Assembly (NCBI GenBank): GCA_023439545.1
Contig: JAEXNT010000031.1
Location: 25,994-89,993, forward strand
Reading direction: 5' to 3'
From: Bacillota bacterium
GTDB taxonomy: Bacteria; Bacillota; Clostridia; Acetivibrionales; DTU013
Length of the DNA: 64,000 nucleotides
Made by a program: the position numbers and the translations under genes. This document shows, piece after piece, positions 1 to 64,000 of the stretch. The notes under the pieces were generated by a model. It worked only from the letters and a program-made list of their open reading frames with translations, had not been told where the DNA came from and made no database searches. Position 1 is the first letter of the stretch. Each line of letters opens with the position of its first letter.

Positions 1-210
1 AGCATGTATTTCGACATCATAAGCAAGGATACAATAGCAGAAGGTGCAAAGCTGGTTTTCAAAAGAATGCCGGCTTTGTTTTTATGCAAGTCCTGCGGCA
101 GGGAATACGAAAAGCCAAAAAGCGGTTTCGACTGTCCGCATTGCGGCGGAGAAGGCAGGCTGACCGACGCGGGCAGGGAGTTCTATATCGAAAGTATGGA
201 GGTTGATTAA
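1..210 (+). CDS. hypA: Hydrogenase nickel-insertion protein HypA, C-terminal part (5' end lies outside the window)
   Basis: The frame is open to the window edge. It carries the C-terminal zinc motifs CKSC...CPHC. The stop at 208-210 abuts the hypB start. Confidence 0.85.
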   Translation, partial: SMYFDIISKDTIAEGAKLVFKRMPALFLCKSCGREYEKPKSGFDCPHCGGEGRLTDAGREFYIESMEVD

Positions 211-846
211 GTGGAAATAAAAGTAATGCAAAACATAATGGGCGCCAATGAAAAATTGGCTGAGGAGCTGAGGACCTACCTCGATGGGCATGGTATAACG
301 GAGATCAATGTGATGGCGTCCCCGGGCGCGGGCAAAACTTCTGTCATTATGAAGCTGATGCAGCTTTCAAAGCGCCGTTTCAGCGTTATCGAAGGGGATA
401 TCGCCTCGAGCATAGACGCCGAAAAGATCGACAGGATCGGAGTCCATGTAGTGCAGATCAATACGGGCGGGGAATGCCACCTTGATGCGAATATGATCAG
501 GACGGTCATTACCGGCGATGACGCTTTCGACAATACAGTACTCTTTATCGAGAACGTCGGCAACCTGATATGCCCGTCGTCCTTCGACCTCGGGGAAAAA
601 GTGAAGCTGGTCATAGCAAGCGTTCCCGAAGGGCATGACAAGCCTTTCAAATACACATCCATGTTTAGCGCCGCAGATGTTATAATACTTAATAAGATGG
701 ACCTCATGCCCTACATACAGTTCGACAAGGAGGCCTTCTACAAGGGTATCGCGGCTGTAAACAGCAGGGCGCGTGTCTTCGAAGTATCCTGCGCCACCGG
801 CGAGGGCTTCGACGAGCTGGTAGAGTGGCTTGACGGAGTAAGGTGA
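211..846 (+). CDS. hypB: Hydrogenase maturation GTPase HypB
   Basis: GTG start lies 8 nt after GGAGG (198-202). Motifs: P-loop SPGAGKTS, ECHLDA metal motif, NKMDL GTPase motif. Confidence 0.9.
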   Translation: MEIKVMQNIMGANEKLAEELRTYLDGHGITEINVMASPGAGKTSVIMKLMQLSKRRFSVIEGDIASSIDAEKIDRIGVHVVQINTGGECHLDANMIRTVITGDDAFDNTVLFIENVGNLICPSSFDLGEKVKLVIASVPEGHDKPFKYTSMFSAADVIILNKMDLMPYIQFDKEAFYKGIAAVNSRARVFEVSCATGEGFDELVEWLDGVR

Positions 847-879
847 CACCGGCGCGTCAGACCGAAGGGGTGGTGTTTT

Positions 880-1158
880 GTGAGATTCCGCACTGCAGGC
901 AATCCAGAAAGCAAAAAAGTATTGCTTATACATGCCATGTTTGTGACCCCGGACAGTTTTTCAGCTTTGGTCGAACGTTTGGAAAAGGACTATTTTATAA
1001 TCATGCCGACTTTGGGCACAAAAGAACCTGCCCGGCTTTGTACATTCCGGCTGAGAAGGTACAAGTCCGGCAGCATCGTCAAAAAAAAGGGGTATCGCCA
1101 TTGCGGTTATCTGCTGTCCCATCCTGATGAATATGCAGAAATGCTCAAAAACAAATAA
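880..1158 (+). pseudogene. Truncated alpha/beta-hydrolase fragment, N-terminal paralogue of the gene at 3937-4713
   Basis: 92-aa ORF. KKVLLIHAMF...LEKDYFIIMPT aligns with NPVIILLHGGG...LQKDYFIVTPV of the intact 258-aa hydrolase. The nucleophile elbow and C-terminal two thirds are absent. An A8 run sits at about 1079-1087. Confidence 0.5.
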
Positions 1159-1180
1159 TTCTATATTATCAATTTATTTA

Positions 1181-1209
1181 TTGACATATATTAGAAATAT
1201 CTTTATGAT
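1181..1209 (+). promoter_or_regulatory. Sigma-A type promoter of the tetR-ABC operon
   Basis: -35 TTGACA (1181-1186), 17-nt spacer, -10 TATGAT (1204-1209). Confidence 0.7.
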
Positions 1210-1212
1210 TAA

Positions 1213-1231
1213 CATACCGACAGTCGGTATG
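1213..1231. promoter_or_regulatory. Perfect palindrome, candidate TetR operator
   Basis: CATACCGAC-A-GTCGGTATG has 9-bp perfect arms. It lies between the -10 box and the tetR start codon. Confidence 0.65.
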
Positions 1232-1241
1232 GAGGCATGCT

Positions 1242-1817
1242 ATGTCTGAGAAACAGCCGAAAGAAGTACGTAAGGGGTCGCTATTAGACGCCGCGATAGA
1301 AGAATTCCTGGAAAAGGGGTACGAAGGCGCTTCCGTCGACGCAATCGCAAAAAGGGCAGGAGTCAGTAAGGGAGGCTTGTACCATCATTTCCGCAACAAG
1401 GAAGAGCTCATGCTCGGCGTCAATAAGAAGCTCTCGGAACCCATCTATGAAATGATCGAAAAAGCATGCTCGAACCCCAGCGTGATCGAAGGTATGAGGC
1501 AATATATACGGGATTATCTTTCTCACTGGGCTACCCGCCCGAAGGAACTGGGCTTCTATTTCCTATCCACGTCAAAAGCCTTTGAATCCGTTATTCTTAT
1601 GGATTATTACCGTGAATATATGAATGAATATACGGATATTATCACCGGACTCTATAAAAAGGCGGCCGACAGAGGGGAGATAGAGATAGAGGATCCCGAG
1701 GCATATGGTCTGGCTTTGATCGGTACGTTGGACGGTGTGCTGTCTTATGTGATCACCGGCTCGCAGACGGATATCACCGTACTTGCTGAACGGGTCGGAA
1801 AGGTGCTTCTTAGGTAG
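1242..1817 (+). CDS. TetR/AcrR family transcriptional regulator
   Basis: N-terminal helix-turn-helix (HTH) AIAKRAGVSKGGLYHHFRNKEEL; about 190 aa; first gene of the exporter operon. Confidence 0.9.
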   Translation: MSEKQPKEVRKGSLLDAAIEEFLEKGYEGASVDAIAKRAGVSKGGLYHHFRNKEELMLGVNKKLSEPIYEMIEKACSNPSVIEGMRQYIRDYLSHWATRPKELGFYFLSTSKAFESVILMDYYREYMNEYTDIITGLYKKAADRGEIEIEDPEAYGLALIGTLDGVLSYVITGSQTDITVLAERVGKVLLR

Positions 1818-1828
1818 GGGGGCTGATT

Positions 1829-2785
1829 TTGATTAGGAAAGAGCAAACGTCGTGTCTGTCTGTAGAAGGACTTACAAAGACCTTTAATGATCTGAAGGCT
1901 GTCGACAGTATAAGCTTTACTGTGAACAGAGGCGAGATTTTCGGCCTGCTTGGGCCCAACGGAGCGGGAAAGACTACTGTCATACGTATGATGTGCGGCT
2001 TATTGAGACCCGATGCAGGAAGGATAGTTTTCGGCGGTTTTAATGCGGGCGGCGCCGGCGGGGCATTCAGGGCAAAGATAGGGCTGTGCCCTCAGGACAT
2101 TGTTATATGGGAGATGCTTACTTGCTTCGAACAGCTGAAGTTTTCAGGGATCACCTACGGGCAGGCTGCCGGAGAGGCTTCAAAAAGAGCTGATGAGCTG
2201 CTTGAGTCGCTTTGGCTTTCCGAGAAACGGAATAGACTTGCAAAAACGCTCTCAGGCGGGATGCAGCGCCGGCTGAATATCGCATTGGCGCTCGTTCACG
2301 ATCCCGACCTTGTTATACTCGACGAACCCCAGGCAGGGCTGGATCCGCAAAGCAGGATCCTTGTCCGCGATTTTATACGAAGGCTTTCAAGAAAGAAGAC
2401 CGTCATACTGACGACACATGATATGGATGAGGCGGATCGGCTTTCGGACAGGGTCGCGATAATCGACCATGGCAGGATACTCTCCATGGATTCTCCCGAA
2501 GCTTTAAAAAATAAATCCGGTTTCGTAGACATACTGCAGATCCGTTTGGCGAATCCCGAGGAACAAAAGGTGCGGAATTGGATAAAATCCCTGCCTGAAG
2601 CCTTTTCTGAGAAGAAATACTCGGACGGACTTCTTCTGCTTGGAGGAAACGATTTGCCGGGACTGATCCCGCAGGCGGACAGAATGTTAAAAAACAGCGG
2701 GCTTGAAGCAGTAGATATTACGGTAAGAAAATGTACCCTGGAAGACGTATTCATTTCCATGACTGGAAGGGGGCTAAGGGAATGA
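1829..2785 (+). CDS. ABC transporter ATP-binding protein (ABC-2 exporter type)
   Basis: TTG start after a GGGGGG RBS. Walker A GPNGAGKTT, signature LSGGMQRRL, Walker B LVILDEP. Confidence 0.9.
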   Translation: MIRKEQTSCLSVEGLTKTFNDLKAVDSISFTVNRGEIFGLLGPNGAGKTTVIRMMCGLLRPDAGRIVFGGFNAGGAGGAFRAKIGLCPQDIVIWEMLTCFEQLKFSGITYGQAAGEASKRADELLESLWLSEKRNRLAKTLSGGMQRRLNIALALVHDPDLVILDEPQAGLDPQSRILVRDFIRRLSRKKTVILTTHDMDEADRLSDRVAIIDHGRILSMDSPEALKNKSGFVDILQIRLANPEEQKVRNWIKSLPEAFSEKKYSDGLLLLGGNDLPGLIPQADRMLKNSGLEAVDITVRKCTLEDVFISMTGRGLRE

Positions 2786-3924
2786 AGCTGGCGGCAGTTA
2801 TCATTAAAACGCTGAAGGAGAATATAAGGGATTGGAAGATACTTGTAATTGTACTGATCTTCTCCCCGTTTTTTATTTTTGTGATGAAGCTTTTTTACGG
2901 AGGAGAGTCGACTACCTATAAAATAGGCATACTAGACCTCGACGGAAGGCAGGCCGCAATGAGTTTGAAGCGGCAGCTTTCCAACTATGCGGCTATGGAA
3001 GGCAAGCTGGTATTCGATATTGTGGATTTGAACGGCAAGGATACCCTGATCTCGGATGTAAACGAAAAAAGAATAGATCTCGGTATCATAATCCCCAAAG
3101 ATTACACGGACAGGCTGCAGGATGTCGCATACGACAAAAAAGGCACTCCTGCCATCGTTGAATTTTACGGCAGCTTGGGCAATTCTAGATACATGCTCTC
3201 GTCCGCCGCAGCCTGGGGCCTGATACAGGGACAGGGCCTGGAAGCGGTCAAGGTAATGCTGCCTGCTGAAATCAGGGAAACTTTCACTGAGAAAAAAATC
3301 GTTGTGAATGAATTTGACGGCTTTGTTCCGGGATTGATATCCATGGGTGTACTAATGGTACTTTTTTCAGCTTCAGCTTCATTTGTACGTGAGGACGAGA
3401 AAAAGACGCTGATAAGGCTTAAACTGAGCAATGTAGGCGCATTCAACCTGCTGTTGGGGATAAGCATAGTGCAGGCTGTCATTGCAGTGGCCGCCACCAT
3501 GTTGTCTTACTGGACGGCGCTTGGCCTGGGTTACAAGCCGGTCGGAAAATTCGGTCCGGTTCTTTTTGTCGCTATACTCACCAGTCTTTCCATGATGCCG
3601 GTAAGCCTGATCACCGCAGCATTCCTCAAGTCGGCTTTCGATGTAGCGACTGTAGGCTGCTTTCCTTTTTTCATACTGCTTTTCTTTTCAGGCTGTATGT
3701 TCCCGCTTCCCGGGGTCAGGCTTTTTTCAATTGCGGGACATATTTTCAACGTTTTCGACATCCTGCCGCTTACCCATGCCAGCACGGCTTTCGGAAAGAT
3801 ACTGAACTCGGGAGCAGGGATAGCGGATGTTCTATATGAATTGTCCATGATTCTGCTGCTTACCGTTATCTATTTTATGATAGGACTGCTCCTTTACCGT
3901 AAAAGAAAGCTTTCGAGGGCATAG
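2782..3924 (+). CDS. ABC-2 type transporter permease
   Basis: ATGA start/stop overlap with the ATPase gene (MKLAAVIIK...). One N-terminal TM helix, a large loop and a C-terminal bundle of hydrophobic helices. Confidence 0.8.
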   Translation: MKLAAVIIKTLKENIRDWKILVIVLIFSPFFIFVMKLFYGGESTTYKIGILDLDGRQAAMSLKRQLSNYAAMEGKLVFDIVDLNGKDTLISDVNEKRIDLGIIIPKDYTDRLQDVAYDKKGTPAIVEFYGSLGNSRYMLSSAAAWGLIQGQGLEAVKVMLPAEIRETFTEKKIVVNEFDGFVPGLISMGVLMVLFSASASFVREDEKKTLIRLKLSNVGAFNLLLGISIVQAVIAVAATMLSYWTALGLGYKPVGKFGPVLFVAILTSLSMMPVSLITAAFLKSAFDVATVGCFPFFILLFFSGCMFPLPGVRLFSIAGHIFNVFDILPLTHASTAFGKILNSGAGIADVLYELSMILLLTVIYFMIGLLLYRKRKLSRA

Positions 3925-3936
3925 AATGAAAAATAT

Positions 3937-4713
3937 ATGGAGGTCAGAATTTTGATATTCAAGGACTTTGGGGATAAAAAGAATCCGGTTATCATTCTTC
4001 TGCATGGCGGCGGTTTATCATGGTGGTCATTCAAACCGCAGATCGAATCGCTGCAAAAGGATTATTTCATTGTCACGCCGGTTATTGACGGGCATGGCGA
4101 AGATTGGAACAATACTTTTATTAGCATAGCGAAATCGGCGGAACGGATTGTAGATTATATCAGGGATAATTGTAATGGAAAGGTTCATGCGATCTGCGGC
4201 CTTTCTCTAGGGGCTCAGATTGTTACGGAAGTCCTGTCCCGGGATCGCAGTATCACTGATAACGCAGTTATAGAAAGCGCCCTGGTCTATCCTTTGAAAA
4301 CAGCGACCGAATTAACCCTGCCAATGTACAAGCTGTGTTACGGTTTGATCAAAAAAAGATGGTATGCAAAATTGCAGGCCAAGATCCTGAATGTGCCCGA
4401 AGAATTATTTGAAGCTTATTATGAAGATAGTTCACGGATGACGAAAGAATCTCTGATCAATATTGCAAAAAGTAACGGAGATTATTCGATACCTCCGGCG
4501 CTGAGCAAAACCACGGCACGGGCGTTGATACTAGCCGGTGAGAAGGAACTGCCCGTGATGAAAAAGTCTGCTAAGGCATTGTATGATACTATAAGCGGCA
4601 GTTATTTGAAGGTTGTTAAGAACGCCGGGCATGGAGAGATCAGTCTGATTCGGACGGAAATGTATCTGGACTTGCTGAAACGTCTTTTTTCTAATTCGCT
4701 GGATAAGGAGTAA
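3937..4713 (+). CDS. Alpha/beta hydrolase
   Basis: Oxyanion-hole HGGG, nucleophile elbow GLSLGA, C-terminal GHGE. An alternative in-frame TTG start at 3952 lies 8 nt after GGAGG. Confidence 0.8.
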   Translation: MEVRILIFKDFGDKKNPVIILLHGGGLSWWSFKPQIESLQKDYFIVTPVIDGHGEDWNNTFISIAKSAERIVDYIRDNCNGKVHAICGLSLGAQIVTEVLSRDRSITDNAVIESALVYPLKTATELTLPMYKLCYGLIKKRWYAKLQAKILNVPEELFEAYYEDSSRMTKESLINIAKSNGDYSIPPALSKTTARALILAGEKELPVMKKSAKALYDTISGSYLKVVKNAGHGEISLIRTEMYLDLLKRLFSNSLDKE

Positions 4714-4744
4714 AACGGCGGCTGAGCGGCTGCCTCCGGGAGCA

Positions 4745-5878
4745 TCATTTTATCTCAAGCAGCGCCATAGTTACATCGTCCTGCAGTTCGTTCGCTCTTT
4801 TTATACCTGCAAACTGAAATGCCGATTTTTTGACCTCGAGCAGCAGCTTCCTGGGTTTCATATCGCTGTTCAGCAATACGTTGAGCAGGCGGTCTTCTCC
4901 GAATTGTTCATTTTCTGCATTCCTCATTTCAAGTATCCCGTCTGAGTAAAGGAAAAGCTTGTCGCCGGATTCCAATCTGATTGAGCCGTTTTTATAATCG
5001 GGCTTTTTCATCCAGTTGCTGATCGGTATACCGGGCATTTTAAGCAGTTCGAACTTATTTGCCCCGTATACTGCGGGAATTACGTTCAACCCCGCATTGG
5101 AGTACAGCATCGTTTTATCGTCAAGATCTATGATGGCATAGAAAATCGATATATATAATTCTTCGTCCAGTTTACTCTGGTTGAACTCGGCATAAAGCTC
5201 TTCGAGCGCCTTGGCCGGCGAAAGCAGCTTCTTGTTCAGCGTTGAACGAAGGAACACTGTCAGCAGTGAAGCGGGAACACCGTGTCCCGACACGTCGGCA
5301 AGGTACAGACCCAGATGTGAGCCGTCTATGTGGAAAATGTCGGCAAAATCCCCCCCGAGCGCTTCGCAGGGCATAAAGATCAGGGAATAATCCAGACGCC
5401 TATCCGAAAGGGGGCCGGGCAGCAGGCTTGTCTGAAGTTTGCGGGCCATATCCAGATTGTTTTTAAGCTTTTTGTTCTGCTCCTGCGTCTTTTTATACAA
5501 TTGCTTTAACTGTGTTGTTTCGCGGAGCACTTCAACCGCCGCGATTATTTTGCCTTCGGTATTTCTTAACGGGGAAGACATGACGGAAAAGTATCTGTCG
5601 TCGATCCGCTCTTCTTTTTCAAAGGATTTTCCCTGAAAGACGGCCTTCCTGGAGATACAGTTGCTGCAGGGTCTGCTGCGGCCAAGCACTTCATAACACT
5701 TCATGCATTCGGCATTATCGCCGACGCCTTCAGACATCGCCTTGTTCATAAACAGCACGTTGTTGTCACTGTCGACCACTCTTACCCAGTCGAACATACC
5801 ATTGACGATGTCTTCGATAAATGCCTGGTTTTTTCTCAACGATTCCGTAAGACCACCCCCCATGATAGATGATATCAA
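4745..5878 (-). CDS. PAS-domain PP2C (SpoIIE/RsbU-type) serine phosphatase
   Basis: C-terminal GGDFADIF...LADVSGHGVPAS...YSDGI PP2C motifs. The N-terminal PAS-like region carries CX2CX9CX2C. Confidence 0.85.
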   Translation of the reverse strand: MISSIMGGGLTESLRKNQAFIEDIVNGMFDWVRVVDSDNNVLFMNKAMSEGVGDNAECMKCYEVLGRSRPCSNCISRKAVFQGKSFEKEERIDDRYFSVMSSPLRNTEGKIIAAVEVLRETTQLKQLYKKTQEQNKKLKNNLDMARKLQTSLLPGPLSDRRLDYSLIFMPCEALGGDFADIFHIDGSHLGLYLADVSGHGVPASLLTVFLRSTLNKKLLSPAKALEELYAEFNQSKLDEELYISIFYAIIDLDDKTMLYSNAGLNVIPAVYGANKFELLKMPGIPISNWMKKPDYKNGSIRLESGDKLFLYSDGILEMRNAENEQFGEDRLLNVLLNSDMKPRKLLLEVKKSAFQFAGIKRANELQDDVTMALLEIK

Positions 5879-6033
5879 ATTAGCCAGGTTAAGTAAATCA
5901 CCCGGTCTCTTTATCCAATGAGTACCGGACTCTCATCCAATGAATATAAGATATTTGGCAGCCGCATGAAACAGTAGTAATAAAACCATAAACTCTGGAA
6001 ATAATATATAAAAAAGGGTAATCAGGAGTTAAG

Positions 6034-6633
6034 ATGCTGATAAAAACAGCCGCCGGACAGCAATATATCAACGTTAACAGCACAACTGCATTCCAGTGCT
6101 TTACGGATGTGCTGCATGCGCATATCACGAAGGCGCTCGGAAATGGCCGCAGGTCGCTCGTCTTTGTCTGTATCGGAACCGACAGATCCACCGGTGACAG
6201 CCTCGGTCCGCTTATAGGGCACAAGATATCCGGACTTAAGGCGAAAGGGTTGTATATCTACGGCAATCTGGAACACCCTGTTCACGCAAAGAATCTCGAA
6301 GAAATAACGAAGCGTATCACGAATGATTGCGACAACCCATTTGTAATCGCAATAGACGCATGTCTCGGGAGTATGGAGCATGTAGGCTGGATCGGGATCG
6401 GGGACGGTCCGATAAAGCCAGGCTCTGGCGTAAACAAGGAACTTGCGCCTGTAGGTGACATGTTCGTGACCGGGATAGTCAATTTCGGCGGGTTCATGGA
6501 CTTTCTTGTACTACAGAATACGCGCCTGCATATAGTAATGAAAATAGCCGACCTGATCGCAACGGGTATACGCTATGTCATGTGGAAGCTGGAAAAGGAC
6601 GGGGAGACCCAGCGTTCAAGCGGAATATCCTGA
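6034..6633 (+). CDS. yyaC: Spore protease YyaC-like protein (GPR/hydrogenase-protease fold)
   Basis: Hallmark VFVCIGTDRSTGDSLGPLIG motif; about 200 aa; AGGAG RBS. Confidence 0.8.
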   Translation: MLIKTAAGQQYINVNSTTAFQCFTDVLHAHITKALGNGRRSLVFVCIGTDRSTGDSLGPLIGHKISGLKAKGLYIYGNLEHPVHAKNLEEITKRITNDCDNPFVIAIDACLGSMEHVGWIGIGDGPIKPGSGVNKELAPVGDMFVTGIVNFGGFMDFLVLQNTRLHIVMKIADLIATGIRYVMWKLEKDGETQRSSGIS

Positions 6634-6747
6634 TAAGGTGATAATATACGGCTTTTTTCTGATATGTCCTGAATCCGGCATTTCATTTCGAAACTTATTT
6701 GTTCAGACATTTCTCTAATAATTCGTTATAATTATATAGAATGAGAT

Positions 6748-6895
6748 TTAAGGATCGGCTAAAATATTAGTTCCGATACTTTTATGGGGAATGGAGCGGG
6801 CTGGTCGCATACTTCGTATGCTGCTCGCCCATGTAGCCTGGTTAGTGTAGTTCCCCGTAAAAGCTTATCGGAAATTATATTTTAACGATTCCTAA
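6748..6895 (+). other. About 148-nt extended imperfect hairpin in the 5' leader of the 6935 gene (unclassified cis-regulatory RNA or MITE-like inverted repeat)
   Basis: Left arm TTAAGGATCGGCTAAAATATTAGTTCCGATACTTTTATGGGGAA pairs with right arm TTCCCCGTAAAAGCTTATCGGAAATTATATTTTAACGATTCCTAA. The inner core holds hairpin GCATAC-ttc-GTATGC. A candidate promoter (-10 TATAAT 6727-6732) lies just upstream. Confidence 0.5.
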
Positions 6896-6934
6896 GCGAA
6901 TTATCATTTCACATATAAGTTTCGGAGGTATTTT

Positions 6935-7459
6935 ATGAACAGAACAGGAAAGACAATCGGGGGAATATTCATATTAATCGGTATCATGTTCCTCCTCAAG
7001 AATTTTCACATATTCGAGCCTTTTTGGAGCGTATTTGATCTGGGCTTCATATTATCAAGGTTCTGGGCGGCTATCTTCATTATATTGCCGGGCATATTGT
7101 TTCACACGGGCTTTCTCTCCGGTAACAGAAGGAATCCCGGGCTGCTGGTGCCGGGCGGTATTTTGCTGGTAACGGGCGCAGCGCTTCAGATCGGCGCGCT
7201 TTTCGGCGGCTGGAACATAATCTGGCCACTATTCATTTTCGCACCCGCATTCGGATTATTTGAACTTTACTATTTTGGCAACAGGGAAAAGGGACTGCTG
7301 ATACCCGTCGGCATACTCACAGGGCTTTCGGCGCTGTTCTTCCTGTCGTTTTCACTTGGCAAGCTGATAAGCTTCAGCACGAAACCGTTCGTATTGCCGC
7401 TCATACTGATAGGAATAGGCATTGCAGTACTGTACAGGGGCAAAAGTAAAAAATACTGA
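6935..7459 (+). CDS. Polytopic membrane protein of unknown function
   Basis: 174 aa, almost entirely hydrophobic helices, GGAGG RBS. No catalytic motif recognised. Confidence 0.6.
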   Translation: MNRTGKTIGGIFILIGIMFLLKNFHIFEPFWSVFDLGFILSRFWAAIFIILPGILFHTGFLSGNRRNPGLLVPGGILLVTGAALQIGALFGGWNIIWPLFIFAPAFGLFELYYFGNREKGLLIPVGILTGLSALFFLSFSLGKLISFSTKPFVLPLILIGIGIAVLYRGKSKKY

Positions 7460-7534
7460 GAATTTTCCGTTTATCGCTCCGTTCCCGGGGGAATATAGTT
7501 AATGAAAATATATTGGAAACGGAGATGATATGTA

Positions 7535-7693
7535 ATGGATAAGTACGTTTGCACAGCTTGCGGTTATGTTTATGATCCTGCGGCAGGGGATCCGGATTCA
7601 GGGATCGCTCCCGGCACAAAATTCGAGGATATTCCGGAGGATTGGGTTTGCCCGGTTTGCGGAGTAGGAAAGGACATGTTCGAAAAAGAGTAA
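7535..7693 (+). CDS. rub: Rubredoxin (52 aa)
   Basis: Read directly from the DNA: [52 protein letters not shown]. It has both CxxCG knuckles and the conserved aromatic residues. It falls below the ORF-track length cutoff. Confidence 0.9.
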
Positions 7694-7711
7694 ATACTTG
7701 AAAATTTGTTA

Positions 7712-7739
7712 TTGATTCAGTAATATTTTATGTTATAAT
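7712..7739 (+). promoter_or_regulatory. glnA promoter with extended -10
   Basis: -35 TTGATT (7712-7717), 16-nt spacer, TGtTATAAT (-10 at 7734-7739). Confidence 0.65.
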
Positions 7740-7769
7740 GAAGACAATAAAAAACGGGCAAATCTGCTA

Positions 7770-7825
7770 TTAAGAACAAAGGCGTTCTTAAACGGGTCTA
7801 AATACCAGCTTAAGACGCTTTTTTT
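7770..7825 (+). promoter_or_regulatory. glnA leader with mutually exclusive hairpin and intrinsic terminator (attenuator)
   Basis: Perfect 8-bp hairpin TTAAGAAC-AAAGGC-GTTCTTAA (7770-7791). Its 3' arm is also the 5' arm of a terminator stem (7782-7791 with 7810-7818, one bulge) followed by T7 (7819-7825). Confidence 0.6.
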
Positions 7826-7850
7826 GATGTATTGCTCTGGAGGTGTTAGA

Positions 7851-9185
7851 ATGCCGAGTTACACTAAGGAAGATGTCATAAGGATTGTAGACGAGCAGGA
7901 CGTGCAATTCATAAGGCTGCAGTTCACGGATATATTCGGTACCCTTAAGAATGTAGCGATCACCGCAGGCCAGCTTGAGAAGGCTCTTGACAATAAATGC
8001 ATGTTTGATGGTTCGTCCATAGAAGGCTTTGTCAGGATAGAGGAATCCGACATGTACTTAAGGCCTGATATCAATACCTTTGTGATATTCCCATGGAGAC
8101 CGCAGACCGGTAAAGTGGCAAGGATGATATGTGATGTATACAACCCTGACGGAACGCCTTTTGCTGGCGACCCGAGATACATACTCAGGAGGACGCTTGA
8201 AAAGGCTGAAAAGATGGGTTATGATACGTTCAATGTAGGACCCGAATGTGAATTCTTCCTGTTCCTCACCGATTCCGAGGGTAACCCGACAACAGTAACG
8301 CACGACAACGGCGGATATTTCGACCTGGGACCCGTGGACCTGGGAGAGAACGCGAGAAGGGATATGTGTCTGGCGCTCGAAGAAATGGGTTTCGAGGTGG
8401 AGGCTTCCCATCATGAGGTAGCGCCGGGACAGCACGAAATTGATTTTAAATATGCCGACGCATTGACTTCCGCAGACGCCATACTCACCTTCAAACTGGT
8501 CGTCAAGACCATCGCGCAGAGGCACGGCCTGCACGCGACATTCATGCCGAAACCGATATACGGTATCGCAGGCTCCGGAATGCATGCCAACACCTCACTG
8601 TTCAAAAAAGGCAAGAACATGTTCTACGACGAAAATGATCCGCTGCAGCTGAGCCAGGATGCCTATTGGTTCATCGGTGGACTCATGAAAAACATGCGCT
8701 CGATGTCGGCTCTGACAAATCCGCTCATAAACTCCTATAAGAGGCTTGTGGCCGGGTATGAGGCGCCGGTATATATCGCCTGGTCTGCCAGGAACAGAAG
8801 CCCGCTGATCAGAGTACCCGCAGCCCGCGGAACGGCAACGAGGCTCGAACTGAGATGCCCCGATCCCAGCTGCAATCCGTACCTTGCTCTGGCAGCCGTA
8901 CTGGCCGCAGGACTGGATGGTATCGAGCACAAGATCCAGCCGCCTGCGCCCTGTAACAAGAATATATTCCATATGACCGCCGAAGAGAGGGCCGCCGACA
9001 ATATAGGCGAACTGCCGGGCAGCCTTGACGAAGCGATAGCGGAAATGAAGAACAGCAGCTTTATCAAAGCGGTTCTGGGAGATCATATTTTCAGCAAGTA
9101 TATCGAAGCCAAGGAAGAGGAATGCAGCGAATACAAGATGAGAATCAGCAAGTGGGAGATCGACAGCTACCTTATGAAATATTAG
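7851..9185 (+). CDS. glnA: Glutamine synthetase, type I
   Basis: Start MPSYTKEDV lies after a GGAGGTG RBS. Full-length GS-I pattern ([36 protein letters not shown]). Confidence 0.95.
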
Positions 9186-9211
9186 TTCGCTGTGTATCTT
9201 GGAGAAAAGTT

Positions 9212-9418
9212 ATGGCTGATAAATATTGTCTGGGCGACATAGTTGAATTTAAAAAGGACCACCCATGCGGGAGCAAACAGTGGGAGGTAATGAGAACCGG
9301 CGCCGATTTCCGCGTCAAATGCCTTGGCTGCGGGCATCAGGTGATGCTGCCCCGTCCCAAATTCGAAAAAAGTGTAAAAAAGATAATAAAATCAAATCTT
9401 CCCAATCCGGAGGCTTGA
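9212..9418 (+). CDS. DUF951 family small protein
   Basis: 68 aa: GDIVEFKKDHPCGSKQWEVMRTGADFRVKCLGCGHQVMLPR, the typical DUF951 zinc-ribbon-like pattern. Confidence 0.75.
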   Translation: MADKYCLGDIVEFKKDHPCGSKQWEVMRTGADFRVKCLGCGHQVMLPRPKFEKSVKKIIKSNLPNPEA

Positions 9419-9439
9419 CGATTCGTCAGGCCTCTTTTT
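9410..9439 (+). terminator. Intrinsic terminator after glnA-DUF951
   Basis: GAGGCTTGAC-gattc-GTCAGGCCTC followed by TTTTT. Confidence 0.8.
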
Positions 9440-9571
9440 ATAAACCTCATTTTTCGTATGCTTTCCGGCAATGATGAAATAATAAACGTACAAGGATGTT
9501 TAGCGTTCTCGGAGCGAGAATTTCCACTAAAGCATCCACCAAGGAAATTACGAAAATATGAGGATGATAAG

Positions 9572-10795
9572 ATGTATAATGACAGGAAAGGTTTCGGAAA
9601 GATATTGATAACTTCACTGGCCTGCTCGCTGATAGTAGGCTTGCTCGTTTTCTTCGCAGCTCCGCGGTATATCTCGCTTAACGAACCTGCCGGCAACAGG
9701 CAAAACGGCAGCGCTGCTCAGCAGCTGCAGGCGCCTGGCGGGAAGACTGCTTCCGGCACGGATCAAGTTAAAGCTCAGCAGCAATCCTTAAGCGGAGGTT
9801 CCGTTCTGAATGAGCTTGGCCTTGTAACCCCCGTAAGTCAGCTGGTCGCTCAAAAAGCCACCTCCGGGGTTGTAGGGATAACGGTCGAAAGGATCACACA
9901 GGATGGCGTCTTCAATAAGGATAGAGCAACCGAGGTAGGAGTCGGCTCAGGAGTAATCGTAAGTCAGGACGGGTATATTCTGACCAACAACCATGTTGCA
10001 GGAGGTAAAAGCAACAGGATAACGGTATCGTTTGCGGACGGAAGAAATGTGGACGGGGAAGTGGTCTGGGCGGATCCCGTTATTGATCTTGCGGCTGTCA
10101 AAGTGAATCTTACAGGTCTTACGACCCTTACTCTTGGTGACGCAACCAAGCTCCAGGTCGGAGAGCCGGCCGTTGCGATCGGAAATCCCCTGGGCCTTGA
10201 GTTTCAGCGATCGGTGACTTCGGGCATCATAAGTGCATTGAATAGGACCATCAGTATTGATACGGACGCGGGTACCAACTACATGGAGGATCTGATACAG
10301 ACGGACGCCAGCATAAACCCGGGAAACAGCGGCGGGCCGCTGCTTAATTCCAAAGGGGAAGTGATCGGGATCAATACGGTAAAGGTCGAAAGCGCCGAAG
10401 GCATGGGCTTCGCTATCCCGATAAATATTGCGAAACCGATCGTTTCAAAACTTACAGGTTCGGGGAAATTTGCAGAGCCCTATCTCGGGGTGTTCGCATA
10501 TGACCGTGTGGTATTCCCTTATATAGACGGAGCGCCCGACGTTCCGGACGGCGTATTTATCTCGAAAGTCGACAATGGCGGTCCCGCTTACCGTGCAGGA
10601 ATACGGCAGGGCTGCGTAATAAGCCAGATAGACGGCATAACGATCAATACGATGCTGCAGCTTAGAGAGTATCTTTATTCCAAAAGCCCCGGCGACACGA
10701 TCCGGCTGAGGCATCTGAAAAGAGATACAAACAAATGGGAAGATGCAACTGTCGTGCTTGCTGAAAAATCCAAGGATGGTATGATTACAAGATAA
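9572..10795 (+). CDS. htrA: HtrA/DegP-family serine protease with PDZ domain, membrane anchored
   Basis: Start MYNDRKGF after a GAGGA RBS. N-terminal TM helix, catalytic TNNHV, GNSGGPL, and a C-terminal PDZ domain. Confidence 0.9.
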   Translation: MYNDRKGFGKILITSLACSLIVGLLVFFAAPRYISLNEPAGNRQNGSAAQQLQAPGGKTASGTDQVKAQQQSLSGGSVLNELGLVTPVSQLVAQKATSGVVGITVERITQDGVFNKDRATEVGVGSGVIVSQDGYILTNNHVAGGKSNRITVSFADGRNVDGEVVWADPVIDLAAVKVNLTGLTTLTLGDATKLQVGEPAVAIGNPLGLEFQRSVTSGIISALNRTISIDTDAGTNYMEDLIQTDASINPGNSGGPLLNSKGEVIGINTVKVESAEGMGFAIPINIAKPIVSKLTGSGKFAEPYLGVFAYDRVVFPYIDGAPDVPDGVFISKVDNGGPAYRAGIRQGCVISQIDGITINTMLQLREYLYSKSPGDTIRLRHLKRDTNKWEDATVVLAEKSKDGMITR

Positions 10796-10916
10796 TTGTG
10801 GAAAATGAGGCACAGTATGTATATGCTGCATATGGTTCTGGCAACACTCTGGTATAGGGTCCGTTTGCTGACGGAACGGTTTCATGATAAACAAACGATA
10901 TGCGGGAGATGTACCG

Positions 10917-11204
10917 ATGGCTGATATAATGAAAAACAGCTTGAATTTTGAAAAAATGATGAGAATTTACCTCAGGCAGGCCAGGCTAAAGCTGGAAGGT
11001 GATCTGACGGGGACAAGGGAAGCGATACGCCTGATAGCGGGCGAAAAGACCAGAGATTTTGTCGAAGTAATGGATATCGGCCTTGGCAGGGAGGAAAGGG
11101 AGTTCCTGAAAATGTTGATCATAACCAGCATGCACCAGTCCTTTTGTTATGGATATGGTATCGGTAAAATAGAAGGAAGTACTAAAGATAGAATATACAT
11201 GTAA
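10917..11204 (+). CDS. Hypothetical protein
   Basis: 95-aa ORF with a GGGAGA RBS 7 nt upstream. No recognisable motif. Confidence 0.4.
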   Translation: MADIMKNSLNFEKMMRIYLRQARLKLEGDLTGTREAIRLIAGEKTRDFVEVMDIGLGREEREFLKMLIITSMHQSFCYGYGIGKIEGSTKDRIYM

Positions 11205-11278
11205 GGTTATGTAAATTTTAAGCGCAAGAAAGCATAAAAAAGGACTACTTAACAAAGTAATATAAGTGAAAAATTTCC

Positions 11279-11307
11279 TTGACACTGCCTGAGCATGCTG
11301 ATAGAAT
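11279..11307 (+). promoter_or_regulatory. Promoter of the ilv-leu operon
   Basis: -35 TTGACA (11279-11284), 17-nt spacer, -10 TAGAAT (11302-11307). Confidence 0.75.
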
Positions 11308-11327
11308 ATAATACAATTAATTTAAAG

Positions 11328-11590
11328 GCAGCGCAATGAAGGAAAGAAGACAGGTCCCGGGTTCTCAAGAGAGCCGGTGTTCGGTGCGAACCGGTGACAG
11401 GGATCTGTGGATAACTCGTTCCGGAGCTTCACTATTGCGATACGAATAATTGCAGTAATGACGTTGACTACGTTACAGTCAAGTACAAAAGTACTTGCCG
11501 AGGATAAGCTAAAGCTTGTCGAATCAGGGTGGTACCACGTTGGAAGTTTCCCTTCGTCCCTGCAGTAATGCAGTTGGCGAGGGGTTTTTT
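11328..11590 (+). promoter_or_regulatory. T-box riboswitch leader, probable Leu (CUC) specifier
   Basis: Stem I elements are ATGAAGGAAAGAAGA (K-turn region) and AGAGAG...GGTGCGAA. The specifier loop is GGATAA-CUC-G (CUC at 11415-11417). The T-box sequence is AATCAGGGTGGTACCACG (11522-11539). A terminator at 11549-11584 is followed by T6. Confidence 0.85.
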
Positions 11591-11613
11591 ATACCTGGGG
11601 GAGGGGAGAAATT

Positions 11614-13242
11614 ATGAAGATCACCGGAGCCGAAGCAATAATCAAAGCGCTTGAAATGGAACACACGGAAGTCGTGTTCGGTTATCCCGGCGCCGCGATC
11701 TCTCCGTTTTACGACGCGCTGCTGGGGAGTACCATCCGTCACATACTTACGAGACACGAACAGGGAGCTGCGCATGCCGCAAACGGATATGCGCGCGTAA
11801 CAGGGCGTACAGGGGTTTGCGTAGCTACTTCGGGACCCGGCGCAACGAATCTGATCACGGGCATAGCAAATGCATATATGGACAGCATACCGATCATAGC
11901 CATTACCGGGCAGGTCTCAGTCGGCATGATAGGCACGGATGCATTCCAGGAAGCCGATATCACAGGGGCGACCGCCCCGTTCAGCAAACACAATTATCTT
12001 GTCAAAAGGGCTGAGGACCTTCCGAGGATCATACATGAAGCCTTCCATATTGCGTCGACGGGTCGGCCGGGGCCGGTAGTTATAGATGTGCCTGTCGATG
12101 TTCAGACAAGCGTTATTGAGTTCAGATATCCCGATACGATTGATATAAAGGGTTACAAGCCTACCTGCAAAGGACACCCGATGCAGGTCAGAAAGGCCGC
12201 GGCAGCGTTGGAAGAGGCCGAGCGCCCTGTCATATGCGCCGGAGGGGGAGTCATTACTGCGAATGCTTCCGAAGAACTGTGCGAACTTGCAGAAAGGCGT
12301 AATATACCTGTTACGACGACTTTAATGGGGATTGGCTCCATACCTTCGGATCATCACTTACATTTCGGCATGGTAGGGACACATGGCAGCCAGACGGCCA
12401 ATTATGCGCTGCATCACGCGGATCTCGTCCTGTTCCTTGGCGCAAGAGTCGGTGACCGAGCTGTGGGAGCAGCCAGCTTGCTCGCAAACAAGGCAAGGAT
12501 CATCCATATAGATATAGATCCTGCGGAAATCGGAAAAAATATCGACACGTCGATACCTTTGGTGGGCGACGTAAGGCTGATATTGCAGGACATACTCGCA
12601 CTTGTGAAACCGGGCGGCAGGAAGGAATGGGCAGATACCATGGCCGAACAGAAACGGAAGAGGTCGAAGCTTCCCGGACCCGGCGCGGATTCATCCTTTG
12701 TAAGCCCCAAATACCTGCTTTCGACATTGTCCGGATATCTGCCCGGGAATGCCGTATTGGCTACCGAAGTGGGACAGAACCAGATCTGGACCGCAAATAA
12801 TTATGGCTTCAGCAGACCCAAAACCTTCATATCGTCCGGCGGACTCGGTACGATGGGTTACGGCCTGCCGGCCGCGATAGGCGCCAAGCTTGGAAGACCC
12901 GAGCTGCCGGTTATAGTCATAAGCGGCGACGGCAGCTTTCAGATGTCCATGCAGGAACTCGGGACAATGAAACAATATGATATAGACGTGAAAATAATTC
13001 TTTTCAACAACTGTCGTCTGGGCATGGTGCGCGAGCTTCAATTCTCCAAGCATGGAGGCCGCTATTCGCAGGTATGCCTGGACAGCAATCCGGATTTTGT
13101 CAGGCTGGTATCGGCATATGGCTTAAAAGGCGAGAGGATCACTTGCGACGCCATGGTAAAGCCGGCTCTCGAACGGTTGGCCTCATCGGAGGGGCCTTAC
13201 CTGCTCGAATGCTCTGTGGATCCCATGGAAGCTTCGCTGTAA
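11614..13242 (+). CDS. ilvB: Acetolactate synthase large subunit
   Basis: Thiamine-diphosphate enzyme pattern (GYPGAAI, GDGSFQM, NN...LGMV); 542 aa. Confidence 0.95.
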   Translation: MKITGAEAIIKALEMEHTEVVFGYPGAAISPFYDALLGSTIRHILTRHEQGAAHAANGYARVTGRTGVCVATSGPGATNLITGIANAYMDSIPIIAITGQVSVGMIGTDAFQEADITGATAPFSKHNYLVKRAEDLPRIIHEAFHIASTGRPGPVVIDVPVDVQTSVIEFRYPDTIDIKGYKPTCKGHPMQVRKAAAALEEAERPVICAGGGVITANASEELCELAERRNIPVTTTLMGIGSIPSDHHLHFGMVGTHGSQTANYALHHADLVLFLGARVGDRAVGAASLLANKARIIHIDIDPAEIGKNIDTSIPLVGDVRLILQDILALVKPGGRKEWADTMAEQKRKRSKLPGPGADSSFVSPKYLLSTLSGYLPGNAVLATEVGQNQIWTANNYGFSRPKTFISSGGLGTMGYGLPAAIGAKLGRPELPVIVISGDGSFQMSMQELGTMKQYDIDVKIILFNNCRLGMVRELQFSKHGGRYSQVCLDSNPDFVRLVSAYGLKGERITCDAMVKPALERLASSEGPYLLECSVDPMEASL

Positions 13243-13291
13243 CCGACGGATATGAGTTCAGTATTAAGTAATAAGGAAGGGGTTGGGGGAT

Positions 13292-14804
<1,513 letters not shown>

Positions 14805-14900
14805 ATAGAGAGAGGCGGGGGGCTTACCGCCGGATACTTATATATATGAGGGATAGCCGGCTTTCTTTAAGCCGGCGCAGGTATAGAAGGAGGTAATCGC

Positions 14901-16445
14901 ATGGCATCGAGGGTAAAGATATTTGATACTACACTGAGGGATGGGGAGCAAACCCCGGGAGTCAGTCTGAATATACAGGAAAAACTCGAGATCGCGCGTC
15001 AGCTGGCACGGCTGGGCGTAGACGTCATCGAGGCAGGTTTTGCCATATCGTCCCCCGGTGATTTTCTGGCAGTAAAGACTGTTGCCGAGAATGTAAAGGG
15101 AGCGACGATTGCAAGTCTCAGCAGGGCTGTCGAAAAGGATATAGACAGGGCCTGGGAAGCAGTATGCAACGCGGAGAGCCCGCGGATACACACATTTATC
15201 GCCACGTCGGACATTCATATGAAATACAAGCTGAAAATGACTGAGGAAGAGGTGCTTCAAAGGGCTGTCGCAATGGTGAAGCATGCAAAGAAGTACTGCG
15301 GTGACGTCGAGTTTTCAGCGGAGGACGCAAGCCGCACGAGAACTGAATTTTTGTACAGGGTCGTCGAAGAGGTCATCAAGGCGGGAGCTACTGTCGTCAA
15401 TATACCTGATACGGTAGGCTACGCCTATCCGGAAGAATTCGGGCTCCTGATAAAGGGGATCAGGGAAAATGTGCCGAATATCGATAAGGCAGAAATAAGC
15501 GTTCATTGTCATAACGATCTCGGCCTTGCAGTCGCCAACTCTCTCGAGGCGCTCAGAAACGGAGCGATTCAGCTGGAATGTACCGTTAACGGCATGGGAG
15601 AGCGTGCCGGCAATGCCTCGGTCGAAGAGATCATAATGGGCCTCCAGACCAGGAAGGATTTTTACGGCGAACTGGCACACAACATAGATACCAGGCAGAT
15701 ATACAGGACCAGCAAGCTGGTAAGCAGTCTGACCGGCGTGAATGTGCAGCCGAACAAGGCGATAGTGGGGGCGAATGCTTTTGCCCATGAATCCGGCATC
15801 CATCAGCATGGCGTAATGGCTGAAAAAAGCACCTATGAGATAATGACGCCTGAATCCATCGGACTTTCCCAGAATAGGATGGTGCTCGGCAAGCTTTCCG
15901 GGAAGCACGCTTTCGAGGAGAGGCTTAGGGAGATGGGCTACAACCTTGATCCAGACACTGTGACTACGGCATTTGAAAAATTCAAGGAACTTGCCGATAA
16001 AAAGAAGGAAGTACTCGACAGGGATATCGAGGCGCTCGTTGAGGATAAGATGTCCGAAGTCAACGAGGTTTACAAGCTTGACAGCTTCCAGATCAACAGC
16101 GGTAATAAGATAATCGCCACTGCGACCGTAAGCCTCCTGAGAAACGGGGAACCCGTGATGGAAGCGGCAACAGGCGATGGACCTGTAAACGCGGCATTCA
16201 AAGCCGTTGAGAGGACTGTAGGGTTTGAACTGGAGTTGCAGGATTACAGCCTCAAAGGTGTTACCGAGGGTACCGATGCTCTTGGCGAAGCCACTGTAAG
16301 AGTAATAAAGGACGACAGGATATATGTCGGAAGAGGCGTTAGCACAGACGTCATCGAAGCAAGTGTAAAGGCCTATATCAACGCTATAAACAGGGTAGTC
16401 AGCGATCACGGCAGGAAAGCTTCGAACGGGAAGGAGACCATATGA
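14901..16445 (+). CDS. leuA: 2-isopropylmalate synthase
   Basis: [18 protein letters not shown], and a C-terminal LeuA dimerisation/regulatory domain. Confidence 0.9.
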
Positions 16446-18001
16446 AGAAGATCGTCGTACTCGATTCCACTTTAAGGGACGGCGCCCAGGCACAGGGCAT
16501 CTCCTATACTGTGGAGGATAAGCTGAAGATCGTAAAGCGGCTCGATTCACTGGGAGTGGACTACATCGAAGCCGGGAACCCCGGCTCGAATCCCAAGGAT
16601 CTTGAGTTCTTTGAGAGAGTCAGGAAAATGAAACTCGTGAATTCAAGGATTATCGCCTTCGGCAGTACAAGAAGGGTGGGACTTCCGGTCGGGGACGACG
16701 CCAATGTAAAGTCACTCCTGGCTGCCGGTACCGAGGCCGTGGTCATTTTCGGCAAGTCATGGGATTTTCAGGTTACTGACATCCTGAAAACCAGCCTTGA
16801 CGAGAACCTGAGGATGATCTTCGATACGGTGAAATTCTTCAAGGACAATGGAAAAGAAGTCGTATACGATGCGGAACACTTTTTCGACGGTTACGGCTCA
16901 AATAAGGAATATGCCGTAAAAACTCTAAAGGCGGCGGCTGAAGCTGGCGCCGACAGTATTTGCCTGTGCGATACGAAGGGCGGTTACCTGCCCATGGATA
17001 TTTTTAATATTACGGCTGAGATGACGGCACAATTCGATGTGTATATTGGAATACACAGCCATAATGACAACGGGATGGCCGTGGCCGGCACTATCATGGC
17101 TGTACAGGCCGGCGCTACTCAGGTGCAGGGAACAATAAACGGCTTCGGCGAGAGATGCGGTAACGCAAATCTCTGCACCATTATCCCGACGTTACAGCTT
17201 AAAATGGGCTACAAATGCATACCTGAAGAGAATATGGCAGAAATGACTTCTGTTGCGCGCGCCGTCAGTGAAATAGCAAACGTAGTACACGACGAGAGGG
17301 CGCCTTACGTGGGAAGGGCGGCATTTGCGCACAAGGCCGGCATGCATGCCGACGCAGTCGTAAAAAATACGGCGGCGTATGAGATATTCGATCCCGAGAT
17401 GGTAGGCAATGAAAGGATATTCCTGATGTCCGAGGTAGCGGGACGCAGCGCGGTCCTGAGCGCCGTGAACAAGGTAGATCCGAACCTCAGGAAGGATTCT
17501 CCCGAGACCGTAAAAATAATTGAAAAGCTGAAGGAAATGGAGCATAACGGATACCAGTACGAAGGAGCCGAAAGCTCTTTCGAGCTGATAGTCAGAAAAG
17601 TGCTGGGCAAGTATCATCCTTCCTTTGAACTGAAGGATTTCAAGGTCATAGTGAACGAACCGGCCAAGGGAAACGAATACAATTCCTCGGCTATGATAAA
17701 GGTCAAGGTCGGCGATCAGGAGGAGATAACCGCCGCGGAGGGCGACGGACCTGTAAACGCGCTCGATAATGCAGCAAGAAAGGCGCTTTCGAGATTTTAC
17801 CCAAGTATACATGAAATGAAACTGACGGACTTCAAGGTTAGGGTACTCGATTCAACGGCAGCTACAGCCGCAAGGGTAAGAGTTCTTATAGAATCTACGG
17901 ATGGAAATGAGGTCTGGACCACGATCGGAGTTTCCACCGACATTATTGAAGCCAGCTGGAAGGCGCTTGTGGATTCAATCGAATACAAGCTCGGCTGCTG
18001 A
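16442..18001 (+). CDS. cimA: Citramalate synthase-like LeuA-family enzyme
   Basis: ATGA overlap with leu[19 protein letters not shown]; 519-aa long form typical of the CimA-type branch. The family is confident; the substrate is inferred. Confidence 0.65.
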
Positions 18002-18073
18002 TACCCGTTGCAATCCGGTACGCTTTTATGGTACAGTAATCTTGCCTGTCACCAAACGAAAGGTGGTATCGGA

Positions 18074-18349
18074 TTGACATTAAACGGCAAGCTCTTAATA
18101 GAAGGAAGGCTGGTCAGGGAAGCTTCGGCAGAGGATAACGAGGAGGCTCACAGCTTCAGGGACAAACTGGAGAAGTGTCTCATCGACCTGTGCGCCGTCA
18201 TGGAGATTCCCGTTCCGCTTTGGCTTAAAAAGAACACGCGCGAACTCGCCATCTTCAGAAAGACATTTTTTACTTCGGAACAATTCATAGAAAAAGTCTG
18301 GTTTGACAAATTTGAAATACTACTGCTCGGGAGCGAATTGAGAAAATAA
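18074..18349 (+). CDS. Hypothetical protein
   Basis: In-frame TTG lies 7 nt after AAGGTGG. 91 aa, no motif recognised. The ORF-track start at 18008 lacks an RBS. Confidence 0.4.
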   Translation: MTLNGKLLIEGRLVREASAEDNEEAHSFRDKLEKCLIDLCAVMEIPVPLWLKKNTRELAIFRKTFFTSEQFIEKVWFDKFEILLLGSELRK

Positions 18350-18530
18350 TCCGGTTTTTTTGCTGTCTTTCAAATATTTTTGCGCGGCTTCCTGCTCAGC
18401 AAGCCCCTTGAGTTCGGTCAGCTGGCTGGCCTGCCGGAGTTCTCGCCCAAATAACCCATTGGCGACATGTTGTAGTAAATTAGGACATTTGCAGGATTTA
18501 CTTTTGTTCCCTGCATAACTTAAAAATCTA

Positions 18531-18559
18531 TTGCATTACTAAAGCTCATGTGCTAAAAT
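18531..18559 (+). promoter_or_regulatory. Strong promoter upstream of the asnA leader
   Basis: -35 TTGCAT (18531-18536), 17-nt spacer ending in TGc, -10 TAAAAT (18554-18559). Confidence 0.6.
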
Positions 18560-18611
18560 TAAAACAGTATAATTTAGAACATGTATACAGCGGTGTATAC
18601 GAAAATAGCCG

Positions 18612-18665
18612 ATAGGCATACTCGACGATGAGGATATATTTTCGAGGTATGCCTATTTATTTTTG
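18612..18665 (+). terminator. Intrinsic terminator inside the asnA leader (attenuator or end of a small RNA)
   Basis: 14-bp stem ATAGGCATAC(-)TCGA / TCGAGGTATGCCTAT followed by TTATTTTTG. Confidence 0.75.
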
Positions 18666-18753
18666 AAATTTTGACAACAACAAGCTGCATAATGCGTTAC
18701 AAGATAGCCTTATGTAAATATATTTGGTACTGCTATAAAAGAGGTGAAAAATC

Positions 18754-19767
18754 ATGAAAGAAAAATTGGTTTTACCTTCTGATTATCAAACCTGCCTCGA
18801 CATAATGGAAACTGAGGAGGCGATAAAGCTTCTGAAAGACTTCTTTGAAAACAACCTGTCGAAAGCGTTGAACCTGAGACGGGTTTCTGCGCCTTTATTC
18901 GTGAAACCCGAGACGGGCCTCAACGATAACCTGAACGGCGTAGAAAGGCCTGTAGCTTTTGACGTCAAAGGTTTTAACGGAGATACTGTCGAGGTTGTGC
19001 AATCCCTTGCCAAATGGAAACGTATGGCGCTGAAACGCTACGGTTTCAGGGTTGGAAGAGGGCTGTGCACCGATATGTACGCCATCCGCAGGGATGAAGA
19101 GCTGGATAACCTGAGCTCCGTCTATGTCGATCAATGGGACTGGGAAAAGGTCATCAGAAAAGAGAATAGAAATACCGAAACATTATTGAAAACGGTATCA
19201 AGCATATATGATGTCTTCAAAAGGGCAGAGAGCTATATCTGCAGCGTTTATCCCAAGCTTGCAAAAATGCTCCCGGAAAGGATATTTATCATTACCTCAC
19301 AGGAGCTTGAAGACCTGTATCCGGAGCTTACGCCAAAACAGAGGGAAGAAGCGATCACAAGGGAAAAGAAGGCTGTATTCCTGATGAAGATAGGAGGGCC
19401 GCTCAAATCTGGAATCAAGCATGATGAACGGGCTCCCGACTACGATGATTGGGAATTGAACGGAGACATAATCTTTTGGTATCCCGTATTGAATAAGCCA
19501 TTTGAGATATCCTCCATGGGCATCAGGGTGGATGAGTTTTCTCTCGTAAAGCAGCTGAAAATAGCAGGCTGCGAGGAACGCTTGAATATGAAATTCCACA
19601 GGGACCTGATCGAGGGCAAACTGCCGTATACCATAGGCGGTGGGATCGGCCAGTCCAGATTGTTCATGTTTCTGCTCAACAAGGCTCATATCGGCGAGGT
19701 ACAGGCTTCGGTATGGCCGGAGGACGTCGTGGAAGCCTGCGCGGACGCTAATATTGCGATACTTTGA
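18754..19767 (+). CDS. asnA: Aspartate-ammonia ligase (asparagine synthetase A)
   Basis: VYVDQWDWEKV, RAPDYDDW, GGGIGQSRL; collinear with E. coli AsnA. Confidence 0.95.
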   Translation: MKEKLVLPSDYQTCLDIMETEEAIKLLKDFFENNLSKALNLRRVSAPLFVKPETGLNDNLNGVERPVAFDVKGFNGDTVEVVQSLAKWKRMALKRYGFRVGRGLCTDMYAIRRDEELDNLSSVYVDQWDWEKVIRKENRNTETLLKTVSSIYDVFKRAESYICSVYPKLAKMLPERIFIITSQELEDLYPELTPKQREEAITREKKAVFLMKIGGPLKSGIKHDERAPDYDDWELNGDIIFWYPVLNKPFEISSMGIRVDEFSLVKQLKIAGCEERLNMKFHRDLIEGKLPYTIGGGIGQSRLFMFLLNKAHIGEVQASVWPEDVVEACADANIAIL

Positions 19768-19863
19768 AATTTTCCGGTGCATTATGGATCGGGTGCAAGT
19801 TTTTTATTTGGAAGGTATTAACGTATTAGAAGCTGCCAAAGCGCATATAAATAAAATTAGACT

Positions 19864-19892
19864 AAATGCATAATAAACATTATGCATTTTTT
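19864..19892 (+). terminator. Intrinsic terminator after asnA
   Basis: AAATGCATAAT-aaac-ATTATGCATTT followed by a T run. Confidence 0.8.
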
Positions 19893-19991
19893 AATTTGGA
19901 ATATGGCGAAGCCTTGTTCAAAAATCAATGGCGCTCGATGCACCGGTGATTTTTAATTAATTACGTTTGCTTATTTTGCGGAGGTGTAGTT

Positions 19992-20693
19992 TTGGGCAGG
20001 TACAGGCTTGCTGCAATATATATTCTGGCAATACTATTTGTGCTGTCGGTGACGCAGATTTTTATCGATGCACAGGCCGAAGCTTCACAGCATGCCGGTG
20101 TCCATGAGGAAAAAAGGGAGTATACGGTATTTATCGAAATAGAGGATAAAACTTTATATCTGCTGGAAAACGGCAAATGCATAAAGGAATACAGGATAGC
20201 ATCCGGAATGTCCGGACTGCCGTCGCCTCTGGGCAACTGGAAGATAATCGAGAAAGGCGATTGGGGCGAGGGCTTTGGAGGTAGGTGGATGGGGCTTGAC
20301 GTACCCTGGGGCACATACGGTATCCACGGTACGCTTGCCGACGGTTCGATCGGCTCGGCAGCCAGCCACGGCTGCATACGGATGTTCAGCGAAGACGTGG
20401 CCGAGCTCTACAGCCTTGTGCCGGTAGGAACGGATGTTGTCATTGTTAACGGGCAGTTCGGACCTTTCGGCAGGGGCTTTTCCGAGATCAACCCTGGTGA
20501 CAGGGGCTCGGATGTTTATGCCATACAGCAGAGACTCAAACAGCTGGGATTTTATAACGGTCCGATCGATGGAATATATGAGGATGACCTGAAAAAGGCG
20601 CTGCACAAATTCCAGAGAGCCAACAAGCTTGAAGCGCAGAATACGATCACATATGAATGCTGGCTGAAGATGGATTTCAAGGAGTTTGAGTAA
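19992..20693 (+). CDS. L,D-transpeptidase (YkuD domain) with C-terminal peptidoglycan-binding domain
   Basis: TTG start after GGAGGTG. Signal/anchor helix, active site SHGCIRM, and a PG_binding_1-like C-terminus (VYAIQQRLKQLGFY). Confidence 0.85.
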   Translation: MGRYRLAAIYILAILFVLSVTQIFIDAQAEASQHAGVHEEKREYTVFIEIEDKTLYLLENGKCIKEYRIASGMSGLPSPLGNWKIIEKGDWGEGFGGRWMGLDVPWGTYGIHGTLADGSIGSAASHGCIRMFSEDVAELYSLVPVGTDVVIVNGQFGPFGRGFSEINPGDRGSDVYAIQQRLKQLGFYNGPIDGIYEDDLKKALHKFQRANKLEAQNTITYECWLKMDFKEFE

Positions 20694-20699
20694 GGCTCG

Positions 20700-20945
20700 G
20701 GCGGTTCAGACAGATACGGGTATCCGCTTCGTCGAATACAGGCTGCAGAAGCAATGCTCACTTTCGTGCGGGCGCTGATCATTCGACATCCCTGTCTCAC
20801 ATCAAGCGCCTGCGGCGTCCCTGCCGCAGGTTCGGCAGACTTGACACCGCACTCAAGTTTCGCAATACTTCACAGCCTGTAACTTTTCCTTCGCACGATA
20901 CCTTTTATCCGGCTGAACCACCCGTCCCCGACAGGCTTTATAACG
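20700..20945. other. GC-rich non-coding element with terminal inverted repeats and several internal stems
   Basis: CGGGCGGTTCAGACAGATACGGGTATC (left) is complementary to GATACCTTTTATCCGGCTGAACCACCCG (right). Internal stems are GCGGGCGCTGAT/ATCAAGCGCCTGC and CCTGCGGC-gtccct-GCCGCAGG. No credible ORF. Confidence 0.35.
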
Positions 20946-20981
20946 CATGATCAATGTATCCGCCTGCCTTGCTCGTGATAA

Positions 20982-22355
20982 TTATTCAAGGCACACGTTC
21001 TGAGCGCGTAATGTTTTGCGAAGCTCTGAAATATCGATTTCCCGAACGCTTACGCCCGCTTTTGCGGCAAGTGCGGCAGCCGTGCCGACAGCCTGGCCCT
21101 GGGCCATGCAGGAACCGGTATTTCTTGTCGACATGTGAGCCTCCCAGGTTGATGTGATAAGACGGCCGGCAACAAGCATGCCATCCAGGCCCTTTGGTAT
21201 AAATGCACGGTACGGAATGCCGTAATATCCGGCATCCTTGATCATGATTCTCGGAGCGCAGTCATGGAACCCGTAAAGCATGACTTCATCGTCGAATCTC
21301 GCACAGTTGACGATCTCGTCAAGCGTCATTTCATGCTCACATTCTATTATTCTCGTGAGACGTACTCCTAATGATACAGGCGTCCAGTTGACATAAGCGT
21401 GTTCAAATCCCGGAACGTGCTTGATAAGCATAGCTGCAAGCTTCATAGCCTGCCTGCGTATTTTCATCTCCGCATTTGACAGCTCGACCGTATTTGTCGC
21501 ATCAACGCTGCGTAAATTACAGGAGTTGATGTATGTGAAATTATTCTCGTGCAGGGCAAATCCCAGCGGGCCCCACATACCGTTCGATTCCATAAACTCT
21601 TTGAAAACCGGAAGCTTCTTCAGCTCAAATCCAAGGCGTATTATATCGTCTACTTCACTGCCCTTGTCGCCGCGGATCAGCTGGTTGACCATGCCGTTTT
21701 CCTCAAGAAATTTCACAAGCCTTGGCATATCGACGTTGCACATTCCAAAAGGGAAACCTACGTTGGTCTTATCATGACGTTTCACGAAGCTTGCTCCCGC
21801 AAACGCGGCAACATCGCCGTCACCTGTCGTATCGATGACCGTATTGGCAAGGATGGCTTCACGGCCCGATTTACCTTCAATAATGATACCTTTGACGGTA
21901 TTGCCTTCTTTTACGGCGTCGACGACCATTACGTGCAGAAGTACCCGGACTCCCGCCTCCTCCAGCATCTGAAAGATTACGTCCTTGAAAATTTCCCAGT
22001 CGATAAGGGTTATTCTCGAATCGTAGCTGCCGCCCTTATCCTGTTCAAGATGTCCCAGGCAGCCGCCGTTTTCAATCATGCGCTCGACGATCTCCTCGGG
22101 AATACCCTTGATCACCTGCTTCTCTTCGGCTCCAGGGAAAGCTTTATAAAGATTGAAGAAGCTGTGAATGGGTCCTGCTCCGTTAATAAGCGTACCGCCC
22201 AAAAAGCCGTATCGATCGGCAAGTATGGTACCGGCTCCGTTCCTGGCCGCAGCTATGGCGGCAACTACGCCCGCCGTGCCGCCTCCGGCGATTACGACGT
22301 CGCATTCGTAGCTGACCGGCGTTTTTTTGTTTTCAATAATAAACTTATCGCTCAT
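20982..22355 (-). CDS. FAD-dependent oxidoreductase (GIDA/FAD_oxidored-like)
   Basis: N-terminal dinucleotide fold DVVIAGGGTAGVVAAIAAAR; 457 aa; 27 bp downstream of the GH5 gene. Confidence 0.75.
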   Translation of the reverse strand: MSDKFIIENKKTPVSYECDVVIAGGGTAGVVAAIAAARNGAGTILADRYGFLGGTLINGAGPIHSFFNLYKAFPGAEEKQVIKGIPEEIVERMIENGGCLGHLEQDKGGSYDSRITLIDWEIFKDVIFQMLEEAGVRVLLHVMVVDAVKEGNTVKGIIIEGKSGREAILANTVIDTTGDGDVAAFAGASFVKRHDKTNVGFPFGMCNVDMPRLVKFLEENGMVNQLIRGDKGSEVDDIIRLGFELKKLPVFKEFMESNGMWGPLGFALHENNFTYINSCNLRSVDATNTVELSNAEMKIRRQAMKLAAMLIKHVPGFEHAYVNWTPVSLGVRLTRIIECEHEMTLDEIVNCARFDDEVMLYGFHDCAPRIMIKDAGYYGIPYRAFIPKGLDGMLVAGRLITSTWEAHMSTRNTGSCMAQGQAVGTAAALAAKAGVSVREIDISELRKTLRAQNVCLE

Positions 22356-22382
22356 AATAAAACCTTTCCTGGCATATCGTTT

Positions 22383-23852
22383 TCATTGCTGCAGCCTGTT
22401 TTTTAATATTTCCATATATGGCTTGTTGATATTGCATTTGTCAAATGAGAAGGATTTCATTATCCTTATGATATCCTCATCGCTGCAATCTATGAACTTT
22501 GCGGCATATTCAGGCTGCAGCACGCCCGCTGCAAATCCCGTCAGCAATGCATAACCCATACACTTCTGGAAGGTTCCGAAGGTATAGTTGGGAGCCTCGT
22601 CGAGCAGGGACATCATATACTTTGTAAAATCCCTGGTCACCATTTTACCGGGGCATTCGCTGCGCCAGGCTGTGAAGTTTTCAGCTCCAAGAAGGCCTTT
22701 CAGCCGCTGAACAGCAGCCACACGCTGCATATATTCGCTTTCGGGCTCGAGAGTGACCCAGCCCATGGTGCCGCAATCCTTGAAAGTCCATGTAGTCCAA
22801 TGCAGCCCGAGCTCGTTCATTGCCCTTAGCTGATCGTTCATGGAGGCAAGGCGGTATTTGTTATCTTCCTCGCCCGTGCAGTACTGTGAACCGAATTCGC
22901 CGACCCAAAGCGGGACCTGGTATTTTTCAGAGAACTGCCAGCCCTCGGACTCCTTCAGGTGCTTTATCTGCTGCTCGTAGTCCCAATAACAGCTTTCCTC
23001 TATACGGTCGTTATGAAGCATCGCATAGTGGCCGGGATACTCCCCGGGCCCGAAGCTCGATACGATATAGTCGTGTGACGAATAAACGAGGTTATCCGCA
23101 AAAGGCGCTTCCATCCCTGCAAAATTGTGACCGTACGAGTCGCCTTCGATAAAAATGATATGTTTGGGATCTATTTCCCTGATCCTGTCTACGGCGGTAT
23201 GGATTACACGGTTGAATCTTTCGTAATCCGAATGGAAATTCTCATACATGTTGAAGGGGTAATCGCCCGAGCGCGCGTTCGAACTGGGCTCATTCAGCAG
23301 CTCATAGCCTGCCACGGCAGGGCAATCCCTGAAGCGCCTCGCTATTTCCTGCAGCAGAGCAAAATAACGTTTCTGGTAGCATGCGTCGCGCCAAAACAAT
23401 GAAACACCGCGGTCGTTATCGCTGTGCCAATGGGAATTCTGCCAGCCCTGGACGGCATGCATATCGAGTATCACATATATTCCGTATTTTTCGCAGACCT
23501 CCAGAATGCTTTTCAGTAATTCGAAGCCCTCTTCCTTATATTCGAAAGGATGCTCATCATCCTCAAAATGGCGGTAGTTCAAGGCAAGACGCACGCATGT
23601 CGCACCCTGCTCCTTTATAAAACGTATGTCCGCTTCGGCAAGGAAATTGGCGATCATTTCGTTAAAAAACAGCCTGGCTTTGTCTTCGCCGAGCTTTTGG
23701 GCAACATGCTCACGAAGTGAAATTTCCGTGCCGGGAAAACCATTGATAAAGTTCTCCATATTCATCCAGCCGCCCACGCAGGTTCCGCGCAGAAACACCT
23801 GCCTGCCGGATTCCGTCAGTATCTGTTTGCCTTGGGTATGAAGATATTCCAT
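22383..23852 (-). CDS. Glycoside hydrolase family 5, intracellular
   Basis: Acid/base YELLNEP, nucleophile WVGEFG, no signal peptide. Confidence 0.8.
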   Translation of the reverse strand: MEYLHTQGKQILTESGRQVFLRGTCVGGWMNMENFINGFPGTEISLREHVAQKLGEDKARLFFNEMIANFLAEADIRFIKEQGATCVRLALNYRHFEDDEHPFEYKEEGFELLKSILEVCEKYGIYVILDMHAVQGWQNSHWHSDNDRGVSLFWRDACYQKRYFALLQEIARRFRDCPAVAGYELLNEPSSNARSGDYPFNMYENFHSDYERFNRVIHTAVDRIREIDPKHIIFIEGDSYGHNFAGMEAPFADNLVYSSHDYIVSSFGPGEYPGHYAMLHNDRIEESCYWDYEQQIKHLKESEGWQFSEKYQVPLWVGEFGSQYCTGEEDNKYRLASMNDQLRAMNELGLHWTTWTFKDCGTMGWVTLEPESEYMQRVAAVQRLKGLLGAENFTAWRSECPGKMVTRDFTKYMMSLLDEAPNYTFGTFQKCMGYALLTGFAAGVLQPEYAAKFIDCSDEDIIRIMKSFSFDKCNINKPYMEILKNRLQQ

Positions 23853-24107
23853 AGTAATTATCTTCCTTTCATGCGTTTTTTTGTCCGAGCTTTCTGATAA
23901 TTTCTTATAAACGTAAAAACCGTCAATAACGTGATACTAGCATAAATACCGTAATATATAAATATGGTTTTTTGTCAACATTTTTACCTCTCCGATGAAA
24001 AGCCAGATTTTATTAACAAAGATGTTGATATTTTTTAGTACTAGGCGGACGATTTTTGTGTGAATATAATTTTATACGAAATATAAAATTTGCGGGGGGT
24101 TACATTA

Positions 24108-25532
24108 ATGAAAAAGATTAAAGCTCTGAGTTTGATCTTGAGTATGTTCATGCTGGTATCCGTTGCGGCATGCTCTAACTCCGGAACATCGGACGGGGAA
24201 GCCTCGGCTTCAACAGCGGCAACAGCGGCCGGAACTACGGGTGGTTCCGCGGCGGCGCCTGCTGTTGATACCATTACAATGTGGTCTAACGATACACATG
24301 ACCAATCCGTCTACAACAAGGTAATTGAAGATTTCAACAACACGACCGGCAAGGAAAAAGGAATCGTCGTAAATTACACGGTATACGGAAGCGACTACTA
24401 CAATGCTCTCGATGTAGCCGTCACCGCAGGTGAAGGCCCCGATATTTTCAAATCCAACAAGGTCGGCAAGTATTCCGAGGCAGGCTATATTATGCCCTGG
24501 GACGATATCCCGGCTCTGAAGACCTTTGTTGACAGGTTTGCCGGCTATAATGCACCCGGATACGGTCTGTTCGGCGGAAAAACTTACGCTGTTCCGATCC
24601 GTGTTACAAATTACGGTCTCGCCCTGAATATGGACATATTCAAAAAGAATAATCTTAAAGAGCCTGCAACCTGGGATGAGATGAGAGAGGCAGCAAAGGT
24701 CATCACCAAGAACGGCAAAGGTCAGATCTACGGTTATGATCTGGCAATGGGCTACGGCAGCTACAATTACTTTTATGTAAATCTTCCGAGCGCCGCAACT
24801 ACCGGTGACGAATATTTCAACCACACAACCGGCAAATACGATTTCGTGTCGCTTGAAGGCTTCTTCAATCATTTGCGCGACATAATAAAGGACGGCAGCA
24901 TGTTCCCCGGCTTCGAAACAATGGATGGGGATACTGCAAGAGCACAGTTTTCGGCAGGTAACATCGGTATGGTCGGCGTAATGTCTTCAGACGTTGCTAC
25001 CTTCAAAAACCAATTCCCCTGCAATTTTGAATGGAAGGTCATACCGTACCCTGTAAAGGATGCAAGCCAGCATTACAAGTATCCGACCGGCGTTTCACTG
25101 TCCTACGTGATCAGCTCGAACGTCGCGAAAAAAGGCGTACAGGATAAGGTTGCCGATTTCCTGAACGTTCTCTACTCCGACAAGACCTTTGTCGACACCT
25201 ACCAAAACCAGTTCGACATATCGATCCTCGGTGATGAGATTACAAGCAAGGCTTCTGTCGATAAACTCGATCCGAACTGGGTGACCTTCTCGGATATGGA
25301 TATCTTCGCAATCAAGAAGCCTAATCCTGACAGTGACCTCAGCATAGAAGGCGAGTCGTACCAGGATGTGTACAACAAGATAATCACAGGCATGGCGGAT
25401 GTGCACACTGCGCTTGCGGATCTTGACAAACGTTACAATGAAGCCCTCGACGTTGCTGTTAAAGACGGCAAGGTCAAAATCGAGAATTATATCGACAAAA
25501 ATATAAGCGAAAAGATGGCTTGGACCAAATAA
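24108..25532 (+). CDS. ABC sugar transporter substrate-binding lipoprotein
   Basis: MKKIKALSLILSMFMLVSVAAC lipobox, Ser/Ala/Thr linker, family-1 SBP length. Confidence 0.85.
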   Translation: MKKIKALSLILSMFMLVSVAACSNSGTSDGEASASTAATAAGTTGGSAAAPAVDTITMWSNDTHDQSVYNKVIEDFNNTTGKEKGIVVNYTVYGSDYYNALDVAVTAGEGPDIFKSNKVGKYSEAGYIMPWDDIPALKTFVDRFAGYNAPGYGLFGGKTYAVPIRVTNYGLALNMDIFKKNNLKEPATWDEMREAAKVITKNGKGQIYGYDLAMGYGSYNYFYVNLPSAATTGDEYFNHTTGKYDFVSLEGFFNHLRDIIKDGSMFPGFETMDGDTARAQFSAGNIGMVGVMSSDVATFKNQFPCNFEWKVIPYPVKDASQHYKYPTGVSLSYVISSNVAKKGVQDKVADFLNVLYSDKTFVDTYQNQFDISILGDEITSKASVDKLDPNWVTFSDMDIFAIKKPNPDSDLSIEGESYQDVYNKIITGMADVHTALADLDKRYNEALDVAVKDGKVKIENYIDKNISEKMAWTK

Positions 25533-25566
25533 ACCTCAGATTTAAAACGTAAGTCGAATTCAGCAG

Positions 25567-25615
25567 TGCCTCTAAATCAAAGAACCCGAATAATGTCCAT
25601 GATTTAGAGGCATTT
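25567..25615 (+). terminator. Stem-loop between the SBP and permease genes (partial terminator or mRNA stabiliser)
   Basis: 13-bp stem TGCCTCTAAATCA / TGATTTAGAGGCA followed by TTTGCTCTT. Confidence 0.5.
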
Positions 25616-25658
25616 GCTCTTATTCGGCCTTATTTCTCAATAAAAAGGCGGTGTTCTT

Positions 25659-26582
25659 TTGAAAAAGGGAAAAAACGCTCTGCGCGCAGGCGCATCGGAC
25701 AGGATACAGGAAGTTTTGATGATATCCCCGATGTTTATAGGATTCTTGCTTTTTTCGATATATCCTATCATATGGGTTTTAAGATGGGCATTCTTCAAAT
25801 ATAACGGGTATTCGACCCCTGTGTTTATAGGCTTTGACAACTTCGTAAGGGCATTCTCGCGGGACCCCTCATATTGGAGCGCGCTGGGAAACACATTTAT
25901 CATAGCCGGACTTAAAATGGTGGTTGAGATACCGCTGGCCCTGATTCTGGCGGTACTTCTTAACAACAAGGTCAGATTCAGCTCCGCATTCCGTGTCGTA
26001 TACTTTCTGCCCTCCGTATTCAGCATAGCGGTCGTAGGATTGATTTTCTCCATAATGTTCAGCTCCTATAACGGTATCGTCAATGCGATTTTACGGCAAT
26101 TCGGCCTGACAGCCACGAATATAGGCTGGTTCAGCGATAAATGGCACGCCCTGTTTGTAATTATACTGGTTTCGCTCTGGACTACCTTCGGCCTGAACAT
26201 GATTTACTTTCTGACCGGACTGCAGAACATTCCGGCGGCGATGTATGAAAGCGCGTCAATCGACGGCGCAAGTGAAACCCAGATGTTTTTTCATATCACG
26301 ATACCGCTGGTTGCACCCGTACTGCAGCTTGTCATAATGCTCAGCGTCCTGGGAACGCTTAAAATGACGGATTTGATACTCGTCCTGACCAACGGTGCGC
26401 CAGGCGGCTCGACCGAGGTCGTAATGACGGATATTTTCAAGTATTTCTTCTCATACGGGGACACTGCGGCGACAGATGTTCAGTATGGATATGCCTCTGC
26501 TCTTGCCGTTATCACAGCCATAATACTGTGCATTGTAACGGCCATCTATCTGAGGGCCTCCAGAAAAATGCAGGAAGTATAA
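25659..26582 (+). CDS. ABC sugar transporter permease (MalF/UgpA-like)
   Basis: Six hydrophobic helices; EAA loop YESASIDGASETQMFFHITIPL. Confidence 0.85.
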   Translation: MKKGKNALRAGASDRIQEVLMISPMFIGFLLFSIYPIIWVLRWAFFKYNGYSTPVFIGFDNFVRAFSRDPSYWSALGNTFIIAGLKMVVEIPLALILAVLLNNKVRFSSAFRVVYFLPSVFSIAVVGLIFSIMFSSYNGIVNAILRQFGLTATNIGWFSDKWHALFVIILVSLWTTFGLNMIYFLTGLQNIPAAMYESASIDGASETQMFFHITIPLVAPVLQLVIMLSVLGTLKMTDLILVLTNGAPGGSTEVVMTDIFKYFFSYGDTAATDVQYGYASALAVITAIILCIVTAIYLRASRKMQEV

Positions 26583-26603
26583 AGACGAAAGGGGAAAAGC
26601 GAA

Positions 26604-27452
26604 GTGAAAATTACGGGCAGAGCCATAGCAAAGGTTGTCATCTATCTGTTGCTGTTAATAATAACGATTTTTGCGGTTTTTCCGATCATATATATATTGC
26701 TGAGTTCTTTCAAGTCTACTCAGGAAATACTTGTGGGCGGCACAAAGCTTATACCGGTGCAGTGGCATTTTGACAATTACGTTAAGGCATGGAACCTTGC
26801 CAATTTCGGCAAACTGACTTTCAACAGCATTTATTATGCGTTTTTTATCGTAATCGGCTCCATAGCTGCTTCGATAACCTCCGGCTATGTATTTTCCAGA
26901 GGCAGGACCAGGGTAACGAAGTTTATATACAGGATGGTGCTTGCTTCCCTTTTCGTATCGATAGGAACGCTTGCTCTGTATCCCCAGCTGAGCCTTGCGA
27001 AGGTGTTCGGCCTGAGCGGATCCCTTTGGGGGCCTATTGTTATCAGGGTTTTTGGGATGAATGCAACCGAAGTTTTTATCGCAACCGGCAATATCAACCA
27101 GATACCCAGGGAAATAGATGAGGCTGCGAAAATCGACGGCTGTAATTTTTTCAGGATATTCTGGCAGATTATTTTCCCGCTGTGCAAGCCTCTTATTGCC
27201 ACTGTCGGATTGATTTCCTTCCGTACGGCCTGGAGCGACTACCTGCTTCCGTACGTGTTCACGATATCCAAAAAATCAATGTGGCCTCTGGTTGTCGGCG
27301 TCGTCAGCCTTAAGTCGAACGGCGAAGCGGTATCGCAGTGGAGCTTGATGCTTGCCGGAATAAGCATATCCATTTTGCCGATGATGATAATTTATCTCCT
27401 GCTCAACCGTTACTTTATTGCCGGACTTACGGAAGGTTCGGTAAAAGGCTAA
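26604..27452 (+). CDS. ABC sugar transporter permease (MalG/UgpE-like)
   Basis: GTG start; EAA loop DEAAKIDGCNFFRIFWQIIFPL. Confidence 0.85.
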   Translation: MKITGRAIAKVVIYLLLLIITIFAVFPIIYILLSSFKSTQEILVGGTKLIPVQWHFDNYVKAWNLANFGKLTFNSIYYAFFIVIGSIAASITSGYVFSRGRTRVTKFIYRMVLASLFVSIGTLALYPQLSLAKVFGLSGSLWGPIVIRVFGMNATEVFIATGNINQIPREIDEAAKIDGCNFFRIFWQIIFPLCKPLIATVGLISFRTAWSDYLLPYVFTISKKSMWPLVVGVVSLKSNGEAVSQWSLMLAGISISILPMMIIYLLLNRYFIAGLTEGSVKG

Positions 27453-27647
27453 AACTTCAGTTATTCAGTATAATTCCGATTTATACGCAATCTGACCGTT
27501 GAGGGCCGAAGCTGATGCTTTGCCGGAATCACCGGTCTTTTTGCCATTGTAATATTTACCGCATCCTGGTTTATGGATTTATCCCGGTTATCGGTTTATA
27601 ATTAAAACAATGTTTTCAGGCATAGACTACCTGATGTTAAGGAACCG

Positions 27648-29204
27648 GTGCAGCAGATGTTTTATACGATTGGCTTGCTGATGTTGTTTTCGCTGATTCT
27701 CATAATATTCGATCACAAGGACCGCTATTGCTACCTTTTCGTAATGATGGCCCTCGGGGCTATGATTGCCTTTTTTTCAATAATATTGCATATCAATATG
27801 TTCGGGAGCTACTACTATTACAACGACGACTTTTTTTACAAACTCGATTACAATATATACAAGCTTATAACCGAAAATGTTAAAATCCCGATATCGATGA
27901 ATATCAGGCTCATGAATGCCGGCGTGGCTTTGTATCTTTTTGCGATGCCGGTATTCTATATGGAATTCTGTAAAAGCGCTTTCCGCAGAATCAAATTCAA
28001 AATGCTTAACAGAGTTTCCGGCTATGCGTTATTCTTGATCCCGGTCATGTCCATGCTGATTTATGATCCGAAAGTTTCGACAATGGCTTATATAAAATAC
28101 CATCAAAGCGGAAACAAAGAGCTTTTCTTCAATGCCTTAAGCGCTGCCAATACGGTCTACAAGCTGCTCGTCCTGTTTGCCATGCTTCTTCCGATTGCGG
28201 TCCTGTTTATTTATACTTCCAGAACCAAGATATTGTACATGAAAAAAAGAATAGCGCTGCTGGCCTCCGGACTGTTTCTTTTCGATGCGATATTCTATAT
28301 ATTCTTTTACGTAGGCCCTTTCAGCGTATCCGTATCGAAGGTCAGCAGAAGCGGGTTCTGGATATTCGAAAATTTCCAGATCAAAACCTACAGCCTGTAT
28401 TTTGTAGCGCCTCTGTTCGCATTATCCACCATATCCATTTGTATATTTATTCTGCTGAGCTTCAGGATGGATGTTTCGGCGACTCCGTTCTTCGGGAGGA
28501 AACTCCAGAAAAACTTCAACCTTATGAACGACATCCTTAGTGAAACTTTGCACTCGCAAAAGAATCTGCTATTTGCCTTTCAGATACTGGCCAATAAAAT
28601 CGACGAAAAGGTCGAGGGCGATAAGGGAAAAGATGAAATAGGCAGGCTGAAGGCTTTGACCGACAGCTCGCTGCACGATACGGCGGCAATGCTCGACAGC
28701 CTGCGTGAGATCAAGTATCACTACATTAACAATGGCATCGCGGGCATTGTAGACGAAGCGGTATCACAGATCTCAGTGCCCGATAATATCACGATCGAAT
28801 GGGAGGCCGGCGCTTACAAGGGTCAAAAGCTAAACGGCATGTTCGACAGGTATCATTTATGTAAAGCGCTCGTCAATGTTATAAATAATTCGATAGAGGC
28901 TATTAATAAATCGGGCAGGCCGAGTGGAAGAATAACTATCGAAATAACTTATATTTTCAACTGGATCGTTGTCTCAATCACGGACAACGGAACAGGAATA
29001 AAAAGGTCCTCAATTAACAAGATATTTACTCCGCATTATTCCAGTAAAAGCGGCAGGTTCAACTGGGGGTTGGGCCTGTCTTATACTTACAGGGTAGTAA
29101 AAGCGCACCTCGGGCAGATTAAAATCGACAGCAGGTTCGGCAAATATACGTCTGTACTAATTATGCTGCCTTTGAGCAGGGGAGGAAAAGATGGCCGGGA
29201 TTAA
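27648..29204 (+). CDS. Polytopic membrane sensor histidine kinase
   Basis: About 280 aa of TM helices, then an HATPase_c domain (N box NVINNSIEA, DNGTGI, GLGLS). The start may be GTG 27648 or ATG 27657. Confidence 0.75.
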   Translation: MQQMFYTIGLLMLFSLILIIFDHKDRYCYLFVMMALGAMIAFFSIILHINMFGSYYYYNDDFFYKLDYNIYKLITENVKIPISMNIRLMNAGVALYLFAMPVFYMEFCKSAFRRIKFKMLNRVSGYALFLIPVMSMLIYDPKVSTMAYIKYHQSGNKELFFNALSAANTVYKLLVLFAMLLPIAVLFIYTSRTKILYMKKRIALLASGLFLFDAIFYIFFYVGPFSVSVSKVSRSGFWIFENFQIKTYSLYFVAPLFALSTISICIFILLSFRMDVSATPFFGRKLQKNFNLMNDILSETLHSQKNLLFAFQILANKIDEKVEGDKGKDEIGRLKALTDSSLHDTAAMLDSLREIKYHYINNGIAGIVDEAVSQISVPDNITIEWEAGAYKGQKLNGMFDRYHLCKALVNVINNSIEAINKSGRPSGRITIEITYIFNWIVVSITDNGTGIKRSSINKIFTPHYSSKSGRFNWGLGLSYTYRVVKAHLGQIKIDSRFGKYTSVLIMLPLSRGGKDGRD

Positions 29205-29865
29205 ACTGATTATTGCCGATGATAATGAAGAAATAAGGAATCATCTGTGCGAAATAATTGAAAAGGAATCGGATGATATCGATGTTATCGGTCTTGCAAA
29301 AAGCGGTCGGGAATCAATTGAACTGACCAGGGAGCTCGTGCCGGACGTGGTGCTTATGGACGTGCAGATGGAGACCCGCACAGCCGGTATAGAAGCCATA
29401 GAACAGATAAACGGAATTTATCCCGGAGTGAAATGCATCATGCTGACCATACATGAAAATGAGGAATACATGTTTAGAGCCTATATGGCCGGAGCTGTAG
29501 ATTATATAGTCAAAACCGACCCTACCGAAAAAATCATAAAATCCATACACGATGTGATTGACAACAGGCTGCTGCTGCGTCCGGAGGTTGCACACAAAAT
29601 CATCAACGAATACCATCGTATCAAGGAAACGCATGTGCGGATGAAGGAAACTCTGCAGGTGATGATGATGATAAGCGCAACGGAGTATGAGATACTGCAA
29701 ATGGTCTATAACGGATATACCTATAAGAATATCGCCGAAAAGAGGTATGTTGAGGAGACAACGATCCGGTCGCAGGTGAACCATATACTGAAAAAGTTCG
29801 GCAAGAAAAGGATGAAGGATGTTATCGACCTTTTACGCGAATTGAAAATTTTCGATAAGGACTGA
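29191..29865 (+). CDS. Response regulator, NarL/LuxR (DegU-like) family
   Basis: REC domain (DD...VVLMDVQM), C-terminal LuxR-type HTH. Overlaps the kinase gene by 14 nt. Confidence 0.85.
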   Translation: MAGIKLIIADDNEEIRNHLCEIIEKESDDIDVIGLAKSGRESIELTRELVPDVVLMDVQMETRTAGIEAIEQINGIYPGVKCIMLTIHENEEYMFRAYMAGAVDYIVKTDPTEKIIKSIHDVIDNRLLLRPEVAHKIINEYHRIKETHVRMKETLQVMMMISATEYEILQMVYNGYTYKNIAEKRYVEETTIRSQVNHILKKFGKKRMKDVIDLLRELKIFDKD

Positions 29866-29910
29866 TACAGGCACAGGTATTAGGATTGATAATAGCATGG
29901 GCTGTTGTGC

Positions 29911-29952
29911 AATAATAAAAAACCGGCGGGATGACTGTCGGTCATCCGCCGG
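29911..29952 (-). terminator. Intrinsic terminator of the minus-strand rpiB-tkt operon
   Basis: Stem CCGGCGG(G)ATGAC / GTCATCCGCCGG. The T run on the minus strand is the A run at 29917-29922 on plus. Confidence 0.7.
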
Positions 29953-30016
29953 AATAATGCCTTGGACTGCTTACTTTATGACTGCCTCACTAAATTCTGC
30001 TGCTTTAAAACTCCGG

Positions 30017-30949
30017 CTACTTTAAGAAGTCCAACGCCGATTTTTCTATACCCTTCGCGTCGAGACCATAGTAGGCGAGCAGCTCGTCATACGGGCCCGA
30101 GCTTGCATAGGTCTTGGGTATCCCCAGACGCTTCACTCTTACCGGGCATTTTGAGCTGCATAACTCGGAAACCAGTGTTCCCAGGCCGCCGTCCGCGTAA
30201 TGCTCTTCCACGGTGATGATGCCTTTTGTTTTCAGCGCCGATTCTATGACCAGTTCCTCGTCGATCGGACATACTGTCGGCATGCCAATCAGCCGGATAG
30301 AAACGCCTTGCTTTGAAAGGTTTTCGGCGGCTTCCACCGCGGCTTTTGTCGTGGAACCCGTGGATATTATGGTTACGTCTGTGCCCTCTCTGATGATGCG
30401 GCCCTTTCCGATTACGAAGGGCTGCTCGTCGAACAGGACGGGGATCTTCGGATTTCCGATGCGCATGTAGACCGGCCCCTCATGCTCCATCATGGCTTTT
30501 ACCGCCGTCCTTATTTCTGTCGGATCCTGCGGCGCAAGGACCACAACGCCCGGGATCATCCTTATGATGGCGAAATCCTCGAGAGAGTGATGGGTCGCGC
30601 CCAGGTCGGAATAGGATATGCCGCAGTTACGGCCTACGACCTTGACATTCTGCTTCATATAGCCCAGATCATTCCTGAACATCTCGAACGGTCTTGATGT
30701 CACAAAAGGAGCGATAGCGCAGAATACCGGTATCCTGCCTGTCGTTGCAAGGCCTGAGGCAACGCCTATTACGCCCTGTTCCATGATTCCGCATTCAAAG
30801 TACCTGCCCGGATATTGTTTTACAAAATCTCCGAATCCGGAGCTTTTCCCGCTGTCTGCGGAAAGAACGACTATTTTTTCATTTTCTTTGGCCAGCTCTG
30901 TTACCGCTTTGCCGAATTCTTTCCTCGGATCAAGATATTCTCCGATCAT
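30017..30949 (-). CDS. Transketolase, C-terminal (pyrimidine-binding) subunit, copy 1
   Basis: 310 aa; ECGIMEQ, split-type transketolase; overlaps the N-terminal subunit gene by 4 nt. Confidence 0.9.
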   Translation of the reverse strand: MIGEYLDPRKEFGKAVTELAKENEKIVVLSADSGKSSGFGDFVKQYPGRYFECGIMEQGVIGVASGLATTGRIPVFCAIAPFVTSRPFEMFRNDLGYMKQNVKVVGRNCGISYSDLGATHHSLEDFAIIRMIPGVVVLAPQDPTEIRTAVKAMMEHEGPVYMRIGNPKIPVLFDEQPFVIGKGRIIREGTDVTIISTGSTTKAAVEAAENLSKQGVSIRLIGMPTVCPIDEELVIESALKTKGIITVEEHYADGGLGTLVSELCSSKCPVRVKRLGIPKTYASSGPYDELLAYYGLDAKGIEKSALDFLK

Positions 30950-31809
30950 CTATTTTCACCTGATTTCTGCTCCAGAGCCAGAGTTTTGTTTTTGATTTCC
31001 TTTTCAGCCTCTTCAGCCTCTTCCTTGGATGGACTCCAATAATGGAATGCAGCGTTGCCTTCTCCTTCGGACAACCCCTTGCATTTGACGGTGCGGGCGA
31101 TTATAGCCGTAGGCCTGCCCTTTTCCAGGGGTATCGAGTCGAGGGTTTCTACTATCTCCTGCATGCTGTTGCCGTCTATATTCCTTACTGCCCAGCCGAA
31201 TGCCCTGAAGCGCTCGTCTATGGGCGTCATGTTCATGACGTCCTCCACTTTTCCGCTGATCTGAAGACCATTGTAATCGACAAATAAAACAATATTGTCC
31301 AGATGATAATGGGATGCCACCGAGGCCGCCTCCCAGTTGGAGCCTTCCGGCAGTTCGCCGTCTCCCATCACGACATATATCCTTGCAGCCGGATGCTCAT
31401 CCCTCATGCCCAGCGCCATACCGCAGGCTATCGATAAACCGTGTCCCAGCGCGCCCGTATTTGCTTCCACTCCAGGCAGCTTGTGCATGTCCGGATGACC
31501 CGGGATCTTTGAATGCAGGCTACCGTAGGTATCCAGCACCTCCTTTGTGAAATACCCCTTTTCTGCAAGCACTGCGTATTGAGCCAGGCACTTATGGCCT
31601 GCCGACAAAATAAAACGGTCCCTGTCTTCTTTTTTGGGATTCCTGGGATCGATATTCATCGAGTGAAAGTAAACGGCTGTGACTATATCCAGGCAGGAGA
31701 ACGCCCCGCCTATGTGGCCGTGTTCGCTGGCCTTGATCATTCGTATCACATTTTCACGGCATTTTGATGCCGTCAGTTCCAAAGCGGCTATTTCATTCAA
31801 ATCTGCCAT
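30946..31809 (-). CDS. Transketolase, N-terminal (ThDP-binding) subunit, copy 1
   Basis: GHIGGAFS, SAGH, GDGELPEGSNWEA motifs. Confidence 0.9.
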   Translation of the reverse strand: MADLNEIAALELTASKCRENVIRMIKASEHGHIGGAFSCLDIVTAVYFHSMNIDPRNPKKEDRDRFILSAGHKCLAQYAVLAEKGYFTKEVLDTYGSLHSKIPGHPDMHKLPGVEANTGALGHGLSIACGMALGMRDEHPAARIYVVMGDGELPEGSNWEAASVASHYHLDNIVLFVDYNGLQISGKVEDVMNMTPIDERFRAFGWAVRNIDGNSMQEIVETLDSIPLEKGRPTAIIARTVKCKGLSEGEGNAAFHYWSPSKEEAEEAEKEIKNKTLALEQKSGENR

Positions 31810-32249
31810 CAGATCTCACCTTTTTCATAAGAGACTATTCTGTCGACTTTTGATTTAGACCTCGAATTCGGATCGTAGGCCAATCCTAGATATTCTTTTA
31901 CAAAGCATTTTGCCGATTCTATCCCGGTAACCTGCGCACCCATTGTAATAATGTTGGCGTTATTGCTGAGCTGCGCCCTCTGCGCCTGGTATATATCGGT
32001 GACCAAAGCCGCGTAGGCGCCTTTGACTTTGTTGGCTGCAATACTGACGCCGATGCCCGTCCCGCAGATCAGGACGCCCCTGTCGCATTTGCCTGCCGCA
32101 ACGTCGGTAGCTACTTTAATTGCAGTGTTTGCGTAAATTGGATCGTCGCTGCCGTAATCCACGCATTCGTGCCCCAATGATTCGATATACGGGATCAATG
32201 CCATTTTAAAATCTGTTGCGTTAGGATCGCACCCGATAGCTATTTTCAT
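31809..32249 (-). CDS. rpiB: RpiB/LacAB-family sugar-phosphate isomerase
   Basis: MKIAIGCD..., ICGTGIGVSIAANK; 146 aa; TGATG overlap with the tkt gene. Confidence 0.85.
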   Translation of the reverse strand: MKIAIGCDPNATDFKMALIPYIESLGHECVDYGSDDPIYANTAIKVATDVAAGKCDRGVLICGTGIGVSIAANKVKGAYAALVTDIYQAQRAQLSNNANIITMGAQVTGIESAKCFVKEYLGLAYDPNSRSKSKVDRIVSYEKGEI

Positions 32250-32290
32250 ATCATTACCTCCATTTTATTGAATATCCGGTTTGAATTTTA

Positions 32291-32335
32291 ACTTGTATAT
32301 ACCTGTATAATATAATAAGGTTTCTGATTTGTCAA
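32291..32335 (-). promoter_or_regulatory. Promoter plus GTATATAC-core operator (site A) for rpiB-tkt
   Basis: On the minus strand: TTGACA (32335-32330), 17-nt spacer, TATTAT (32312-32307), then ACAGGTATATACAAGT (32306-32291). Confidence 0.7.
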
Positions 32336-32413
32336 CTGCATGCTGATCGTTATTGAATGAATGCATCGCAAAAGTGAAACAAAAGAACCGCCCCTGCGTT
32401 TCAGTTAATAATC

Positions 32414-32460
32414 TTGACTGTAGGTAATGCCGATGCTAGAATAAAGCTGTATATACAGGT
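32414..32460 (+). promoter_or_regulatory. Promoter plus operator (site B) for the kinase-dhaKL operon
   Basis: TTGACT (32414-32419), 17-nt spacer, TAGAAT (32437-32442), then AGCTGTATATACAGGT (32445-32460, a 12-bp perfect palindrome). Confidence 0.7.
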
Positions 32461-32612
32461 AAGTACAGTGGTATATAGTTATAATTACTGTAATAATAAG
32501 TCATTATAAGCTTAATGGCTGAAAAAATATACAGTTTATTTGTTCCAAGCAGGATGTTCAGCGCCCTTGAGGCGCGAATTACAATTAAAACATCCGAAAA
32601 GGAGAAAAACGT

Positions 32613-33953
32613 ATGGAAAAGACTCTTCTTCAAAGACTTGACACCGATATGGACGCAGAGCTGGCCAGGCTCATCGGGCTATTCAGGGAGAATAAGGCGC
32701 CCGTTTTCAATTCCTACATGAAAGAACACTTCAGGATTGCCAAGAGCAAGCCCGACGAATTTTCAAACCACCCGCCCGTATTGGCAATCTCACTGGGCGG
32801 AACCAATCTCAAGCTTATGATCGCAGGGATGAAGAACGGCACGATGATGGTCGAGCATGTCAGGGCGATGCAGATCCCCGCACACCCGGTTGAATTCACC
32901 GAATTTTTTGACGAGATACTGATGTGTGACGAGTATATAAAAAATTACCTGAGCAAAAATGAAAATACTTACGTAGGCTTTTCCTTCCCGATGGCTATCT
33001 TTGACGGCGTACCCTTTCATCCCACAAAAGTTCCCAATTTAAAGGGAGTCATCATACGGGATATGGACGACCTGAGCCAGAAATTCAATTTTGGAAATAA
33101 TTTTAATACTTACCTGAAGAATCGTGGCTTCCATCCGGTCGAGCTGTTTTACCAGTCCGATGGCATCATTGCGCACCACGGCGCAGTAGCGCTATGCGAT
33201 ACGGAGCTCGAAGACAGCACCACGCTGATCATTTGCGGCACGGGCATGGCGACCGGCGACGAGGAAAATTACATCCAGCTGGGTATAGCTGAAATAATAG
33301 ATAATGATGAAGAAATATATCCCGCCTCTGAAACGGAGAATCACCAGTACCAATATGCATTGGCGGGCAAGGGACTGTTCGGGTTGATGAGAAGATGCAT
33401 CGGGATCGCATCGGAAGAACCGGGATCGCACGTTGCAGGGCATGATCTGAGCGAGTATTTTACGGACTCACAGGGCTCGAAGACGACTGTTCAGATATGG
33501 GAAAGCAGCCTTGAAGGGTGTATCCCGGAGGATGTGGCCGGAACGATATCGGACAGGGTCGGTCCCGAAGCTTACGCCGAGCTGCAGAAAATAGCGGGAA
33601 AAATCGTGGAAAGGGTCATTGGTTCGATCGCAAACAGCGTTGTTTCCACGATTGTAAAGATGGGTCCCGCCGCAAATAAAAAGGGCCATCTGGTATTTTT
33701 CGAGGGCAGCGTCGTAAACAACAGAAATATTTTGCCGAGGGTAAAGACCGAGATAGCCCGGAGGATCAATAATGCAGCGTTATACAGCCGCATTGGGGTA
33801 CCGCAGCCCTTGCTGCCTGATATGGAAAGATCGCTGAAGCCTTTGAAAGCCTGCGGGGGGCTTCCCGAAGCATTGCTTGCGGACGTCGACATCACGCTGA
33901 TAGGAGCGGCGTCATCTGTCATGGCGGAGACCTGTCTGAGAAAGCAGGGATAA
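32613..33953 (+). CDS. Hexokinase-family (ASKHA) sugar kinase, paralogue 1
   Basis: Collinear with eukaryote-type hexokinase motifs: LAISLGGTNLKL (phosphate-1), GFSFP, IICGTGMA (phosphate-2), AGKGLFGLMRR, FFEGSVV. 446 aa. Confidence 0.6.
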   Translation: MEKTLLQRLDTDMDAELARLIGLFRENKAPVFNSYMKEHFRIAKSKPDEFSNHPPVLAISLGGTNLKLMIAGMKNGTMMVEHVRAMQIPAHPVEFTEFFDEILMCDEYIKNYLSKNENTYVGFSFPMAIFDGVPFHPTKVPNLKGVIIRDMDDLSQKFNFGNNFNTYLKNRGFHPVELFYQSDGIIAHHGAVALCDTELEDSTTLIICGTGMATGDEENYIQLGIAEIIDNDEEIYPASETENHQYQYALAGKGLFGLMRRCIGIASEEPGSHVAGHDLSEYFTDSQGSKTTVQIWESSLEGCIPEDVAGTISDRVGPEAYAELQKIAGKIVERVIGSIANSVVSTIVKMGPAANKKGHLVFFEGSVVNNRNILPRVKTEIARRINNAALYSRIGVPQPLLPDMERSLKPLKACGGLPEALLADVDITLIGAASSVMAETCLRKQG

Positions 33954-34053
33954 ACGAATGAAGCGGCAAAACATACGAACTGGTATGACGCTGCCCAGGT
34001 TGGCGACAGCCGTAAGGGCGGCGGTATATTAAATATAATAGGCGGGTGACTAT

Positions 34054-35052
34054 ATGAAAAAAATTCTGAACAAGAACGAAAGTTTCGTGGATGAAAGCCT
34101 GGAAGGCATCCTGGCGGCACACGGCGATATGCTGAAGGCTTGCGGCAGCGATATAAGAGCCGTTTTCAGGGCGGACTGCCCCGTGAAAAACAAGGTTGCC
34201 ATAGTAACGGGAGGCGGCTACGGACACCTGCCCGTTTTCCTGGGATATGTGGGTAAAGGCCTTGCGGATGGCGTTGCGGTCGGAAATGTATTCACTTCTC
34301 CGAGCTGCGATACGATCATAAACGTCACCAGAGAGGTCGACGGCGGAAAAGGCGTGCTTTACCTGTTCGGGAACTATGTCGGAGACGGCATGAATTTCGA
34401 TATGGCCGGGGAGATCGTCGGGCTCGACGGCATAGAGACAAGGATCGTAAAGGTTTCGGACGATATAGCCTCTGCGCCGCGAGAAAGCTGGCAGCAAAGG
34501 CGTGGCGTGGCGGGGCTGTTTTTCGTTTATAAAACTGCAGGCGCAAAAGCCGAGCAGCTGGCTGACCTCGAAGAAGTGCAGAGAATTGCTGAAAAAACCG
34601 CAGAACGCACCGCGACGATGGGCATAGCCATGTCCTCCTGCTGGGTGCCGGGGGCGGGGAGGCCTATATTCGAGATCAGTGAGGAAGATATCGAGGTAGG
34701 CATGGGGATCCATGGAGAACCGGGGGTAGAGCGCATTAAACTGGAAACTTCCAAAGAGATCGCGCAAAGAATAGTACCGAGGCTGGTCGAAGACCTGGGA
34801 CTGAACGACAAGTCCAGGGTTTCGGTGCTTGTCAACGGTTTGGGCTCCACGACTCGTGAAGAGCTTTATATACTGTACAGGGATGTCGATCAGCTGCTTA
34901 AGAGTTTCGGGATTACTACAGTGAAGGTTTTCGTAGGCGAGTACGCCACATCGCTGGAGATGGCGGGAGCCTCGGTCTCCATACTGGAGCTTGACGATGA
35001 ATTGACCGGGCTTTTGGAAGCGTCGGCATGTTCGCCTTTTATCAAATTATAG
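34054..35052 (+). CDS. dhaK: Dihydroxyacetone-kinase family, DhaK (substrate-binding) subunit
   Basis: GGGYGHLPVFLGYVGKG, NVFTSPS, GMGIHGEPG (covalent His retained). Confidence 0.85.
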   Translation: MKKILNKNESFVDESLEGILAAHGDMLKACGSDIRAVFRADCPVKNKVAIVTGGGYGHLPVFLGYVGKGLADGVAVGNVFTSPSCDTIINVTREVDGGKGVLYLFGNYVGDGMNFDMAGEIVGLDGIETRIVKVSDDIASAPRESWQQRRGVAGLFFVYKTAGAKAEQLADLEEVQRIAEKTAERTATMGIAMSSCWVPGAGRPIFEISEEDIEVGMGIHGEPGVERIKLETSKEIAQRIVPRLVEDLGLNDKSRVSVLVNGLGSTTREELYILYRDVDQLLKSFGITTVKVFVGEYATSLEMAGASVSILELDDELTGLLEASACSPFIKL

Positions 35053-35064
35053 GGAGTGGGTAAA

Positions 35065-35691
35065 ATGGCAATAGGAATAAATCAAGTTATCGAGGTCTTG
35101 TTGAAATCGGCGGAAGTAATAACCGCGTCCAAGGATCAACTCGAACAGCTCGACAGTGCCTCAGGCGACGGGGACCTCGGGATATCCATGAAAAGAGGGG
35201 CAGACGCCATCAAAGCAGTTCTGTCCGCCATAGGCGCTGAAAACGATATAGGAAACCTGCTTATTAAGTGCGCGATGGCCTTCAACAAGGAGGCTCCCTC
35301 AACGCTCGGAACGCTGTTGTCCTCCGCGATGCTGGCGGCAGGGAAGGAAACAAAAGGCAGAAGTGAGCTATCGGAAGGCGATGTTGTCAAACTTGCGCAG
35401 ATAATGACAAAAAGTATAATGGATCGCGGCAAGGCGGCTCTTGGAGATAAAACCATACTTGACGCCATGATCCCGATGAGCGAAGCCATGAGCAACAGCT
35501 TCGAACAGGGCGGAAGCCTTGCCGAATCGGTCAATGCCGGCGCTGCTGCGGCTGCGGCAGGGGCGGAAGCTACGAAGGAGCTCGTTGCAAAGGCTGGTAG
35601 GGCCAAATGGATAGGGGAGCGTACGAACGGCTTTCTTGACGGCGGCGCGGTGCTGTGTTCGATAGTCATAAACCACCTGGCGAAGGTTTAG
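35065..35691 (+). CDS. dhaL: Dihydroxyacetone-kinase family, DhaL (nucleotide-binding) subunit
   Basis: ATG lies 8 nt after AGGGAG. DSASGDGDLG Mg/ADP site. About 208 aa. Confidence 0.85.
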   Translation: MAIGINQVIEVLLKSAEVITASKDQLEQLDSASGDGDLGISMKRGADAIKAVLSAIGAENDIGNLLIKCAMAFNKEAPSTLGTLLSSAMLAAGKETKGRSELSEGDVVKLAQIMTKSIMDRGKAALGDKTILDAMIPMSEAMSNSFEQGGSLAESVNAGAAAAAAGAEATKELVAKAGRAKWIGERTNGFLDGGAVLCSIVINHLAKV

Positions 35692-35815
35692 AACTTTTTA
35701 TCGGGTTGAAGTGAAAGAGCCCGGCGCACCTGGAGGTTTATGGAACATGGCAAAAATTTTTGCGCCGCCTAACAATACAGCTTATGTGCTAACGCAATAA
35801 GCTTGCTTGTTCAGA

Positions 35816-35847
35816 AATAGCAGGTGCTCGATGTGCCTGCTATTTTT
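35816..35847 (+). terminator. Intrinsic terminator after dhaL
   Basis: AATAGCAGG-tgctcgatgtg-CCTGCTATT followed by a T run. Confidence 0.8.
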
Positions 35848-35857
35848 ATATAGCCGA

Positions 35858-35902
35858 TTGACAGAGGTGAACATATAGAGTATTATACTTGTATATACAG
35901 CT
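35858..35902 (+). promoter_or_regulatory. Promoter plus operator (site C) ahead of a roughly 200-nt leader and gntR
   Basis: TTGACA (35858-35863), 17-nt spacer, TATTAT (35881-35886), then ACTTGTATATACAGCT (35887-35902). Confidence 0.7.
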
Positions 35903-36065
35903 TTAGTCAGGTTAATACGAAATCAGATTGAAGGCTGTCAGCCCGAAGCGACGGCAAAGGGCAAGCCTACGATCCCGGCGATTCTGTAACGCTCCTTGAT
36001 AATTCAATATTTACAGAGGTCCTGAAGTGCGGCGGCGTCATATTGGTATCGGCATTTTGTAAAAG

Positions 36066-36094
36066 TTGACAATGTCCGATAAATTAACTATAAT
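36066..36094 (+). promoter_or_regulatory. Second, operator-less promoter immediately upstream of gntR
   Basis: TTGACA (36066-36071), 17-nt spacer, TATAAT (36089-36094). Confidence 0.6.
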
Positions 36095-36120
36095 TTTCAT
36101 ATATTATGGAAGGTAAAATT

Positions 36121-36840
36121 ATGCTTGAACGTTCGAATCCGAAGCCCTTATATCTGCAATTGACAGAGATAATAAGGGAAAAAATCCATAACGGCGAATG
36201 GGAAGCCAATAATCCGATACCATCGGAGAATGAGCTCAGCAAGATTTACGGACTGAGCAGGATGACCGTCAGATCCGTTATCACTCAATTCGTTTCCGAG
36301 GGCTTGCTGTACCGTGTACCAGGCAAGGGTACCTTTGTAGCAGAGCCTAAGATCACTGCGAAGTCTTTGTCCTATGCCGGCATAAGGGAACAGCTCGAAC
36401 AAATGGGATATGCGATATCTACCCGGATACTGAGCACCGAGACAATCGGCGCCGCCGGTCAGGTCGCGGAAAACCTGGCTTTGGAAAGCGGCAGTCCCGT
36501 ATATATGATAAAAAGGCTGAGGTACATCGGTGAAAATCCTCTCAGCCTGCATGTGAGCTATGTGCCCGTGGAAATGTGCAAAGGCCTCGATTCTGAAAAA
36601 CTGGAGAAGGAGCAGCTTTGTGTCGTACTCAAAAATGAGTACGGCCTGTCGCGCGGCAAAGTAGTTGAAACTCTCGAATCCTGTATGGCAACGACAACCG
36701 AAGCGAAGCTTCTGGAAATAAAGGCGAACCATCCTCTGCTGCTGCTTGAAGATATCATATATTCCGGCGACGGGATACCTTTCGAATATTCAAAAGTCCT
36801 TTTCAGAGGCGACAAGATCAAGATCAAAATGGAATTCTGA
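36121..36840 (+). CDS. GntR-family regulator, HutC subfamily (UTRA effector domain)
   Basis: Winged HTH ...PSENELSKIYGLSRMTVRSVITQFVSEGLLYRVPGKGTFV. The ATG at 36121 has a GGAAGG RBS. The ORF-track start at 36106 is too close to the -10 box. Confidence 0.85.
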   Translation: MLERSNPKPLYLQLTEIIREKIHNGEWEANNPIPSENELSKIYGLSRMTVRSVITQFVSEGLLYRVPGKGTFVAEPKITAKSLSYAGIREQLEQMGYAISTRILSTETIGAAGQVAENLALESGSPVYMIKRLRYIGENPLSLHVSYVPVEMCKGLDSEKLEKEQLCVVLKNEYGLSRGKVVETLESCMATTTEAKLLEIKANHPLLLLEDIIYSGDGIPFEYSKVLFRGDKIKIKMEF

Positions 36841-36966
36841 CAGTGTTTTCTGAATATGCTCTGCCGACTGATTTTCGCAAATATGCGAAAGTCTTTTTGC
36901 GCATCTCTTTTTAGCCTTGATTATAGCTATGAAACCATTCTTTTATTTCACTAAGGGGGAAATAAT

Positions 36967-38313
36967 ATGAGCAACAACTTACCATTTTGCCGGTTGAATT
37001 GCAGCCTGGGCTCATTGCTGAGTCCGGCCAATGAAGAAGGAAATATCGCCATAATAAGTTCCGATGAAGATTATGTCAGGAGAGTCCAGGACAAACCCCT
37101 CGGACTTGACGAGTTTATAAAATTGAAGGATTTTGTGAAATACATCGGAGTAACCCAAAACTTCAGGGAGATCGTCGACTTCTTCAAATCTCCGAAGGGA
37201 GAAACGCCGGCTGGTTTCCGCGTGGAATACGTGCTGGAGGGTAGTGTTCTGAAAGCCGATCTGGCGAGGGACATCGCCTATGACCGGAACGGAATCAGGC
37301 GGCCGACGAATCTGCTGTTTTCAGCAGATTCCGCGAACCCGTACGAGGTGGCGCCTGTAAGTAACCTCCTTGCCAATCTGACCTGCAACCCCGGGATAAT
37401 ATACGATCTTTTCATAAACAACCCGAAAGCCAATATTGGCAATAAATATAAGACAAGAGACGAGGTCATGGAGGAGATCGGCAGAATACTGGGTCCCGGC
37501 GCCGATATAAGCGTCGAGCTGAACAATCCCTTCTCCGCTTCGGAACAGGAGATTCTCGAGGAAGCTGCGAAATTCAAGGAGATGCTCTCGAAATACAGGG
37601 TTGTTATAAAAGTGCCGCATACCGGTCCCGTCAACAAGGATAACGTCGGGGAGCTTCTGATCGGGGATAAGAAATTCCAGAGACGTTACAGCGACGGCTC
37701 CGTAGAGGACATGTTCAGGGGCCATAACCTGGCGCTCATGCTCCACGAACACGGATACAGGGTCAACTTCACGCTGATGTTCGAGCCGTACCAGACAGCG
37801 CTGGCGCTCCAGGCCAGGCCGTATTTCATCAACAGCTTCATCAGGCACAGGGGCGCCCACACACACATGATAAAAGGACTTCTTGAAGCATACAATACCA
37901 GCGGAGAGACGGCTTTCCTGAAACAGCTGCGCAGTTATATGATCGATACCGATTACTTCTCGGCAAAGGACACGGACATAGACTTTTTCAAGGTGAAGGA
38001 AACCGCAGAGCTTTTTGTTGAACAGAGAAATGCGGATACTGTTGAAGGATCAGACGGTCTCGACGGAGTGAGGCACAACCTCAGGTGGCTGAGGCAGGCC
38101 AACCTGCCCGATACCAGGCTTATAATCTGCAGCATGGAAGGTGAAAGGAACTACCCCGATATCGACAGGCTGTTGACAGAAGAGGAATTCAGAGATATGG
38201 TAGGTAAAGTGGTCATTACGGCAGAGCCCGGATACCTCGCTAGATTCACCTCGACTCCGCAGGTAGTGGCTTACCAGAGAAGATTCATGAATGCGGCAAA
38301 CGGACAAAAGTAA
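36967..38313 (+). CDS. Transaldolase/fructose-6-P-aldolase superfamily protein, long form with an N-terminal extension of about 110 aa
   Basis: Collinear with Fsa/Tal motifs: FSADSANP...NLTCNPGII, VVIKVPHT (Schiff-base Lys), NFTLMFEPYQTALALQARPYFINSFIRHRG. 448 aa, versus about 220 aa for Fsa-type enzymes. Confidence 0.6.
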   Translation: MSNNLPFCRLNCSLGSLLSPANEEGNIAIISSDEDYVRRVQDKPLGLDEFIKLKDFVKYIGVTQNFREIVDFFKSPKGETPAGFRVEYVLEGSVLKADLARDIAYDRNGIRRPTNLLFSADSANPYEVAPVSNLLANLTCNPGIIYDLFINNPKANIGNKYKTRDEVMEEIGRILGPGADISVELNNPFSASEQEILEEAAKFKEMLSKYRVVIKVPHTGPVNKDNVGELLIGDKKFQRRYSDGSVEDMFRGHNLALMLHEHGYRVNFTLMFEPYQTALALQARPYFINSFIRHRGAHTHMIKGLLEAYNTSGETAFLKQLRSYMIDTDYFSAKDTDIDFFKVKETAELFVEQRNADTVEGSDGLDGVRHNLRWLRQANLPDTRLIICSMEGERNYPDIDRLLTEEEFRDMVGKVVITAEPGYLARFTSTPQVVAYQRRFMNAANGQK

Positions 38314-38330
38314 AAGGAGAAATGTAATAG

Positions 38331-39899
38331 ATGTGGCAGGCGGCTATCCCGTTTTCTAATGTTTTTATTGCCGCCGTAATTGCGGCGGCGCCTATAATAT
38401 GGATATTGTTCGGCATGCTGAAGCTTCAGCTGCCATCGTACAAAACAGGGCTCATAGCGCTTGCGATGGTGGCGCTGTCTGCGCTCCTGATATGGAAGAT
38501 GCCTGCCGGGCTGCTGATCCAGTCCGTCGTGGAAGGTGTGATGCTCGGTCTTTTCCCCATAATATGGGTCATATTTGCAGCCATATTCACCTATAACCTT
38601 CTCGTAAAGAGCGGCGCAATGGAAAAGATAAAGCGGATGCTTTCGAGCATATCGACGGATCCCCGTGCGCAGGTGATCATAATAGCATTTGCCTTCGGTG
38701 GGTTCATGGAGGCCACGGCAGGCTTCGGGACCGCTGTTGCGATCCCTGTGACCATTCTTATTTCAATGGGTTTCGAAGCTGAGCTTGCAGCCGTACTGTG
38801 CCTCGTCGCGAACACTGTGCCTGTGGCTTTCGGAGTCGTGGGCATACCTGTCATAACGCTCGCACAGCTGACAGGTCTGCCGCTTGGAGAGGTTTCGTTC
38901 AACACCGCGCTTCAACTGCTGCCGTTATCCGTGGTATTGCCTTTGATACTTGTCATCATAACTACCGGAAGGATCAGGGACGTAAAGGGAATGATCCCTG
39001 CAGCAGTCGTCAGCGGCATCACCTTTGCGGCAGGCCAGACACTGGTCGCGTGGGCCGTGGGTCCGGAGCTTGCTGCGGTAGTCGGTTCGATACTTGCCCT
39101 GGCGGCTTCTGTAGTGTGCGTCAGACTGCAGGGAAACAAAAAAGTCTGGCAATTCCCGGGCCGGATACAAACCGGTGCGGAGAAGGGCCCGAAGGTCGGG
39201 TTGGTTGAAGGTCTCAAGGCCTGGAGCCCATATATTTTTATCCTGGTATTCGTACTTGCTACCAGGCTGCTGCCCGCGCTGAGTTTTCTGAACAAGGCGC
39301 CGTTCACGGTGAAGCGCCTGTTCTATACCGGCAAGGGCGGATCGCCTATGAGCTTCCAGCTCCTGTCCAACCCCGGTACGATCATACTGATTGCAGCCAT
39401 ACTCGGCGGACTGATCCAAAGGGTAAGCTTCAAGGATATCCTCTCAGTCGGTTGGATGACGCTGAAGCAGATTACGAAAACAACGGTTACCGTGTTGACG
39501 ATCATACCTCTTTCGAAGGTAATGGGCTACAGCGGTATGATCTCAGTGATTTCGACGGGACTTACCAACGTGACGGGATCGTTCTTCCCTCTCATTTCGC
39601 CCTTCATAGGCGCACTGGGAACGTTCATAACGGGCAGCGATACTTCCGCTAACGCTTTATTCGGCGAATTGCAGAGGCAGACGGCGCAGCAGATCGGGAG
39701 CAGCCCGGCCTGGCTGGCAGCCTCCAATGCTGCCGGTGCGACCATCGGGAAGATGATATCGCCGCAAAGTATTGCAATAGCGGTTTCAGCCATAGGCTTG
39801 CCGGAGCTTGAAGGAAAGATTATGAAAAGGACTCTGAAATATGCAGTTGTTTTCGTAGTAGTCCTTGGAATAATAGTATACGCGGGTAATATAGGTTGA
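38331..39899 (+). CDS. L-lactate/glycolate permease (LctP) family transporter
   Basis: 522 aa, polytopic. The conserved FAFGGFMEATAGFGTAVAIP segment is typical of the LctP family. Confidence 0.8.
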   Translation: MWQAAIPFSNVFIAAVIAAAPIIWILFGMLKLQLPSYKTGLIALAMVALSALLIWKMPAGLLIQSVVEGVMLGLFPIIWVIFAAIFTYNLLVKSGAMEKIKRMLSSISTDPRAQVIIIAFAFGGFMEATAGFGTAVAIPVTILISMGFEAELAAVLCLVANTVPVAFGVVGIPVITLAQLTGLPLGEVSFNTALQLLPLSVVLPLILVIITTGRIRDVKGMIPAAVVSGITFAAGQTLVAWAVGPELAAVVGSILALAASVVCVRLQGNKKVWQFPGRIQTGAEKGPKVGLVEGLKAWSPYIFILVFVLATRLLPALSFLNKAPFTVKRLFYTGKGGSPMSFQLLSNPGTIILIAAILGGLIQRVSFKDILSVGWMTLKQITKTTVTVLTIIPLSKVMGYSGMISVISTGLTNVTGSFFPLISPFIGALGTFITGSDTSANALFGELQRQTAQQIGSSPAWLAASNAAGATIGKMISPQSIAIAVSAIGLPELEGKIMKRTLKYAVVFVVVLGIIVYAGNIG

Positions 39900-39907
39900 C
39901 GGTCACC

Positions 39908-39933
39908 GGCCGGCGTATTGACATACGCCGGCC
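39908..39933 (+). terminator. GC-rich stem-loop after the permease gene (no T run)
   Basis: GGCCGGCGTAT-tgac-ATACGCCGGCC. Confidence 0.4.
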
Positions 39934-40015
39934 ATGAACGCATAATATTGATTACACCGCATAAATTGCATGCGAGCCTCGCAATTTCGTCCGGGTTAAG
40001 CATGGGGGATATTGA

Positions 40016-41515
40016 ATGATCAAAGTTATGATCGTGGAAGATGTGGATATCATAAGGGAGGATGTCATACGGCTGATCAACTGGCAGGAACACGGTTTTA
40101 TCGTGATAGCCGAAGCCAGGAACGGCGAGATGGGTCTCGAAATGTTCAGGAAGCACAAGCCTGAAATTGTCATTACCGATATCAGGATGCCTGTCATGAC
40201 CGGCCTCGATATGATACAGGAGATACAGAAGACCGACAAGGATACGCAGTTCATTCTCTTGACGGACTACGGCGAGTTCGAGTATGCAAAAAAGGCCATG
40301 TATCTGGACGTCCATTCTTATCTTCTGAAATATGAACTGGACGATGACATGTTGCTCCGCGAACTCGAAAAAGTGCGCGCAATCGTTGAAAAACAGCGGA
40401 ATATAAACAGGATGACGAAGTCGGAATATCTCAAGGATTGGCTCATCCATGGCAAACGGGAAGCGGACGATCCCCAAAGCTTTTTTGGCTGGTACGGCCA
40501 CTGCTCCCTGATCGTAATAGATGCAAAAGGCTTCGACCGTAAGTCGTCCGAGCTTTATAACGACCTGCGGGAACAGCTGAATTCCGAAGCTCAGACTTAT
40601 GAATTCGAATATATAGAAATGTCCCCGCAGGAGTATGTCATTTTTTTAAAGGTATCCGAAAGCTTCAGCGAGTTGAAAAGCATGAATTATATAAGGACGT
40701 TTATCAGCCGCCTGCAGACATTGTTCAGGGAGACTTGCGCATTGGAGACGGCCGCCGCCGTGGGCGCGTATATCTATGGCTCTGGTGATGTCGCCGACGC
40801 CTACAGAAAAACAAAAAAACTTTTGCAGCAGAAAGTTTTTTACCCGAAAAGCTGCATCATAGATTTCCCCCCGCCGGAGCCTCCGGCAGCCCGGAAAGAG
40901 GAGGTCGCGCAGCTCCTGAAGTCCATCAGGTCCAATATACAAAACCTTAATGCCGACGAACTGCACGATCAGATACCCAGGCTTTTTACAGGCCTTCTGC
41001 GCGCGATCAAAAGTACCGAGCTGCTTGAAAACAGCGTCAGAGAACTTACCTTTGCGATCGCGAGCCGCAGCGTTCAGGGAAAAACGGACAACATGGGCGA
41101 AGTGCTTGATGAGATCATGGACTCCGTTCGCAATTATAACGTATATGTGCTTGCCGAGCTCTTCGACAAGGCGATAGAAATGCTAGGCGCCGATTTCGGT
41201 ACACGGTATTCCAAGCGTGTGAATGCCATCATAAGATACATTTCCGAGCATTACGGCGATGATATCAGTCTCTATGACCTTTCAAAGGAACTGGACCTCA
41301 GCGTGATTTATATCAGCCAGTTATTCAAGAAGGAAGTGGGCATTACCTTCTCGGCGTATCTGACGAAGGTCAGGATCGATAAGGCGATCGAGCTGCTCAG
41401 GACAGGACGCTACAAGGTGTACGAAGTGAGTAAAATGGTCGGCTATCAGACGGTCCAGTATTTCAGCAATATATTCAAAAAGGAAACCGGCAAAAAACCG
41501 GGCGATTTCTGTTAA
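40016..41515 (+). CDS. Response regulator with AraC-type HTH output (YesN-like)
   Basis: REC domain (VITDIRMPVMTG) plus C-terminal AraC HTH pair. 499 aa. Confidence 0.85.
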   Translation: MIKVMIVEDVDIIREDVIRLINWQEHGFIVIAEARNGEMGLEMFRKHKPEIVITDIRMPVMTGLDMIQEIQKTDKDTQFILLTDYGEFEYAKKAMYLDVHSYLLKYELDDDMLLRELEKVRAIVEKQRNINRMTKSEYLKDWLIHGKREADDPQSFFGWYGHCSLIVIDAKGFDRKSSELYNDLREQLNSEAQTYEFEYIEMSPQEYVIFLKVSESFSELKSMNYIRTFISRLQTLFRETCALETAAAVGAYIYGSGDVADAYRKTKKLLQQKVFYPKSCIIDFPPPEPPAARKEEVAQLLKSIRSNIQNLNADELHDQIPRLFTGLLRAIKSTELLENSVRELTFAIASRSVQGKTDNMGEVLDEIMDSVRNYNVYVLAELFDKAIEMLGADFGTRYSKRVNAIIRYISEHYGDDISLYDLSKELDLSVIYISQLFKKEVGITFSAYLTKVRIDKAIELLRTGRYKVYEVSKMVGYQTVQYFSNIFKKETGKKPGDFC

Positions 41516-41585
41516 GGCTCGGCTAACGGAAGTCATATTTCAATGATCTCTGAAAGCGGCCGGCTTTGTACAAGGGTGCCTCGTA

Positions 41586-41631
41586 TTGACTGAGCCCGGC
41601 CATTGTGCTATATTTTACTGTATATACAAGT
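41586..41631 (+). promoter_or_regulatory. Promoter plus operator (site D) for the GH2-kinase operon
   Basis: TTGACT (41586-41591), 17-nt spacer, TATATT (41609-41614), then TACTGTATATACAAGT (41616-41631). Confidence 0.7.
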
Positions 41632-41742
41632 AAATACATATATAGAGCTTAATTTCTTCTATATGATGTCATAAAAATAGACGGCATGCCAAAAATAAGC
41701 CGGTAATGCATCGCTTCAGGAGTACAAATACGGAGGTATAAG

Positions 41743-44241
41743 ATGAAAAACACTGTAATACTCAAAGAAGGATGGTCGATCAGAAAAATAAATCCCGCTG
41801 ACAGTCTTGACGAAAAGCGGATAGCGGAGTACTCGGCGGGTAACAGCGGGGAACTGTCTGCCGGGATGCCCGCACAGGTCCATGAAATATTGCTGGGGTA
41901 CGGTAAGATAGAAGATCCGACAGTTCTGGGGAATACTGAAAAATGTCTCTGGGTGTCCGAATCCGACTGGATATACAAATGCGAATTCAATGCAACCAAA
42001 GCAGGCAAAAGGCAGTATCTGAACTTCAAAGGGCTCGACACACTGGCTGACATCTATCTGAACGGCAGTCATATCGCCAGCCATAACGATATGTACATTC
42101 CACTCAGGGTAGATGTGACAGAGACCTTGAGGGATACCAATACGCTTCTCGTCCATTTTCACTCGCCCCAGGAATATCTCAGGCATCACAGCTGCGCCGC
42201 GATCGACAGCGGCAAGGTGGCAAAGCATAAATTACTCAGAAAGCCCGTGCATGATTTTATAGATTTTCTTGGTACAAAGCCGTATTTTACAAATATAGGC
42301 ATATTCGCCGACGTCATACTCGAGACGGCGGAGGAATGTGAGCTCGTATACGCCGACATACAGGCGAAGCTCAGCGATGATTACAAGAACGGTATTTTGC
42401 AGATAACTGCGGACGGTCTGGGCCGGCTCGAGAACGGTTCACTGGAGATCACTGTCACTGCGCCCGACGGGAAGGTTTGCGGTAAGCTTTCGGTGAACCT
42501 CGGAAAAACCGGGGCGGACGAATGGGCTAAGAATGCCAGGCTTTCAATTGAGGAACCTGCCCTTTGGTGGCCGCGCACTCTCGGCGGACAGCCCCTCTAC
42601 AAGGTTGAGGTCGGTTTGACGGACAACGGTGTTCTGACGGATAAAGTTGTAAAGAACATAGGTTTCAGGAAGATAGAAATGGCCGAGCCGTTTGACTTTA
42701 CCATAAACGGGAGGCCTTTGAAGCTCTGGGGGGCGTGTTTCGCGCCTACGCAGAGGTTAACCAACGTATGGAGCAGCAGGATTGCCAATACTCTTATGGA
42801 TATGGTCGAGAACGCCAACATGAATATCATGAGGATATGGGGCGAGGGAGTGCCGTACCCGGACGAATTGTACGATGAGGCGGACAAGAGGGGACTCCTG
42901 CTCTGGCAGGAATTCTACATGAGCTACGGAATGCATCCGGATGAAGAGTGGTACAAGGAACTCTGCAGAAAAGAAGCCGAATATGTTGTAAAGAGATTGA
43001 AGAACCGCGCTTCGGTTTTGATGTGGTGCGGCGGCAACGAGACCTCGATGAGTGTGCAATACGACCACCCGGGCGAGAAATGCTACGGTGACGAGATCTA
43101 TCTCGAAGATTACAAGAAAATATGCGAAAGCTTGGATCCGGACCGGTATTATCATCCGACTTCACCCTACGGAGGCGCTTTTGCGAACAGTCCGCGCGAG
43201 GGCGATACCCATGGGTATACTCATATCTGGTACGTACCGGGAGCCGATTACCCCGTATTCCTTTCCGAGAATACAAGGGTTTCGACGCCTGCCCTGAAAA
43301 GCATGAAAAAATACATGGGGGATAAGCTGTGGCCCGATGGCTATACGCCAATGGTGAGAAACCATCAGGAGCCTCCGATGCCGGAAACATGGATTGAGCG
43401 TGCTCCCGGCGGCGTATGGGAACGAACCAAAAATTTTGAGAAGTTCTATGACGCCGATAATCCGGAAGACCTTATCTACAGGCTGAGCTCGGCGCACACA
43501 CAGCATATAAGGGAAACGGCGGAAAGATCGAGAAGGGGCAGGCCTGCATACGATACTTCCGGTAAAAGGATCTGCAAGGGGCATACCGTATGGAAGCTGA
43601 ATGAACCGTATCCGGCCTTCTATTCAAGCATGATAGACTATTACCTCGAGCCGAATATGCCGTATTATGCTTTAAGGCGGGCCAACGAACCCGTACTGCT
43701 TTCGTTCGACGTAGGTAACGACATATACCTGTGGATCGTTAATGACAGCGCCGTTGCGGCAGGAGGGACTGTAGTCTGCGACCTGTTCAACCCGAGGACA
43801 AACTCTGTGATAAAGGAAATGAGGAAGGAAGTAACCGTATCGCCCGATGAATCCAAGGTCATTTTCAGGCTAGACGAATTCGGTCAGTTCAGGCGTGAGA
43901 ATTTCCTCTACGCACGGCTTGAGGACAAAAACGGGAACGTCATTGCCAGAACCAACGATTACGTCGACAGCGAGCGTTATTTGTACTTCCCCGACGCAGC
44001 TCTCAAATTGCGGCAGGAGGGAGAAGAGCTTGTAATAAAGGCGGATAAATTCGCAAGGTGCATAGAGCTGTCGGGCAACGATAACGGAGATGAATTCGGC
44101 TGGTTCTTCCAGGACAATTATTTTGATCTGATGCCCTGGGAAACGAAGAGGGTCAGGGTCCTCGGGAAACACAGCAAGGGGCTGGTCACGGCCAAAGCCC
44201 GGTTTTCTTCGCACAGGGCGGAAATACAATACAAAAAGTAA
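41743..44241 (+). CDS. Glycoside hydrolase family 2, beta-mannosidase-like, paralogue 1 (intracellular)
   Basis: 832 aa. RIWGEGVPY...LLLWQEF, acid/base WCGGNE, nucleophile region FLSEN. No signal peptide. Confidence 0.8.
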   Translation: MKNTVILKEGWSIRKINPADSLDEKRIAEYSAGNSGELSAGMPAQVHEILLGYGKIEDPTVLGNTEKCLWVSESDWIYKCEFNATKAGKRQYLNFKGLDTLADIYLNGSHIASHNDMYIPLRVDVTETLRDTNTLLVHFHSPQEYLRHHSCAAIDSGKVAKHKLLRKPVHDFIDFLGTKPYFTNIGIFADVILETAEECELVYADIQAKLSDDYKNGILQITADGLGRLENGSLEITVTAPDGKVCGKLSVNLGKTGADEWAKNARLSIEEPALWWPRTLGGQPLYKVEVGLTDNGVLTDKVVKNIGFRKIEMAEPFDFTINGRPLKLWGACFAPTQRLTNVWSSRIANTLMDMVENANMNIMRIWGEGVPYPDELYDEADKRGLLLWQEFYMSYGMHPDEEWYKELCRKEAEYVVKRLKNRASVLMWCGGNETSMSVQYDHPGEKCYGDEIYLEDYKKICESLDPDRYYHPTSPYGGAFANSPREGDTHGYTHIWYVPGADYPVFLSENTRVSTPALKSMKKYMGDKLWPDGYTPMVRNHQEPPMPETWIERAPGGVWERTKNFEKFYDADNPEDLIYRLSSAHTQHIRETAERSRRGRPAYDTSGKRICKGHTVWKLNEPYPAFYSSMIDYYLEPNMPYYALRRANEPVLLSFDVGNDIYLWIVNDSAVAAGGTVVCDLFNPRTNSVIKEMRKEVTVSPDESKVIFRLDEFGQFRRENFLYARLEDKNGNVIARTNDYVDSERYLYFPDAALKLRQEGEELVIKADKFARCIELSGNDNGDEFGWFFQDNYFDLMPWETKRVRVLGKHSKGLVTAKARFSSHRAEIQYKK

Positions 44242-44284
44242 GCTGCAGTAAAAAAGCTGTTAACGGTAAAAGGAGGTAGCCGGT

Positions 44285-45622
44285 ATGAAGGATTTGATCT
44301 CCAGGCTGAGGGTAGATCCCGACAGGGATCTCAAAAGGCTTCTGGAAGCTATGGACAATAACGGGGTCTCCATACTGCCCACCGGCATGGAAAGGCATTT
44401 TGAGATAGCCAGGCTTAAGCCGGCCGGGTTCCGGAACCACGATACCGTGCTCGGCATTTCCATAGGCGGTTCGAATACGAAGGTAATCCTTGCATCCATG
44501 AGAGACGGGAGGCTGGTCATCCATCATCTTGCCGCCAGGGCGAACCCTCTGACGAAAACGCACTATACCGATTACTTCGATTCCTTTTTGTTTGGGGATA
44601 AAGCAATCAGGGAATACATGAGTAATTCCAAAGACCTGTGCGTCGGCATATCCGTGGCGGTTCCCATAATTGACGGAGTACCGTTCCATAAGCACAAGAT
44701 ACCTACTATAGAAGGCCTGATCGCGCGTGATTATGAGAGGGACGCGGCGACCCATAACATATATGAAAACATGCGGGCATACCTGAAAGAGCGGGGAGTG
44801 GCGGTAAGGTCGCTGTTTTGCCAGTTCGATTCCATAGTGGCAAACTACGGCGGCGCATCGCTCAGCGAGCTCGGACCGGATGAAAAGACAATGCTGCTTG
44901 TCTGCGGTACCGGGCTGGCAGCCGCTATAGAGCAGAATACGGTGTCTATCGGGATGGCCGACGTATTCGACAAAACTCTTGATGACGATACCCTTCTGCC
45001 TTTTGACCTTACCGAAGGCCATCAATACCAGTATGCGATTGCGGGAAAAGGCCTCTATGGCCTTATGGAGAGGGCTGTCAGACTAAAGGCGCGAGAGGCG
45101 GGTTCGAAGCTGCAATCGTTCGATCCCGCAGTTTATTTCAAAACAGCTTACGACACCAGATCGGTAGTAGAGTTGTGGGAAAGTACGCTGGGACACGGTA
45201 TCATGGGAAAAGCAAAGGAAATATTGAGCGAGGCCGGCTCCGATATGTTTTTTGAGCTGCAGGACATCGCTTCCGCAATAGTTGAGCGTGCCATTACAGG
45301 GCTCGCTAACTGTGCGGCGGCGGCGATCTACGCGGACTCTTCCGCCGGCGGCAAACCGCATACCGTATTTTTCGAGGGTAGTATAGCCTTGAACGGGAAT
45401 ATGCTGCCAAGGATCAAAAACGAGATCATCCACAGGATCGGCTCGAGCCCTGCGTATGACGAACTGAATATTCCCAGGCCTCCGGTACCTTTGCTGTGCA
45501 AGACCCCGATGCCTGTTATTTCAGATAATGCGGGTATTCCGGAAAGGGAATTGCAGCAGGTAGACCTGACTGTAAAGGGAGCCGTAACCTCGGCTATAGC
45601 CGAAGATATCCTTAAAGCCTGA
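44285..45622 (+). CDS. Hexokinase-family (ASKHA) sugar kinase, paralogue 2
   Basis: Collinear with the 32613 gene: LGISIGGSNTKV, GISVAVP, LLVCGTGLA, HQYQYAIAGKGLYGLMER, VFFEGSIA. Confidence 0.6.
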   Translation: MKDLISRLRVDPDRDLKRLLEAMDNNGVSILPTGMERHFEIARLKPAGFRNHDTVLGISIGGSNTKVILASMRDGRLVIHHLAARANPLTKTHYTDYFDSFLFGDKAIREYMSNSKDLCVGISVAVPIIDGVPFHKHKIPTIEGLIARDYERDAATHNIYENMRAYLKERGVAVRSLFCQFDSIVANYGGASLSELGPDEKTMLLVCGTGLAAAIEQNTVSIGMADVFDKTLDDDTLLPFDLTEGHQYQYAIAGKGLYGLMERAVRLKAREAGSKLQSFDPAVYFKTAYDTRSVVELWESTLGHGIMGKAKEILSEAGSDMFFELQDIASAIVERAITGLANCAAAAIYADSSAGGKPHTVFFEGSIALNGNMLPRIKNEIIHRIGSSPAYDELNIPRPPVPLLCKTPMPVISDNAGIPERELQQVDLTVKGAVTSAIAEDILKA

Positions 45623-45826
45623 TCCGTGATTAAAAAGCCAGCCAGATACTGCCGTACCAAAACCAATCACAGTGTGGTACACTATATGCTAACCAAGCCC
45701 GGGACGAAATCCCCGGGCGCCCGCATTGCTGCACATTGCAAAGGTATGGTACCTTCAGCAACTCTATTTATGACCGTATACATAATCTTGTTTTTGCTTA
45801 TGTACAGTTATGGGGAGGTGACGGCA

Positions 45827-47539
45827 ATGCGAAACAGGTTCAAAACAAACAAGGTTTTCCTTAAAATATTTCTGGTAACGGCTTTGGCAGTGGTTATATC
45901 CGTAACCAGCTGTCTGCTGTTTATACTTTCATATTTCAGATCCAATTTCCAGAATCTCCTGTTCGAAAGGACCCAGGATTCCGTTTTGAAAATGACCGAT
46001 CAGGTGTCAAACAATCTTGAAGAGCTTTCTTCGCTTGGCCAGATAATAGCGTTCGACGATTCAGTACAGAGTACGCTGATCAAAACGAATTCTCCTGAAG
46101 GAGTTTTTGATTATTTCTCTACGGTCCAGGCAGGCAAACAGGTGCTAAAAAAATATGCCAATCTGCGTTCGGATATAGTATACGATATCGTGCTTGTCAA
46201 TAAAAACGGACAAATACTGGAGATGGACAATAATTATGTTAATTTGTTCAATTCCGATAATTACTCGCAGGTGAAATCCGACAGGACCGGATTCATACCT
46301 CCTCAAAACTATACTTATAATGTCAATATCGGGCATTGGAATATCGTATCGCATGTCTCTAATGTATACAGCAAGAAAGATTTTTCTTTTATCGGTAAAA
46401 TAGTGATAGTGGCAAATAACAACTCTGTTATAGAAAATCTTCTTACTTTTGAAAGTAATTCGGGAATAAATCTTGCATTATATGATCCGGATGGAAAATT
46501 GTTCTATTCTTCGGACAATACCCGCGATTTTCAAAACGAATACAGAAATTCGCCGTCCAGCCATGATTTTTACTTCAAGCAAAATCTGTCGCTCAAGGAC
46601 TGGTATGTGGTCTGCAGCGTTTCTGGCAACATAATCAATAACAATATAAATAATACTTACAGGATGATTTTCTTCATACTTCTGATGGTCCTGATTATTC
46701 TGATGATAATTATCTACAGCCTTGTGCTGAATATAACCAACCCTTTGTACAAGCTGATAGAAGGAATGAGGCGGGTATCCAGGGGCGAACGCAGGGTCAG
46801 CCTGTCAATAAATACGAACGACGAGATAGAAGAAGTCTCCCACGTTTTCAACGAGATGGTGCGCAACGTCGAGACAAGCACGCAGGAACTGCTCGAGAGC
46901 CAGGTCAAGGAAAACGAAGCCAAGATCAGGATGCTGATATACCAGATAAATCCGCATTTTATTTACAATACCCTGAATTGCGTCATATGCCTTGCCAGAA
47001 AAAATGACAACGAAGGCATCATCTCATTGATGCGGACCTTCATTACTCTGCTTCGCGGTGTTATAAGCACGGATACGAACAGCTTTGAATTTATTAAGGA
47101 TGAGATGGAATACATCAATAATTATGTAGACGTATTGAAGTACAGTTACAACAACATCCCTTCCGTTACGTGGGACGTCGATCAGGATCTTATGGAAAAC
47201 AGGATATTGAAGCAGATATTGTACCCGCTCGTGGAAAACAGCATATTCCACGGGATATTGCCTGTCGAGCATCCATGCCGGCTGACGGTATCCATAAAGC
47301 ACGAAGGTGATGCGATAAGGGTCACTGTTGCCGATAACGGACGTGGGATGACTGACGAGGAGTTTGGCAGACTTAAGGAGGATTTCATTGTAAATGAGGC
47401 TGTAGACGGCAAGCATATAGGCCTCCAGAACATCAACAAGCGCCTGATGCTGATCTTCGGGCCGAAGAGCGCGCTTTCAGTAAAAAGCCGTATTGGCGAG
47501 GGCACTGAAATATCGTTTTCATATATAAAAAAGTTATAA
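45827..47539 (+). CDS. Sensor histidine kinase, YesM/LytS-like (His_kinase + HATPase_c)
   Basis: ATG after a GGGGAGGTG RBS. Two TM helices flank an extracytoplasmic domain, followed by HAMP, QINPHFIYNTLN and an HATPase domain. Confidence 0.85.
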   Translation: MRNRFKTNKVFLKIFLVTALAVVISVTSCLLFILSYFRSNFQNLLFERTQDSVLKMTDQVSNNLEELSSLGQIIAFDDSVQSTLIKTNSPEGVFDYFSTVQAGKQVLKKYANLRSDIVYDIVLVNKNGQILEMDNNYVNLFNSDNYSQVKSDRTGFIPPQNYTYNVNIGHWNIVSHVSNVYSKKDFSFIGKIVIVANNNSVIENLLTFESNSGINLALYDPDGKLFYSSDNTRDFQNEYRNSPSSHDFYFKQNLSLKDWYVVCSVSGNIINNNINNTYRMIFFILLMVLIILMIIIYSLVLNITNPLYKLIEGMRRVSRGERRVSLSINTNDEIEEVSHVFNEMVRNVETSTQELLESQVKENEAKIRMLIYQINPHFIYNTLNCVICLARKNDNEGIISLMRTFITLLRGVISTDTNSFEFIKDEMEYINNYVDVLKYSYNNIPSVTWDVDQDLMENRILKQILYPLVENSIFHGILPVEHPCRLTVSIKHEGDAIRVTVADNGRGMTDEEFGRLKEDFIVNEAVDGKHIGLQNINKRLMLIFGPKSALSVKSRIGEGTEISFSYIKKL

Positions 47540-47620
47540 ATAATAATAGTTTTGTTATGTATAACCCTTAAAATAAAAGTTCTATACTTGCAATATAAAA
47601 TTCAAGGAGGAGGCAGTAAA

Positions 47621-48985
47621 ATGAAAAAGTTTAACAAAGTACTAATTGTTTTGCTTACTCTAGCAATGCTGATCTCTGTGGCTGCTTGCGGCAATACCGC
47701 CAGCAACACAACCGGCAACACAACCACGGCAAGTGCTTCGACCGCGGCTGAAGCATCCACGGCTCCGGCAGCAACAGCTCCGGCTGGTGACAAAGCAATC
47801 ACTATCTGGTGCTGGGACAACAGCGACACCCGTAAACAGATGCATGGTGATTTTACCAAGGAAATGGGTATTACTGTAAACCTGACGTCGGTACTCGCTA
47901 TCGATATGGCCCAGAAGCTGCAGACTACTCTTGCAGCCGGCGGCGAAATGCCTGATATCGCATGGTCTGAAGCTACGTATCGTGGCGCGCTTCTGAACCT
48001 CGGTATCTGGGAAGACATCACAAAGGCTCCGTACAGCTTCGACACCTCCAAGGTTCTGGATTACCTCGTACAGCTCGAAACCTCGGTAGACGGTCAGTAT
48101 ATTGGACCTGAATGCCCGTCGGTAGCTGGTATCGCTTACAAGCGTGAACTTGCAAAGCAATACTTTGGAACTGACGACCCGGCAGAGCTCGAAAAGATGT
48201 TCCCGACCTGGAACGACTTTATAACCAAAGGCAAGGAAGTTCAGCAGAAATCCAACGGCAAGGTATTCATGTTCTCAAGCCTTGGAGCTCTCGGACTGAT
48301 TCTCAAAGGACAGGGCGCAACTCCGTTTGTAAACGGCGAAAAGATAACCTTCGCTGATTCAATGAAGCCGATACTCACACAGGTATCCGAATTTGCAAAA
48401 GCAGGCGTTATCGACGTATATGATTATGACTCCGCTGAAGAAGGCGCATCCTATGCAACAAAGGAAGATATCTTCTATCCTTGCGCCAACTGGTCGGTTA
48501 AGTTCACTATCGAGACCAACGACAAGAACGGCAACAACAAGTGGGGCTTCATGCTTCCTCCCGGAGGCGGCTTTGCAATGGGCGGTACCGTTATGGCGGT
48601 TCCGGCGGCTGCTAAGCACAAAGAAGACGCTGTAACCTATATCAAGTACTTCTTCCAGGATGAAAGAGGAGCAGCTCTCCAGAAGAAATACAAAGGCAAC
48701 TTCTCGCCTTTCAAACCGATCTACGAAAAGTCTGAACCTTTCTATACTACTCCTGACCCGTTCTTCGCAAATCAGGACGTTATGAAGGACATCCAGACCC
48801 GTGTTCTCCCGAGCATCAAGAACGTAAGGACTCCTGTTCCGTATGATCAGGCTATCAACGACGCATACAACCTCGCACTCAAGAGCATCAACGCAGCCAA
48901 AGGCAATGTAAATATTGACGATCTTCTCAAGACAATGGCTGACCAGCTTATCACCAACAACCCTGGACTGACCCGCGAGAACTAG
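47621..48985 (+). CDS. ABC sugar transporter substrate-binding lipoprotein
   Basis: MKKFNKVLIVLLTLAMLISVAAC lipobox after an AGGAGGAGG RBS, followed by a Thr/Ala-rich linker. Confidence 0.85.
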   Translation: MKKFNKVLIVLLTLAMLISVAACGNTASNTTGNTTTASASTAAEASTAPAATAPAGDKAITIWCWDNSDTRKQMHGDFTKEMGITVNLTSVLAIDMAQKLQTTLAAGGEMPDIAWSEATYRGALLNLGIWEDITKAPYSFDTSKVLDYLVQLETSVDGQYIGPECPSVAGIAYKRELAKQYFGTDDPAELEKMFPTWNDFITKGKEVQQKSNGKVFMFSSLGALGLILKGQGATPFVNGEKITFADSMKPILTQVSEFAKAGVIDVYDYDSAEEGASYATKEDIFYPCANWSVKFTIETNDKNGNNKWGFMLPPGGGFAMGGTVMAVPAAAKHKEDAVTYIKYFFQDERGAALQKKYKGNFSPFKPIYEKSEPFYTTPDPFFANQDVMKDIQTRVLPSIKNVRTPVPYDQAINDAYNLALKSINAAKGNVNIDDLLKTMADQLITNNPGLTREN

Positions 48986-49040
48986 TCGCGAGCCGGACAG
49001 GTATAAAAGAGATGTTTGATTTGAACGTATGATATGTGGT

Positions 49041-49069
49041 AAGAGGAGGTTGCGAAAGCTCCTCCTCTT
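49041..49069 (+). terminator. Stem-loop between the SBP and permease genes
   Basis: AAGAGGAGG-ttgcgaaagct-CCTCCTCTT with no strong T run. Confidence 0.45.
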
Positions 49070-49111
49070 ATTATATGCTCCCTAAAAGATATCCGAAAGC
49101 GCGGTGAATTT

Positions 49112-50011
49112 ATGAAAGCTAAAAGAAAACAGAAATCACCAATTACGCCGTACACGATGATAGCTCCGTTTTTTATCTTATACTTTACTTTCAGCCTTTT
49201 TCCAATGCTTTTTTCATTGGGTGTCAGCTTCTTTAACTGGAGTGGTTTCGGACAGGCAAAATTTGTTGGTATAGAGAACTATGTGCGGGTATTTCATGAT
49301 CCCAACTTTTATAAAGCAATAAAGAATGTATTGATTATATTCTGCTTCTCAATCCCGATAGAACTGGCGCTGGGCCTGATGACGGCGACAGCGCTGAAGG
49401 ACTTCTTCTCGAAGACACGCGGCGCATTCCAGCTGTTTAACTTCCTTCCGTATATTACTACGCCTGTTGCAGTCGGTATCATTTTCTCGCTGATGTTCGA
49501 CTGGAAGTCGGGTGTTGTAAACGAATTGATAACGGCGCTCGGAGGTACCTCTGTTTACTGGCTGGGTGTACCGTGGGCATCGAGAGCGGTTGTCGTGGCT
49601 ATGATAGTATGGAAGGGCTACGGCTATAACATGGTTATGTTCCTGGCCGGTCTGTCGACGATCCCGGGTGACCTTTATGAAGCGGCCAAGATCGACGGAG
49701 CCAACTGGTGGCAGGGCTTCAGGAAGATTACCCTTCCGATGCTCAGGCCGATCTTCGTATTTGTTGTCACCACAAGCATCATTAATGCCTGGAAGCTGTT
49801 CGACGAACCTCAGCTGCTATTCTCCGGCAACACACAGCCGATCGGCGGACCGGAGCGCTCAGTCCTGACGGTCATCATGAGATACTATGAATCCGCTTTC
49901 CGTCAGTTCCAGTTCGGTTACGGCTCAGCCATAGCTTATGTACTATTTATAATCATTGCGATTTTCTCGATCGTCAGCGTTAAGTCGATGAATCGCGATA
50001 ACACTATATGA
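49112..50011 (+). CDS. ABC sugar transporter permease
   Basis: EAA loop YEAAKIDGANWWQGFRKITLPM; six helices. Confidence 0.85.
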   Translation: MKAKRKQKSPITPYTMIAPFFILYFTFSLFPMLFSLGVSFFNWSGFGQAKFVGIENYVRVFHDPNFYKAIKNVLIIFCFSIPIELALGLMTATALKDFFSKTRGAFQLFNFLPYITTPVAVGIIFSLMFDWKSGVVNELITALGGTSVYWLGVPWASRAVVVAMIVWKGYGYNMVMFLAGLSTIPGDLYEAAKIDGANWWQGFRKITLPMLRPIFVFVVTTSIINAWKLFDEPQLLFSGNTQPIGGPERSVLTVIMRYYESAFRQFQFGYGSAIAYVLFIIIAIFSIVSVKSMNRDNTI

Positions 50012-50024
50012 GGAGGTGGGACAA

Positions 50025-50852
50025 ATGGAAGAAAAGAAAAGTCTGTATGCAAAGTTACCGGTCAATATCCTTATCGGATTGCTTTCATTAGTAGCGTTGT
50101 TCCCATTCTACCTCATGCTGATAATGGGCACCCACTTGAACGAGGATCTGTATACGGGCATCAAGCTGCTGCCGGGAAATTATTTCTGGGAAAATCTTAA
50201 TACGGTAATGATGATCGACTACCCGAGATATTACCTGAACAGTCTCACGATCGCCATCTGTAATACAATGGGCGCTATTCTGGTAAGCTCGCTGGGCGGC
50301 TACGCTTTTGCGAAGTACAATTTCAAAGGGAAAAAGGGATTTTTCACCTTTGTTATAGCAACTCTCGCAATACCGATGCAGCTGGGTCTTGTCGGATATG
50401 TGCTGGAAATGAAGGCCCTGGGTATAGTCAACACCATCCTGCCGATGATATTCAGCGGTATGGCAAGCGGCTTCGGCACCTTCTTTATGACGCAGTTCAT
50501 AGGTTCCTCGGTCCCTAACGAGATACTCGAGAGCGGACGAATCGACGGATGTACCGATTACGGTATTTTCTTCAAGCTTGTTATCCCGATAATCAAACCT
50601 GCATTCATTACTATAGGACTTCTGATATTCCTGTGGTCATGGAATAGCTACATGGTTCCGCTCGTTATCGTAACGAGGAAGGAATGCTACACAATTCCGC
50701 TGTCCATCGCCATGATCAGTACGGAATTCCGTACGGACTATGCGGCACGTATTTTATCGCTGGCATTTTCTACTATTCCGATCGTAGGATTATTTGCCTT
50801 CGGTTCCAAATATCTGATCCAGGGCTTGACTGCAGGCAGCGTCAAGGGCTGA
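50025..50852 (+). CDS. ABC sugar transporter permease
   Basis: ATG lies 8 nt after AGGAGG. EAA loop LESGRIDGCTDYGIFFKLVIPI. Confidence 0.85.
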   Translation: MEEKKSLYAKLPVNILIGLLSLVALFPFYLMLIMGTHLNEDLYTGIKLLPGNYFWENLNTVMMIDYPRYYLNSLTIAICNTMGAILVSSLGGYAFAKYNFKGKKGFFTFVIATLAIPMQLGLVGYVLEMKALGIVNTILPMIFSGMASGFGTFFMTQFIGSSVPNEILESGRIDGCTDYGIFFKLVIPIIKPAFITIGLLIFLWSWNSYMVPLVIVTRKECYTIPLSIAMISTEFRTDYAARILSLAFSTIPIVGLFAFGSKYLIQGLTAGSVKG

Positions 50853-50874
50853 TCGATCCGAGGTGTTTTTAGAC

Positions 50875-53295
50875 ATGAAACAGAAAATCATTTTATCAAA
50901 AGGCTGGACACTGAAGGATTGCGATACTCAAAAAGAGTATGCAATCCCTGCCATGCCGATGCAGGTCCATTCGATACTGCAGCAAAACGGCGCCATCGGC
51001 GACGGTTATATTTACGGAGATACTTCCGACTGCCGCTGGGTGCAGGAGCATGAATGGACATATACTTCGAACTTCACCTGTGAAGATTGCGGCAAAACTG
51101 CATTTATAAGCGTCGGGGGCCTCGATACTTTTGCCGACGTCTTCCTGAACGGAGAATTGATCGGAAGCCATGAGGATTTTTACCTTTCCGCCCGGTTCGA
51201 CGTGACAGGCAAGCTGCGTCCCGCAAATACGCTAAGCTTTTTATTCCGTTCCGTTCCGAGGATACTTGAGGAATGTGAGGCGCGCAATACGCACCCGGAC
51301 CGCATAGCGCCGTACAGGATGATCCGCAAGAACTTCCACGATTTCATCACCTATCTCGGCGCGAAGCCGGATCTCATGAGAGTCGGCACATTTACGGACG
51401 TGGTGCTCGAACTGACGGATACTCTTGAAATAAAGGACTTTTCCGTAGATTATGTATTAAACGACGCACTGACGTCTGCCGAGGTTACGGTCAGAACCGA
51501 AACGACTGCCGCATGCGACCTGAAAATACATGTGACCGGCAATGGTACCGACCTTTCCTACCCTGTTAAAGCGACAGTCAGCGGACAGGCCGTACTGGAT
51601 TTCAAGCTGGAGGAGCTCCTGCTCTGGTATCCCCGCAATTACGGTGACCAACCGCTTTATTCCTTTACGGTCGAAGCGTTTTCGGCCGATGGTCGCGTTT
51701 GCGACGCCGCGGAGAAAGTGATCGGTTTCCGTAAGGTCGTTATGATAAACAATCTCAATTTTGAGATCAACCATATACCTGTCAAGCTCTGGGGAGCAAA
51801 TCTCACTCCGATAGACGGCAAATCGGCGGTTATCGACCGTGAACGCCTGATGAAGGTGTTCGAACTTGCATATGACTGTAATATCAACACTATTCGCGTA
51901 TGGGGCGAGGGCGAACGTTACGACGATGAATTTTACAATGAAGCCGACCGTAAGGGCATACTGATCTGGCAGGAGTTCTTCTCGGGAAATTCGGCATATC
52001 CGACGGACACCCATATAAGGTCGCTTATACGCCGTGAGGCCGAGGAGCTTGTACTGCGCCTGCGACATCATCCGTCGCTGCTCATGTGGTGCGGCGGGAA
52101 CGAGACCTATCTCAACAGGGATTTCGGATATCCGGGGGAAGAGTATTACGGCTCGGAAATAGTGGAGAAGGATTACCGCGAGGTCTGTGCGGCACTCGAC
52201 AACGGACGCTACTACCATGTGACTTCGCCGTGCGGCGGGGCATATTCGAACGATCCTTATGTCGGCGATACCCACAGCTATACAAATACCTGGTTCGTTC
52301 CAGGCGGCGACTACCCCAACTTTGTCAGTGAAAACCTGAGAGTGGCTCTGCCGGTATCATACAGCCTGATGCGCTATCTGAGGCTGGACAAAAGGCCGGC
52401 TGTCACATCGCTTATGAAGGACGGTTCCGATTATCCGTGGCCGAAGGAATGGAATGCTATCACTTCGGCCGATTCATACTACAAGATACCGCCCGTAGAG
52501 CAGTTCTACGACGCATATGATTTCGATTCGCTGGTTTACCGGTTCGGAGCGGCGGCAGGGGCATACCTGCGCGAATCGGTAGAAAGATACCGCCGCGGAA
52601 AGCCCGTGTGGGATTCCCAGGGACAGCGCAGGTGCCAGGGCCATTTCGTATGGAAGCTCAACACCACAAGGCCGCATATTTATAGTTCTATTATCGACTA
52701 TTATCTCGAACCGGGCATGCCGTATTATGCTTTGAAGCGGGCTTATGAGCCCGTGCTTGTCTCATTTGAGATAAGCGATCACATATACGCGTGGATCGTA
52801 AATGACAGCAATGAGACAGTAGAGGGCAGGCTTAGGCTTCAACTGTTCAACACCGCGGCGAACCAGGTCGAGATGGAGTTTTCCGTACCGGTGCGCGTTA
52901 CACCGGGGCAGTCCCGGTTGATAACGAACCTGGACGAATTCGGGCAGTTCCCGCGTAACAGGCTGATAGTAGGAAGACTTTTGAAGAACGACGGTACCCG
53001 GATATCGACAGTCAGCATATTTGCGGACATTGAACGCCACTTATCCTTCCCCGACGCCAGGCTTTCGATGGAGATCGAAGGAGATGAGCTCGTAATCGAA
53101 ACCGACTGCTTTGCAAGGTGCGTCGAGCTCTCCGGCGAAAAGGACGGGGATCCGTTCGGGTTCTATTTCTCCGACAATTATTTTGATCTCCTTCCGGGTG
53201 AAATAAAACGCATTAGAATAAAGACCGGGCATAATGGAGGAAATATAACGGCAAAAGCACATTACGCAAAATCAAAAACAATACTTGAATTATAA
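50875..53295 (+). CDS. Glycoside hydrolase family 2, beta-mannosidase-like, paralogue 2
   Basis: RVWGEGERY...ILIWQEF, WCGGNE, FVSEN. No signal peptide. ATG after a GAGGTG RBS. Confidence 0.8.
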   Translation: MKQKIILSKGWTLKDCDTQKEYAIPAMPMQVHSILQQNGAIGDGYIYGDTSDCRWVQEHEWTYTSNFTCEDCGKTAFISVGGLDTFADVFLNGELIGSHEDFYLSARFDVTGKLRPANTLSFLFRSVPRILEECEARNTHPDRIAPYRMIRKNFHDFITYLGAKPDLMRVGTFTDVVLELTDTLEIKDFSVDYVLNDALTSAEVTVRTETTAACDLKIHVTGNGTDLSYPVKATVSGQAVLDFKLEELLLWYPRNYGDQPLYSFTVEAFSADGRVCDAAEKVIGFRKVVMINNLNFEINHIPVKLWGANLTPIDGKSAVIDRERLMKVFELAYDCNINTIRVWGEGERYDDEFYNEADRKGILIWQEFFSGNSAYPTDTHIRSLIRREAEELVLRLRHHPSLLMWCGGNETYLNRDFGYPGEEYYGSEIVEKDYREVCAALDNGRYYHVTSPCGGAYSNDPYVGDTHSYTNTWFVPGGDYPNFVSENLRVALPVSYSLMRYLRLDKRPAVTSLMKDGSDYPWPKEWNAITSADSYYKIPPVEQFYDAYDFDSLVYRFGAAAGAYLRESVERYRRGKPVWDSQGQRRCQGHFVWKLNTTRPHIYSSIIDYYLEPGMPYYALKRAYEPVLVSFEISDHIYAWIVNDSNETVEGRLRLQLFNTAANQVEMEFSVPVRVTPGQSRLITNLDEFGQFPRNRLIVGRLLKNDGTRISTVSIFADIERHLSFPDARLSMEIEGDELVIETDCFARCVELSGEKDGDPFGFYFSDNYFDLLPGEIKRIRIKTGHNGGNITAKAHYAKSKTILEL

Positions 53296-53311
53296 GGAAG
53301 AGGTGTACATT

Positions 53312-54253
53312 ATGGTATTAAATTCATTTGGAAAAACGGATCTCAAGGTTTCCGACGTAGGCTTCGGCGCATGGGCAATAGGCGGACTGGGCTGGGGTGA
53401 AGGACCTGATGATGTAAATGCTGTGGAAGCATTGAAAAAGGCATGGGATCTCGGCGTCAATTTCTACGATACATGCGACGCATACGGCAACGGCCACAGC
53501 GAAACGCTTATCGGCGAATTCCTCAAAGGAAGGCGCAATGAAGCCGTTATCGTCACAAAAGGCGGCACGAACTACCGTGTACCCGAACGCAGCAAGAATT
53601 TCTCCCACGACTATCTCATGATGTGTCTTGATGAGAGCCTGCAGCGCCTGCAGACCGATTTCGTGGACGTTTACCTGCTCCATGTGCCGAACGCTGAATG
53701 GCAGGAAAAGGGCAAGGTATTTGAGACCCTCAAGGAAATGAAGAAATCCGGCAAAGCCCGCTATGTCGGTCTCGCAATGTGGCAGGCAGGAGATACGATG
53801 CATGCTTACGAGCATGATACCGAGAATGTTATCGACGTACTCGAGGTCCCGTTCAATATTCTGAACAAAACAAACATCGAAGTCGTAAGAATAGCTAAGG
53901 AACGCAACATTGCAGTGCTGACAAGCCAGCCTCTCGCCAGCGGCATCCTGACCGGAAAATACGGCAGCGATACAAAGTTCGCAGACGGCGACAACCGTAA
54001 GGGCTTCTGGTCTGAGGAACGATTTGCGTCGGTCATCCCCGACATGAAGATCGTCGAGGAATGTGTAAAAGAAACCGGCCTGACCATGGCTCAGCTCGCA
54101 CTTGCCTACAACCTCAGCTATCCGGGCATCCACAGTGTAATTCCGGGCGCCAAGAACGCCTCGCAGGTTGAGAAGAACGTATCCGCAAGCGGAAAGCGCC
54201 TCGACCAGGATATTATGAATAAGCTTGCACAGACCAAGGGCTTCATATTCTAA
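53312..54253 (+). CDS. Aldo/keto reductase
   Basis: FGAWAIGG, DTCDAYGNGHSE, VTKGG, typical AKR tetrad context. Confidence 0.85.
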   Translation: MVLNSFGKTDLKVSDVGFGAWAIGGLGWGEGPDDVNAVEALKKAWDLGVNFYDTCDAYGNGHSETLIGEFLKGRRNEAVIVTKGGTNYRVPERSKNFSHDYLMMCLDESLQRLQTDFVDVYLLHVPNAEWQEKGKVFETLKEMKKSGKARYVGLAMWQAGDTMHAYEHDTENVIDVLEVPFNILNKTNIEVVRIAKERNIAVLTSQPLASGILTGKYGSDTKFADGDNRKGFWSEERFASVIPDMKIVEECVKETGLTMAQLALAYNLSYPGIHSVIPGAKNASQVEKNVSASGKRLDQDIMNKLAQTKGFIF

Positions 54254-54259
54254 AAAATT

Positions 54260-54307
54260 CAGAGGGGGATGCCAGGCCGTAATTACGACGCCTGGTATCC
54301 CCCTCTG
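54260..54307 (+). terminator. Long GC-rich stem-loop after the AKR gene
   Basis: CAGAGGGGGATGCCAGGC / GCCTGGTATCCCCCTCTG, an 18-nt-arm stem with one mismatch and a weak T tract. Confidence 0.5.
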
Positions 54308-54339
54308 ACTAATCTTGTTTTGTATGGAAAGAGGATATT

Positions 54340-56847
54340 ATGAAAACCAGACTTTGCCTTACTGAAAACTGGGAGCTGTTAAAAATAATACCTGCCGGGA
54401 GCATCGATCCTGAAAATCCCGTCCCTGAAACAGGCAGAGAACCCGCAGGCTGGATTTCCGTAAAGAAGATGCCTTCACAGGTTCACGACGTTCTGATTGA
54501 TGAGGGTTACCTGCCGGAGGAAATACGGATAGGCTGGTGCGAATCAGGCGAATGGGTGGGGGATTACGACTGGGTCTACAGATGCCGTTTCGACAGGGAA
54601 CGTGAAGCAAGCGCCGTCCGCCTTTTCTTCGGAGGACTCGACACGATAGCCGACGTTTACCTGAACGGTGTCAAGGCAGGCAGCCACGACAACTTTTACC
54701 TGCCGCAGACGATAGACATAACGCAATATATAGCTGAACACAACACGCTGGTGATACACTTCCATAATATCGAGGACGTGCTCGACAAGCTCACCCTGCC
54801 AAAGGAATGGGAAAAGACCGTCCTGAAATTCAAAATGCTGCGCAAGCCGAAGCACGATTTCCCTGCGGGCGTTACCGAAGGGGCGTCCTACCAGGGTGCT
54901 GTTCCATATTTCGAACCTATTGGCATTTTCCAGCCCGTCTATATAGATTACGTCGACGAAGCCGAATTTACCTGGGACCATATAATTCCCTCCGTTGAAG
55001 CTCCGTATACCGAGGGCAACCTTACAATTACGCTGAAAGGTACAAACGGCGATTCGGTAAAAATCATTGTGTGCGATCCTGAGGGAAACACAGTCATATC
55101 CGATGAAAAATCCGTATCAGGTACATGGAGGCAGCCCTTCAAGCTTGCAGTAAAGGATCCGGAGCTCTGGAACCCGCGCGGTTTCGGAGGCCAGGCCCGT
55201 TACTCCGTTGAAATGCTGCTGATGAGCAATGGGCAGGTTGCGGACAGGATGGAGAAGAAGATCGGTTTCCGCGAAGTCATACAGGACGGTGACCTGGGCT
55301 TCAGGATAAACGGCAGGACGGTCCGCCTGTGGGGCGGAAGCATGGATCCCTTCCAAGATTATACGCACTGCTGGGAGTCGAAACGCGTGCACCGCATCCT
55401 TGATATGTGCGAAAATGCAAACATGAACACGCTGCGCATATGGGGCGAAGGCGTCCCGTATGAGGACGAACTTTACGATGAGGCGGACAGGCGCGGCATA
55501 TTGATATGGCAGGAATTCTACCTCGGGAACGGAGCATATCCGAACAATCCCGAATACCGGGAAGCCTGCAGGCAGGAGGCCATCCACCTCATACTTCGCC
55601 TGCGCTGGCGCCCGTCGCTGCTGCTGTGGTGCGGAGGAAACGAAACCATAATGGGCTCCGAATACATCGACCGCGACATGCACGCGTACGGCAGCGAGAT
55701 GGTGCTCGAAGATTACCCGGCCCTTGTGGACTATTATGACAACGGCAGGTTTTACTTCCCCAATTCGCCGTATGGCGGGGAATGGGCAAACGATCCCCGT
55801 CAGGGAGATTTCCACGTTTATGACGGAGTTTGGGCTTACCCTTACGCAGAGTATCCCAACTTCATAGGGGAAGACATACGCTGCGCGCCTCCCGTGATGC
55901 ACAGTCTGAAACGCATGATAAAGGGCGACCTCTGGCCTGAAGAGTACAGCGGCAAACTGACCCATGGTGACAGGTTCCCCATGCCCGACAGCTGGATGGA
56001 GCGCAGCCATCATTCGGCACTGGGCCATATAAAGACAGGACCTTACTGGGAATACTACGACGCAGATACGCCCGAAGATCATCTGTACCGCTTCGCGGCA
56101 GCCGCGGGCCAGTCCATGCGCCGCTGCATCGAGAAAGTACGCCAGGGCAGCAGGGACGGCGACGTACCGGTAAACAAGCGCATAAAGGGCCATTTTGCAT
56201 GCAAGCTGCTCGATACCTGGCCCAAGGTATACTGTGCCATTATCGACTTCTTCCAGGAGGGCTTCCATTCGTACTATGCCACTGCTGCGGCACAGCGCCC
56301 GATCGCTCTGAGCTTTCAGATAACTCCTAACAGTTACCGTCTGTGGCTCGCCAATGACAGCAGCATCGATGTGAAGGGTGAAGTCACCTTCGGAATGTTC
56401 GATATCGAAAAAAATGAATTTGTCCTGACGGACAAGGTCGACGCAGAGATGCTCAAGGGTCATTCCGGCATTGTGCTGAACCTCGACAAATACAAATTCT
56501 TCTGGAAGACGCTGCTTCTGTATGCTACGTTCACTGACAAGGAAAACGGAATTTATGACCGTGTGAATGATTTTGTCGACGTAGAGCGTCATTACAAATT
56601 CCCGGATGCGAAGCTCAGGGTAATGGTGGAGGGCGATGAGCTCGTAATAACCACCGATAAGTTCGCGCGCTGCATCGAAATCACCGCCGGAAATGAAGAG
56701 ACCGAATTCGGATGGCTGTTCTCTGAAAATTACTTCGACCTGTTCCCTGGTGAAGTCAAACGCGTCAGGATAGTGGCCGGCGGCAGCGCTGAAATAACCG
56801 TGAAGCCGCATTATGCGGATGCTGTTAAGGTAAAATACAGTAAATAA
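54340..56847 (+). CDS. Glycoside hydrolase family 2, beta-mannosidase-like, paralogue 3
   Basis: RIWGEGVPY...ILIWQEF, WCGGNE, FIGED. No signal peptide. Confidence 0.8.
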   Translation: MKTRLCLTENWELLKIIPAGSIDPENPVPETGREPAGWISVKKMPSQVHDVLIDEGYLPEEIRIGWCESGEWVGDYDWVYRCRFDREREASAVRLFFGGLDTIADVYLNGVKAGSHDNFYLPQTIDITQYIAEHNTLVIHFHNIEDVLDKLTLPKEWEKTVLKFKMLRKPKHDFPAGVTEGASYQGAVPYFEPIGIFQPVYIDYVDEAEFTWDHIIPSVEAPYTEGNLTITLKGTNGDSVKIIVCDPEGNTVISDEKSVSGTWRQPFKLAVKDPELWNPRGFGGQARYSVEMLLMSNGQVADRMEKKIGFREVIQDGDLGFRINGRTVRLWGGSMDPFQDYTHCWESKRVHRILDMCENANMNTLRIWGEGVPYEDELYDEADRRGILIWQEFYLGNGAYPNNPEYREACRQEAIHLILRLRWRPSLLLWCGGNETIMGSEYIDRDMHAYGSEMVLEDYPALVDYYDNGRFYFPNSPYGGEWANDPRQGDFHVYDGVWAYPYAEYPNFIGEDIRCAPPVMHSLKRMIKGDLWPEEYSGKLTHGDRFPMPDSWMERSHHSALGHIKTGPYWEYYDADTPEDHLYRFAAAAGQSMRRCIEKVRQGSRDGDVPVNKRIKGHFACKLLDTWPKVYCAIIDFFQEGFHSYYATAAAQRPIALSFQITPNSYRLWLANDSSIDVKGEVTFGMFDIEKNEFVLTDKVDAEMLKGHSGIVLNLDKYKFFWKTLLLYATFTDKENGIYDRVNDFVDVERHYKFPDAKLRVMVEGDELVITTDKFARCIEITAGNEETEFGWLFSENYFDLFPGEVKRVRIVAGGSAEITVKPHYADAVKVKYSK

Positions 56848-56960
56848 TTTTCTATTTACTTATGGATTAATTTCTATATAATGTTATATTAGTGGTAGAC
56901 TAATAAATTAGACTCTGGTTTATATTTCAAATATCTGATTATTTTAAAGGGGATGATGAA

Positions 56961-58010
56961 ATGCATGGAAAGATGAAAGTAGCGGTAATGACTGACATCG
57001 GCAAAATGGAATTCGTGGAGAGGGACATTCCTCAGGCAAAGCCGGGAGAAGTCCTGGTCAAAATAGAATGCGTGGGAGTCTGCGGCTCGGATCTGCATTA
57101 CTTCGAAACGGGCAGAATAGGCAATTTCATAGTAAAACCGCCATTCGTGCTCGGGCATGAGGCGAGCGGAGTCGTAGTCGAGGCAGGCGCCGGTGTAACC
57201 GGCCTGAAGCCTGGAGACCGGGTTGCGCTTGAGCCTGGAAAGACCTGCGGGCATTGCGAATACTGCAGAAATGGATTGTACAACCTGTGCCCGGACGTCG
57301 AGTTCTTTGCCACGCCGCCATATGACGGAGTTTTTCAGGAGTATGTGGCGCATGAAGCCGATCTGTGCTTCAAGCTCCCGGATAATGTGAGCATGATGTC
57401 CGGAGCTCTGATAGAACCGCTGGCCGTCGGTTTCCACGCCGCGAACCAGGCCGGCGCCCACGTCGGGCAGACTGCAATGATAACTGGTTCCGGCTGCATC
57501 GGGCTTGTTACGCTGCTGGCGTTGAAATCCATGGGTATCACCGAGATCTATGTGTCCGATATCGAGCAGAAGAGACTGGACAAGGCGTTGGAACTCGGTG
57601 CGACGAAGGTCATTAACGCCAGGCTGCAGGATCCGGTGAAAACAGTCATGGAGCTGACGGGCGGAAGAGGCGTCGATATAGCGTTCGAGACTGCCGGCGC
57701 CGAAATAACGGCGGGACAGCTCATTGAGGTAACCCACAAGGGCGGCACGATAGTCTTTGTAGGCTACAGCGGGAAGGGCAGCATCAACCTGCCCGTTAAC
57801 ATGGCGCTGGATAAAGAGCTTACTATGAAGACGATTTTCCGCTACAGGCATATTTATCCGATGGCGATCAAAGCAGTTGCCGGCGGCAATATCGATCCCG
57901 AAAAGATCGTGACGGCCCGTTTTGATTTCGACGATATACAGAGAGCCATGGACGAGAGCATCAACAACAAGGCGGAGATTGTCAAGTCAGTTATACAAAT
58001 AGCGAAGTAG
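56961..58010 (+). CDS. Zinc-dependent polyol dehydrogenase (sorbitol/L-iditol dehydrogenase-like MDR)
   Basis: CGSDLH, GHEASG, structural-zinc CGHCEYCRNGLYNLC, GSGCIG Rossmann motif. An alternative start is at 56973. Confidence 0.85.
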   Translation: MHGKMKVAVMTDIGKMEFVERDIPQAKPGEVLVKIECVGVCGSDLHYFETGRIGNFIVKPPFVLGHEASGVVVEAGAGVTGLKPGDRVALEPGKTCGHCEYCRNGLYNLCPDVEFFATPPYDGVFQEYVAHEADLCFKLPDNVSMMSGALIEPLAVGFHAANQAGAHVGQTAMITGSGCIGLVTLLALKSMGITEIYVSDIEQKRLDKALELGATKVINARLQDPVKTVMELTGGRGVDIAFETAGAEITAGQLIEVTHKGGTIVFVGYSGKGSINLPVNMALDKELTMKTIFRYRHIYPMAIKAVAGGNIDPEKIVTARFDFDDIQRAMDESINNKAEIVKSVIQIAK

Positions 58011-58074
58011 ACGATAGGAAAGCAGTTATTAAATTTCAGGCAATTCATAAAAATCACTGTCTTATTCCAGAACT

Positions 58075-58110
58075 GCCCGGTTTCAACCTTTTGAAACCGG
58101 GCTTCTTCTG
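58075..58110 (+). terminator. Intrinsic terminator after the dehydrogenase gene
   Basis: GCCCGGTTTCAA-cctt-TTGAAACCGGGC followed by TTCTTCT. Confidence 0.75.
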
Positions 58111-58197
58111 ATATATCCGACATTTTGTTTAAATATGCTTACAGGCGTGCTATAATAGTTGTGGTAATACATACTACAAGCAAATTTGGAGGATTCA

Positions 58198-59427
58198 ATG
58201 ACACTTCGAAAAGACGCAGACCAGATCATTACAGCCGCAATCCAATCGGCGCTGCCGGATGCGGCAGTGGAGCGTGCGCTCAATAGCAGGAGCTTCCCCG
58301 GCAGGGTATTTCTTGTTTCAGTCGGAAAAGCCGCCTGGCAAATGGCAAAAACGGCTGCGGATTTTTTGGGAGATAAGGTTACGGATGGCCTGGTTATAAC
58401 AAAATATGAGCATTCAAAAGGGGAAATAGCACGTGTTCGCGTGTTTGAGGCCGGGCATCCCATGCCCGACGCCAATTCCTTTCTGGCGGCAGAGGAAGCG
58501 CTAAAATTGACGTCAGGTTTACTCCCCGACGATACCGTGCTTTTTCTATTATCGGGCGGAGGGTCTGCACTGTTTGAAAAGCCGCTGGTACCGCCGGCGG
58601 AGCTGCAGGACATAACAAAACAGCTGCTTGCCTGCGGCGCTGATATTGTAGAAATGAACATCGTCCGTAAGAGGCTTTCTGCTGTAAAGGGCGGGCGGTT
58701 TGCGCTGCATTGTAAGCCTGCGAAGGTATTTACCATCGTCTTGTCGGACATTATCGGAGATCCGCTCGATATGATCGCGTCGGGACCGGCATACCCCGAT
58801 TCGTCAACCTGCGAGCAAGCGATGGAAATTGTAAAAAGGTACGATTTGCATCTTTCCGGACAGGCTCTGGATTGCCTCAAAACTGAGATGCCTAAAACGC
58901 TGGAGAACGTGGAGACGCTTGTGACAGGCAGCGTCAGACAACTGTGCGCTTCTGCCGAGGCGACATGCATCAAGCTGGGATACCGTCCGATTGTTCTGAC
59001 GGACAGCCTGTGCTGTACCGCAAGGGATGCAGGAAGCTTTCTCGCGTCCGTTGCGCGGTATCATGCCAAAACGGATGTATCGCTTGCGTTTATTGCAGGC
59101 GGTGAAACTGTGGTGCAGTTGAAAGGAAACGGCAGGGGAGGCAGGAATCAGGAACTTGCTCTGGCGGCGGCGGCAGGCATTGACGGTCTCGAGGATACCG
59201 CGTTATTTTCCTTGGGTTCAGACGGGACGGACGGACCCACAGATGCTGCCGGCGGCTATGTGGACGGACATACCGCACATGTGCTTTCGGAGGCTGGAAT
59301 ATCTATTTTGGGCGAGCTTGAAAACAATAATGCGTATTTTGCCCTGGGAAAATGCGGCGGTCTTGTTAAAACCGGAGCAACCGGCACCAACGTGAACGAT
59401 CTGTCGGTTCTATTGATTAAAAGATAA
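58198..59427 (+). CDS. Glycerate 2-kinase-like protein (DUF4147 + MOFRL, TtuD/GckA type)
   Basis: ATG lies 5 nt after GGAGG. Contains SGGGSALF, and GGETVV...GRGGRNQE in the MOFRL domain. Confidence 0.8.
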   Translation: MTLRKDADQIITAAIQSALPDAAVERALNSRSFPGRVFLVSVGKAAWQMAKTAADFLGDKVTDGLVITKYEHSKGEIARVRVFEAGHPMPDANSFLAAEEALKLTSGLLPDDTVLFLLSGGGSALFEKPLVPPAELQDITKQLLACGADIVEMNIVRKRLSAVKGGRFALHCKPAKVFTIVLSDIIGDPLDMIASGPAYPDSSTCEQAMEIVKRYDLHLSGQALDCLKTEMPKTLENVETLVTGSVRQLCASAEATCIKLGYRPIVLTDSLCCTARDAGSFLASVARYHAKTDVSLAFIAGGETVVQLKGNGRGGRNQELALAAAAGIDGLEDTALFSLGSDGTDGPTDAAGGYVDGHTAHVLSEAGISILGELENNNAYFALGKCGGLVKTGATGTNVNDLSVLLIKR

Positions 59428-59440
59428 AGAAAAATATAAT

Positions 59441-59480
59441 AAGCACAGACGCCTCTGCTTTTGCGGAGGCGTCTGTGCTT
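59441..59480. terminator. Stem-loop between convergent genes (bidirectional terminator candidate)
   Basis: AAGCACAGACGCCTC / GAGGCGTCTGTGCTT, a 15-bp stem, A/T-rich on both sides. Confidence 0.6.
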
Positions 59481-59516
59481 TAGGAGAGGTTGCTATATAA
59501 GAATTAGATTTTTTGA

Positions 59517-60404
59517 TCAGGGTTTTTTTATCTCCGCTTTCCCGATTTCCTCGTAATAATTTGCTATGGCGCTGTGATCACACTGGCCGCAGTTATTGGC
59601 ATGGAGGTATTGAAGCATTTCCATCACGGACGCTGTCAATGGCAGAGGTGAGCCGACACTGTGTCCGGTTTCCAACGCATTGTTAAGATCTTTTATGTGC
59701 AGGTCTACTTTGAAGCCCGGTTTGAAGTTACGGTCAAGTATCATAGGCGCCTTTGCATTCATCACGGTTGAACCGGCAAGGCCGCCTTTTATCGCATTAA
59801 AAACCAACTCGGGATCAACGCCGGCCTTGGTTGCCAAAAGAAACGCTTCTGAGACTGCCGCAATATTAACTGCCACTATGATTTGGTTAGCCAGCTTTGT
59901 TGTATTACCCGCGCCTATATTGCCGCAATAAACTGCGCTGCCTCCCATAGCCATCAGGATATTATAGACACGATCGAAGATTTCTTTCCTGCCTCCGACC
60001 ATTATGGATAGCGTACCGTCGATCGCTTTGGGTTCTCCGCCTGAAACAGGTGCATCCAGCATTTCCACACCCTTTTCTGCGCATGCCTTGTAAACTTCCT
60101 GGGAGGCGAGCGGCGCGATGGAGCTCATATCGATAAGAATACTGCCCGGCTTCGCGCCTTCCAGAACGCCGTTTTTACCGAGGACGGCCGCCTTGACATG
60201 GGGGGAGTTGGGCACCATGGTAATGATGATCTCGCTTTGCGCGGCAGCGTCCCTGGCGGAATCGGCTGCAGCAGCGCCAAGAGTGGTCAGAGCGCTTATA
60301 TTTTCAGCAGTAATATCGTAAACAGCCAGTTCATAGCCCTTTTTCAGCAGATTTTTTGCCATGGGCTTGCCCATGATACCAAGTCCGATAAAACCAATTT
60401 TCAT
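59517..60404 (-). CDS. Beta-hydroxyacid dehydrogenase (tartronate-semialdehyde reductase / 3-hydroxyisobutyrate dehydrogenase family)
   Basis: MKIGFIGLGIMGKPMAKNL Rossmann start; 295 aa; GarR/LtnD-like layout. Confidence 0.8.
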   Translation of the reverse strand: MKIGFIGLGIMGKPMAKNLLKKGYELAVYDITAENISALTTLGAAAADSARDAAAQSEIIITMVPNSPHVKAAVLGKNGVLEGAKPGSILIDMSSIAPLASQEVYKACAEKGVEMLDAPVSGGEPKAIDGTLSIMVGGRKEIFDRVYNILMAMGGSAVYCGNIGAGNTTKLANQIIVAVNIAAVSEAFLLATKAGVDPELVFNAIKGGLAGSTVMNAKAPMILDRNFKPGFKVDLHIKDLNNALETGHSVGSPLPLTASVMEMLQYLHANNCGQCDHSAIANYYEEIGKAEIKKP

Positions 60405-60418
60405 AATATCTACCTCCG

Positions 60419-61354
60419 TTATTTCGCAAGATTGTACATGCTTTCGATTGCAGTCCTTATGCTTTGCGTCGTCAGGCCCAGATAATCCAGTATTTCATCA
60501 TATGAGTGTGCGCTGCATCCAAAATGGTCGTGAATACCCATATGCTCCATGGGTCTGCCGAGGTGACGGACAGCGCGTCCGATTGCCGATCCGAGCCCGC
60601 CGATCACGCTGTGTTCTTCGGCAGTCACTATAGCTTTGCAGCTGCCGGCCAGATCGCATATCACCTGATCGCTGAGCGGCTTGATGGTGCTCACATTGAC
60701 CACCTTGACGGAAATGCTTCCTTCGACAAGCCGGGCGGCTTCCAAAGCTTTGACACACATGAAACCCGTGGCAAACACAGCTATGTCGCTGCCTTCCCGA
60801 AGAACAGAGGGGACTCCGATCTCAAACGGAGCGTCTTCGGATGTCACGTTATCGTAACTGTTACGGTTGAGACGTATATAGCAGGGACCATTGTGCGCCG
60901 CCATTGCGCGGACGGCCTTGACGGTTTCGTTTGCGTCGACGGGGCATAAGACCGTCATGTTGGGAATGGCGCTCATTATTGCCATATCCTCCACTGACTG
61001 ATGCGTCGCGCCGTCTCCAAAATCGGAGCAGCCGGAGGAAGAGCCGCAGATTTTGACATTTAAGCGGCCTATGGCGACCGTCTGACGGATCTGATCGTAG
61101 GCGCGGCCTGCTGAAAACACCGCGAAGGAGTTGGTAAAGGCGGTTTTGCCCGATAGTGCAAGGCCCGCCGCAACTGATGTCATGTTGGCTTCGGCAATGC
61201 CCATTTCAAAATAACGTTCGGGAAAAGCGTTCTGAAACATAAAAGACATGGTGGATTTTCCAAGATCGGCTTCGAGTACGACGATATTCGGGTTCTCTTC
61301 TCCCAAAGCCACCAGTGTCGAGCCGTAAGCAGTTCTTTGATTATTGCAACTCAT
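60419..61354 (-). CDS. Transketolase, C-terminal subunit, copy 2
   Basis: FEMGIAEANM; 311 aa; a diverged paralogue of 30017-30949. Confidence 0.9.
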   Translation of the reverse strand: MSCNNQRTAYGSTLVALGEENPNIVVLEADLGKSTMSFMFQNAFPERYFEMGIAEANMTSVAAGLALSGKTAFTNSFAVFSAGRAYDQIRQTVAIGRLNVKICGSSSGCSDFGDGATHQSVEDMAIMSAIPNMTVLCPVDANETVKAVRAMAAHNGPCYIRLNRNSYDNVTSEDAPFEIGVPSVLREGSDIAVFATGFMCVKALEAARLVEGSISVKVVNVSTIKPLSDQVICDLAGSCKAIVTAEEHSVIGGLGSAIGRAVRHLGRPMEHMGIHDHFGCSAHSYDEILDYLGLTTQSIRTAIESMYNLAK

Positions 61355-61372
61355 TGTTTTCTCCTTTCGCCA

Positions 61373-62203
61373 TCAGGCCAGTTCGCGCAATGCGCGCTCA
61401 TAGTTTTCTTCAGTCAGTGCGGCGTTATGGAATGCGGCATTGTTCTCAGCGAAGCTGACGCCCCGTCCCTTCACTGTGTGTGCTATGATTACTGTGGGCT
61501 GACCTTCAATTTGGCCGGCTTCGTCAAAAGCAGTGAGGATTTGTTCCATATTATGACCGTCGATATCGATGACATGCCATCCGAAAGCGCTCAATTTCTC
61601 ATTAAGCGGGTTGGTATTGAGGCGTTCCACTACTGGCCCTGTCGCCTGAAGATCGTTTTTGTCGATGATCGCGATGAGGTTATCCGTTTTGTAGGCGCTT
61701 GCGGCCATCGCAGCCTCCCAGATCTGTCCCTCGGCTATCTCGCCGTCTCCCATCAGCACATATACCTTGCGTGAAATTTTGTTGAGGCGCATACCGAGCG
61801 CCATACCGAGTCCAATAGAGAGTCCCTGACCAAGCGAGCCAGTTCCGGCTTCGACGCCGGGGGTTTTCAATACGTCAGGATGGCCTTGCAGATGCGAACC
61901 GATGGCTTTGGTTGTCTTCAGATCCTCCACGGGGAAGAATCCGGCCTCGGCCAAAGCGGCATATTGCAGGATGGCGACATGACCCTTGCTGAGCAGAAAT
62001 CTGTCGCGGTCAGGGTTTTTGGGCTGAGATGGGTCATAATGCATTTTATGAAAATAGAGTGCCGCGACGATATCTGCTGCGGAGTTGGAACCGCCGATAT
62101 GACCGGCGACCCCCACGCCCATGCTGACTATTACGTCACGTCTAAGCTGCTGCGCTTTCGCAGTCAGGAATTCCAGATGTTGCTTACTGTACATATCTGT
62201 CAT
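61373..62203 (-). CDS. Transketolase, N-terminal subunit, copy 2
   Basis: GHIGGSNS, SKGH, GDGEIAEGQIWEA. Its ATG overlaps the stop of the upstream isomerase gene (ATGA). Confidence 0.9.
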   Translation of the reverse strand: MTDMYSKQHLEFLTAKAQQLRRDVIVSMGVGVAGHIGGSNSAADIVAALYFHKMHYDPSQPKNPDRDRFLLSKGHVAILQYAALAEAGFFPVEDLKTTKAIGSHLQGHPDVLKTPGVEAGTGSLGQGLSIGLGMALGMRLNKISRKVYVLMGDGEIAEGQIWEAAMAASAYKTDNLIAIIDKNDLQATGPVVERLNTNPLNEKLSAFGWHVIDIDGHNMEQILTAFDEAGQIEGQPTVIIAHTVKGRGVSFAENNAAFHNAALTEENYERALRELA

Positions 62204-63057
62204 CTCCTTTCATTTTGTTCGAAGTGATTCTTTTGTTCGAAGGAATTCTTTTGTTCGAAGTAATTCTTGAGAAGTCTGAGCGTTGCGGGCGCGTCCCTGT
62301 TCAGATCCGATGAGTACGCCTCGCAGCTGATACGCCCGTCATATCCCGCCTCGATTACAGTGCTGCAAAACTCCCGGTAAAGCTCTTCAGATCCGTCGCC
62401 TTCACGCGGAAAGACGCGTCCCGCCGGGTTTGCAACATGGATATGGGCAAGGTAAGCCTTACCGTATTCGGAAATGTGCGACAGAGGCTCGTTTTCTTCC
62501 ACCAGATGATAAAGATCGGCCAGAACCCTGACCTGTTTGCCGCCCACATCGCGGGCAAGCTGTACGCCCTCTTCGAAGGTATTGATGATATTGCATTCGG
62601 CTTTACGCAAAGGCTCGATGGTAATGGTCATACCATACCGGGACGCCACCGTGTCCGCATATTTCAAGAGGCGGGCGATCTGCGCATAGGCCTCCGGTTT
62701 GCTGAAGCCCTCCGGATACCTTTTGGCGCCGCCGCTTCCGAAAACGATATTTTCAGCGCCCAACTTCACAGCTGCAACGACAGCCCTGTCCACATAGGAG
62801 AAAACCGCGTCGAAATCAACCTCCGGCCCTGTTAATCTCATAGCGGGAGAGAAAAAGTTGTTGCAGCTTGCACACTGAAGTCCGCTTTCGTTTAAGTCTT
62901 CGAGCAGCCGGTTGAATCCCGCTTCAGGCAGGCTCATGATCTCTGCGAGCGGCAGCTCGGCGTAGTCATAGCCGATGCGGCGAAATAGCGCCAGATGTTC
63001 CGAGCCGGTACCGTCGGGTGTATTGGACAACATGTTTAAGCAGCAGCCGTATTTCAT
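62200..63057 (-). CDS. Sugar-phosphate isomerase/epimerase (xylose-isomerase-like TIM barrel)
   Basis: Start MKYGCCLNML at 63057. AP_endonuc_2-type pattern (ITIEPL, HIHVANP). The repetitive C-terminal tail is encoded by an 18-bp tandem repeat. Confidence 0.75.
   Translation of the reverse strand: MKYGCCLNMLSNTPDGTGSEHLALFRRIGYDYAELPLAEIMSLPEAGFNRLLEDLNESGLQCASCNNFFSPAMRLTGPEVDFDAVFSYVDRAVVAAVKLGAENIVFGSGGAKRYPEGFSKPEAYAQIARLLKYADTVASRYGMTITIEPLRKAECNIINTFEEGVQLARDVGGKQVRVLADLYHLVEENEPLSHISEYGKAYLAHIHVANPAGRVFPREGDGSEELYREFCSTVIEAGYDGRISCEAYSSDLNRDAPATLRLLKNYFEQKNSFEQKNHFEQNERR
62213..62266. repeat. 3 x 18-bp tandem repeat at the 3' end of the isomerase gene
   Basis: The plus strand reads TTTTGTTCGAAG(TG/GA/TA)ATTC three times (62213-62230, 62231-62248, 62249-62266). 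It encodes FEQKNx hexapeptide repeats on the minus strand. Confidence 0.9.
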
Positions 63058-63141
63058 AAGATAGTGATCCTTTGCAATTATTAATTTAATATATCCAGAT
63101 GATTGCAATGCATCTGCAGGATTAAATATGTTACGAGTTAA

Positions 63142-63170
63142 ATTGTAATACATATTACATAACACGTCAA
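63142..63170 (-). promoter_or_regulatory. Promoter of the isomerase-tkt-reductase operon, overlapped by the palindrome TGTAATA-CA-TATTACA
   Basis: On the minus strand: TTGACG (63170-63165), 17-nt spacer, TACAAT (63147-63142). The palindrome at 63144-63159 covers the spacer and the -10 box. Confidence 0.6.
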
Positions 63171-63191
63171 TGCCTTTTTAACTATAGAAAG

Positions 63192-63243
63192 TTGACAGAT
63201 GCCAATATTTTAATTAGAATTAGATTGTAATAATATAATACAA
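63192..63243 (+). promoter_or_regulatory. Promoter of the FadR-type gntR gene plus a second TTGTAATA-type operator
   Basis: TTGACA (63192-63197), 17-nt spacer, TAGAAT (63215-63220), then TTGTAATAATATAATACAA (63225-63243) 4 nt downstream. Confidence 0.6.
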
Positions 63244-63267
63244 CTAACGTATATTGGAAGGTAAAAT

Positions 63268-63981
63268 ATGCCGGTTCAATCGATTGATCGTCAAAATATA
63301 TCCGAGATGGTTTTTAAGCAGCTTATGGAGCTCATCTCCTCAGGTGAATGGAAGCAGGGGGAGAAGATTCCCGCGGAAACCGAGCTCGCCGAGACCATGG
63401 GGGTCTCGCGCGTTTCCATTCGTGCGGCCTTGCAAAAGCTTTCGAGCCTTGGGCTCATTGAGCGCAAGCAGGGGCACGGTACTATCGTATGCGATCTTTC
63501 AAGCGGCCAGCAGATTAACGGTCTGGTTCCTATACTGGTGCTTTTGCCGCCCGACATACAATCCATGAATGAATACCGGCTGATCCTCGAATGCGGTGCG
63601 GCGGAATTGGCTGCGCTTCGCTGCGATGATAAGATCATAAAAAGACTCGAAGACAATCTGGACGAGATGGAGCGCTTAAATGTAGAAAACAAAGACAGCG
63701 CGAGCGTTGACGTAGACTTTCATTATATTATTGCCGAAGCGACGAAAAATCCGCTTATCATCAAAACTCACCAGATCATGAGGGAATCCTTCCTGGAGTG
63801 TATGAGGACATATAAGCGTCTGACGGATGTCCGCGCAGGCTTCTACTATCATCGTAATCTGATCGAGGCCCTTCGCAACAGGGATTCTTTCGGTGCAAGA
63901 AGAATTATGGAGGAGCACCTCAAGAAAAATCAGATAGACCTGGAACGGGCCATGGAAAAGGCCGAAATTACTAAAGAATAG
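63268..63981 (+). CDS. GntR-family regulator, FadR subfamily (FCD domain)
   Basis: Winged HTH ...PAETELAETMGVSRVSIRAALQKLSSLGLIERKQGHGTIV plus an all-helical C-terminal domain. Confidence 0.85.
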   Translation: MPVQSIDRQNISEMVFKQLMELISSGEWKQGEKIPAETELAETMGVSRVSIRAALQKLSSLGLIERKQGHGTIVCDLSSGQQINGLVPILVLLPPDIQSMNEYRLILECGAAELAALRCDDKIIKRLEDNLDEMERLNVENKDSASVDVDFHYIIAEATKNPLIIKTHQIMRESFLECMRTYKRLTDVRAGFYYHRNLIEALRNRDSFGARRIMEEHLKKNQIDLERAMEKAEITKE

Positions 63982-64000
63982 AATCAAAAAATATCGAGAG

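Follow-up and report, generated by a model that had tools for sequence, protein, structure and literature searches.

Which compound is broken down by the repressor-controlled genes carried by this uncultured Clostridia-type bacterium, and by what route? A preliminary description of the window (the whole stretch of DNA analysed, 64,000 nucleotides) had placed a catabolic module between positions 30,017 and 45,622. All the genes listed there are present at the positions given, their families having been checked with Pfam and NCBIfam, but the limits were too narrow, as the unit extends 3′ to at least 58,010 through genes for a histidine kinase, a solute-binding protein, two permeases, a GH2 enzyme, an aldo-keto reductase (AKR), another GH2 enzyme and a Zn-dependent dehydrogenase (Zn-ADH). 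The set most likely encodes an undescribed breakdown route for a rare plant-type sugar, and the most likely substrate class, still unproven, comprises D-apiose and similar short or branched sugars. The best guess for the pathway type is a phosphorylative route whose intermediate is the phosphate of a short or branched ketose; D-apiose is the leading candidate. That the genes are a catabolic regulon, repressed by a HutC/GntR protein, for a rare sugar in glycosidic linkage is held with slightly less than even confidence, and apiose specifically as the substrate is possible but doubtful. Every reaction assigned below is inferred, without enzyme activity or induction data.

The genes are tied together by a near-perfect palindrome, CTGTATATACAG, located just 3′ of the −10 element at four promoters: those of rpiB-tktNC, kin1-dhaKL, gntR-TAL-lctP, and GH2-kin2 with the genes after kin2. 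The pattern YTGTATATACARS occurs seven times, where chance alone would give 0.31. Three palindromes, each counted on both strands, account for six of these matches, and the seventh, a one-mismatch site at 14,967, was treated as chance. The three palindromes lie at 32,447–32,459 (CTGTATATACAGG, kin1-dhaKL promoter, with a promoter-like site at 32,414–32,442 ending 4 nt upstream), 35,889–35,901 (distal gntR promoter, site at 35,858–35,886 ending 2 nt upstream) and 41,618–41,630 (GH2-kin2 promoter, site at 41,586–41,614 ending 3 nt upstream). A degenerate copy, cTTGTATATACCt, at 32,292–32,304 is found 3′ of the rpiB-tkt promoter, where a minus-strand promoter-like site (32,335–32,307) ends just upstream. 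Each of the four copies follows a consensus-like −10 element by 1–5 nt. A repressor of the HutC subfamily of GntR, identified by matches to the GntR HTH and UTRA domains, is encoded at 36,106–36,840 (plus strand); a phosphorylated intermediate that binds to its UTRA domain is the probable inducer. Homologues of this repressor (37–61% identity) with the same operator adjoin genes for the transaldolase-like enzyme, the atypical transketolase and the EryI-like RpiB in distant loci, where a TGTATATACA site precedes genes for the transaldolase-like enzyme, RpiB, DhaL, a class II aldolase, the kinase and GH2.

The gene set has two layers, a rare front end and a back end conserved across phyla. The front end comprises an ABC importer, three cytoplasmic GH2 enzymes, the AKR, the Zn-dehydrogenase and two kinases. 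The back end, made of a 448-residue transaldolase-like enzyme, a split transketolase, RpiB and the HutC-type GntR, often with DhaKL, is found with the same operator in Bacillota, Bacteroidota and Spirochaetes. Co-occurrence elsewhere, a check suggested in the preliminary description, is confirmed by the linkage in other loci of kinase with GH2 and of transaldolase-like enzyme, atypical transketolase, RpiB and GntR. In 13 of 22 loci a GH2 gene of the subfamily seen here is no more than about 4 kb away from the orphan kinase, which in other loci adjoins a gene for the transaldolase-like enzyme, the atypical transketolase, RpiB or a GntR homologue; one kinase subclade (L014, L016, L017, L021) lies among unrelated genes. 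Partners of the transaldolase-like gene in 84 loci, many of them on short contigs, include split transketolase (27/84), RpiB (21/84), a GntR homologue (17/84) and DhaK (12/84). Operators and co-occurrence together support the earlier claims that the genes are operator-linked and form a coherent co-regulated module feeding the pentose-phosphate pathway. That no textbook route matches also stands: no member reaches the NCBIfam equivalog cut-off of any characterised pathway enzyme, and no description of such a module was found in the literature. No characterised pathway matches the module, whose back end is widespread and not unique.

The three core back-end enzymes (RpiB, transketolase and transaldolase) are all atypical. 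The transketolase is split into a C-terminal (Pyr/C) subunit (30,017–30,949, minus strand; Pfam Transket_pyr and Transketolase_C) and an N-terminal (ThDP) subunit (30,946–31,809, minus strand; Transketolase_N). At the E. coli positions R358, S385, H461, E468, D469, H473 and R520 it carries R-S-N-D-L-H-N, whereas canonical split transketolases and the human enzyme have R-S-H-E-D-H-R and E. coli AptB has A-T-N-P-L-H-G. The substrate-binding residues lost are those of H461N, D469L and R520N, and AptB likewise has N and L at positions 461 and 469. In the N subunit, 17 columns distinguish the atypical enzyme from canonical split transketolases, and at 8 of them AptA has the residue of the atypical enzyme. 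The resemblance has limits, as R358 and S385 are kept here and lost in AptB, and the grouping with AptB in neighbour-joining is weak. Identity to AptB is only 35–37%, while it is 42% to the C. hydrogenoformans split transketolase (6yaj, the best solved relative), so that the enzyme is about as close to canonical forms. Since loci such as L057, L061 and L069 have a canonical transketolase pair as well, the atypical enzyme has a separate job.

Transketolase D469 touches the 4R hydroxyl of normal donors, and leucine occupies this position in all transketolases linked to the transaldolase-like gene. D469L would fit a 4S hydroxyl and so a hexose route via a 4S ketohexose-6-phosphate of the tagatose-6-P type, in which the kinase would give hexose-6-P, a LacAB-like RpiB the ketose-6-P, and the transketolase xylulose-5-P and D-threose-4-P; RpiB would then form erythrose-4-P, and transketolase and transaldolase fructose-6-P. 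The hexokinase-fold kinase suggests C6 phosphorylation, galactose-6-P isomerase belongs to the RpiB/LacAB family, and related loci carry class II aldolase-family genes and Zn-ADHs, families also used in the Agrobacterium altritol/galactitol-to-tagatose-6-P pathway. This route is nevertheless improbable: hexoses are not substrates for DhaKL, although some core operons have no other kinase; RpiB is without the histidine that would be expected to open the ring of a hexose or pentose phosphate; and the signature shared with AptAB indicates short or branched donors.

The RpiB-family isomerase (31,809–32,249, minus strand; PF02502) bears the signature D-P-C-T-S-N-N-R-S-K, compared with D-H-C-T-H-N-D-R-H-R in ribose-5-P isomerase B, and lacks three histidines of the latter, H10, H99 and H134. 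Its best PDB match is 5ifz, Brucella EryI (D-erythrulose-4-P isomerase, EC 5.3.1.34), with which it shares S-N-N; against the DerI equivalog it scores 133 bits, the cut-off being 240. The DhaK (34,054–35,052, plus strand; PF02733, E 2e-111) and DhaL (35,056–35,691, plus strand; PF02734) subunits have no DhaM-type gene among the annotated ORFs of the window, and the best NCBIfam model for DhaK is the fused ‘dihydroxyacetone kinase family protein’, with a score that does not reach the DhaK equivalog cut-off. DhaKL is the sole kinase of a Wansuia-like locus, where it adjoins a monosaccharide ABC system, the atypical transketolase, the transaldolase-like gene, RpiB and GntR, an arrangement that by analogy argues for a small acyclic ketose as the putative core substrate.

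These enzymes would also suit two pathways under one repressor, namely a back end for free C4 compounds (erythrulose, erythritol, threitol) and a GH2/kinase front end for an unrelated, merely co-regulated glycoside. DhaKL would be an erythrulose kinase and RpiB a D-erythrulose-4-P isomerase, with transaldolase and transketolase absorbing erythrose-4-P. The EryI-like RpiB, the match of DhaKL to a fused ATP-type family and the Wansuia-like operon all agree with this. In related loci a class II aldolase with a HAD or PHP phosphatase accompanies or replaces the transaldolase-like gene, and such a pair could turn erythrose-4-P into sedoheptulose-7-P via a bisphosphate; in Brucella, erythritol use reportedly requires both Fba and Tal (PMC11508834). 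Separate pathways remain unlikely, because the kinase is physically linked to the atypical transketolase, RpiB, the transaldolase-like gene and GntR in loci without DhaKL (L019, L015, L011, L022, L023, L111), and the operator stands 5′ of GH2 and kinase not only in the window but also in the related loci L005 (∼91–95% identical to the window) and L007 (∼70–85%). Loss of D469, H461 and R520 and the coexisting canonical transketolase pairs would also be left unexplained.

The third back-end enzyme (36,967–38,313, plus strand) has only a weak PF00923 match over residues 120–292. It belongs to a large, unnamed and separate family of 430–460 residues, with ∼15% identity to known transaldolases. At least 1775 homologues from different phyla are 60–70% identical to it, and none has a more specific name than ‘transaldolase family protein’. 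Its AF2 model matches short transaldolases and FSA, and hhalign maps E184, K215, N267, T269 and F291 to TalB E96, K132, N154, T156 and F178. On this alignment the catalytic positions hold Lys, Glu, Asn-x-Thr and Phe, the pattern of a transferase and not of an aldolase. Kinase, RpiB, transketolase and transaldolase are together the set required by a pentose-5-P, so that the GH2s might simply free an aldopentose for phosphorylation, isomerization by RpiB and entry into a dedicated extra non-oxidative pentose-phosphate pathway; one operon (L019) has the order GH2x3-AKR-TK-kinase-RpiB. Little credence is given to this simple pentose route, as each of the three pentose-phosphate-like enzymes departs from its housekeeping form at substrate-binding positions, canonical transketolase pairs occur alongside the atypical one, and DhaKL has no explanation.

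In the front end, kinase 1 (32,613–33,953, plus strand) and its diverged paralogue kinase 2 (44,285–45,622, plus strand; 38% identity) match no Pfam or NCBIfam model. Homologues of kinase 1 number 57 among 5.8e9 proteins, the family has 84 matches among 1.84 billion representatives, and an exhaustive HMM search gave no sequences bridging to eukaryote-type hexokinases. An AlphaFold model (pLDDT 93.8) has eukaryote-type hexokinases and glucokinases as top Foldseek matches (E 1e-13, TM ∼0.6). The kinases are an orphan family and, to judge from this model, have a hexokinase (ASKHA) fold; their earlier assignment to the hexokinase family holds at the level of the fold.

Three cytoplasmic GH2 enzymes are encoded on the plus strand at 41,743–44,241 (mannosidase-type architecture by Pfam, remodelled −1 subsite), 50,863–53,295 (810 residues) and 54,340–56,847 (835 residues). 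Ordinary beta-mannoside use, by beta-mannosidases and a mannokinase lying by chance beside housekeeping pentose-phosphate and dihydroxyacetone-kinase genes, is suggested by the best solved relatives of the first GH2, which are beta-mannosidases (5n6u, E 2e-59), by mannosidase Ig domains found with Pfam, and by a GH5 and further ABC systems nearby. The first enzyme, in which no signal peptide was found, keeps both catalytic glutamates (NE, SE) but reads FIDFLG instead of FGWDWG and RIWGEG instead of RVWGGG, and every kinase-linked GH2 has other residues in place of the WDW motif and several tryptophans of the beta-mannosidase −1 subsite. A mannose-6-P isomerase is absent, and shared operators and cross-phylum co-occurrence speak against chance adjacency. 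Beta-mannoside use is accordingly very improbable, and, with no mannosidase −1 subsite motif in the GH2s, there is less reason for the earlier suggestion of testing these compounds. No apiosidase activity is known in the literature for any GH2.

The ABC importer (47,552–50,852, plus strand) consists of a lipoprotein solute-binding protein (47,552–48,985) and permeases at 49,112–50,011 and 50,016–50,852. It follows a YesM-like sensor histidine kinase with HAMP, His_kinase and HATPase domains (45,626–47,539, plus strand). A YesN-like response regulator with AraC-type output (40,016–41,515, plus strand), which has its own promoter-like site at 39,918–39,946, lies inside the original span and was absent from its gene list. 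The AKR (53,285–54,253, plus strand; PF00248) has homologues in kinase loci L006, L008, L015 and L019, and the Zn-dependent polyol-type dehydrogenase (56,961–58,010, plus strand), a probable member, is 48% identical to the Zn-ADH of a distant kinase-GH2-GntR locus (L110). An LctP-family permease (38,331–39,899, plus strand; PF02652, TIGR00795 above cut-off) falls far short of the equivalog cut-offs for L-lactate and glycolate permeases and is found in close relatives only.

In the preferred phosphorylative route, an oligosaccharide or glycoside would be taken up by the ABC importer with the two-component system, and its sugar would be released by the three cytoplasmic GH2 enzymes of a non-mannosidase subfamily. 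The sugar would be phosphorylated by the orphan kinases or, alternatively, converted via an alditol to a ketose by AKR and Zn-ADH, DhaKL then phosphorylating the ketose. The EryI-like RpiB would interconvert an acyclic aldose phosphate and a ketose phosphate of the tetrulose-4-phosphate type, from which the Apt-like transketolase would transfer C1-C2 to glyceraldehyde-3-P, giving xylulose-5-P and a short product (DHAP if the ketose were apulose-4-P). The long transaldolase, with transketolase activity, may convert erythrose-4-P and xylulose-5-P to fructose-6-P and glyceraldehyde-3-P. Roles for the transaldolase, LctP, two separate hexokinase-fold kinases and a nearby glycerate kinase are not required by this scheme.

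Known systems resemble the module in parts. Eukaryote-type hexokinases and glucokinase (PF00349/PF03727) share with the kinases the overall fold, the N-terminal phosphate-1 motif (a weak match to hexokinase-2, E 1e-5) and the GTG phosphate-2 motif, but identity is 13–16%, the module kinases have no Pfam match, and the glucokinase sugar contacts N204, N231 and E290 appear as S, A and Q in a by-eye alignment. The GH2 beta-mannosidases BtMan2A (2je8) and DtMan (5n6u) and the exo-beta-glucosaminidase CsxA have the same five-domain architecture and the same acid/base (NE) and nucleophile (E) residues; the module enzymes differ by WDW becoming D-F/Y-L, W533 becoming Y, NDxWP becoming NEPYP, and an extra Glu in WGEG. 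Non-oxidative pentose-phosphate genes of Clostridia (split TktAB of C. hydrogenoformans 6yaj, RpiB, Tal) are alike in protein families and operon style, whereas the module has replaced substrate-binding residues in its transketolase and RpiB, a transaldolase from a separate family, and control by a sugar-type repressor.

The tetritol and D-apiose pathways, proposed earlier as partial precedents, prove apt at residue level, the former through the EryI-like RpiB and the latter through the transketolase substitutions shared with AptAB. Tetritol and erythritol pathways (M. smegmatis LerK/DerK DhaK-family kinases and DerI; Brucella EryA-D, EryH and EryI) have in common with the module the EryI signature, a DhaK/DhaL-family kinase and the need for a transaldolase or aldolase to handle erythrose-4-P. 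The module differs by the absence of an Ery- or Eyt-type tetritol dehydrogenase/kinase set and of TIM-type EryH/LerI, by an RpiB below the DerI cut-off, by separate DhaK and DhaL subunits, and by its linkage to glycosidases and an atypical transketolase. The D-apiose transketolase pathway, reportedly described by Carter et al. in 2018, uses ApsI, the FGGY apulose kinase AplK and the apulose-4-P transketolase AptAB. No ApsI and no AplK orthologue are found in the module, identity to AptAB is only 35–43%, the FGGY kinases of related loci are only ∼25% identical to AplK, and the module kinases are of the hexokinase fold or DhaKL instead of FGGY. In the apiose cluster of E. coli ST131 (ECSF_RS02670-02715) two oxidoreductases replace the isomerase (PMC13001218), as the AKR and Zn-ADH of the module could. 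Beyond the D-apiose pathway, the module has an RpiB-type isomerase, a long transaldolase, GH2s and an oligosaccharide importer, and it shares with that pathway a split transketolase with H461N and D469L and, by inference, an output of xylulose-5-P.

ORF mapping and family scans locate every gene named in the preliminary description at its reported place. On the reverse strand lie the two genes of a split transketolase, tktC (30017-30949) and tktN (30946-31809), and rpiB (31809-32249). Next come kinase 1 (32613-33953), dhaK (34054-35052), dhaL (35056-35691), a GntR/UTRA regulator (36106-36840), a 448-residue transaldolase-like protein, TAL (36967-38313), lctP (38331-39899), a first GH2 (41743-44241) and kinase 2 (44285-45622). 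Within this span there is also an AraC-type response regulator (40016-41515). Downstream of kinase 2, the gene string contains a YesM-like histidine kinase, a lipoprotein solute-binding protein, two permeases, a second GH2 (50863-53295), an aldo-keto reductase (AKR; 53285-54253), a third GH2 (54340-56847) and a Zn-dependent dehydrogenase (Zn-ADH; 56961-58010). It ends with a glycerate-2-kinase-like gene (58186-59427; DUF4147 and MOFRL, below equivalog cut-offs). Close copies of the locus, with ~91-95% identity, occur in metagenomic contigs and in a Bacillota MAG. GC content and base composition are unremarkable and do not indicate recent horizontal transfer. Upstream, at 20982-29865, an FAD-dependent oxidoreductase (PF12831), a GH5, an ABC importer, a histidine kinase and a LuxR-type response regulator form a separate glycan-utilisation unit without the operator; a homologue of the oxidoreductase (31% identity) is also present in one kinase locus (L009; homologous loci are denoted by L and a number).

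Copies of the palindrome CTGTATATACAG are found at 32447, 35889 and 41618, and a copy with one mismatch lies at 32292-32304; the operator pattern search returned 7 matches for 0.31 expected. Each copy in the module is situated 1-5 nt downstream of the end of a consensus-like promoter (32414-32442, 35858-35886 and 41586-41614 on the forward strand, 32335-32307 on the reverse strand). An operator located just after the promoter is the usual arrangement for a repressor. With its GntR HTH, its UTRA domain and palindromic operators at target promoters, the system qualifies as the regulon of a HutC-subfamily GntR repressor. The layout defines four transcription units: rpiB-tktN-tktC, kinase 1-dhaK-dhaL, gntR-TAL-lctP, and GH2-kinase 2 with the later genes. 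Two promoter-like sites precede gntR, the distal one carrying the operator and the proximal one (36066-36094, a perfect TTGACA-17-TATAAT) lacking it, which implies basal repressor synthesis together with autoregulated extra transcription through a leader of ~200 nt. Between gntR and the TAL gene lies a hairpin followed by a T-run (36870-36893), after which no clear promoter or operator was found; TAL and lctP may rely for their expression on read-through from the promoters of gntR. A further operator-like site with one mismatch, at 14967, falls within the first of two tandem LeuA/HMGL-type synthase paralogues of an ilv/leu cluster (14901-18001) and is probably due to chance; these paralogues are probably a 2-isopropylmalate synthase and a citramalate or homocitrate-type synthase.

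In the related loci, the operator TGTATATACA recurs wherever a HutC-type GntR homologue is present. It is found upstream of the transaldolase-like gene (L038, L048, L051-L055, L068-L073, L080), of rpiB (L015, L030, L063), of dhaL (L030), of a class II aldolase (L053), and of the kinase and GH2 (L005, L007).

The transketolase of the module departs from the canonical enzyme in its substrate channel. Aligned to the C. hydrogenoformans split and human transketolases at positions R358/S385/H461/E468/D469/H473/R520 (E. coli numbering), it reads R-S-N-D-L-H-N, versus R-S-H-E-D-H/Q-R in canonical transketolases (EC 2.2.1.1), so that H461, D469 and R520 are replaced. In all TAL-linked transketolases, residue 469 is Leu and residue 461 is N, C or S. 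In transketolases, D469 binds the C2 hydroxyl of the acceptor (equivalent to the C4 hydroxyl of the donor), and the distal phosphate is bound by H461 together with R520. The absence of these residues would suit a donor that is short or branched, for example a tetrulose-4-phosphate. In loci such as L057, L061, L064, L069 and L073, the atypical and a canonical pair coexist, which argues that the two types do different jobs. AptB, from the apulose-4-phosphate transketolase AptAB of E. coli SE15, reads A-T-N-P-L-H-G at the same positions (reference sequences were taken by the apiose-cluster locus tags in PMC13001218). In the N subunit, 17 columns separate the atypical clade from canonical split transketolases, and AptA has the clade residue in 8 and the canonical one in 1.

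A second split transketolase (60419-61354) has its own odd signature, R-S-S-G-D-H-R, and belongs to another, separately regulated cluster on the reverse strand (59517-63981). This cluster also encodes a bona fide 2-hydroxy-3-oxopropionate (tartronate semialdehyde) reductase (491 bits, cut-off 397), a xylose-isomerase-like TIM-barrel protein with weak hydroxypyruvate-isomerase/epimerase matches, and a divergent GntR/FCD regulator. The gene set suggests C2/C3 metabolism (hydroxypyruvate, glycolaldehyde), with transketolase replacing glyoxylate carboligase. The glycerate-2-kinase-like gene is convergent with this cluster and could give either of the two clusters a link to glycerate; taken with LctP, it is a hint of a C2/C3 acid as by-product. 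LctP itself meets the TIGR00795 family model (440 bits, cut-off 341) and not the L-lactate (310, cut-off 918) or glycolate (266, cut-off 1121) equivalogs. It is found only in close relatives and fits no proposed scheme.

The isomerase is likewise atypical. All module-linked RpiBs read D-P-C-T-S-N-N-x-S-K, versus D-H-C-T-H-N-D-R-H-R in C. thermocellum RpiB. They keep the catalytic Cys66 and Thr68 and do not meet the set of ribose-5-phosphate isomerase B (EC 5.3.1.6), with H10 changed to P, H99 to S, H134 to S and R137 to K. The histidine with an implied role in opening the furanose ring is among those lost, which fits, by inference, an acyclic substrate. The best PDB match of the window protein, 5ifz, has the S-N-N motif in common with it and is Brucella melitensis Q8YCV4, 99% identical to Q9ZB26 (EryI), a D-erythrulose-4-phosphate isomerase of EC 5.3.1.34 (PMC6324003). 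Against the NCBIfam equivalog of DerI, another such isomerase, the window protein scores 133 bits for a cut-off of 240. A plain pentose route appears improbable beside the residues replaced in both enzymes.

The third member of this set, TAL, belongs to a family for which at least 1775 sequences with 60-70% identity were found in Clostridia, Bacteroidota, Spirochaetes and other groups, named only ‘transaldolase family protein’ or ‘hypothetical’. No NCBIfam model matches TAL, and its family profile finds no PDB chain at E 0.01. Since profile searches against the PDB were empty for both the TAL and kinase families, fold searches were needed. The AlphaFold model (pLDDT 82) matches fructose-6-phosphate aldolase-type (FSA) and short transaldolases (Foldseek E 2e-8, TM(target) 0.70-0.75, 15% identity) and has the PF00923 superfamily fold, a TIM barrel with the Schiff-base lysine on strand 4 (K215, equivalent to TalB K132 and FsaA K85). 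With an N-terminal extension of ~115 residues and no sequence match in NCBIfam or, by family profile, among solved transaldolases, TAL lies outside the described subfamilies (~220, 317 and 360-390 residues). Alignment by hhalign to E. coli TalB and FsaA, of low probability yet in agreement with the fold match, maps N141 to N35/N28, E184 to E96, K215 to the same lysines, N267 and T269 to TalB N154 and T156, and F291 to F178. Discrimination between transferase and aldolase by Phe or Tyr is established from TalB F178Y and FSA Y131. As judged from this alignment, the Glu, Asn-x-Thr and Phe of TAL are a predicted transferase-type set, not the FSA aldolase type (Gln59, Tyr131). An FSA-type aldolase delivering dihydroxyacetone to DhaKL is disfavoured by the Phe at the discriminating position.

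These enzymes, with the GntR regulator and often DhaKL, constitute a back end whose distribution was followed in 84 TAL neighbourhoods, many of them short, by tblastn with the window proteins. A split transketolase lies beside the TAL gene in 27 loci, RpiB in 21, the GntR homologue in 17 and DhaK in 12. The orphan kinase and GH2 were detected by tblastn in none of the 84, which argues that the back end is widespread and the front end (ABC importer, GH2s, AKR, Zn-ADH and kinases 1 and 2) a rare addition. ORF clustering and Pfam identify other recurrent partners: a DHDPS-like aldolase, 2-hydroxyacid dehydrogenase, DUF362, RraA-like protein, PfkB/FGGY kinases, class II aldolase, HAD/PHP phosphatases, Zn-ADH and DeoC. 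In Bacteroidota from wetland, sludge and sediment metagenomes (L024, L034, L042-L044, L047, L059, L076, L078), the order is fixed as rpiB-tktN-tktC (all of the atypical type)-SBF-RraA-DUF362-TAL-DHDPS-2HADH-PfkB, then SusC-SusD (PUL-adjacent); neither a GntR homologue nor the operator is found in these loci. The minimal core, GntR-RpiB-transketolase-TAL with both atypical enzymes, is seen in L114.

One long operon in a Wansuia hejianensis-like contig (L113, 1-16735) starts with a monosaccharide-type ABC system, DhaL and DhaK, and continues with a four-subunit 2-oxoacid:ferredoxin oxidoreductase, the atypical transketolase, acetate kinase, phosphotransacylase, an FAA-hydrolase, TAL, the atypical RpiB and GntR. 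DhaKL is its only kinase, a sign that the core substrate is a small acyclic ketose, and the pathway there may lead to a 2-oxoacid from which ATP is made. In the window, DhaK and DhaL have the Dak1 and Dak2 domains, and the model that scores highest for them is the fused ‘dihydroxyacetone kinase family’. They do not reach the PTS-type DhaKLM equivalogs (DhaK 350, cut-off 406; DhaL 123, cut-off 138), and no DhaM-type gene was seen among the annotated window ORFs. An unlikely alternative, in which a free C4 module is merely co-regulated with a separate glycoside module, is kept alive by the alternation of the TAL gene with a class II aldolase and phosphatase, favouring erythrose-4-phosphate as a shared intermediate.

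In the front end, the GH2s and kinases have no signal peptides, and an imported glycoside would thus be hydrolysed in the cytoplasm. The best solved GH2 relatives are beta-mannosidases (5n6u, E 2e-59; BtMan2A). The GH2 architecture and catalytic Glu pair are present, with the acid/base Asn-Glu at BtMan2A N461/E462 and the nucleophile at E555. The -1 subsite of beta-mannosidase (EC 3.2.1.25; W198-D199-W200, W533 and W645 region) is replaced in the three window paralogues and in every kinase-linked homologue: FGWDWG becomes F-x-D/T-F/Y-L-G (FIDFLG), RVWGGG becomes RIWGEG, GDRHNW becomes GDTHGY (HNW to HGY) and NDxWP becomes NEPYP. No NCBIfam equivalog is close. On sequence grounds, these enzymes are predicted to be mannosidase-like in architecture only, and their specificity is not assigned. 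Ordinary beta-mannoside use beside housekeeping genes, which the nearest structures would support, is very hard to maintain with this subsite.

The two kinases, 38% identical to each other, have no Pfam (E 1e-3) or NCBIfam match. A word-indexed search of 5.8 billion proteins gave 57 relatives, none named, and homologues of the kinases, like those of TAL, have only generic source names. An exhaustive HMM search of 1.84 billion representatives gave 84 hits at E <= 1e-3 and no continuum towards hexokinases; the family is isolated, and its profile finds no chain among PDB sequences. The AlphaFold model (pLDDT 93.8) matches eukaryote-type hexokinases and glucokinase (Foldseek E 1e-13, TM ~0.6, 13-16% identity), and the top 50 hits are all hexokinases or glucokinases. 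The initial assignment to the hexokinase family thus holds for the fold, a two-lobed ASKHA hexokinase type, and fails for sequence, since no hexokinase model is matched. The sole sequence-level hit is the N-terminal phosphate-1 region of hexokinase-2 (E 1e-5). Relative to the glucokinase sequence, the catalytic Asp, the GTG motif and the T-K pair are presumably conserved, and the sugar contacts N204, N231 and E290 are inferred to be S, A and Q. A hexose shunt of the tagatose-6-phosphate type, with which the hexokinase-type fold would agree, is considered improbable.

A scan of 185,579 species genomes found 19 kinase loci, in Oscillospiraceae, Lachnospiraceae, other Clostridia MAGs, Yeguia hominis and Treponema/Spirochaetia MAGs; three further metagenomic loci bring the set to 22. 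A GH2 of the same subfamily lies within ~4 kb of the kinase in 13 of the 22. Elsewhere its neighbours include the TAL gene (L011, L022, L023), split transketolase plus RpiB (L019, L018, L111, L015) and the GntR homologue (L015, L023, L110). For example, L019 has the order GH2-AKR-GH2-GH2-tktN-tktC-kinase-rpiB, and L110, with the most distant kinase (32% identity), has kinase-GH2-TRAP-GntR/UTRA-class II aldolase-PHP-ZnADH, its Zn-ADH being 48% identical to that of the window. One subclade from gut Oscillospiraceae (L014, L016, L017, L021) resides in an unrelated, conserved non-carbohydrate context of DMT transporter, small DUF protein, SDR, gamma-glutamyltranspeptidase and RNase R; more than one function may be represented in the family. 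In L008 (11346-12626) and L015, a homologue of LarA-type (nickel-pincer) racemases/epimerases directly adjoins the kinase, next to AKR, which suggests that some front-end versions epimerise a 2-hydroxyacid or a sugar acid.

The observed co-regulation architecture, conserved co-occurrence, and fold and residue patterns allow a pathway to be proposed, all steps of which are inferred. A glycoside would be imported and hydrolysed by the cytoplasmic GH2s. The released sugar would be phosphorylated by the new kinases, or converted by AKR and Zn-ADH to a ketose that DhaKL would phosphorylate. The atypical RpiB would isomerise the product to a ketose phosphate of the tetrulose-4-phosphate type, the atypical transketolase would move a C2 unit onto glyceraldehyde-3-phosphate, giving xylulose-5-phosphate and a short product, and transaldolase and transketolase would rebalance the pool. 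Confidence in this general scheme falls just short of evenly balanced. D-apiose is the best single candidate substrate, although as a specific assignment it is possible and still rather doubtful. It is preferred because it is the common sugar in glycosidic linkage for which the known routes employ a transketolase of the Apt type. Carter et al. are said to have described in 2018 oxidative apiose variants with DhaK-family erythrulose kinases and a DerI-type isomerase, which also speaks for apiose. A further reason is the E. coli apiose cluster, in which two oxidoreductases replace the apiose isomerase (PMC13001218). The sulfoquinovose transketolase/transaldolase pathways were set aside: GH31 sulfoquinovosidase, sulfosugar isomerase and sulfonate exporter are absent, and three kinases are present.

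More broadly, TAL, the Apt-like transketolase and the EryI-like RpiB, under HutC-type repression, would form an unrecognised second system of sugar-phosphate rearrangement, dedicated to ketose phosphates that are short or branched, running alongside the non-oxidative pentose-phosphate pathway and occurring in several phyla. Here it would be fed by a new GH2 specificity and a new bacterial family of hexokinase-fold kinases, and the whole would be a new phosphorylative pathway whose substrate is D-apiose or some other rare sugar of plants. This reading is tentative, with more doubt than support. If true, it would provide a function for a transaldolase-like family of well over a thousand members without curated model or name, and for transketolase and RpiB clades now annotated as housekeeping. 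It would also establish a new family of kinases and a new specificity within GH2, contribute one more catabolic route for a rare sugar of plant origin in anaerobes of gut, termite gut, peat and sediment, and correct metabolic reconstructions that count these genes as ordinary pentose-phosphate-pathway enzymes. The cultured carriers Wansuia hejianensis (back end) and Yeguia hominis NSJ-40 (kinase, TAL gene and GntR) make it testable.

A literature search on the gene combination, apiosidases, erythrulose-4-phosphate and tetritol catabolism in anaerobes found no description of the module. No orthologues of the apulose kinase AplK or the apiose isomerase ApsI occur in the window or related loci, and the FGGY kinases of the latter, at ~25% identity, are ruled out as AplK. 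Compared with AptAB (EC 2.2.1.13), the atypical transketolase has N461 and L469 in common but keeps R358 and S385, both lost in AptB; the two enzymes are no more than 35-43% identical and group only weakly in the tree. The general type is familiar: a sugar catabolic cluster that is controlled by a repressor and feeds the pentose-phosphate pathway. The new content consists of an orphan kinase family, an unassigned GH2 subfamily and a large unnamed transaldolase family, together with transketolase and RpiB clades mis-annotated as housekeeping enzymes.

What the first reader, a model, noticed from the sequence alone, without database searches (positions are those of the whole stretch)
32291..41631. 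Four promoters with identical architecture and a GTATATAC-core palindrome define a putative GntR/HutC regulon
Each of four promoters has -35 TTGAC(A/T), a spacer of exactly 17 nt and a -10 box. Within 0-2 nt of the -10 box sits a 16-nt window holding a palindrome with an invariant GTATATAC core:
- ACAGGTATATACAAGT (minus strand, 32306-32291, rpiB-tkt)
- AGCTGTATATACAGGT (32445-32460, kinase-dhaKL)
- ACTTGTATATACAGCT (35887-35902, leader of gntR-transaldolase-like-permease)
- TACTGTATATACAAGT (41616-41631, GH2 plus second kinase)

The GT...AC palindrome fits the general GntR-family operator pattern, and a HutC-type GntR regulator is encoded within the set. An 8-mer is expected about once by chance in a window of this size. 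Finding it four times at the same promoter-relative position is hard to explain by chance. It also links loci 9 kb apart into one unit.
Basis: seen in the sequence. Interest (0 to 1): 0.8.

Follow-up and report, generated by a model that had tools for sequence, protein, structure and literature searches.

The report
Sugar-operon repressor sites at four promoters
Four promoters in a sugar-breakdown gene cluster of an uncultured gut or bioreactor-type bacterium carry the same DNA palindrome, which is almost certainly the docking site of the repressor encoded in the cluster; this is an ordinary kind of switch, but it ties together several enzymes of unknown function.

Summary
GTATATAC occurs exactly four times in the 64-kb window, against 0.43 expected. 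Each copy starts 4-6 nt after the -10 box of a TTGAC(A/T)-17 nt-TAnnnT promoter, so it covers the likely transcription start.

- The local regulator (36121-36840) has a GntR wHTH plus a UTRA domain, so it belongs to the HutC subfamily. The motif fits the published HutC consensus NyGT(A/C)TA(T/G)ACNy.
- Of 23 non-redundant homologues with at least 50% identity from unrelated metagenomes, 12 have an exact TGTATATACA within 600 bp of the gene and 16 have it with at most one mismatch. None of 17 more distant homologues do.
- An unbiased ranking of 8-mers near these genes puts TATATACA and GTATATAC first.
- The same targets recur beside the sites in different gene orders: rpiB-split transketolase, a long transaldolase-like gene and dhaKL.
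- Loci with the same kinase and GH2 genes but no regulator lack the site.

Corrections: gntR also has its own operator-free consensus promoter. The hxk1 and GH2 operators carry a conserved weaker box 10 bp downstream. The two "kinases" belong to a rare, unannotated hexokinase-fold family.

Verdict: a new member of a known kind, of modest interest.

The parts
36121..36840 (+). gntR: HutC-subfamily GntR regulator (239 aa), the proposed repressor
   Evidence: Pfam GntR E 4.8e-18 and UTRA E 5.5e-34. Closest solved relative is NagR/YvoA, E 1.4e-37. All NCBIfam equivalog scores are below cut-off. The gene caller uses the same start.
32291..32306 (-). Operator O1 (ACAGGTATATACAAGT), directly after the -10 box of the rpiB-tktN-tktC promoter
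   Evidence: PWM score 20.7. Identical in L003.
32307..32335 (-). Promoter of rpiB-tktN-tktC: TTGACA-17-TATTAT
   Evidence: 11/12 matches.
30017..32249 (-). Target operon 1: rpiB (31809-32249), transketolase N-terminal subunit (30946-31809), transketolase C-terminal subunit (30017-30949)
   Evidence: Pfam and NCBIfam. The same three genes sit next to sites in L041, L063, L057, L067, L049 and L068.
32414..32442 (+). Promoter of hxk1-dhaK-dhaL: TTGACT-17-TAGAAT with TG
32445..32460 (+). Operator O2 (AGCTGTATATACAGGT)
   Evidence: PWM score 25.1. Conserved in L003 and L005 while the flanks diverge.
32459..32478 (+). Auxiliary boxes downstream of O2: GTAAGTAC (32459-32466) and GTATATAG (32471-32478)
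   Evidence: Read from the sequence. GTAAGTACA is conserved in L005. Weaker boxes 7-12 nt from GntR sites are described in PMC4494728.
32613..35691 (+). Target operon 2: hexokinase-fold kinase hxk1 (32613-33953), dhaK (34054-35052), dhaL (35056-35691)
   Evidence: hxk1 has no Pfam or NCBIfam hit. Its AF2 model (pLDDT 93.5) matches hexokinases and glucokinases. dhaKL lies next to sites in L018, L020 and L077.
35858..35886 (+). Promoter P3: TTGACA-17-TATTAT, 230 nt upstream of gntR
   Evidence: 11/12.
35887..35902 (+). Operator O3 (ACTTGTATATACAGCT)
   Evidence: PWM score 26.5. It lies in a 43-nt block fully conserved with L003 while the flanks vary.
36066..36094 (+). Second gntR promoter, TTGACA-17-TATAAT (12/12), with no operator
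   Evidence: Conserved in L003 and L005. L048 has a similar two-promoter layout.
36870..36893 (+). Terminator-like hairpin between gntR and the TAL-like gene
   Evidence: By eye the hairpin is kept in L003 through G-T-compatible changes.
36967..39899 (+). Probable targets read through from P3: long transaldolase-like gene (36967-38313) and LctP-family permease (38331-39899)
   Evidence: Pfam TAL_FSA and Lactate_perm. Fold matches short transaldolases and FSA. Lys215 is invariant. The TAL-like gene has its own site in L041 and L063. L005 lacks both the TAL-like gene and P3.
41586..41614 (+). Promoter P4: TTGACT-17-TATATT with TG
41616..41631 (+). Operator O4 (TACTGTATATACAAGT)
   Evidence: PWM score 22.5. 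Conserved in L003 and L005.
41630..41647 (+). Auxiliary boxes downstream of O4: GTAAATAC (41630-41637) and ATATATAG (41640-41647)
   Evidence: The 20-mer 41624-41643 is the fifth-best PWM hit in the window (12.8). GTAAATACATAT is conserved in L005.
41743..45622 (+). Target operon 4: GH2 beta-mannosidase-like glycosidase (41743-44241) and hexokinase-fold paralogue hxk2 (44285-45622). The operon may continue downstream.
   Evidence: hxk2 is 38% identical to hxk1. No strong promoter or terminator was found up to 56847.

Best explanation
The four palindromes are operators of the HutC-type GntR repressor encoded at 36121-36840. Their consensus is ATACTTGTATATACAAGTAT with core GT-ATAT-AC.

Proposed mechanism. 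A repressor dimer binds each operator. Each operator covers the transcription start just downstream of the -10 box of a strong sigma-A-type promoter, so binding blocks RNA polymerase. Four units are shut off in this way:
- rpiB-tktN-tktC
- hxk1-dhaK-dhaL
- the P3 transcript that reads into gntR and probably on into the TAL-like and LctP-family genes
- GH2-hxk2, and possibly further genes downstream

At the hxk1 and GH2 promoters a weaker box centred 10 bp downstream probably recruits extra subunits and tightens repression. gntR also has a constitutive consensus promoter, so repressor is always made. P3 adds negative autoregulation and inducible expression of the downstream genes.

The inducer is most likely a phosphorylated sugar intermediate of the pathway that binds the UTRA domain and releases the protein from DNA, as in NagR.

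Shown here: the motif, its register at the promoters, the family of the regulator, and co-occurrence of the motif with the regulator clade and with the same target genes across lineages.

Inferred: binding itself, the direction of control (repression), cooperativity at the extra boxes, operon extents, and the nature of the inducer.
For: - Motif and register: four exact copies against 0.43 expected. All start 4-6 nt after the -10 box of TTGAC(A/T)-17-nt promoters.
- Regulator family: GntR plus UTRA domains; NagR/YvoA is the closest solved relative.
- Published fit: the motif is an exact case of the HutC consensus NyGTMTAKACNy. CelR of C. difficile uses AAATGTATATACATTT.
- Co-occurrence, counted without redundancy: 12 of 23 regulator clusters with at least 50% identity have an exact TGTATATACA within 600 bp, and 16 of 23 have it with at most one mismatch. 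Background per 1200 bp is 0.011 and 0.026. None of 17 clusters below 50% identity has it.
- Unbiased 8-mer ranking near these regulators puts TATATACA (16/23) and GTATATAC (15/23) first.
- Same targets elsewhere: sites lie in front of rpiB-tkt, the TAL-like gene and dhaKL in L041, L063, L057, L067, L049, L068, L018, L020 and L077, in different gene orders.
- Negative control: kinase/GH2 loci without the regulator have no site at those operons.
- Footprints: against L005 (regulator 85% identical), only the -35 box, the -10 box and TGTATATACARGTAARTACA stay conserved.
- Same register after the -10 box in L005, L048, L057, L060 and L067.
- Residue mapping onto the NagR-DNA and NagR-effector structures (PMC4333415). 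The G-4 contact Arg48 corresponds to R47 and the wing Gly69 to G68; both are invariant. Arg38, which reads G-5 in NagR, is Asn here, and the motif has T at that position. The phosphate-binding Arg133 and Arg135 correspond to R132 and R134, also invariant.
Against: - No experiment: binding, repression and induction are all inferred.
- The whole genome could not be scanned, so the size of the regulon and the genome-wide specificity of the motif are unknown.
- Seven of the 23 related regulator clusters show no site within 600 bp. Their motif may have drifted, or their targets may lie elsewhere.
- The loci used for co-occurrence were selected through the regulator gene. The internal control (distant homologues) and the k-mer ranking lessen this bias but do not remove it.
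- The link between O3/P3 and the TAL-like and permease genes depends on read-through of a terminator-like hairpin.
- The operator-free consensus promoter of gntR could also drive those genes.
Confidence: 0.85

Rival explanations
1. The palindromes are real operators but are bound by a different transcription factor. Candidates are another HutC paralogue encoded elsewhere in the genome, or the AraC-type or LuxR-type response regulators encoded nearby.
For: GTATATAC-type cores are shared by several HutC regulators, for example CelR. Bacillota genomes usually hold several HutC paralogues. Two response regulators lie in the cluster. The rest of the genome was not available.
Against: The motif follows this regulator clade across independent lineages that lack those response regulators, and it stops at about 50% identity. 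AraC- and LuxR-type regulators do not usually bind GT-N4-AC palindromes (general knowledge). Kinase/GH2 loci that have AraC-type genes but no GntR lack the site.
Confidence: 0.06
2. The local GntR binds the sites but acts as an activator or a dual regulator rather than a simple repressor.
For: Some HutC regulators are reported as dual; the title of PMC6141813 calls NagR of B. thuringiensis pleiotropic and dual. Direction of control was not tested here.
Against: The sites overlap the start point of promoters that already match the consensus in 10-11 of 12 positions and need no activator. In L049 a site lies inside a promoter spacer. Both positions are typical of steric repression.
Confidence: 0.05
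3. The repeats have no regulatory role. They are chance matches or remnants of a duplicated promoter cassette.
For: The motif is AT-rich and resembles -10-like sequence. Promoters are AT-rich, and the four promoters share hexamers.
Against: No shuffle out of 100 reaches 4 copies. The spacers between the -35 and -10 boxes are unrelated, so this is not a duplicated cassette. The operator block is conserved in L005 while the flanks diverge. The motif is enriched beside homologous regulators in unrelated metagenomes.
Confidence: 0.02

Closest known systems
NagR (YvoA) of Bacillus subtilis, a GntR/HutC repressor of GlcNAc genes that binds dre sites (PDB 2wv0, 4u0v, 4wwc)
   Same: Same two-domain build (wHTH plus UTRA), and the closest solved relative (E 1.4e-37). 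It recognises a palindrome with GT-N4-AC geometry. The contacts Arg48 (to G-4) and wing Gly69 are conserved, as is the phosphate-binding Arg133/Arg135 pair. Operators overlapping promoters give steric repression that is relieved by a sugar phosphate.
   Different: NagR reads GG at positions -5 and -4 (TGGT...ACCA) through Arg38 and Arg48. Here Arg38 is Asn and position -5 is T. There are no nag genes in the regulon. NagR Thr90 is replaced by a clade-specific Arg (R89). The effector is unknown.
CelR of Clostridioides difficile, a HutC-type repressor of a cellobiose PTS operon (bioRxiv 10.1101/2021.06.26.450058)
   Same: Same operator core. Two AAATGTATATACATTT repeats span the predicted promoter, and mutating them abolished pull-down of CelR.
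   Different: The target genes differ (a PTS cellobiose operon, against PPP-like enzymes, kinases and a GH2 here). No orthology was shown. The flanks of the core differ (AAAT...ATTT against ACTT...AAGT).
Comparative-genomics regulons of HutC-subfamily factors (Suvorova, Korostelev and Gelfand 2015, PMC4494728)
   Same: Same consensus NyGTMTAKACNy with 4 nt between GT and AC. In divergent gene pairs with two separate sites, each site lies near its own operon. Weaker additional boxes lie 7-12 nt from the site centre. All three features are seen here.
   Different: I found no evidence that this regulator clade or its target set (rpiB, split transketolase, long TAL-like gene, dhaKL, hexokinase-fold kinases, GH2) has been described. 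That paper's regulon tables were not searched.

Membership tests
GntR family, HutC subfamily (regulator) | N-terminal GntR-type winged helix-turn-helix domain | tested here: met
   PF00392, E 4.8e-18, residues 15-78 of the 244-aa ORF.
GntR family, HutC subfamily (regulator) | C-terminal UTRA (chorismate-lyase-fold) effector domain | tested here: met
   PF07702, E 5.5e-34. Aligns over its full length to NagR/YvoA 2wv0.
GntR family, HutC subfamily (operator) | Palindromic operator NyGT(A/C)TA(T/G)ACNy with 4 nt between GT and AC | tested here: met
   All four sites are GTATATAC within ACTTGTATATACAAGT-like palindromes. The consensus is quoted.
GntR family, HutC subfamily (operator-regulator pair) | The motif co-occurs with the regulator's relatives and with the same targets in other genomes | tested here: met
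   12 exact and 16 near-exact of 23 clusters at 50% identity or more, against 0 of 17 below 50%. Top-ranked 8-mers. Shared targets. Negative loci.
GntR family, HutC subfamily (function) | Sequence-specific DNA binding that is released by a small-molecule effector | not testable with these tools
   Needs EMSA or footprinting and ligand screening.
NagR/DasR orthologous group (GlcNAc regulators) | dre-type site with GG at -5/-4 read by Arg38 and Arg48, and control of nag genes | tested here: not met
   The Arg38 equivalent is Asn37 and position -5 is T. No nag genes in the cluster. No NCBIfam model, including the HutC, PhnF and TreR equivalogs, reaches its cut-off.
Sigma-70/sigma-A-type promoters | -35 TTGACA-like and -10 TATAAT-like hexamers 16-18 nt apart | tested here: met
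   10-11 of 12 matches with 17-nt spacers at all four. Transcription start sites were not determined.
Hexokinase family (the two 'kinases') | Hexokinase/ASKHA fold with a glycine-rich phosphate-1 motif | tested here: met
   AF2 model with pLDDT 93.5. Foldseek gives probability 1.0 to yeast and human hexokinases, TM about 0.6-0.65, 13-15% identity. LGGTN motif is aligned to hexokinase-2. No Pfam or NCBIfam hit. Activity and substrate were not tested.
Transaldolase/FSA class I aldolases (448-aa gene) | TIM-barrel transaldolase fold with a Schiff-base lysine | tested here: inconclusive
   Pfam TAL_FSA, 40.5 bits against a cut-off of 27. Foldseek matches short transaldolases and FSA, TM (target-normalised) 0.7-0.78. 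K215 in VIKVPHTG is invariant, but its equivalence to the catalytic Lys was judged by eye only. The protein is twice the usual length.

The most novel reading that the evidence does not exclude
The operator links genes that together make an undescribed catabolic route.
- A beta-linked glycoside is cleaved by GH2 enzymes.
- Its sugar is phosphorylated by a rare bacterial hexokinase-fold family. That family has about 57 relatives among 5.8 billion proteins and no Pfam or NCBIfam model.
- The product is broken down by a dedicated module: an RpiB-like isomerase, a split transketolase, a widespread but uncharacterised transaldolase-like enzyme of about 440 aa, and DhaKL.
- The HutC clade senses a phosphorylated intermediate of the route.

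On this reading the conserved regulon would serve as a guide for assigning functions to both enzyme families.
Probability: 0.3. Interest if true: 0.6.

Novelty: new member of a known kind. Interest (0 to 1): 0.35.

Why it matters
The switch itself is a textbook HutC repressor-operator arrangement. Its value is practical.

- It joins four transcription units, about 12 genes across 16 kb, into one co-regulated set in an uncultured Bacillota lineage.
- The same regulator-motif pair marks related gene sets in human-gut and bioreactor metagenomes.
- The set contains two enzyme families with no assigned function: a hexokinase-fold kinase family and a long transaldolase-like family. It also contains a dedicated RpiB, transketolase and DhaKL module.
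- The regulon therefore gives a concrete starting point for finding the substrate and the inducer.
- It also supplies a compact, strongly repressible promoter-operator pair that could be tested as a genetic part.

Tried and rejected
- Riboswitch or small RNA in the 160-nt stretch between P3 and the gntR promoter. Rfam gave no match at gathering or E<=1 thresholds. The fold is no more stable than shuffles (z = -0.41). No convincing small ORF. Rejected for lack of evidence.
- Further operators in the window. A PWM scan found none beyond the four sites and the tandem box. The next hits are low-scoring: the one at 14963 lies in a leuA-like ORF, and the one at 26917 falls within an ABC-permease ORF by its coordinates. 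No site lies before the TAL-like gene, the permease, or the AraC-type regulator, which has its own promoter at 39918-39946.
- Naming the pathway. I considered erythrulose or erythritol catabolism (DhaK-type kinase plus RpiB-type isomerase), sulfoquinovose transaldolase or transketolase routes, apiose, and heptose or sedoheptulose. Literature searches gave no matching gene set. The RpiB scores below the D-erythrulose-4-phosphate isomerase cut-off (133 against 240 bits). No GH31 sulfoquinovosidase is present. None could be confirmed.
- Context of the TAL-like family elsewhere. It appears with rpiB-tkt, DHDPS-type aldolase, PfkB kinase, Dak1, aldo-keto reductases and enolase-superfamily genes. 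This is suggestive of sugar or sugar-acid catabolism but not decisive.
- Genome-wide scan for the motif.
- Sequence search of the TAL-like protein against PDB found nothing. Only the fold search did.


Full report
**1. The observation**

GTATATAC occurs four times in the 64-kb window, at 32295, 32449, 35891 and 41620. Dinucleotide-preserving shuffles give 0.43 on average and never four.

The sequence and an independent consensus scan show that each copy lies just downstream of a strong sigma-70-type promoter with a 17-nt spacer:
- Minus strand 32335-32307: TTGACA/TATTAT.
- 32414-32442: TTGACT/TAGAAT.
- 35858-35886: TTGACA/TATTAT.
- 41586-41614: TTGACT/TATATT.

The 8-nt core begins 4, 6, 4 and 5 nt after the -10 hexamer, so it covers the expected start point. 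Only 1.7% of random positions in the fetched loci have any promoter-like match in a 0-12 nt window upstream. The spacers between the hexamers are unrelated, so the four promoters are not copies of one cassette.

**2. The genes**

- Unit 1, minus strand: rpiB (31809-32249), transketolase N-terminal subunit (30946-31809), transketolase C-terminal subunit (30017-30949).
- Unit 2: a 446-aa protein with no Pfam or NCBIfam hit (32613-33953), then dhaK and dhaL.
- Unit 3: gntR (36121-36840; GntR wHTH plus UTRA, so HutC subfamily), a 448-aa transaldolase-like gene (36967-38313) and an LctP-family permease (38331-39899).
- An AraC-type response regulator (40016-41515) follows. It has its own promoter (39918-39946) and no site.
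- Unit 4: a GH2 beta-mannosidase-like enzyme (41743-44241) and a 445-aa paralogue of the unannotated protein (44285-45622; 38% identical).
- Downstream on the same strand, with small gaps: histidine kinase, solute-binding protein, two ABC permeases, a second GH2, an aldo-keto reductase and a third GH2. No strong promoter or terminator was found there, so unit 4 may extend further.

The window matches a metagenome contig (ENA ERZ24911385). Its nearest genome relative is a Bacillota MAG.

**3. Is the palindrome the operator of the local GntR?**

No single test is decisive. Six independent lines agree.

(a) Fit to the family. The published HutC consensus is NyGT(A/C)TA(T/G)ACNy with 4 nt between GT and AC. 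GTATATAC is an exact case. The HutC regulator CelR of C. difficile was reported to depend on AAATGTATATACATTT.

(b) Close relatives.
- In L003, where proteins are about 93% identical, all four sites are kept. Site 3 sits in a 43-nt invariant block while the flanks vary.
- In L005 the regulator is 85% identical and the gene order is hxk1-dhaKL-gntR-lctP-AraC-GH2-hxk2. There the non-coding DNA has diverged except for the -35 box, the -10 box and TGTATATACARGTAARTACA at the hxk1 and GH2 promoters.

(c) Distant relatives. A metagenome scan with the regulator returned 80 loci.
- The regulators were clustered at 90% identity. Of 23 clusters with at least 50% identity to the window protein, 12 have an exact TGTATATACA within 600 bp of the gene and 16 have it with at most one mismatch.
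- The background rate is 0.011 and 0.026 per 1200 bp. None of 17 clusters below 50% identity has it.
- No motif was assumed in a separate test that ranked all 8-mers by the number of clusters in which they occur near the regulator. TATATACA (16/23) and GTATATAC (15/23) came first, against an expectation of about 1.3.

(d) Same targets. In these unrelated loci the sites stand in front of rpiB-tktN-tktC (L041, L063, L057, L067, L049, L068), the TAL-like gene (L041, L063) and dhaKL (L018, L020, L077), in several different gene orders. In L049 another site lies in the spacer of an ABC-transporter promoter.

(e) Negative control. Loci found through the unannotated kinase that carry the kinase, GH2 and sometimes tkt-rpiB, but no GntR, have no site at those operons.

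(f) Structure-based mapping onto NagR (PMC4333415).
- The residue that reads the invariant G of GT (NagR Arg48) corresponds to R47. The wing glycine (Gly69) corresponds to G68. Both are invariant.
- NagR Arg38 reads the extra G of TGGT. It is Asn in this clade, whose motif has T at that position.

**4.

- The 29 independent sites give a longer palindrome, ATACTTGTATATACAAGTAT.
- The hxk1 and GH2 promoters carry a second GT-N4-AC box, GTAAGTAC at 32459 and GTAAATAC at 41630. It is centred 10 bp downstream and conserved in L005. A third degenerate box follows. Such weaker boxes 7-12 nt from GntR-family sites are described. I infer that they add subunits and tighten repression of these two units.
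- Site 3 lies 230 nt upstream of gntR. gntR has its own perfect TTGACA-17-TATAAT promoter (36066-36094) with no operator, and this promoter is conserved in L003 and L005. L048 shows a similar two-promoter layout.
- A terminator-like hairpin (36870-36893) follows gntR.
- L005 lacks both the TAL-like gene and P3. In L041 and L063 the TAL-like gene has its own site just after gntR. My reading is that the operator-free promoter keeps repressor present. P3 then gives autoregulated, inducible transcription that reads through into the TAL-like and permease genes. This step is inferred.
- The stretch between P3 and the gntR promoter has no Rfam match and no unusual stability.

**5. Mechanism and inducer**

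Operators that cover the start point of near-consensus promoters point to steric repression. Where the position differs, as in L049, the site lies within the promoter spacer, which points the same way. The two arginines that hold the phosphate of GlcNAc-6-P in NagR (Arg133, Arg135) correspond to R132 and R134 and are invariant in all homologues examined. A phosphorylated sugar is therefore the likely inducer. An arginine specific to this clade (R89) replaces NagR Thr90 at the same pocket, so the ligand probably differs from an amino-sugar phosphate. None of this was tested.

**6. What the regulon does**

- The two unannotated proteins have a confident hexokinase fold: pLDDT 93.5, and Foldseek probability 1.0 to yeast and human hexokinases at 13-15% identity. 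They belong to a very small family of 57 hits among 5.8 billion proteins, all unnamed or labelled hypothetical. In other MAGs they usually sit beside GH2 genes, and sometimes beside tkt-rpiB or the TAL-like gene.
- The TAL-like protein has a transaldolase/FSA fold at twice the usual size, with an invariant lysine in VIKVPHTG. Its family is large and strongly conserved, with more than 1,700 hits at 65-70% identity across phyla. It recurs with rpiB-tkt in a Bacteroidota-like locus and with Dak1 elsewhere.
- The most economical reading is as follows. A beta-linked glycoside is imported and cleaved by GH2 enzymes. The sugar is phosphorylated by the hexokinase-fold kinases and fed through an RpiB-type isomerase, a split transketolase and a TAL/FSA-type enzyme. 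DhaKL captures a triose or tetrose product, and the LctP-family permease moves an acid.
- The substrate is unknown. Erythrulose, heptose, sulfosugar and apiose routes were considered, and none could be confirmed.

**7. Comparison with known systems and novelty**

The system works like NagR, DasR or CelR: a HutC dimer, a GT-N4-AC palindrome at the promoter, and a sugar-phosphate inducer. It meets the HutC membership features that can be tested by computation. It is not NagR, TreR, HutC or PhnF: all NCBIfam equivalog scores fall below their cut-offs, and the Arg38 contact and the nag genes are missing. I found no description of this regulator clade or its target set, but RegPrecise-type tables were not searched. 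I rate it a new member of a known kind.

**8. Verdict**

Interest is modest at 0.35. A specialist would not be surprised by the switch. The regulon does, however, link two uncharacterised enzyme families and a dedicated pentose-phosphate-like module into one testable unit that recurs in gut and bioreactor metagenomes.

Noticed in passing
window 32613-33953 and 44285-45622: Two paralogous proteins of about 445 aa (38% identical) have no Pfam or NCBIfam hit. They have a confident eukaryote-type hexokinase/glucokinase fold. The family is tiny (57 relatives among 5.8 billion proteins, all unnamed or labelled hypothetical) and usually sits beside GH2 genes in Oscillospiraceae, Clostridiales and Treponema MAGs.
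   Followed up: partly
window 36967-38313; L098, L100: A 448-aa 'transaldolase family protein' is twice the length of the short transaldolases it resembles in fold. It has more than 1,700 homologues at 65-70% identity across Bacillota, Bacteroidota and Spirochaetes. It recurs next to rpiB and split transketolase, and elsewhere next to Dak1, aldo-keto reductases and enolase-superfamily genes. Its function is unknown.
   Followed up: partly
window 36066-36110: A perfect TTGACA-17-TATAAT promoter lies directly before gntR and has no GTATATAC operator. The sequence TTCATATATT just after its -10 box is conserved in L003 and L005. It resembles the degenerate CATATAT boxes near the GH2 operator and might be a weak autoregulatory site.
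   Followed up: partly
window 35996-36007: The inverted repeat TTGATAATTCAA lies in the stretch between P3 and the gntR promoter. It is identical in L003 and kept as TTGAAAACTCAA in L005, although the surrounding sequence has diverged. It may be a site for another factor. Unexplained.
   Followed up: no
window 36870-36893: A terminator-like hairpin followed by a T-run lies between gntR and the TAL-like gene. It is kept in L003 with wobble-compatible changes. It may set how much P3 and gntR-promoter transcription reaches the TAL-like and permease genes.
   Followed up: partly
window 40016-41515 and 45626-56847: An AraC-type response regulator, a HAMP/His_kinase sensor, a solute-binding protein and two ABC permeases are interleaved with three GH2 paralogues and an aldo-keto reductase. 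This points to a second, two-component layer of control over uptake of the same substrate. No GntR-type site was found there.
   Followed up: partly
L049 19120-19230 and 16470-16520: In a human-gut relative the rpiB promoter has the same layout: TTGACT, a 17-nt spacer, then a -10 box abutting GTATATAC, plus a downstream GGTATAGACC box. A second site lies in the spacer of the promoter of an Opp-type ABC transporter operon. The clade's regulon therefore includes different transporters in different lineages.
   Followed up: partly
L063 1350-6631 and 13065-16181; L041 4274-7181: In other lineages the regulator's neighbourhood holds Zn-dependent alcohol dehydrogenases, a xylose-isomerase-like TIM-barrel protein, TctABC and TAXI-TRAP transporters, and a class II aldolase. 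Some of these have sites in front of them. This hints that the shared rpiB-tkt-TAL module serves polyol or ketose catabolism there.
   Followed up: no

Follow-up and report, generated by a model that had tools for sequence, protein, structure and literature searches.

What does a transaldolase-like protein of twice the usual length do beside a permease of the lactate/glycolate family? This question is raised by a locus within the 64,000-nucleotide stretch of Bacillota DNA analysed here (the window), where a first-pass annotation had recognised a 448-aa protein of the Tal/FSA superfamily. Its open reading frame occupies positions 36967–38313 of the forward strand, with a Shine-Dalgarno sequence (AAGGGGG) 7 nt 5' of it, and on contigs that encode the identical protein, independent public annotation calls this gene and the permease gene lctP at the same coordinates. 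The product matches Pfam TAL_FSA with 40.5 bits for a cutoff of 27, a match limited to residues 120–292 (profile positions 3–160 of 285), and its homologues, an AlphaFold2 model and Foldseek comparisons bear out the superfamily assignment. We give it, and the long branch of the superfamily to which it belongs, the name TALL. More than 1,775 clusters of full-length homologues were found (64–96% identity), and the members of the family, 430–456 aa in length, share 59–70% identity over at least eight phyla of anaerobes. A search of 1.84 billion cluster representatives (50% identity) returned one full-length TALL representative, no canonical transaldolase at E <= 1e-3 and no intermediates between TALL and canonical transaldolases. 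NCBIfam holds no model for it, a PDB sequence search gave zero matches even with the family profile, and no end-to-end alignment with a characterised transaldolase subfamily was found. By these comparisons, the 448-aa protein is not an orphan but a member of a distinct, uncharacterised long branch within the superfamily. The extension and inserts are not confined to this gene; they define a very large family that is tightly conserved across phyla.

The confident AlphaFold2 model of TALL (pLDDT 88.7, pTM 0.85) contains eight barrel strands, and its best Foldseek matches are the transaldolases of Thermotoga maritima, Thermoplasma acidophilum and Bacillus subtilis, a sulfofructose (SF) transaldolase and fructose-6-phosphate aldolase (FSA), with E ~5e-11 and target-normalised TM-scores of ~0.8. 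As modelled, TALL is a complete small-transaldolase (beta/alpha)8 barrel with three additions. It shares the barrel (TM ~0.8), the catalytic Asp, Asn, Glu, Lys, Asn/Thr and Phe and the C-terminal helix with the small, decameric-type transaldolases (T. acidophilum 3s0c, T. maritima 1vpx, B. subtilis 3r8r), but at only 14–16% identity and with no sequence-profile match against the PDB; unlike them, it reaches twice the length through a 113-aa N-terminal domain and inserts of 27 and ~90 aa. Both the model and hhalign place the start of the barrel at about residue 116, so the N-terminal extension of ~110 aa proposed in the first-pass annotation is real. This alpha/beta domain (residues 1–113; 36967–37305, forward strand), delimited by predicted secondary structure and conserved motifs such as GETPAGFR, is present throughout the family; its description as novel agrees with a Foldseek comparison of the domain against the PDB that gave no fold match (best E 2.0, probability 0.06). 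An internal insertion also exists, shorter than the ~35 aa first estimated: it spans 27 residues (220–246; 37624–37704, forward strand) directly past the catalytic-lysine strand, as measured from the hhalign gap against small transaldolases and FSA. We also observed an overlooked helical subdomain of ~90 aa between barrel strands 6 and 7 (residues 294–383; 37846–38115, forward strand), modelled as helices at 294–312, 315–327, 340–353 and 366–378. It opens with an invariant R293-H294-R295 motif, and D329, R354, D363, D366 and R369 are likewise invariant.

Residue conservation, scored over 43 homologous sequences, allows the chemistry of this barrel to be predicted. The sequence VVIKVPHT on strand 4, correctly picked out at the outset as a Schiff-base lysine context, contains Lys215 (codon 37609–37611, forward strand), which hhalign pairs with Lys86 of the T. 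acidophilum enzyme, and the TxNP-like NLTCNPGII contains Asn141, which profile-profile alignment places on Asn28 of the TTNP motif. Altogether D121, N141, E184, K215, N267/T269 and F291 correspond to D6, N28, E60, K86, N108/T110 and F132; all are invariant in the 43 sequences, and for K86, E60 and F132 both role and residue number agree with PDB titles. TALL is accordingly predicted to be catalytically competent, as a class-I (Schiff-base) enzyme of the transaldolase type in which a ketose donor would be bound as an imine by Lys215. The residues Asp121, Asn141, Glu184, Asn267, Thr269 and Phe291 would make up machinery of the transferase type (Glu + Phe) and not of the FSA aldolase type (Gln + Tyr), so that TALL would be expected to take a dihydroxyacetone unit from a ketose and pass it to an acceptor aldehyde. 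The same residues bear on whether TALL might be an FSA-like lyase that releases free dihydroxyacetone and an aldehyde from a ketose (phosphate), the dihydroxyacetone then being phosphorylated by DhaK/DhaL. FSA (E. coli, 1l6w) is among the best structural matches and has its Schiff-base lysine and the strand-7 S-x-(K/R) motif in the same positions as TALL. DhaK and DhaL belong to the same putative regulon in the window and occur in 10 and 8, respectively, of the 81 TALL loci over which neighbourhoods were counted. However, FSA lacks the extra domains and carries a lyase signature of Gln59 and Tyr131 where TALL has Glu184 and Phe291, and DhaKL is missing from ~88% of the loci, which makes a lyase very unlikely. 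The Foldseek matches listed include PDB 4xz9, in which T. acidophilum transaldolase carries E60Q and F132Y; this double change reportedly confers aldolase activity.

The distal part of the substrate pocket is where TALL seems to depart from every characterised relative. Glu391 (codon 38137–38139, forward strand) on strand 7 occupies the position of the phosphate-binding Arg169 of transaldolase and Lys168 of FSA in a MAFFT alignment of the C-terminal segments, a register drawn from short, very divergent segments and predicted secondary structure where profile-profile alignment failed. Unconstrained MAFFT aligns the TALL segment IICSMEG with AASIR/AASFK, and the register fits a strand predicted at 384–388. 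Glu391 is invariant in the 43 sequences, and together with E420 and the R-H-R motif past strand 6, which the small transaldolases do not have, it belongs to a set that is invariant or nearly so. With a Glu at the phosphate position and the R-H-R motif nearby, one substrate partner of TALL probably lacks an ordinary terminal phosphate. Conversely, R293 or R295 could yet bind phosphate, which would allow for ordinary substrates. TALL might then be a plain transaldolase (EC 2.2.1.2) that interconverts sedoheptulose 7-phosphate and glyceraldehyde 3-phosphate with erythrose 4-phosphate and fructose 6-phosphate, supplying the non-oxidative pentose-phosphate step for a local sugar or polyol, with its extra domains serving oligomerisation or regulation only. 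The catalytic set with Glu184 and Phe291 suits such an enzyme. The invariant Glu391 does not, nor does the isolation of the family from canonical transaldolases, and ~230 extra residues kept at 59–70% identity over phyla, tighter than in the partner transketolase, would be unexpected for a packaging variant.

The genes around TALL offer a second line of evidence. Its conserved partners had been missed in the first-pass annotation because they lie outside the coordinates it covered and on the other strand. They are the C-terminal and N-terminal subunits of a split transketolase (TktC and TktN, in 48/81 and 45/81 loci), a GntR regulator and an RpiB-family isomerase (24/81 each). In the window, the reverse strand encodes TktC with its pyrimidine-binding and C-terminal domains (30017–30949; PF02779 and PF02780), the ThDP-binding TktN (30946–31809; PF00456) and the RpiB/LacAB-family sugar(-phosphate) isomerase (31809–32249; PF02502, 146.9 bits). 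On the forward strand, the regulator already noted upstream of TALL (36106–36840; PF00392 and PF07702) is a GntR protein with a UTRA domain, of HutC type, whose orthologue adjoins TALL in the 24 loci. Across phyla, median identity to the window copy is 64% for TALL, 57% for the transketolase and 52% for both RpiB and GntR. The window also has a kinase operon on the forward strand, which begins with a 446-aa hexokinase-like ASKHA protein (32613–33953) that resembles the hexokinase-2 N-terminal region weakly (E = 1.3e-5) and passes no family threshold in Pfam or NCBIfam. It continues with DhaK (34054–35052) and DhaL (35056–35691), a two-subunit kinase of the dihydroxyacetone-kinase family (34054–35691; PF02733 and PF02734) with NF011049 as best NCBIfam match. 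Further on lie a glycosidase with GH2 domains (41743–44241) and a second hexokinase-like paralogue (44285–45622).

A canonical transaldolase accompanies TALL in only one of the 81 loci, which leaves TALL as the module's sole Tal-like enzyme, and no other transaldolase is encoded in the window. This, like the constancy of transketolase and RpiB as partners, is what an ordinary transaldolase would show, and the frequent kinases (FGGY, PfkB, DhaKL, hexokinase-like) and aldolase/phosphatase neighbours fit sugar-phosphate chemistry such as the drainage of erythrose 4-phosphate or sedoheptulose 7-phosphate. In particular, class-II FBP-type aldolases (18 loci) with PHP and HAD phosphatases would suit an alternative sedoheptulose-bisphosphate route for erythrose 4-phosphate, and DhaK/DhaL in 10 loci points the same way. 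Against it, the exceptional locus (L040) has both TALL and the canonical enzyme, and ribulose-phosphate epimerase is absent among the recurrent neighbours of the 81 loci. The transporters beside TALL, which vary by lineage among LctP, TAXI-TRAP, TctC/TctA (TctABC-type) and SBF, are also of organic-anion and not of sugar/polyol type. Accessory genes of sugar-acid type occur as well: the relative with 88% identity has an MR/MLE dehydratase-like protein, and the set further includes DHDPS-like aldolases (25 loci), 2-hydroxyacid dehydrogenases (21 loci) and a FAH-family hydrolase. The TALL contexts do not all share any one entry enzyme or substrate.

The permease itself, a 522-aa LctP-family protein (38331–39899, forward strand; PF02652, 463 bits), follows TALL at exactly the 17 bp (AAGGAGAAATGTAATAG) first reported. 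Its membership in the lactate/glycolate family holds (TIGR00795, 440 bits for a cutoff of 341), and it falls below both the L-lactate (LldP) and the glycolate (GlcA) permease equivalog cutoffs. The gap contains a Shine-Dalgarno sequence and no terminator, and its shortness makes joint transcription of TALL and lctP plausible. A GC-rich hairpin just past lctP (39908–39933, forward strand; GGCCGGCGTAT-TGAC-ATACGCCGGCC, read from the sequence) is probably the end of the transcription unit, although it has no T-run. Could TALL and LctP then work as a dedicated pair on a single hydroxy-acid substrate, with the locus built around their partnership, a reading prompted by the first-pass annotation? 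The pair does recur, in two close relatives (L001 and L002, with TALL 92% and 88% identical) and in all contigs with the identical protein, and the organic-anion transporters placed beside TALL by other lineages lend indirect support to an acid link. Yet LctP adjoins TALL in only 3/81 loci, none of them below 88% identity to the window TALL, while the cross-phylum partners are transketolase, RpiB and GntR, and LctP reaches neither equivalog cutoff. A dedicated pair is for these reasons doubtful; the adjacency is a lineage-specific add-on and not a defining association.

What seems to hold the core together is a palindrome, TGTATATACA, which occurs at 0.687 per 10 kb in TALL loci with a GntR gene against 0.038 in those without, an enrichment of ~18-fold, and which we assign as a candidate operator by motif enrichment only. 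In Firmicutes, Spirochaetes and Planctomycetes it is found immediately 5' of TALL, tktN, rpiB and gntR. In the window, one operator-like site (CTGTATATACAG, 32447–32458) lies in the divergent promoter region between rpiB-tkt and the kinase operon, with the hexokinase-like gene downstream. Another (TTGTATATACAG, 35889–35900) lies ahead of gntR-TALL-lctP, immediately downstream of a strong promoter-like site (35858–35886), and a third (CTGTATATACAA, 41618–41629) precedes the GH2 glycosidase and the second hexokinase-like paralogue, an equivalent site being present in L001. A second, imperfect copy of the palindrome was also seen at ~32292–32309. Between gntR and TALL there is a terminator-like or attenuator hairpin (36870–36893, forward strand) with a 10-pair stem followed by TTTTTG, which has no second copy in the window and is partly kept only in the nearest relative, L001. 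The window has no TGTATATACA site directly upstream of TALL, and control of TALL here consequently depends on gntR read-through past this hairpin. Such a predicted repressor-type, inducible regulon is not the housekeeping operon in which an ordinary transaldolase would be expected.

Several known systems resemble this arrangement. In the D-apiose pathway (AptA/AptB with the FGGY apulose kinase; E. coli SE15, PMC13001218), a dedicated split transketolase likewise sits in an inducible cluster with an FGGY kinase; the window TktN is 42% identical to AptA and TktC 35% to AptB, but the SE15 cluster has neither a transaldolase-like gene nor RpiB, and the TALL module has both. Several TALL loci combine a DAK-family kinase, an RpiB-family isomerase, transketolase/transaldolase and class-II aldolase as do the routes from erythritol or erythrulose to erythrose 4-phosphate in Brucella and Mycobacterium. 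These routes depend on Tal or Fba downstream. An ordinary transaldolase could, for example, drain erythrose 4-phosphate formed from tetruloses via the DAK-family kinase and the RpiB-family isomerase. PF02502 does include an erythrulose-4-phosphate isomerase (PMC9594981), and Brucella requires both Fba and Tal to catabolise erythritol via erythrose 4-phosphate (PMC11508834). The organisms with erythritol routes, however, use a canonical transaldolase and polyol ABC systems, whereas no EryA/B/C-type genes were identified in the TALL loci, whose transporters are of organic-anion type. On balance, an ordinary transaldolase in any of these settings is possible but not probable.

The closest parallel is found in the sulfo-TK pathway, with its split transketolase and PF02502 isomerase (PMC9594981), and in the bifurcated sulfo-TK/TAL pathway, which adds a transaldolase (PMC11659671). 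Their clusters (SqwGH, SqwI, SftT) contain the same three kinds of enzyme as the TALL module, and there a ketose whose tail is not a phosphate gives up C2 and C3 units to glyceraldehyde 3-phosphate, the small remainder being reduced or oxidised and then exported (PMC9594981, PMC11659671). If the likeness were literal, TALL would be a sulfofructose transaldolase and the module a sulfoquinovose pathway, for which the shared enzyme logic, an Fe-ADH in some loci and the SF-transaldolase structure among the Foldseek matches could be adduced. This is highly improbable: sulfoquinovosidase (GH31), SQ isomerase and sulfonate exporters, all part of those clusters, are absent among the recurrent neighbours of TALL. 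Its transporters are LctP, TRAP, TTT or SBF, the sulfo-TK/TAL transaldolases are ordinary enzymes of ~220 aa (8bc3, 226 aa) unlike the long TALL, and the Glu at the anion-binding position would be ill suited to a sulfonate.

We therefore incline, with some reserve, to see in TALL a transaldolase with a specialised role, part of an inducible module for carbon rearrangement that resembles the sulfo-transketolase/transaldolase pathways. In such a module, transketolase and TALL would split a sugar of atypical or acidic type after its import, or aldehydes derived from it, into C2 and C3 units and move these onto glyceraldehyde 3-phosphate, yielding xylulose 5-phosphate and fructose 6-phosphate, and LctP might import the substrate or export a small hydroxy-acid remainder. 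The core would consist of the split transketolase, the RpiB-family isomerase and TALL, tied by the conserved palindrome. To this core, each lineage has added its own transporter (usually of organic-anion type), kinases and dehydrogenases, here LctP, DhaK/DhaL and the hexokinase-like kinase. Comparative genomics shows TALL as part of a horizontally mobile catabolic module, predicted to be inducible under GntR/HutC control, and the apparent co-regulation with tktNC and rpiB in many anaerobes points to an undescribed route of sugar breakdown rather than to a special partnership with LctP.

TALL, the name we coin here for this family of long transaldolase-superfamily proteins, is encoded in the window by an ORF of 448 aa on the + strand (36967-38313), followed by the permease ORF lctP, of 522 aa and also on the + strand (38331-39899). 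Our ORF calls, and public gene calls on contigs encoding the identical protein, place both genes exactly where the first-pass annotation had them, and the 17 bp between them contain a Shine-Dalgarno sequence and no terminator. TALL matches the Pfam profile PF00923 (TAL_FSA) with 40.5 bits (cutoff 27), residues 120-292 covering profile positions 3-160 of 285, and no NCBIfam model matches it. Searching the PDB with the single sequence (phmmer) gave a best E value of 0.59, and a profile of 43 TALL sequences retrieved no PDB match at E <= 0.01. More than 1,775 homologues occur in a collection of 5.8 billion proteins; the 120 best matches range from 430 to 480 aa in length, with 64-96% identity over 93-100% of the query, and the sources name homologues only “transaldolase family protein” or “hypothetical protein”. 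Among 1.84 billion representatives clustered at 50% identity, phmmer recovered one full-length TALL representative plus fragments, and no bridge to canonical transaldolases at E <= 1e-3. This implies that TALL proteins, a tight and isolated sequence island, share the N-terminal region and the insertion as a family; the N-terminal novelty proposed at first pass is therefore real, as a property of the whole family and not of this gene alone.

A scan of one genome per species confirmed 215 TALL loci, of which we kept 80, with 59-92% identity to the window copy. They belong to Bacillota, Bacteroidota, Spirochaetota, Acidobacteriota, Verrucomicrobiota, Planctomycetota, Desulfobacterota, Ignavibacteria and Betaproteobacteria, and include the cultivable hosts Acetobacterium, Eubacterium limosum, E. 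callanderi, E. barkeri and E. aggregans, Pseudoramibacter and Anaerobium. To our knowledge, the described transaldolase subfamilies all measure about 210-380 aa. TALL is not a member of the small transaldolase/FSA subfamily (about 210-230 aa, decamers), given its 448 aa and the lack of recognisable sequence similarity, nor is it of the classical TalB type (about 317 aa): Francisella TalA (3te9) superposes with a target-normalised TM-score of 0.52 and an rmsd of 17.6, and TalB-type transaldolases gave no sequence match in the PDB with either the single sequence or the family profile. Neither of these characterised subfamilies, small Tal/FSA and TalB-type, thus provided an end-to-end alignment at the same length, and full-text literature searching found no paper on the family; publications on Pseudoramibacter and on E. 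rectale sulfoglycolysis offered nothing pertinent. TALL is a large, uncharacterised and architecturally distinct branch of transaldolases.

The AlphaFold2 model, built from a 43-sequence alignment (pLDDT 88.7, pTM 0.85), has eight barrel strands (residues 117-121, 135-139, 180-184, 212-217, 265-271, 287-291, 384-388 and 415-419, strands 1 to 8) and a C-terminal helix (431-444). Its top Foldseek matches in the PDB are small transaldolases, sulfofructose transaldolase and FSA (1vpx, 3s0c, 3r8r, 8c4i and 5zol; E about 5e-11, target-normalised TM-score 0.75-0.82), at only 14-16% identity. TALL is thus predicted to fold into a complete (beta/alpha)8 barrel that superposes on the solved structures of Tal/FSA. 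The barrel accounts for about 215 aa, and three further elements are built onto it. The first is an N-terminal alpha/beta domain (residues 1-113) that, modelled separately (pLDDT 76.6), has no significant neighbour in the PDB (best Foldseek E = 2.0). The second, inserted after the strand bearing the catalytic lysine, corresponds to the internal insertion of about 35 aa in the first-pass annotation, which is indeed present and measures 27 residues (220-246). The third, overlooked at that stage, is helical, separates strand 6 from strand 7 and comprises about 90 residues (294-383).

We aligned the TALL family by hhalign (profile-profile, probability 84%) with reference sequences from the PDB, namely the transaldolases of B. 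subtilis, T. maritima, T. thermophilus and T. acidophilum and E. coli FSA. In T. acidophilum numbering, D121 corresponds to the strand 1 Asp D6, N141 to N28 (the Asn of the TNP motif, strand 2), E184 to E60 (strand 3), K215 to the Schiff-base lysine K86 (strand 4), N267 and T269 to N108 and T110 (strand 5), and F291 to F132 (after strand 6), the identities of the T. acidophilum residues being backed by PDB titles (K86A, E60Q/F132Y, Schiff-base complexes). All seven TALL residues are invariant in the 43 sequences; the catalytic lysine and the TNP-like motif had both been correctly recognised at first pass. Because every catalytic residue is invariant, we rejected a pseudoenzyme or structural role. 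Glu plus Phe is the signature of transferases and Gln plus Tyr that of FSA, the pair switching the activity. E184 and F291 accordingly assign TALL, at the level of alignment, to the transaldolase side and not to FSA-type aldolases, and an FSA-like lyase is disfavoured by these same two residues.

The phosphate-binding region appears to differ. After strand 6, where small transaldolases have G-R135, TALL has the invariant triplet R293-H294-R295. At strand 7, unconstrained MAFFT places the TALL segment IICSMEG opposite AASIR (Tal) or AASFK (FSA), so that the Ser is kept (S389) and the position of the phosphate-binding Arg169/Lys168 is taken by an invariant glutamate, Glu391. With this register, which agrees with the predicted secondary structure, TALL would lack the phosphate-binding Ser-x-Arg/Lys of Tal/FSA. 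The Glu391 register comes from MAFFT of segments, agrees with the predicted strand and received no support from hhalign of the C-terminal 77 residues alone; this putative match is weaker evidence than the other active-site correspondences.

For the genomic neighbourhood we called ORFs in the 80 loci plus the window (81 in total), clustered them by BLAST and annotated representatives with Pfam. The most frequent companions of TALL are the C-terminal (48/81 loci) and N-terminal (45/81) subunits of a split transketolase, encoded by tktC and tktN. They are followed by a DHDPS-like aldolase (25), a GntR/UTRA regulator and the isomerase RpiB (24 each), a D-2-hydroxyacid dehydrogenase (21), a PfkB kinase and a class-II FBP-type aldolase (18 each), an FGGY kinase (17), an SBF transporter (14) and DhaK and DhaL (10 and 8). 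In the window, the genes for the transketolase subunits and RpiB (30017-32249, - strand) are divergent from a hexokinase-like/DhaK/DhaL operon (32613-35691). Measured against the window copies, TALL has a median identity of 64%, each transketolase subunit one of 57%, and RpiB and GntR one of 52%; TALL is more conserved than TktN in all 37 paired loci. The TALL module is co-conserved across loci, and TALL sits in a conserved transketolase/RpiB/GntR catabolic module. Compared with a housekeeping pentose-phosphate operon, the module has tkt and rpiB, and no epimerase-sized cluster, judged by size alone, recurs in at least three loci. A canonical transaldolase lies near TALL in a single locus (L040, 215 aa), and none was found elsewhere within the window. 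In L040, TALL (8001-9305) and the canonical enzyme (10793-11440, 225.8 bits to the small-Tal HMM) share one cluster, and their coexistence hints that they are not redundant.

The permease is a full-length LctP-family protein (TIGR00795, 440.1 bits vs a cutoff of 341.15; PF02652, 463 bits) that scores far below the equivalog cutoffs for the L-lactate permease LldP (NF007740, 309.7 bits vs 918) and the glycolate permease GlcA (NF007249, 265.5 bits vs 1121), in agreement with its earlier assignment to the family. The pairing of TALL with LctP, called unusual at first pass, is not the association that is conserved: LctP is present in 3 of the 81 loci, the window and two close relatives (L001, 92% identical, and L002, 88%). 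The transporters adjoining TALL vary by lineage and all belong to organic-anion families, with TAXI-TRAP in spirochaetes, TctC/TctA in Deltaproteobacteria and an SBF transporter in the polysaccharide-utilisation loci of Bacteroidales. In L002, rpiB lies next to a gene for an MR/MLE protein (enolase superfamily, acid-sugar dehydratase type). Two other loci, L008 (4341-7233) and L044 (5276-12645), have acetate-kinase-like and phosphotransacylase-like genes within the tkt-TALL cluster, together with a FAH-family hydrolase in the former and 2-oxoacid:ferredoxin oxidoreductase subunits in the latter, a combination suggesting that ATP is conserved from an acyl-CoA or acyl-phosphate formed out of the pathway remainder. 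The flanks of the spirochaete loci, inspected for substrate clues, contain only unrelated genes.

Other arrangements are specific to certain lineages. In five Acetobacterium loci (L053, L054, L056, L065 and L074, at about 9400-16000), genes for E1-alpha, E1-beta, E2, E3 and lipoate-protein ligase come directly after those for TALL and a class-II FBP-type aldolase, the E1/E2/E3 set being of the acetoin/2-oxoacid-dehydrogenase type, and in L077 a fused E1 alpha-beta gene lies directly 5' of TALL. Bacteroidales loci (e.g. L029, 5420-7900, and L049, 6711-7862) have TALL within a SusC/SusD polysaccharide-utilisation locus, with two proteins encoded directly upstream, one RraA-like with a signal peptide at its N terminus, the other a DUF362 protein with a twin-arginine-like leader. 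Eubacterium and Pseudoramibacter (L042, L045, L050, L051, L059 and L060) combine tktNC-TALL with DeoC/LacD-like aldolase paralogues in tandem, three to four per locus, so that a single aldolase family is unusually amplified; an FGGY kinase and phosphatases of the PHP and HAD types accompany them. In Acidobacteria (L039, L069, L075 and L076), a gene for a GlpP-like protein (PF04309, the glycerol-3-phosphate-responsive antiterminator family) is divergent from TALL and adjoins DhaL-DhaK-FBA-HAD. Two-component systems flank the window locus itself: one pairs a histidine kinase with a response regulator of the LuxR type, the other a HAMP histidine kinase with a response regulator of the AraC type. 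Together with an ABC solute-binding protein (27648-29865, 40016-41515 and 45626-48985), they make up flanks typical of carbohydrate-sensing islands of Clostridia.

Upstream of TALL, gntR (36106-36840) codes for a GntR-family regulator of the HutC subfamily, with an N-terminal GntR winged helix-turn-helix domain (PF00392, 65 bits) and a C-terminal UTRA effector domain (PF07702, 117 bits). A palindrome with the core TGTATATACA is its predicted operator, as judged by motif enrichment. The window contains 8 matches at <=2 mismatches vs 1.5 expected by chance, including three promoter-proximal sites: the exact CTGTATATACAG at 32447 in the divergent promoter region, a copy at 35889 that directly follows a strong promoter-like site 5' of gntR, and another at 41618-41629 that precedes the genes for a GH2 glycosidase and for the second of the hexokinase-like paralogues. 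The 24 loci with a GntR gene contain 24 copies of the exact 10-mer and the 57 without it contain 3 (0.687 vs 0.038 per 10 kb). This 10-mer lies directly 5' of TALL in four loci (L023, L026, L035 and L061) and of tktN in two (L032 and L046), as well as 5' of rpiB and gntR, a promoter placement common to Firmicutes, Spirochaetes and Planctomycetes. This enrichment and these positions make TALL, the split transketolase and RpiB one predicted repressor-controlled regulon, which argues against constitutive expression of the module.

The window TALL has no such operator of its own, and a terminator-like hairpin (36870-36893) separates it from gntR. Expression of the TALL-lctP pair therefore probably depends on a weak internal promoter or on read-through from that of gntR, which is predicted to be autoregulated. 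The stem of the hairpin is a near-perfect 18-bp palindrome, TTTCGCAAATATGCGAAA (36873-36890), with two mismatches to its own reverse complement, both in the central loop. We considered it as an operator and favour a terminator or attenuator, since it has no second copy within the window and, partly kept in L001 only, is absent in L002. No Rfam match to a riboswitch or leader was found between 32000 and 40200 at E <= 1. The GH2 beta-mannosidase-like glycosidase (41743-44241) has an equivalent upstream site in L001, and the palindrome at this gene suggests that the substrate of the regulon may arrive as a glycoside. Two hexokinase-like (ASKHA) paralogues of 445-446 aa (32613-33953 and 44285-45622) lie downstream of TGTATATACA sites and form a cluster seen only in the window and L001. 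They match no Pfam or NCBIfam family, their only signals being a weak hexokinase-2 N-terminal match (E = 1.3e-5) and a sub-threshold BcrAD_BadFG one.

By its logic, the nearest known system is the sulfo-TK pathway, which comprises the split transketolase SqwGH, the PF02502 isomerase SqwI, the Fe-ADH SqwF and an exporter (PMC9594981), and whose bifurcated TK/TAL version adds a transaldolase (PMC11659671). As in the latter, the TALL module brings a split transketolase, a PF02502 isomerase and a transaldolase together in one cluster. Unlike it, the annotated recurrent neighbour clusters of TALL include no sulfoquinovosidase, SQ isomerase or sulfonate exporter, so that we rejected a sulfoquinovose pathway; the known sulfofructose transaldolase is, moreover, an ordinary protein of about 220 aa, compared with 448 aa for TALL. 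We also set aside the apiose transketolase pathway: the window transketolase is only 35-42% identical to AptA/AptB, and the validated apiose cluster lacks both the transaldolase and the RpiB found in the TALL module, a comparison that is not diagnostic.

In the reading that we favour, TALL would transfer a dihydroxyacetone unit and, because of Glu391, one of its partners probably lacks an ordinary terminal phosphate. Together with transketolase it would turn an atypical or acidic sugar taken up by the cell, or aldehydes produced from that sugar, into F6P, Xu5P and G3P, with LctP importing the substrate or exporting a hydroxy-acid remainder. The main rival, which we regard as possible though not probable, is that TALL acts as an ordinary transaldolase (S7P + G3P = E4P + F6P) draining E4P or S7P. 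This would fit the frequent kinases and FBA-type aldolases of the module, the enzyme working, for instance, downstream of a DAK-family kinase and an RpiB-type erythrulose-4-phosphate isomerase; the class-II aldolase and phosphatases could then provide an alternative sedoheptulose-bisphosphate route. Tentatively, and as a rather unlikely proposal, TALL, its dedicated split transketolase and RpiB may constitute an undescribed route, widespread in anaerobes, that would be the carboxylate or non-phosphate-tail counterpart of sulfo-TK/TAL. Such a counterpart would dismantle an imported keto-sugar acid without prior phosphorylation, or else use the free aldehydes that DHDPS-type aldolases release from sugar acids. 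TALL would move C3 units and transketolase C2 units onto G3P, yielding F6P and Xu5P, and the aldehyde-acid remainder (e.g. tartronate semialdehyde or glyoxylate) would be reduced by the associated 2-hydroxyacid/alcohol dehydrogenases and exit through carriers of the LctP type. Specificity for the non-phosphorylated partner would then be set by the extra domains and by the Arg-to-Glu change at 391.

TALL would add a sixth, architecturally distinct subfamily to the transaldolases. It abounds in anaerobic digesters, in sediments and peat, in the guts of termites and vertebrates, and in cultivable acetogens (e.g. Acetobacterium and Eubacterium limosum/callanderi), and its dedicated transketolase and RpiB partner, predicted repressor and operator, and apparently altered anion-binding site offer entry points to its study. 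Should TALL accept partners that are acidic or not phosphorylated, it would account for the recovery of carbon by strict anaerobes from sugar acids or toxic short aldehydes. It would then also be a new biocatalyst that forms C-C bonds using unphosphorylated substrates, a capacity currently engineered into FSA and TalB. If it is an ordinary transaldolase, its recognition would still correct the calls of pentose-phosphate pathway gaps in the genome models of many anaerobes.
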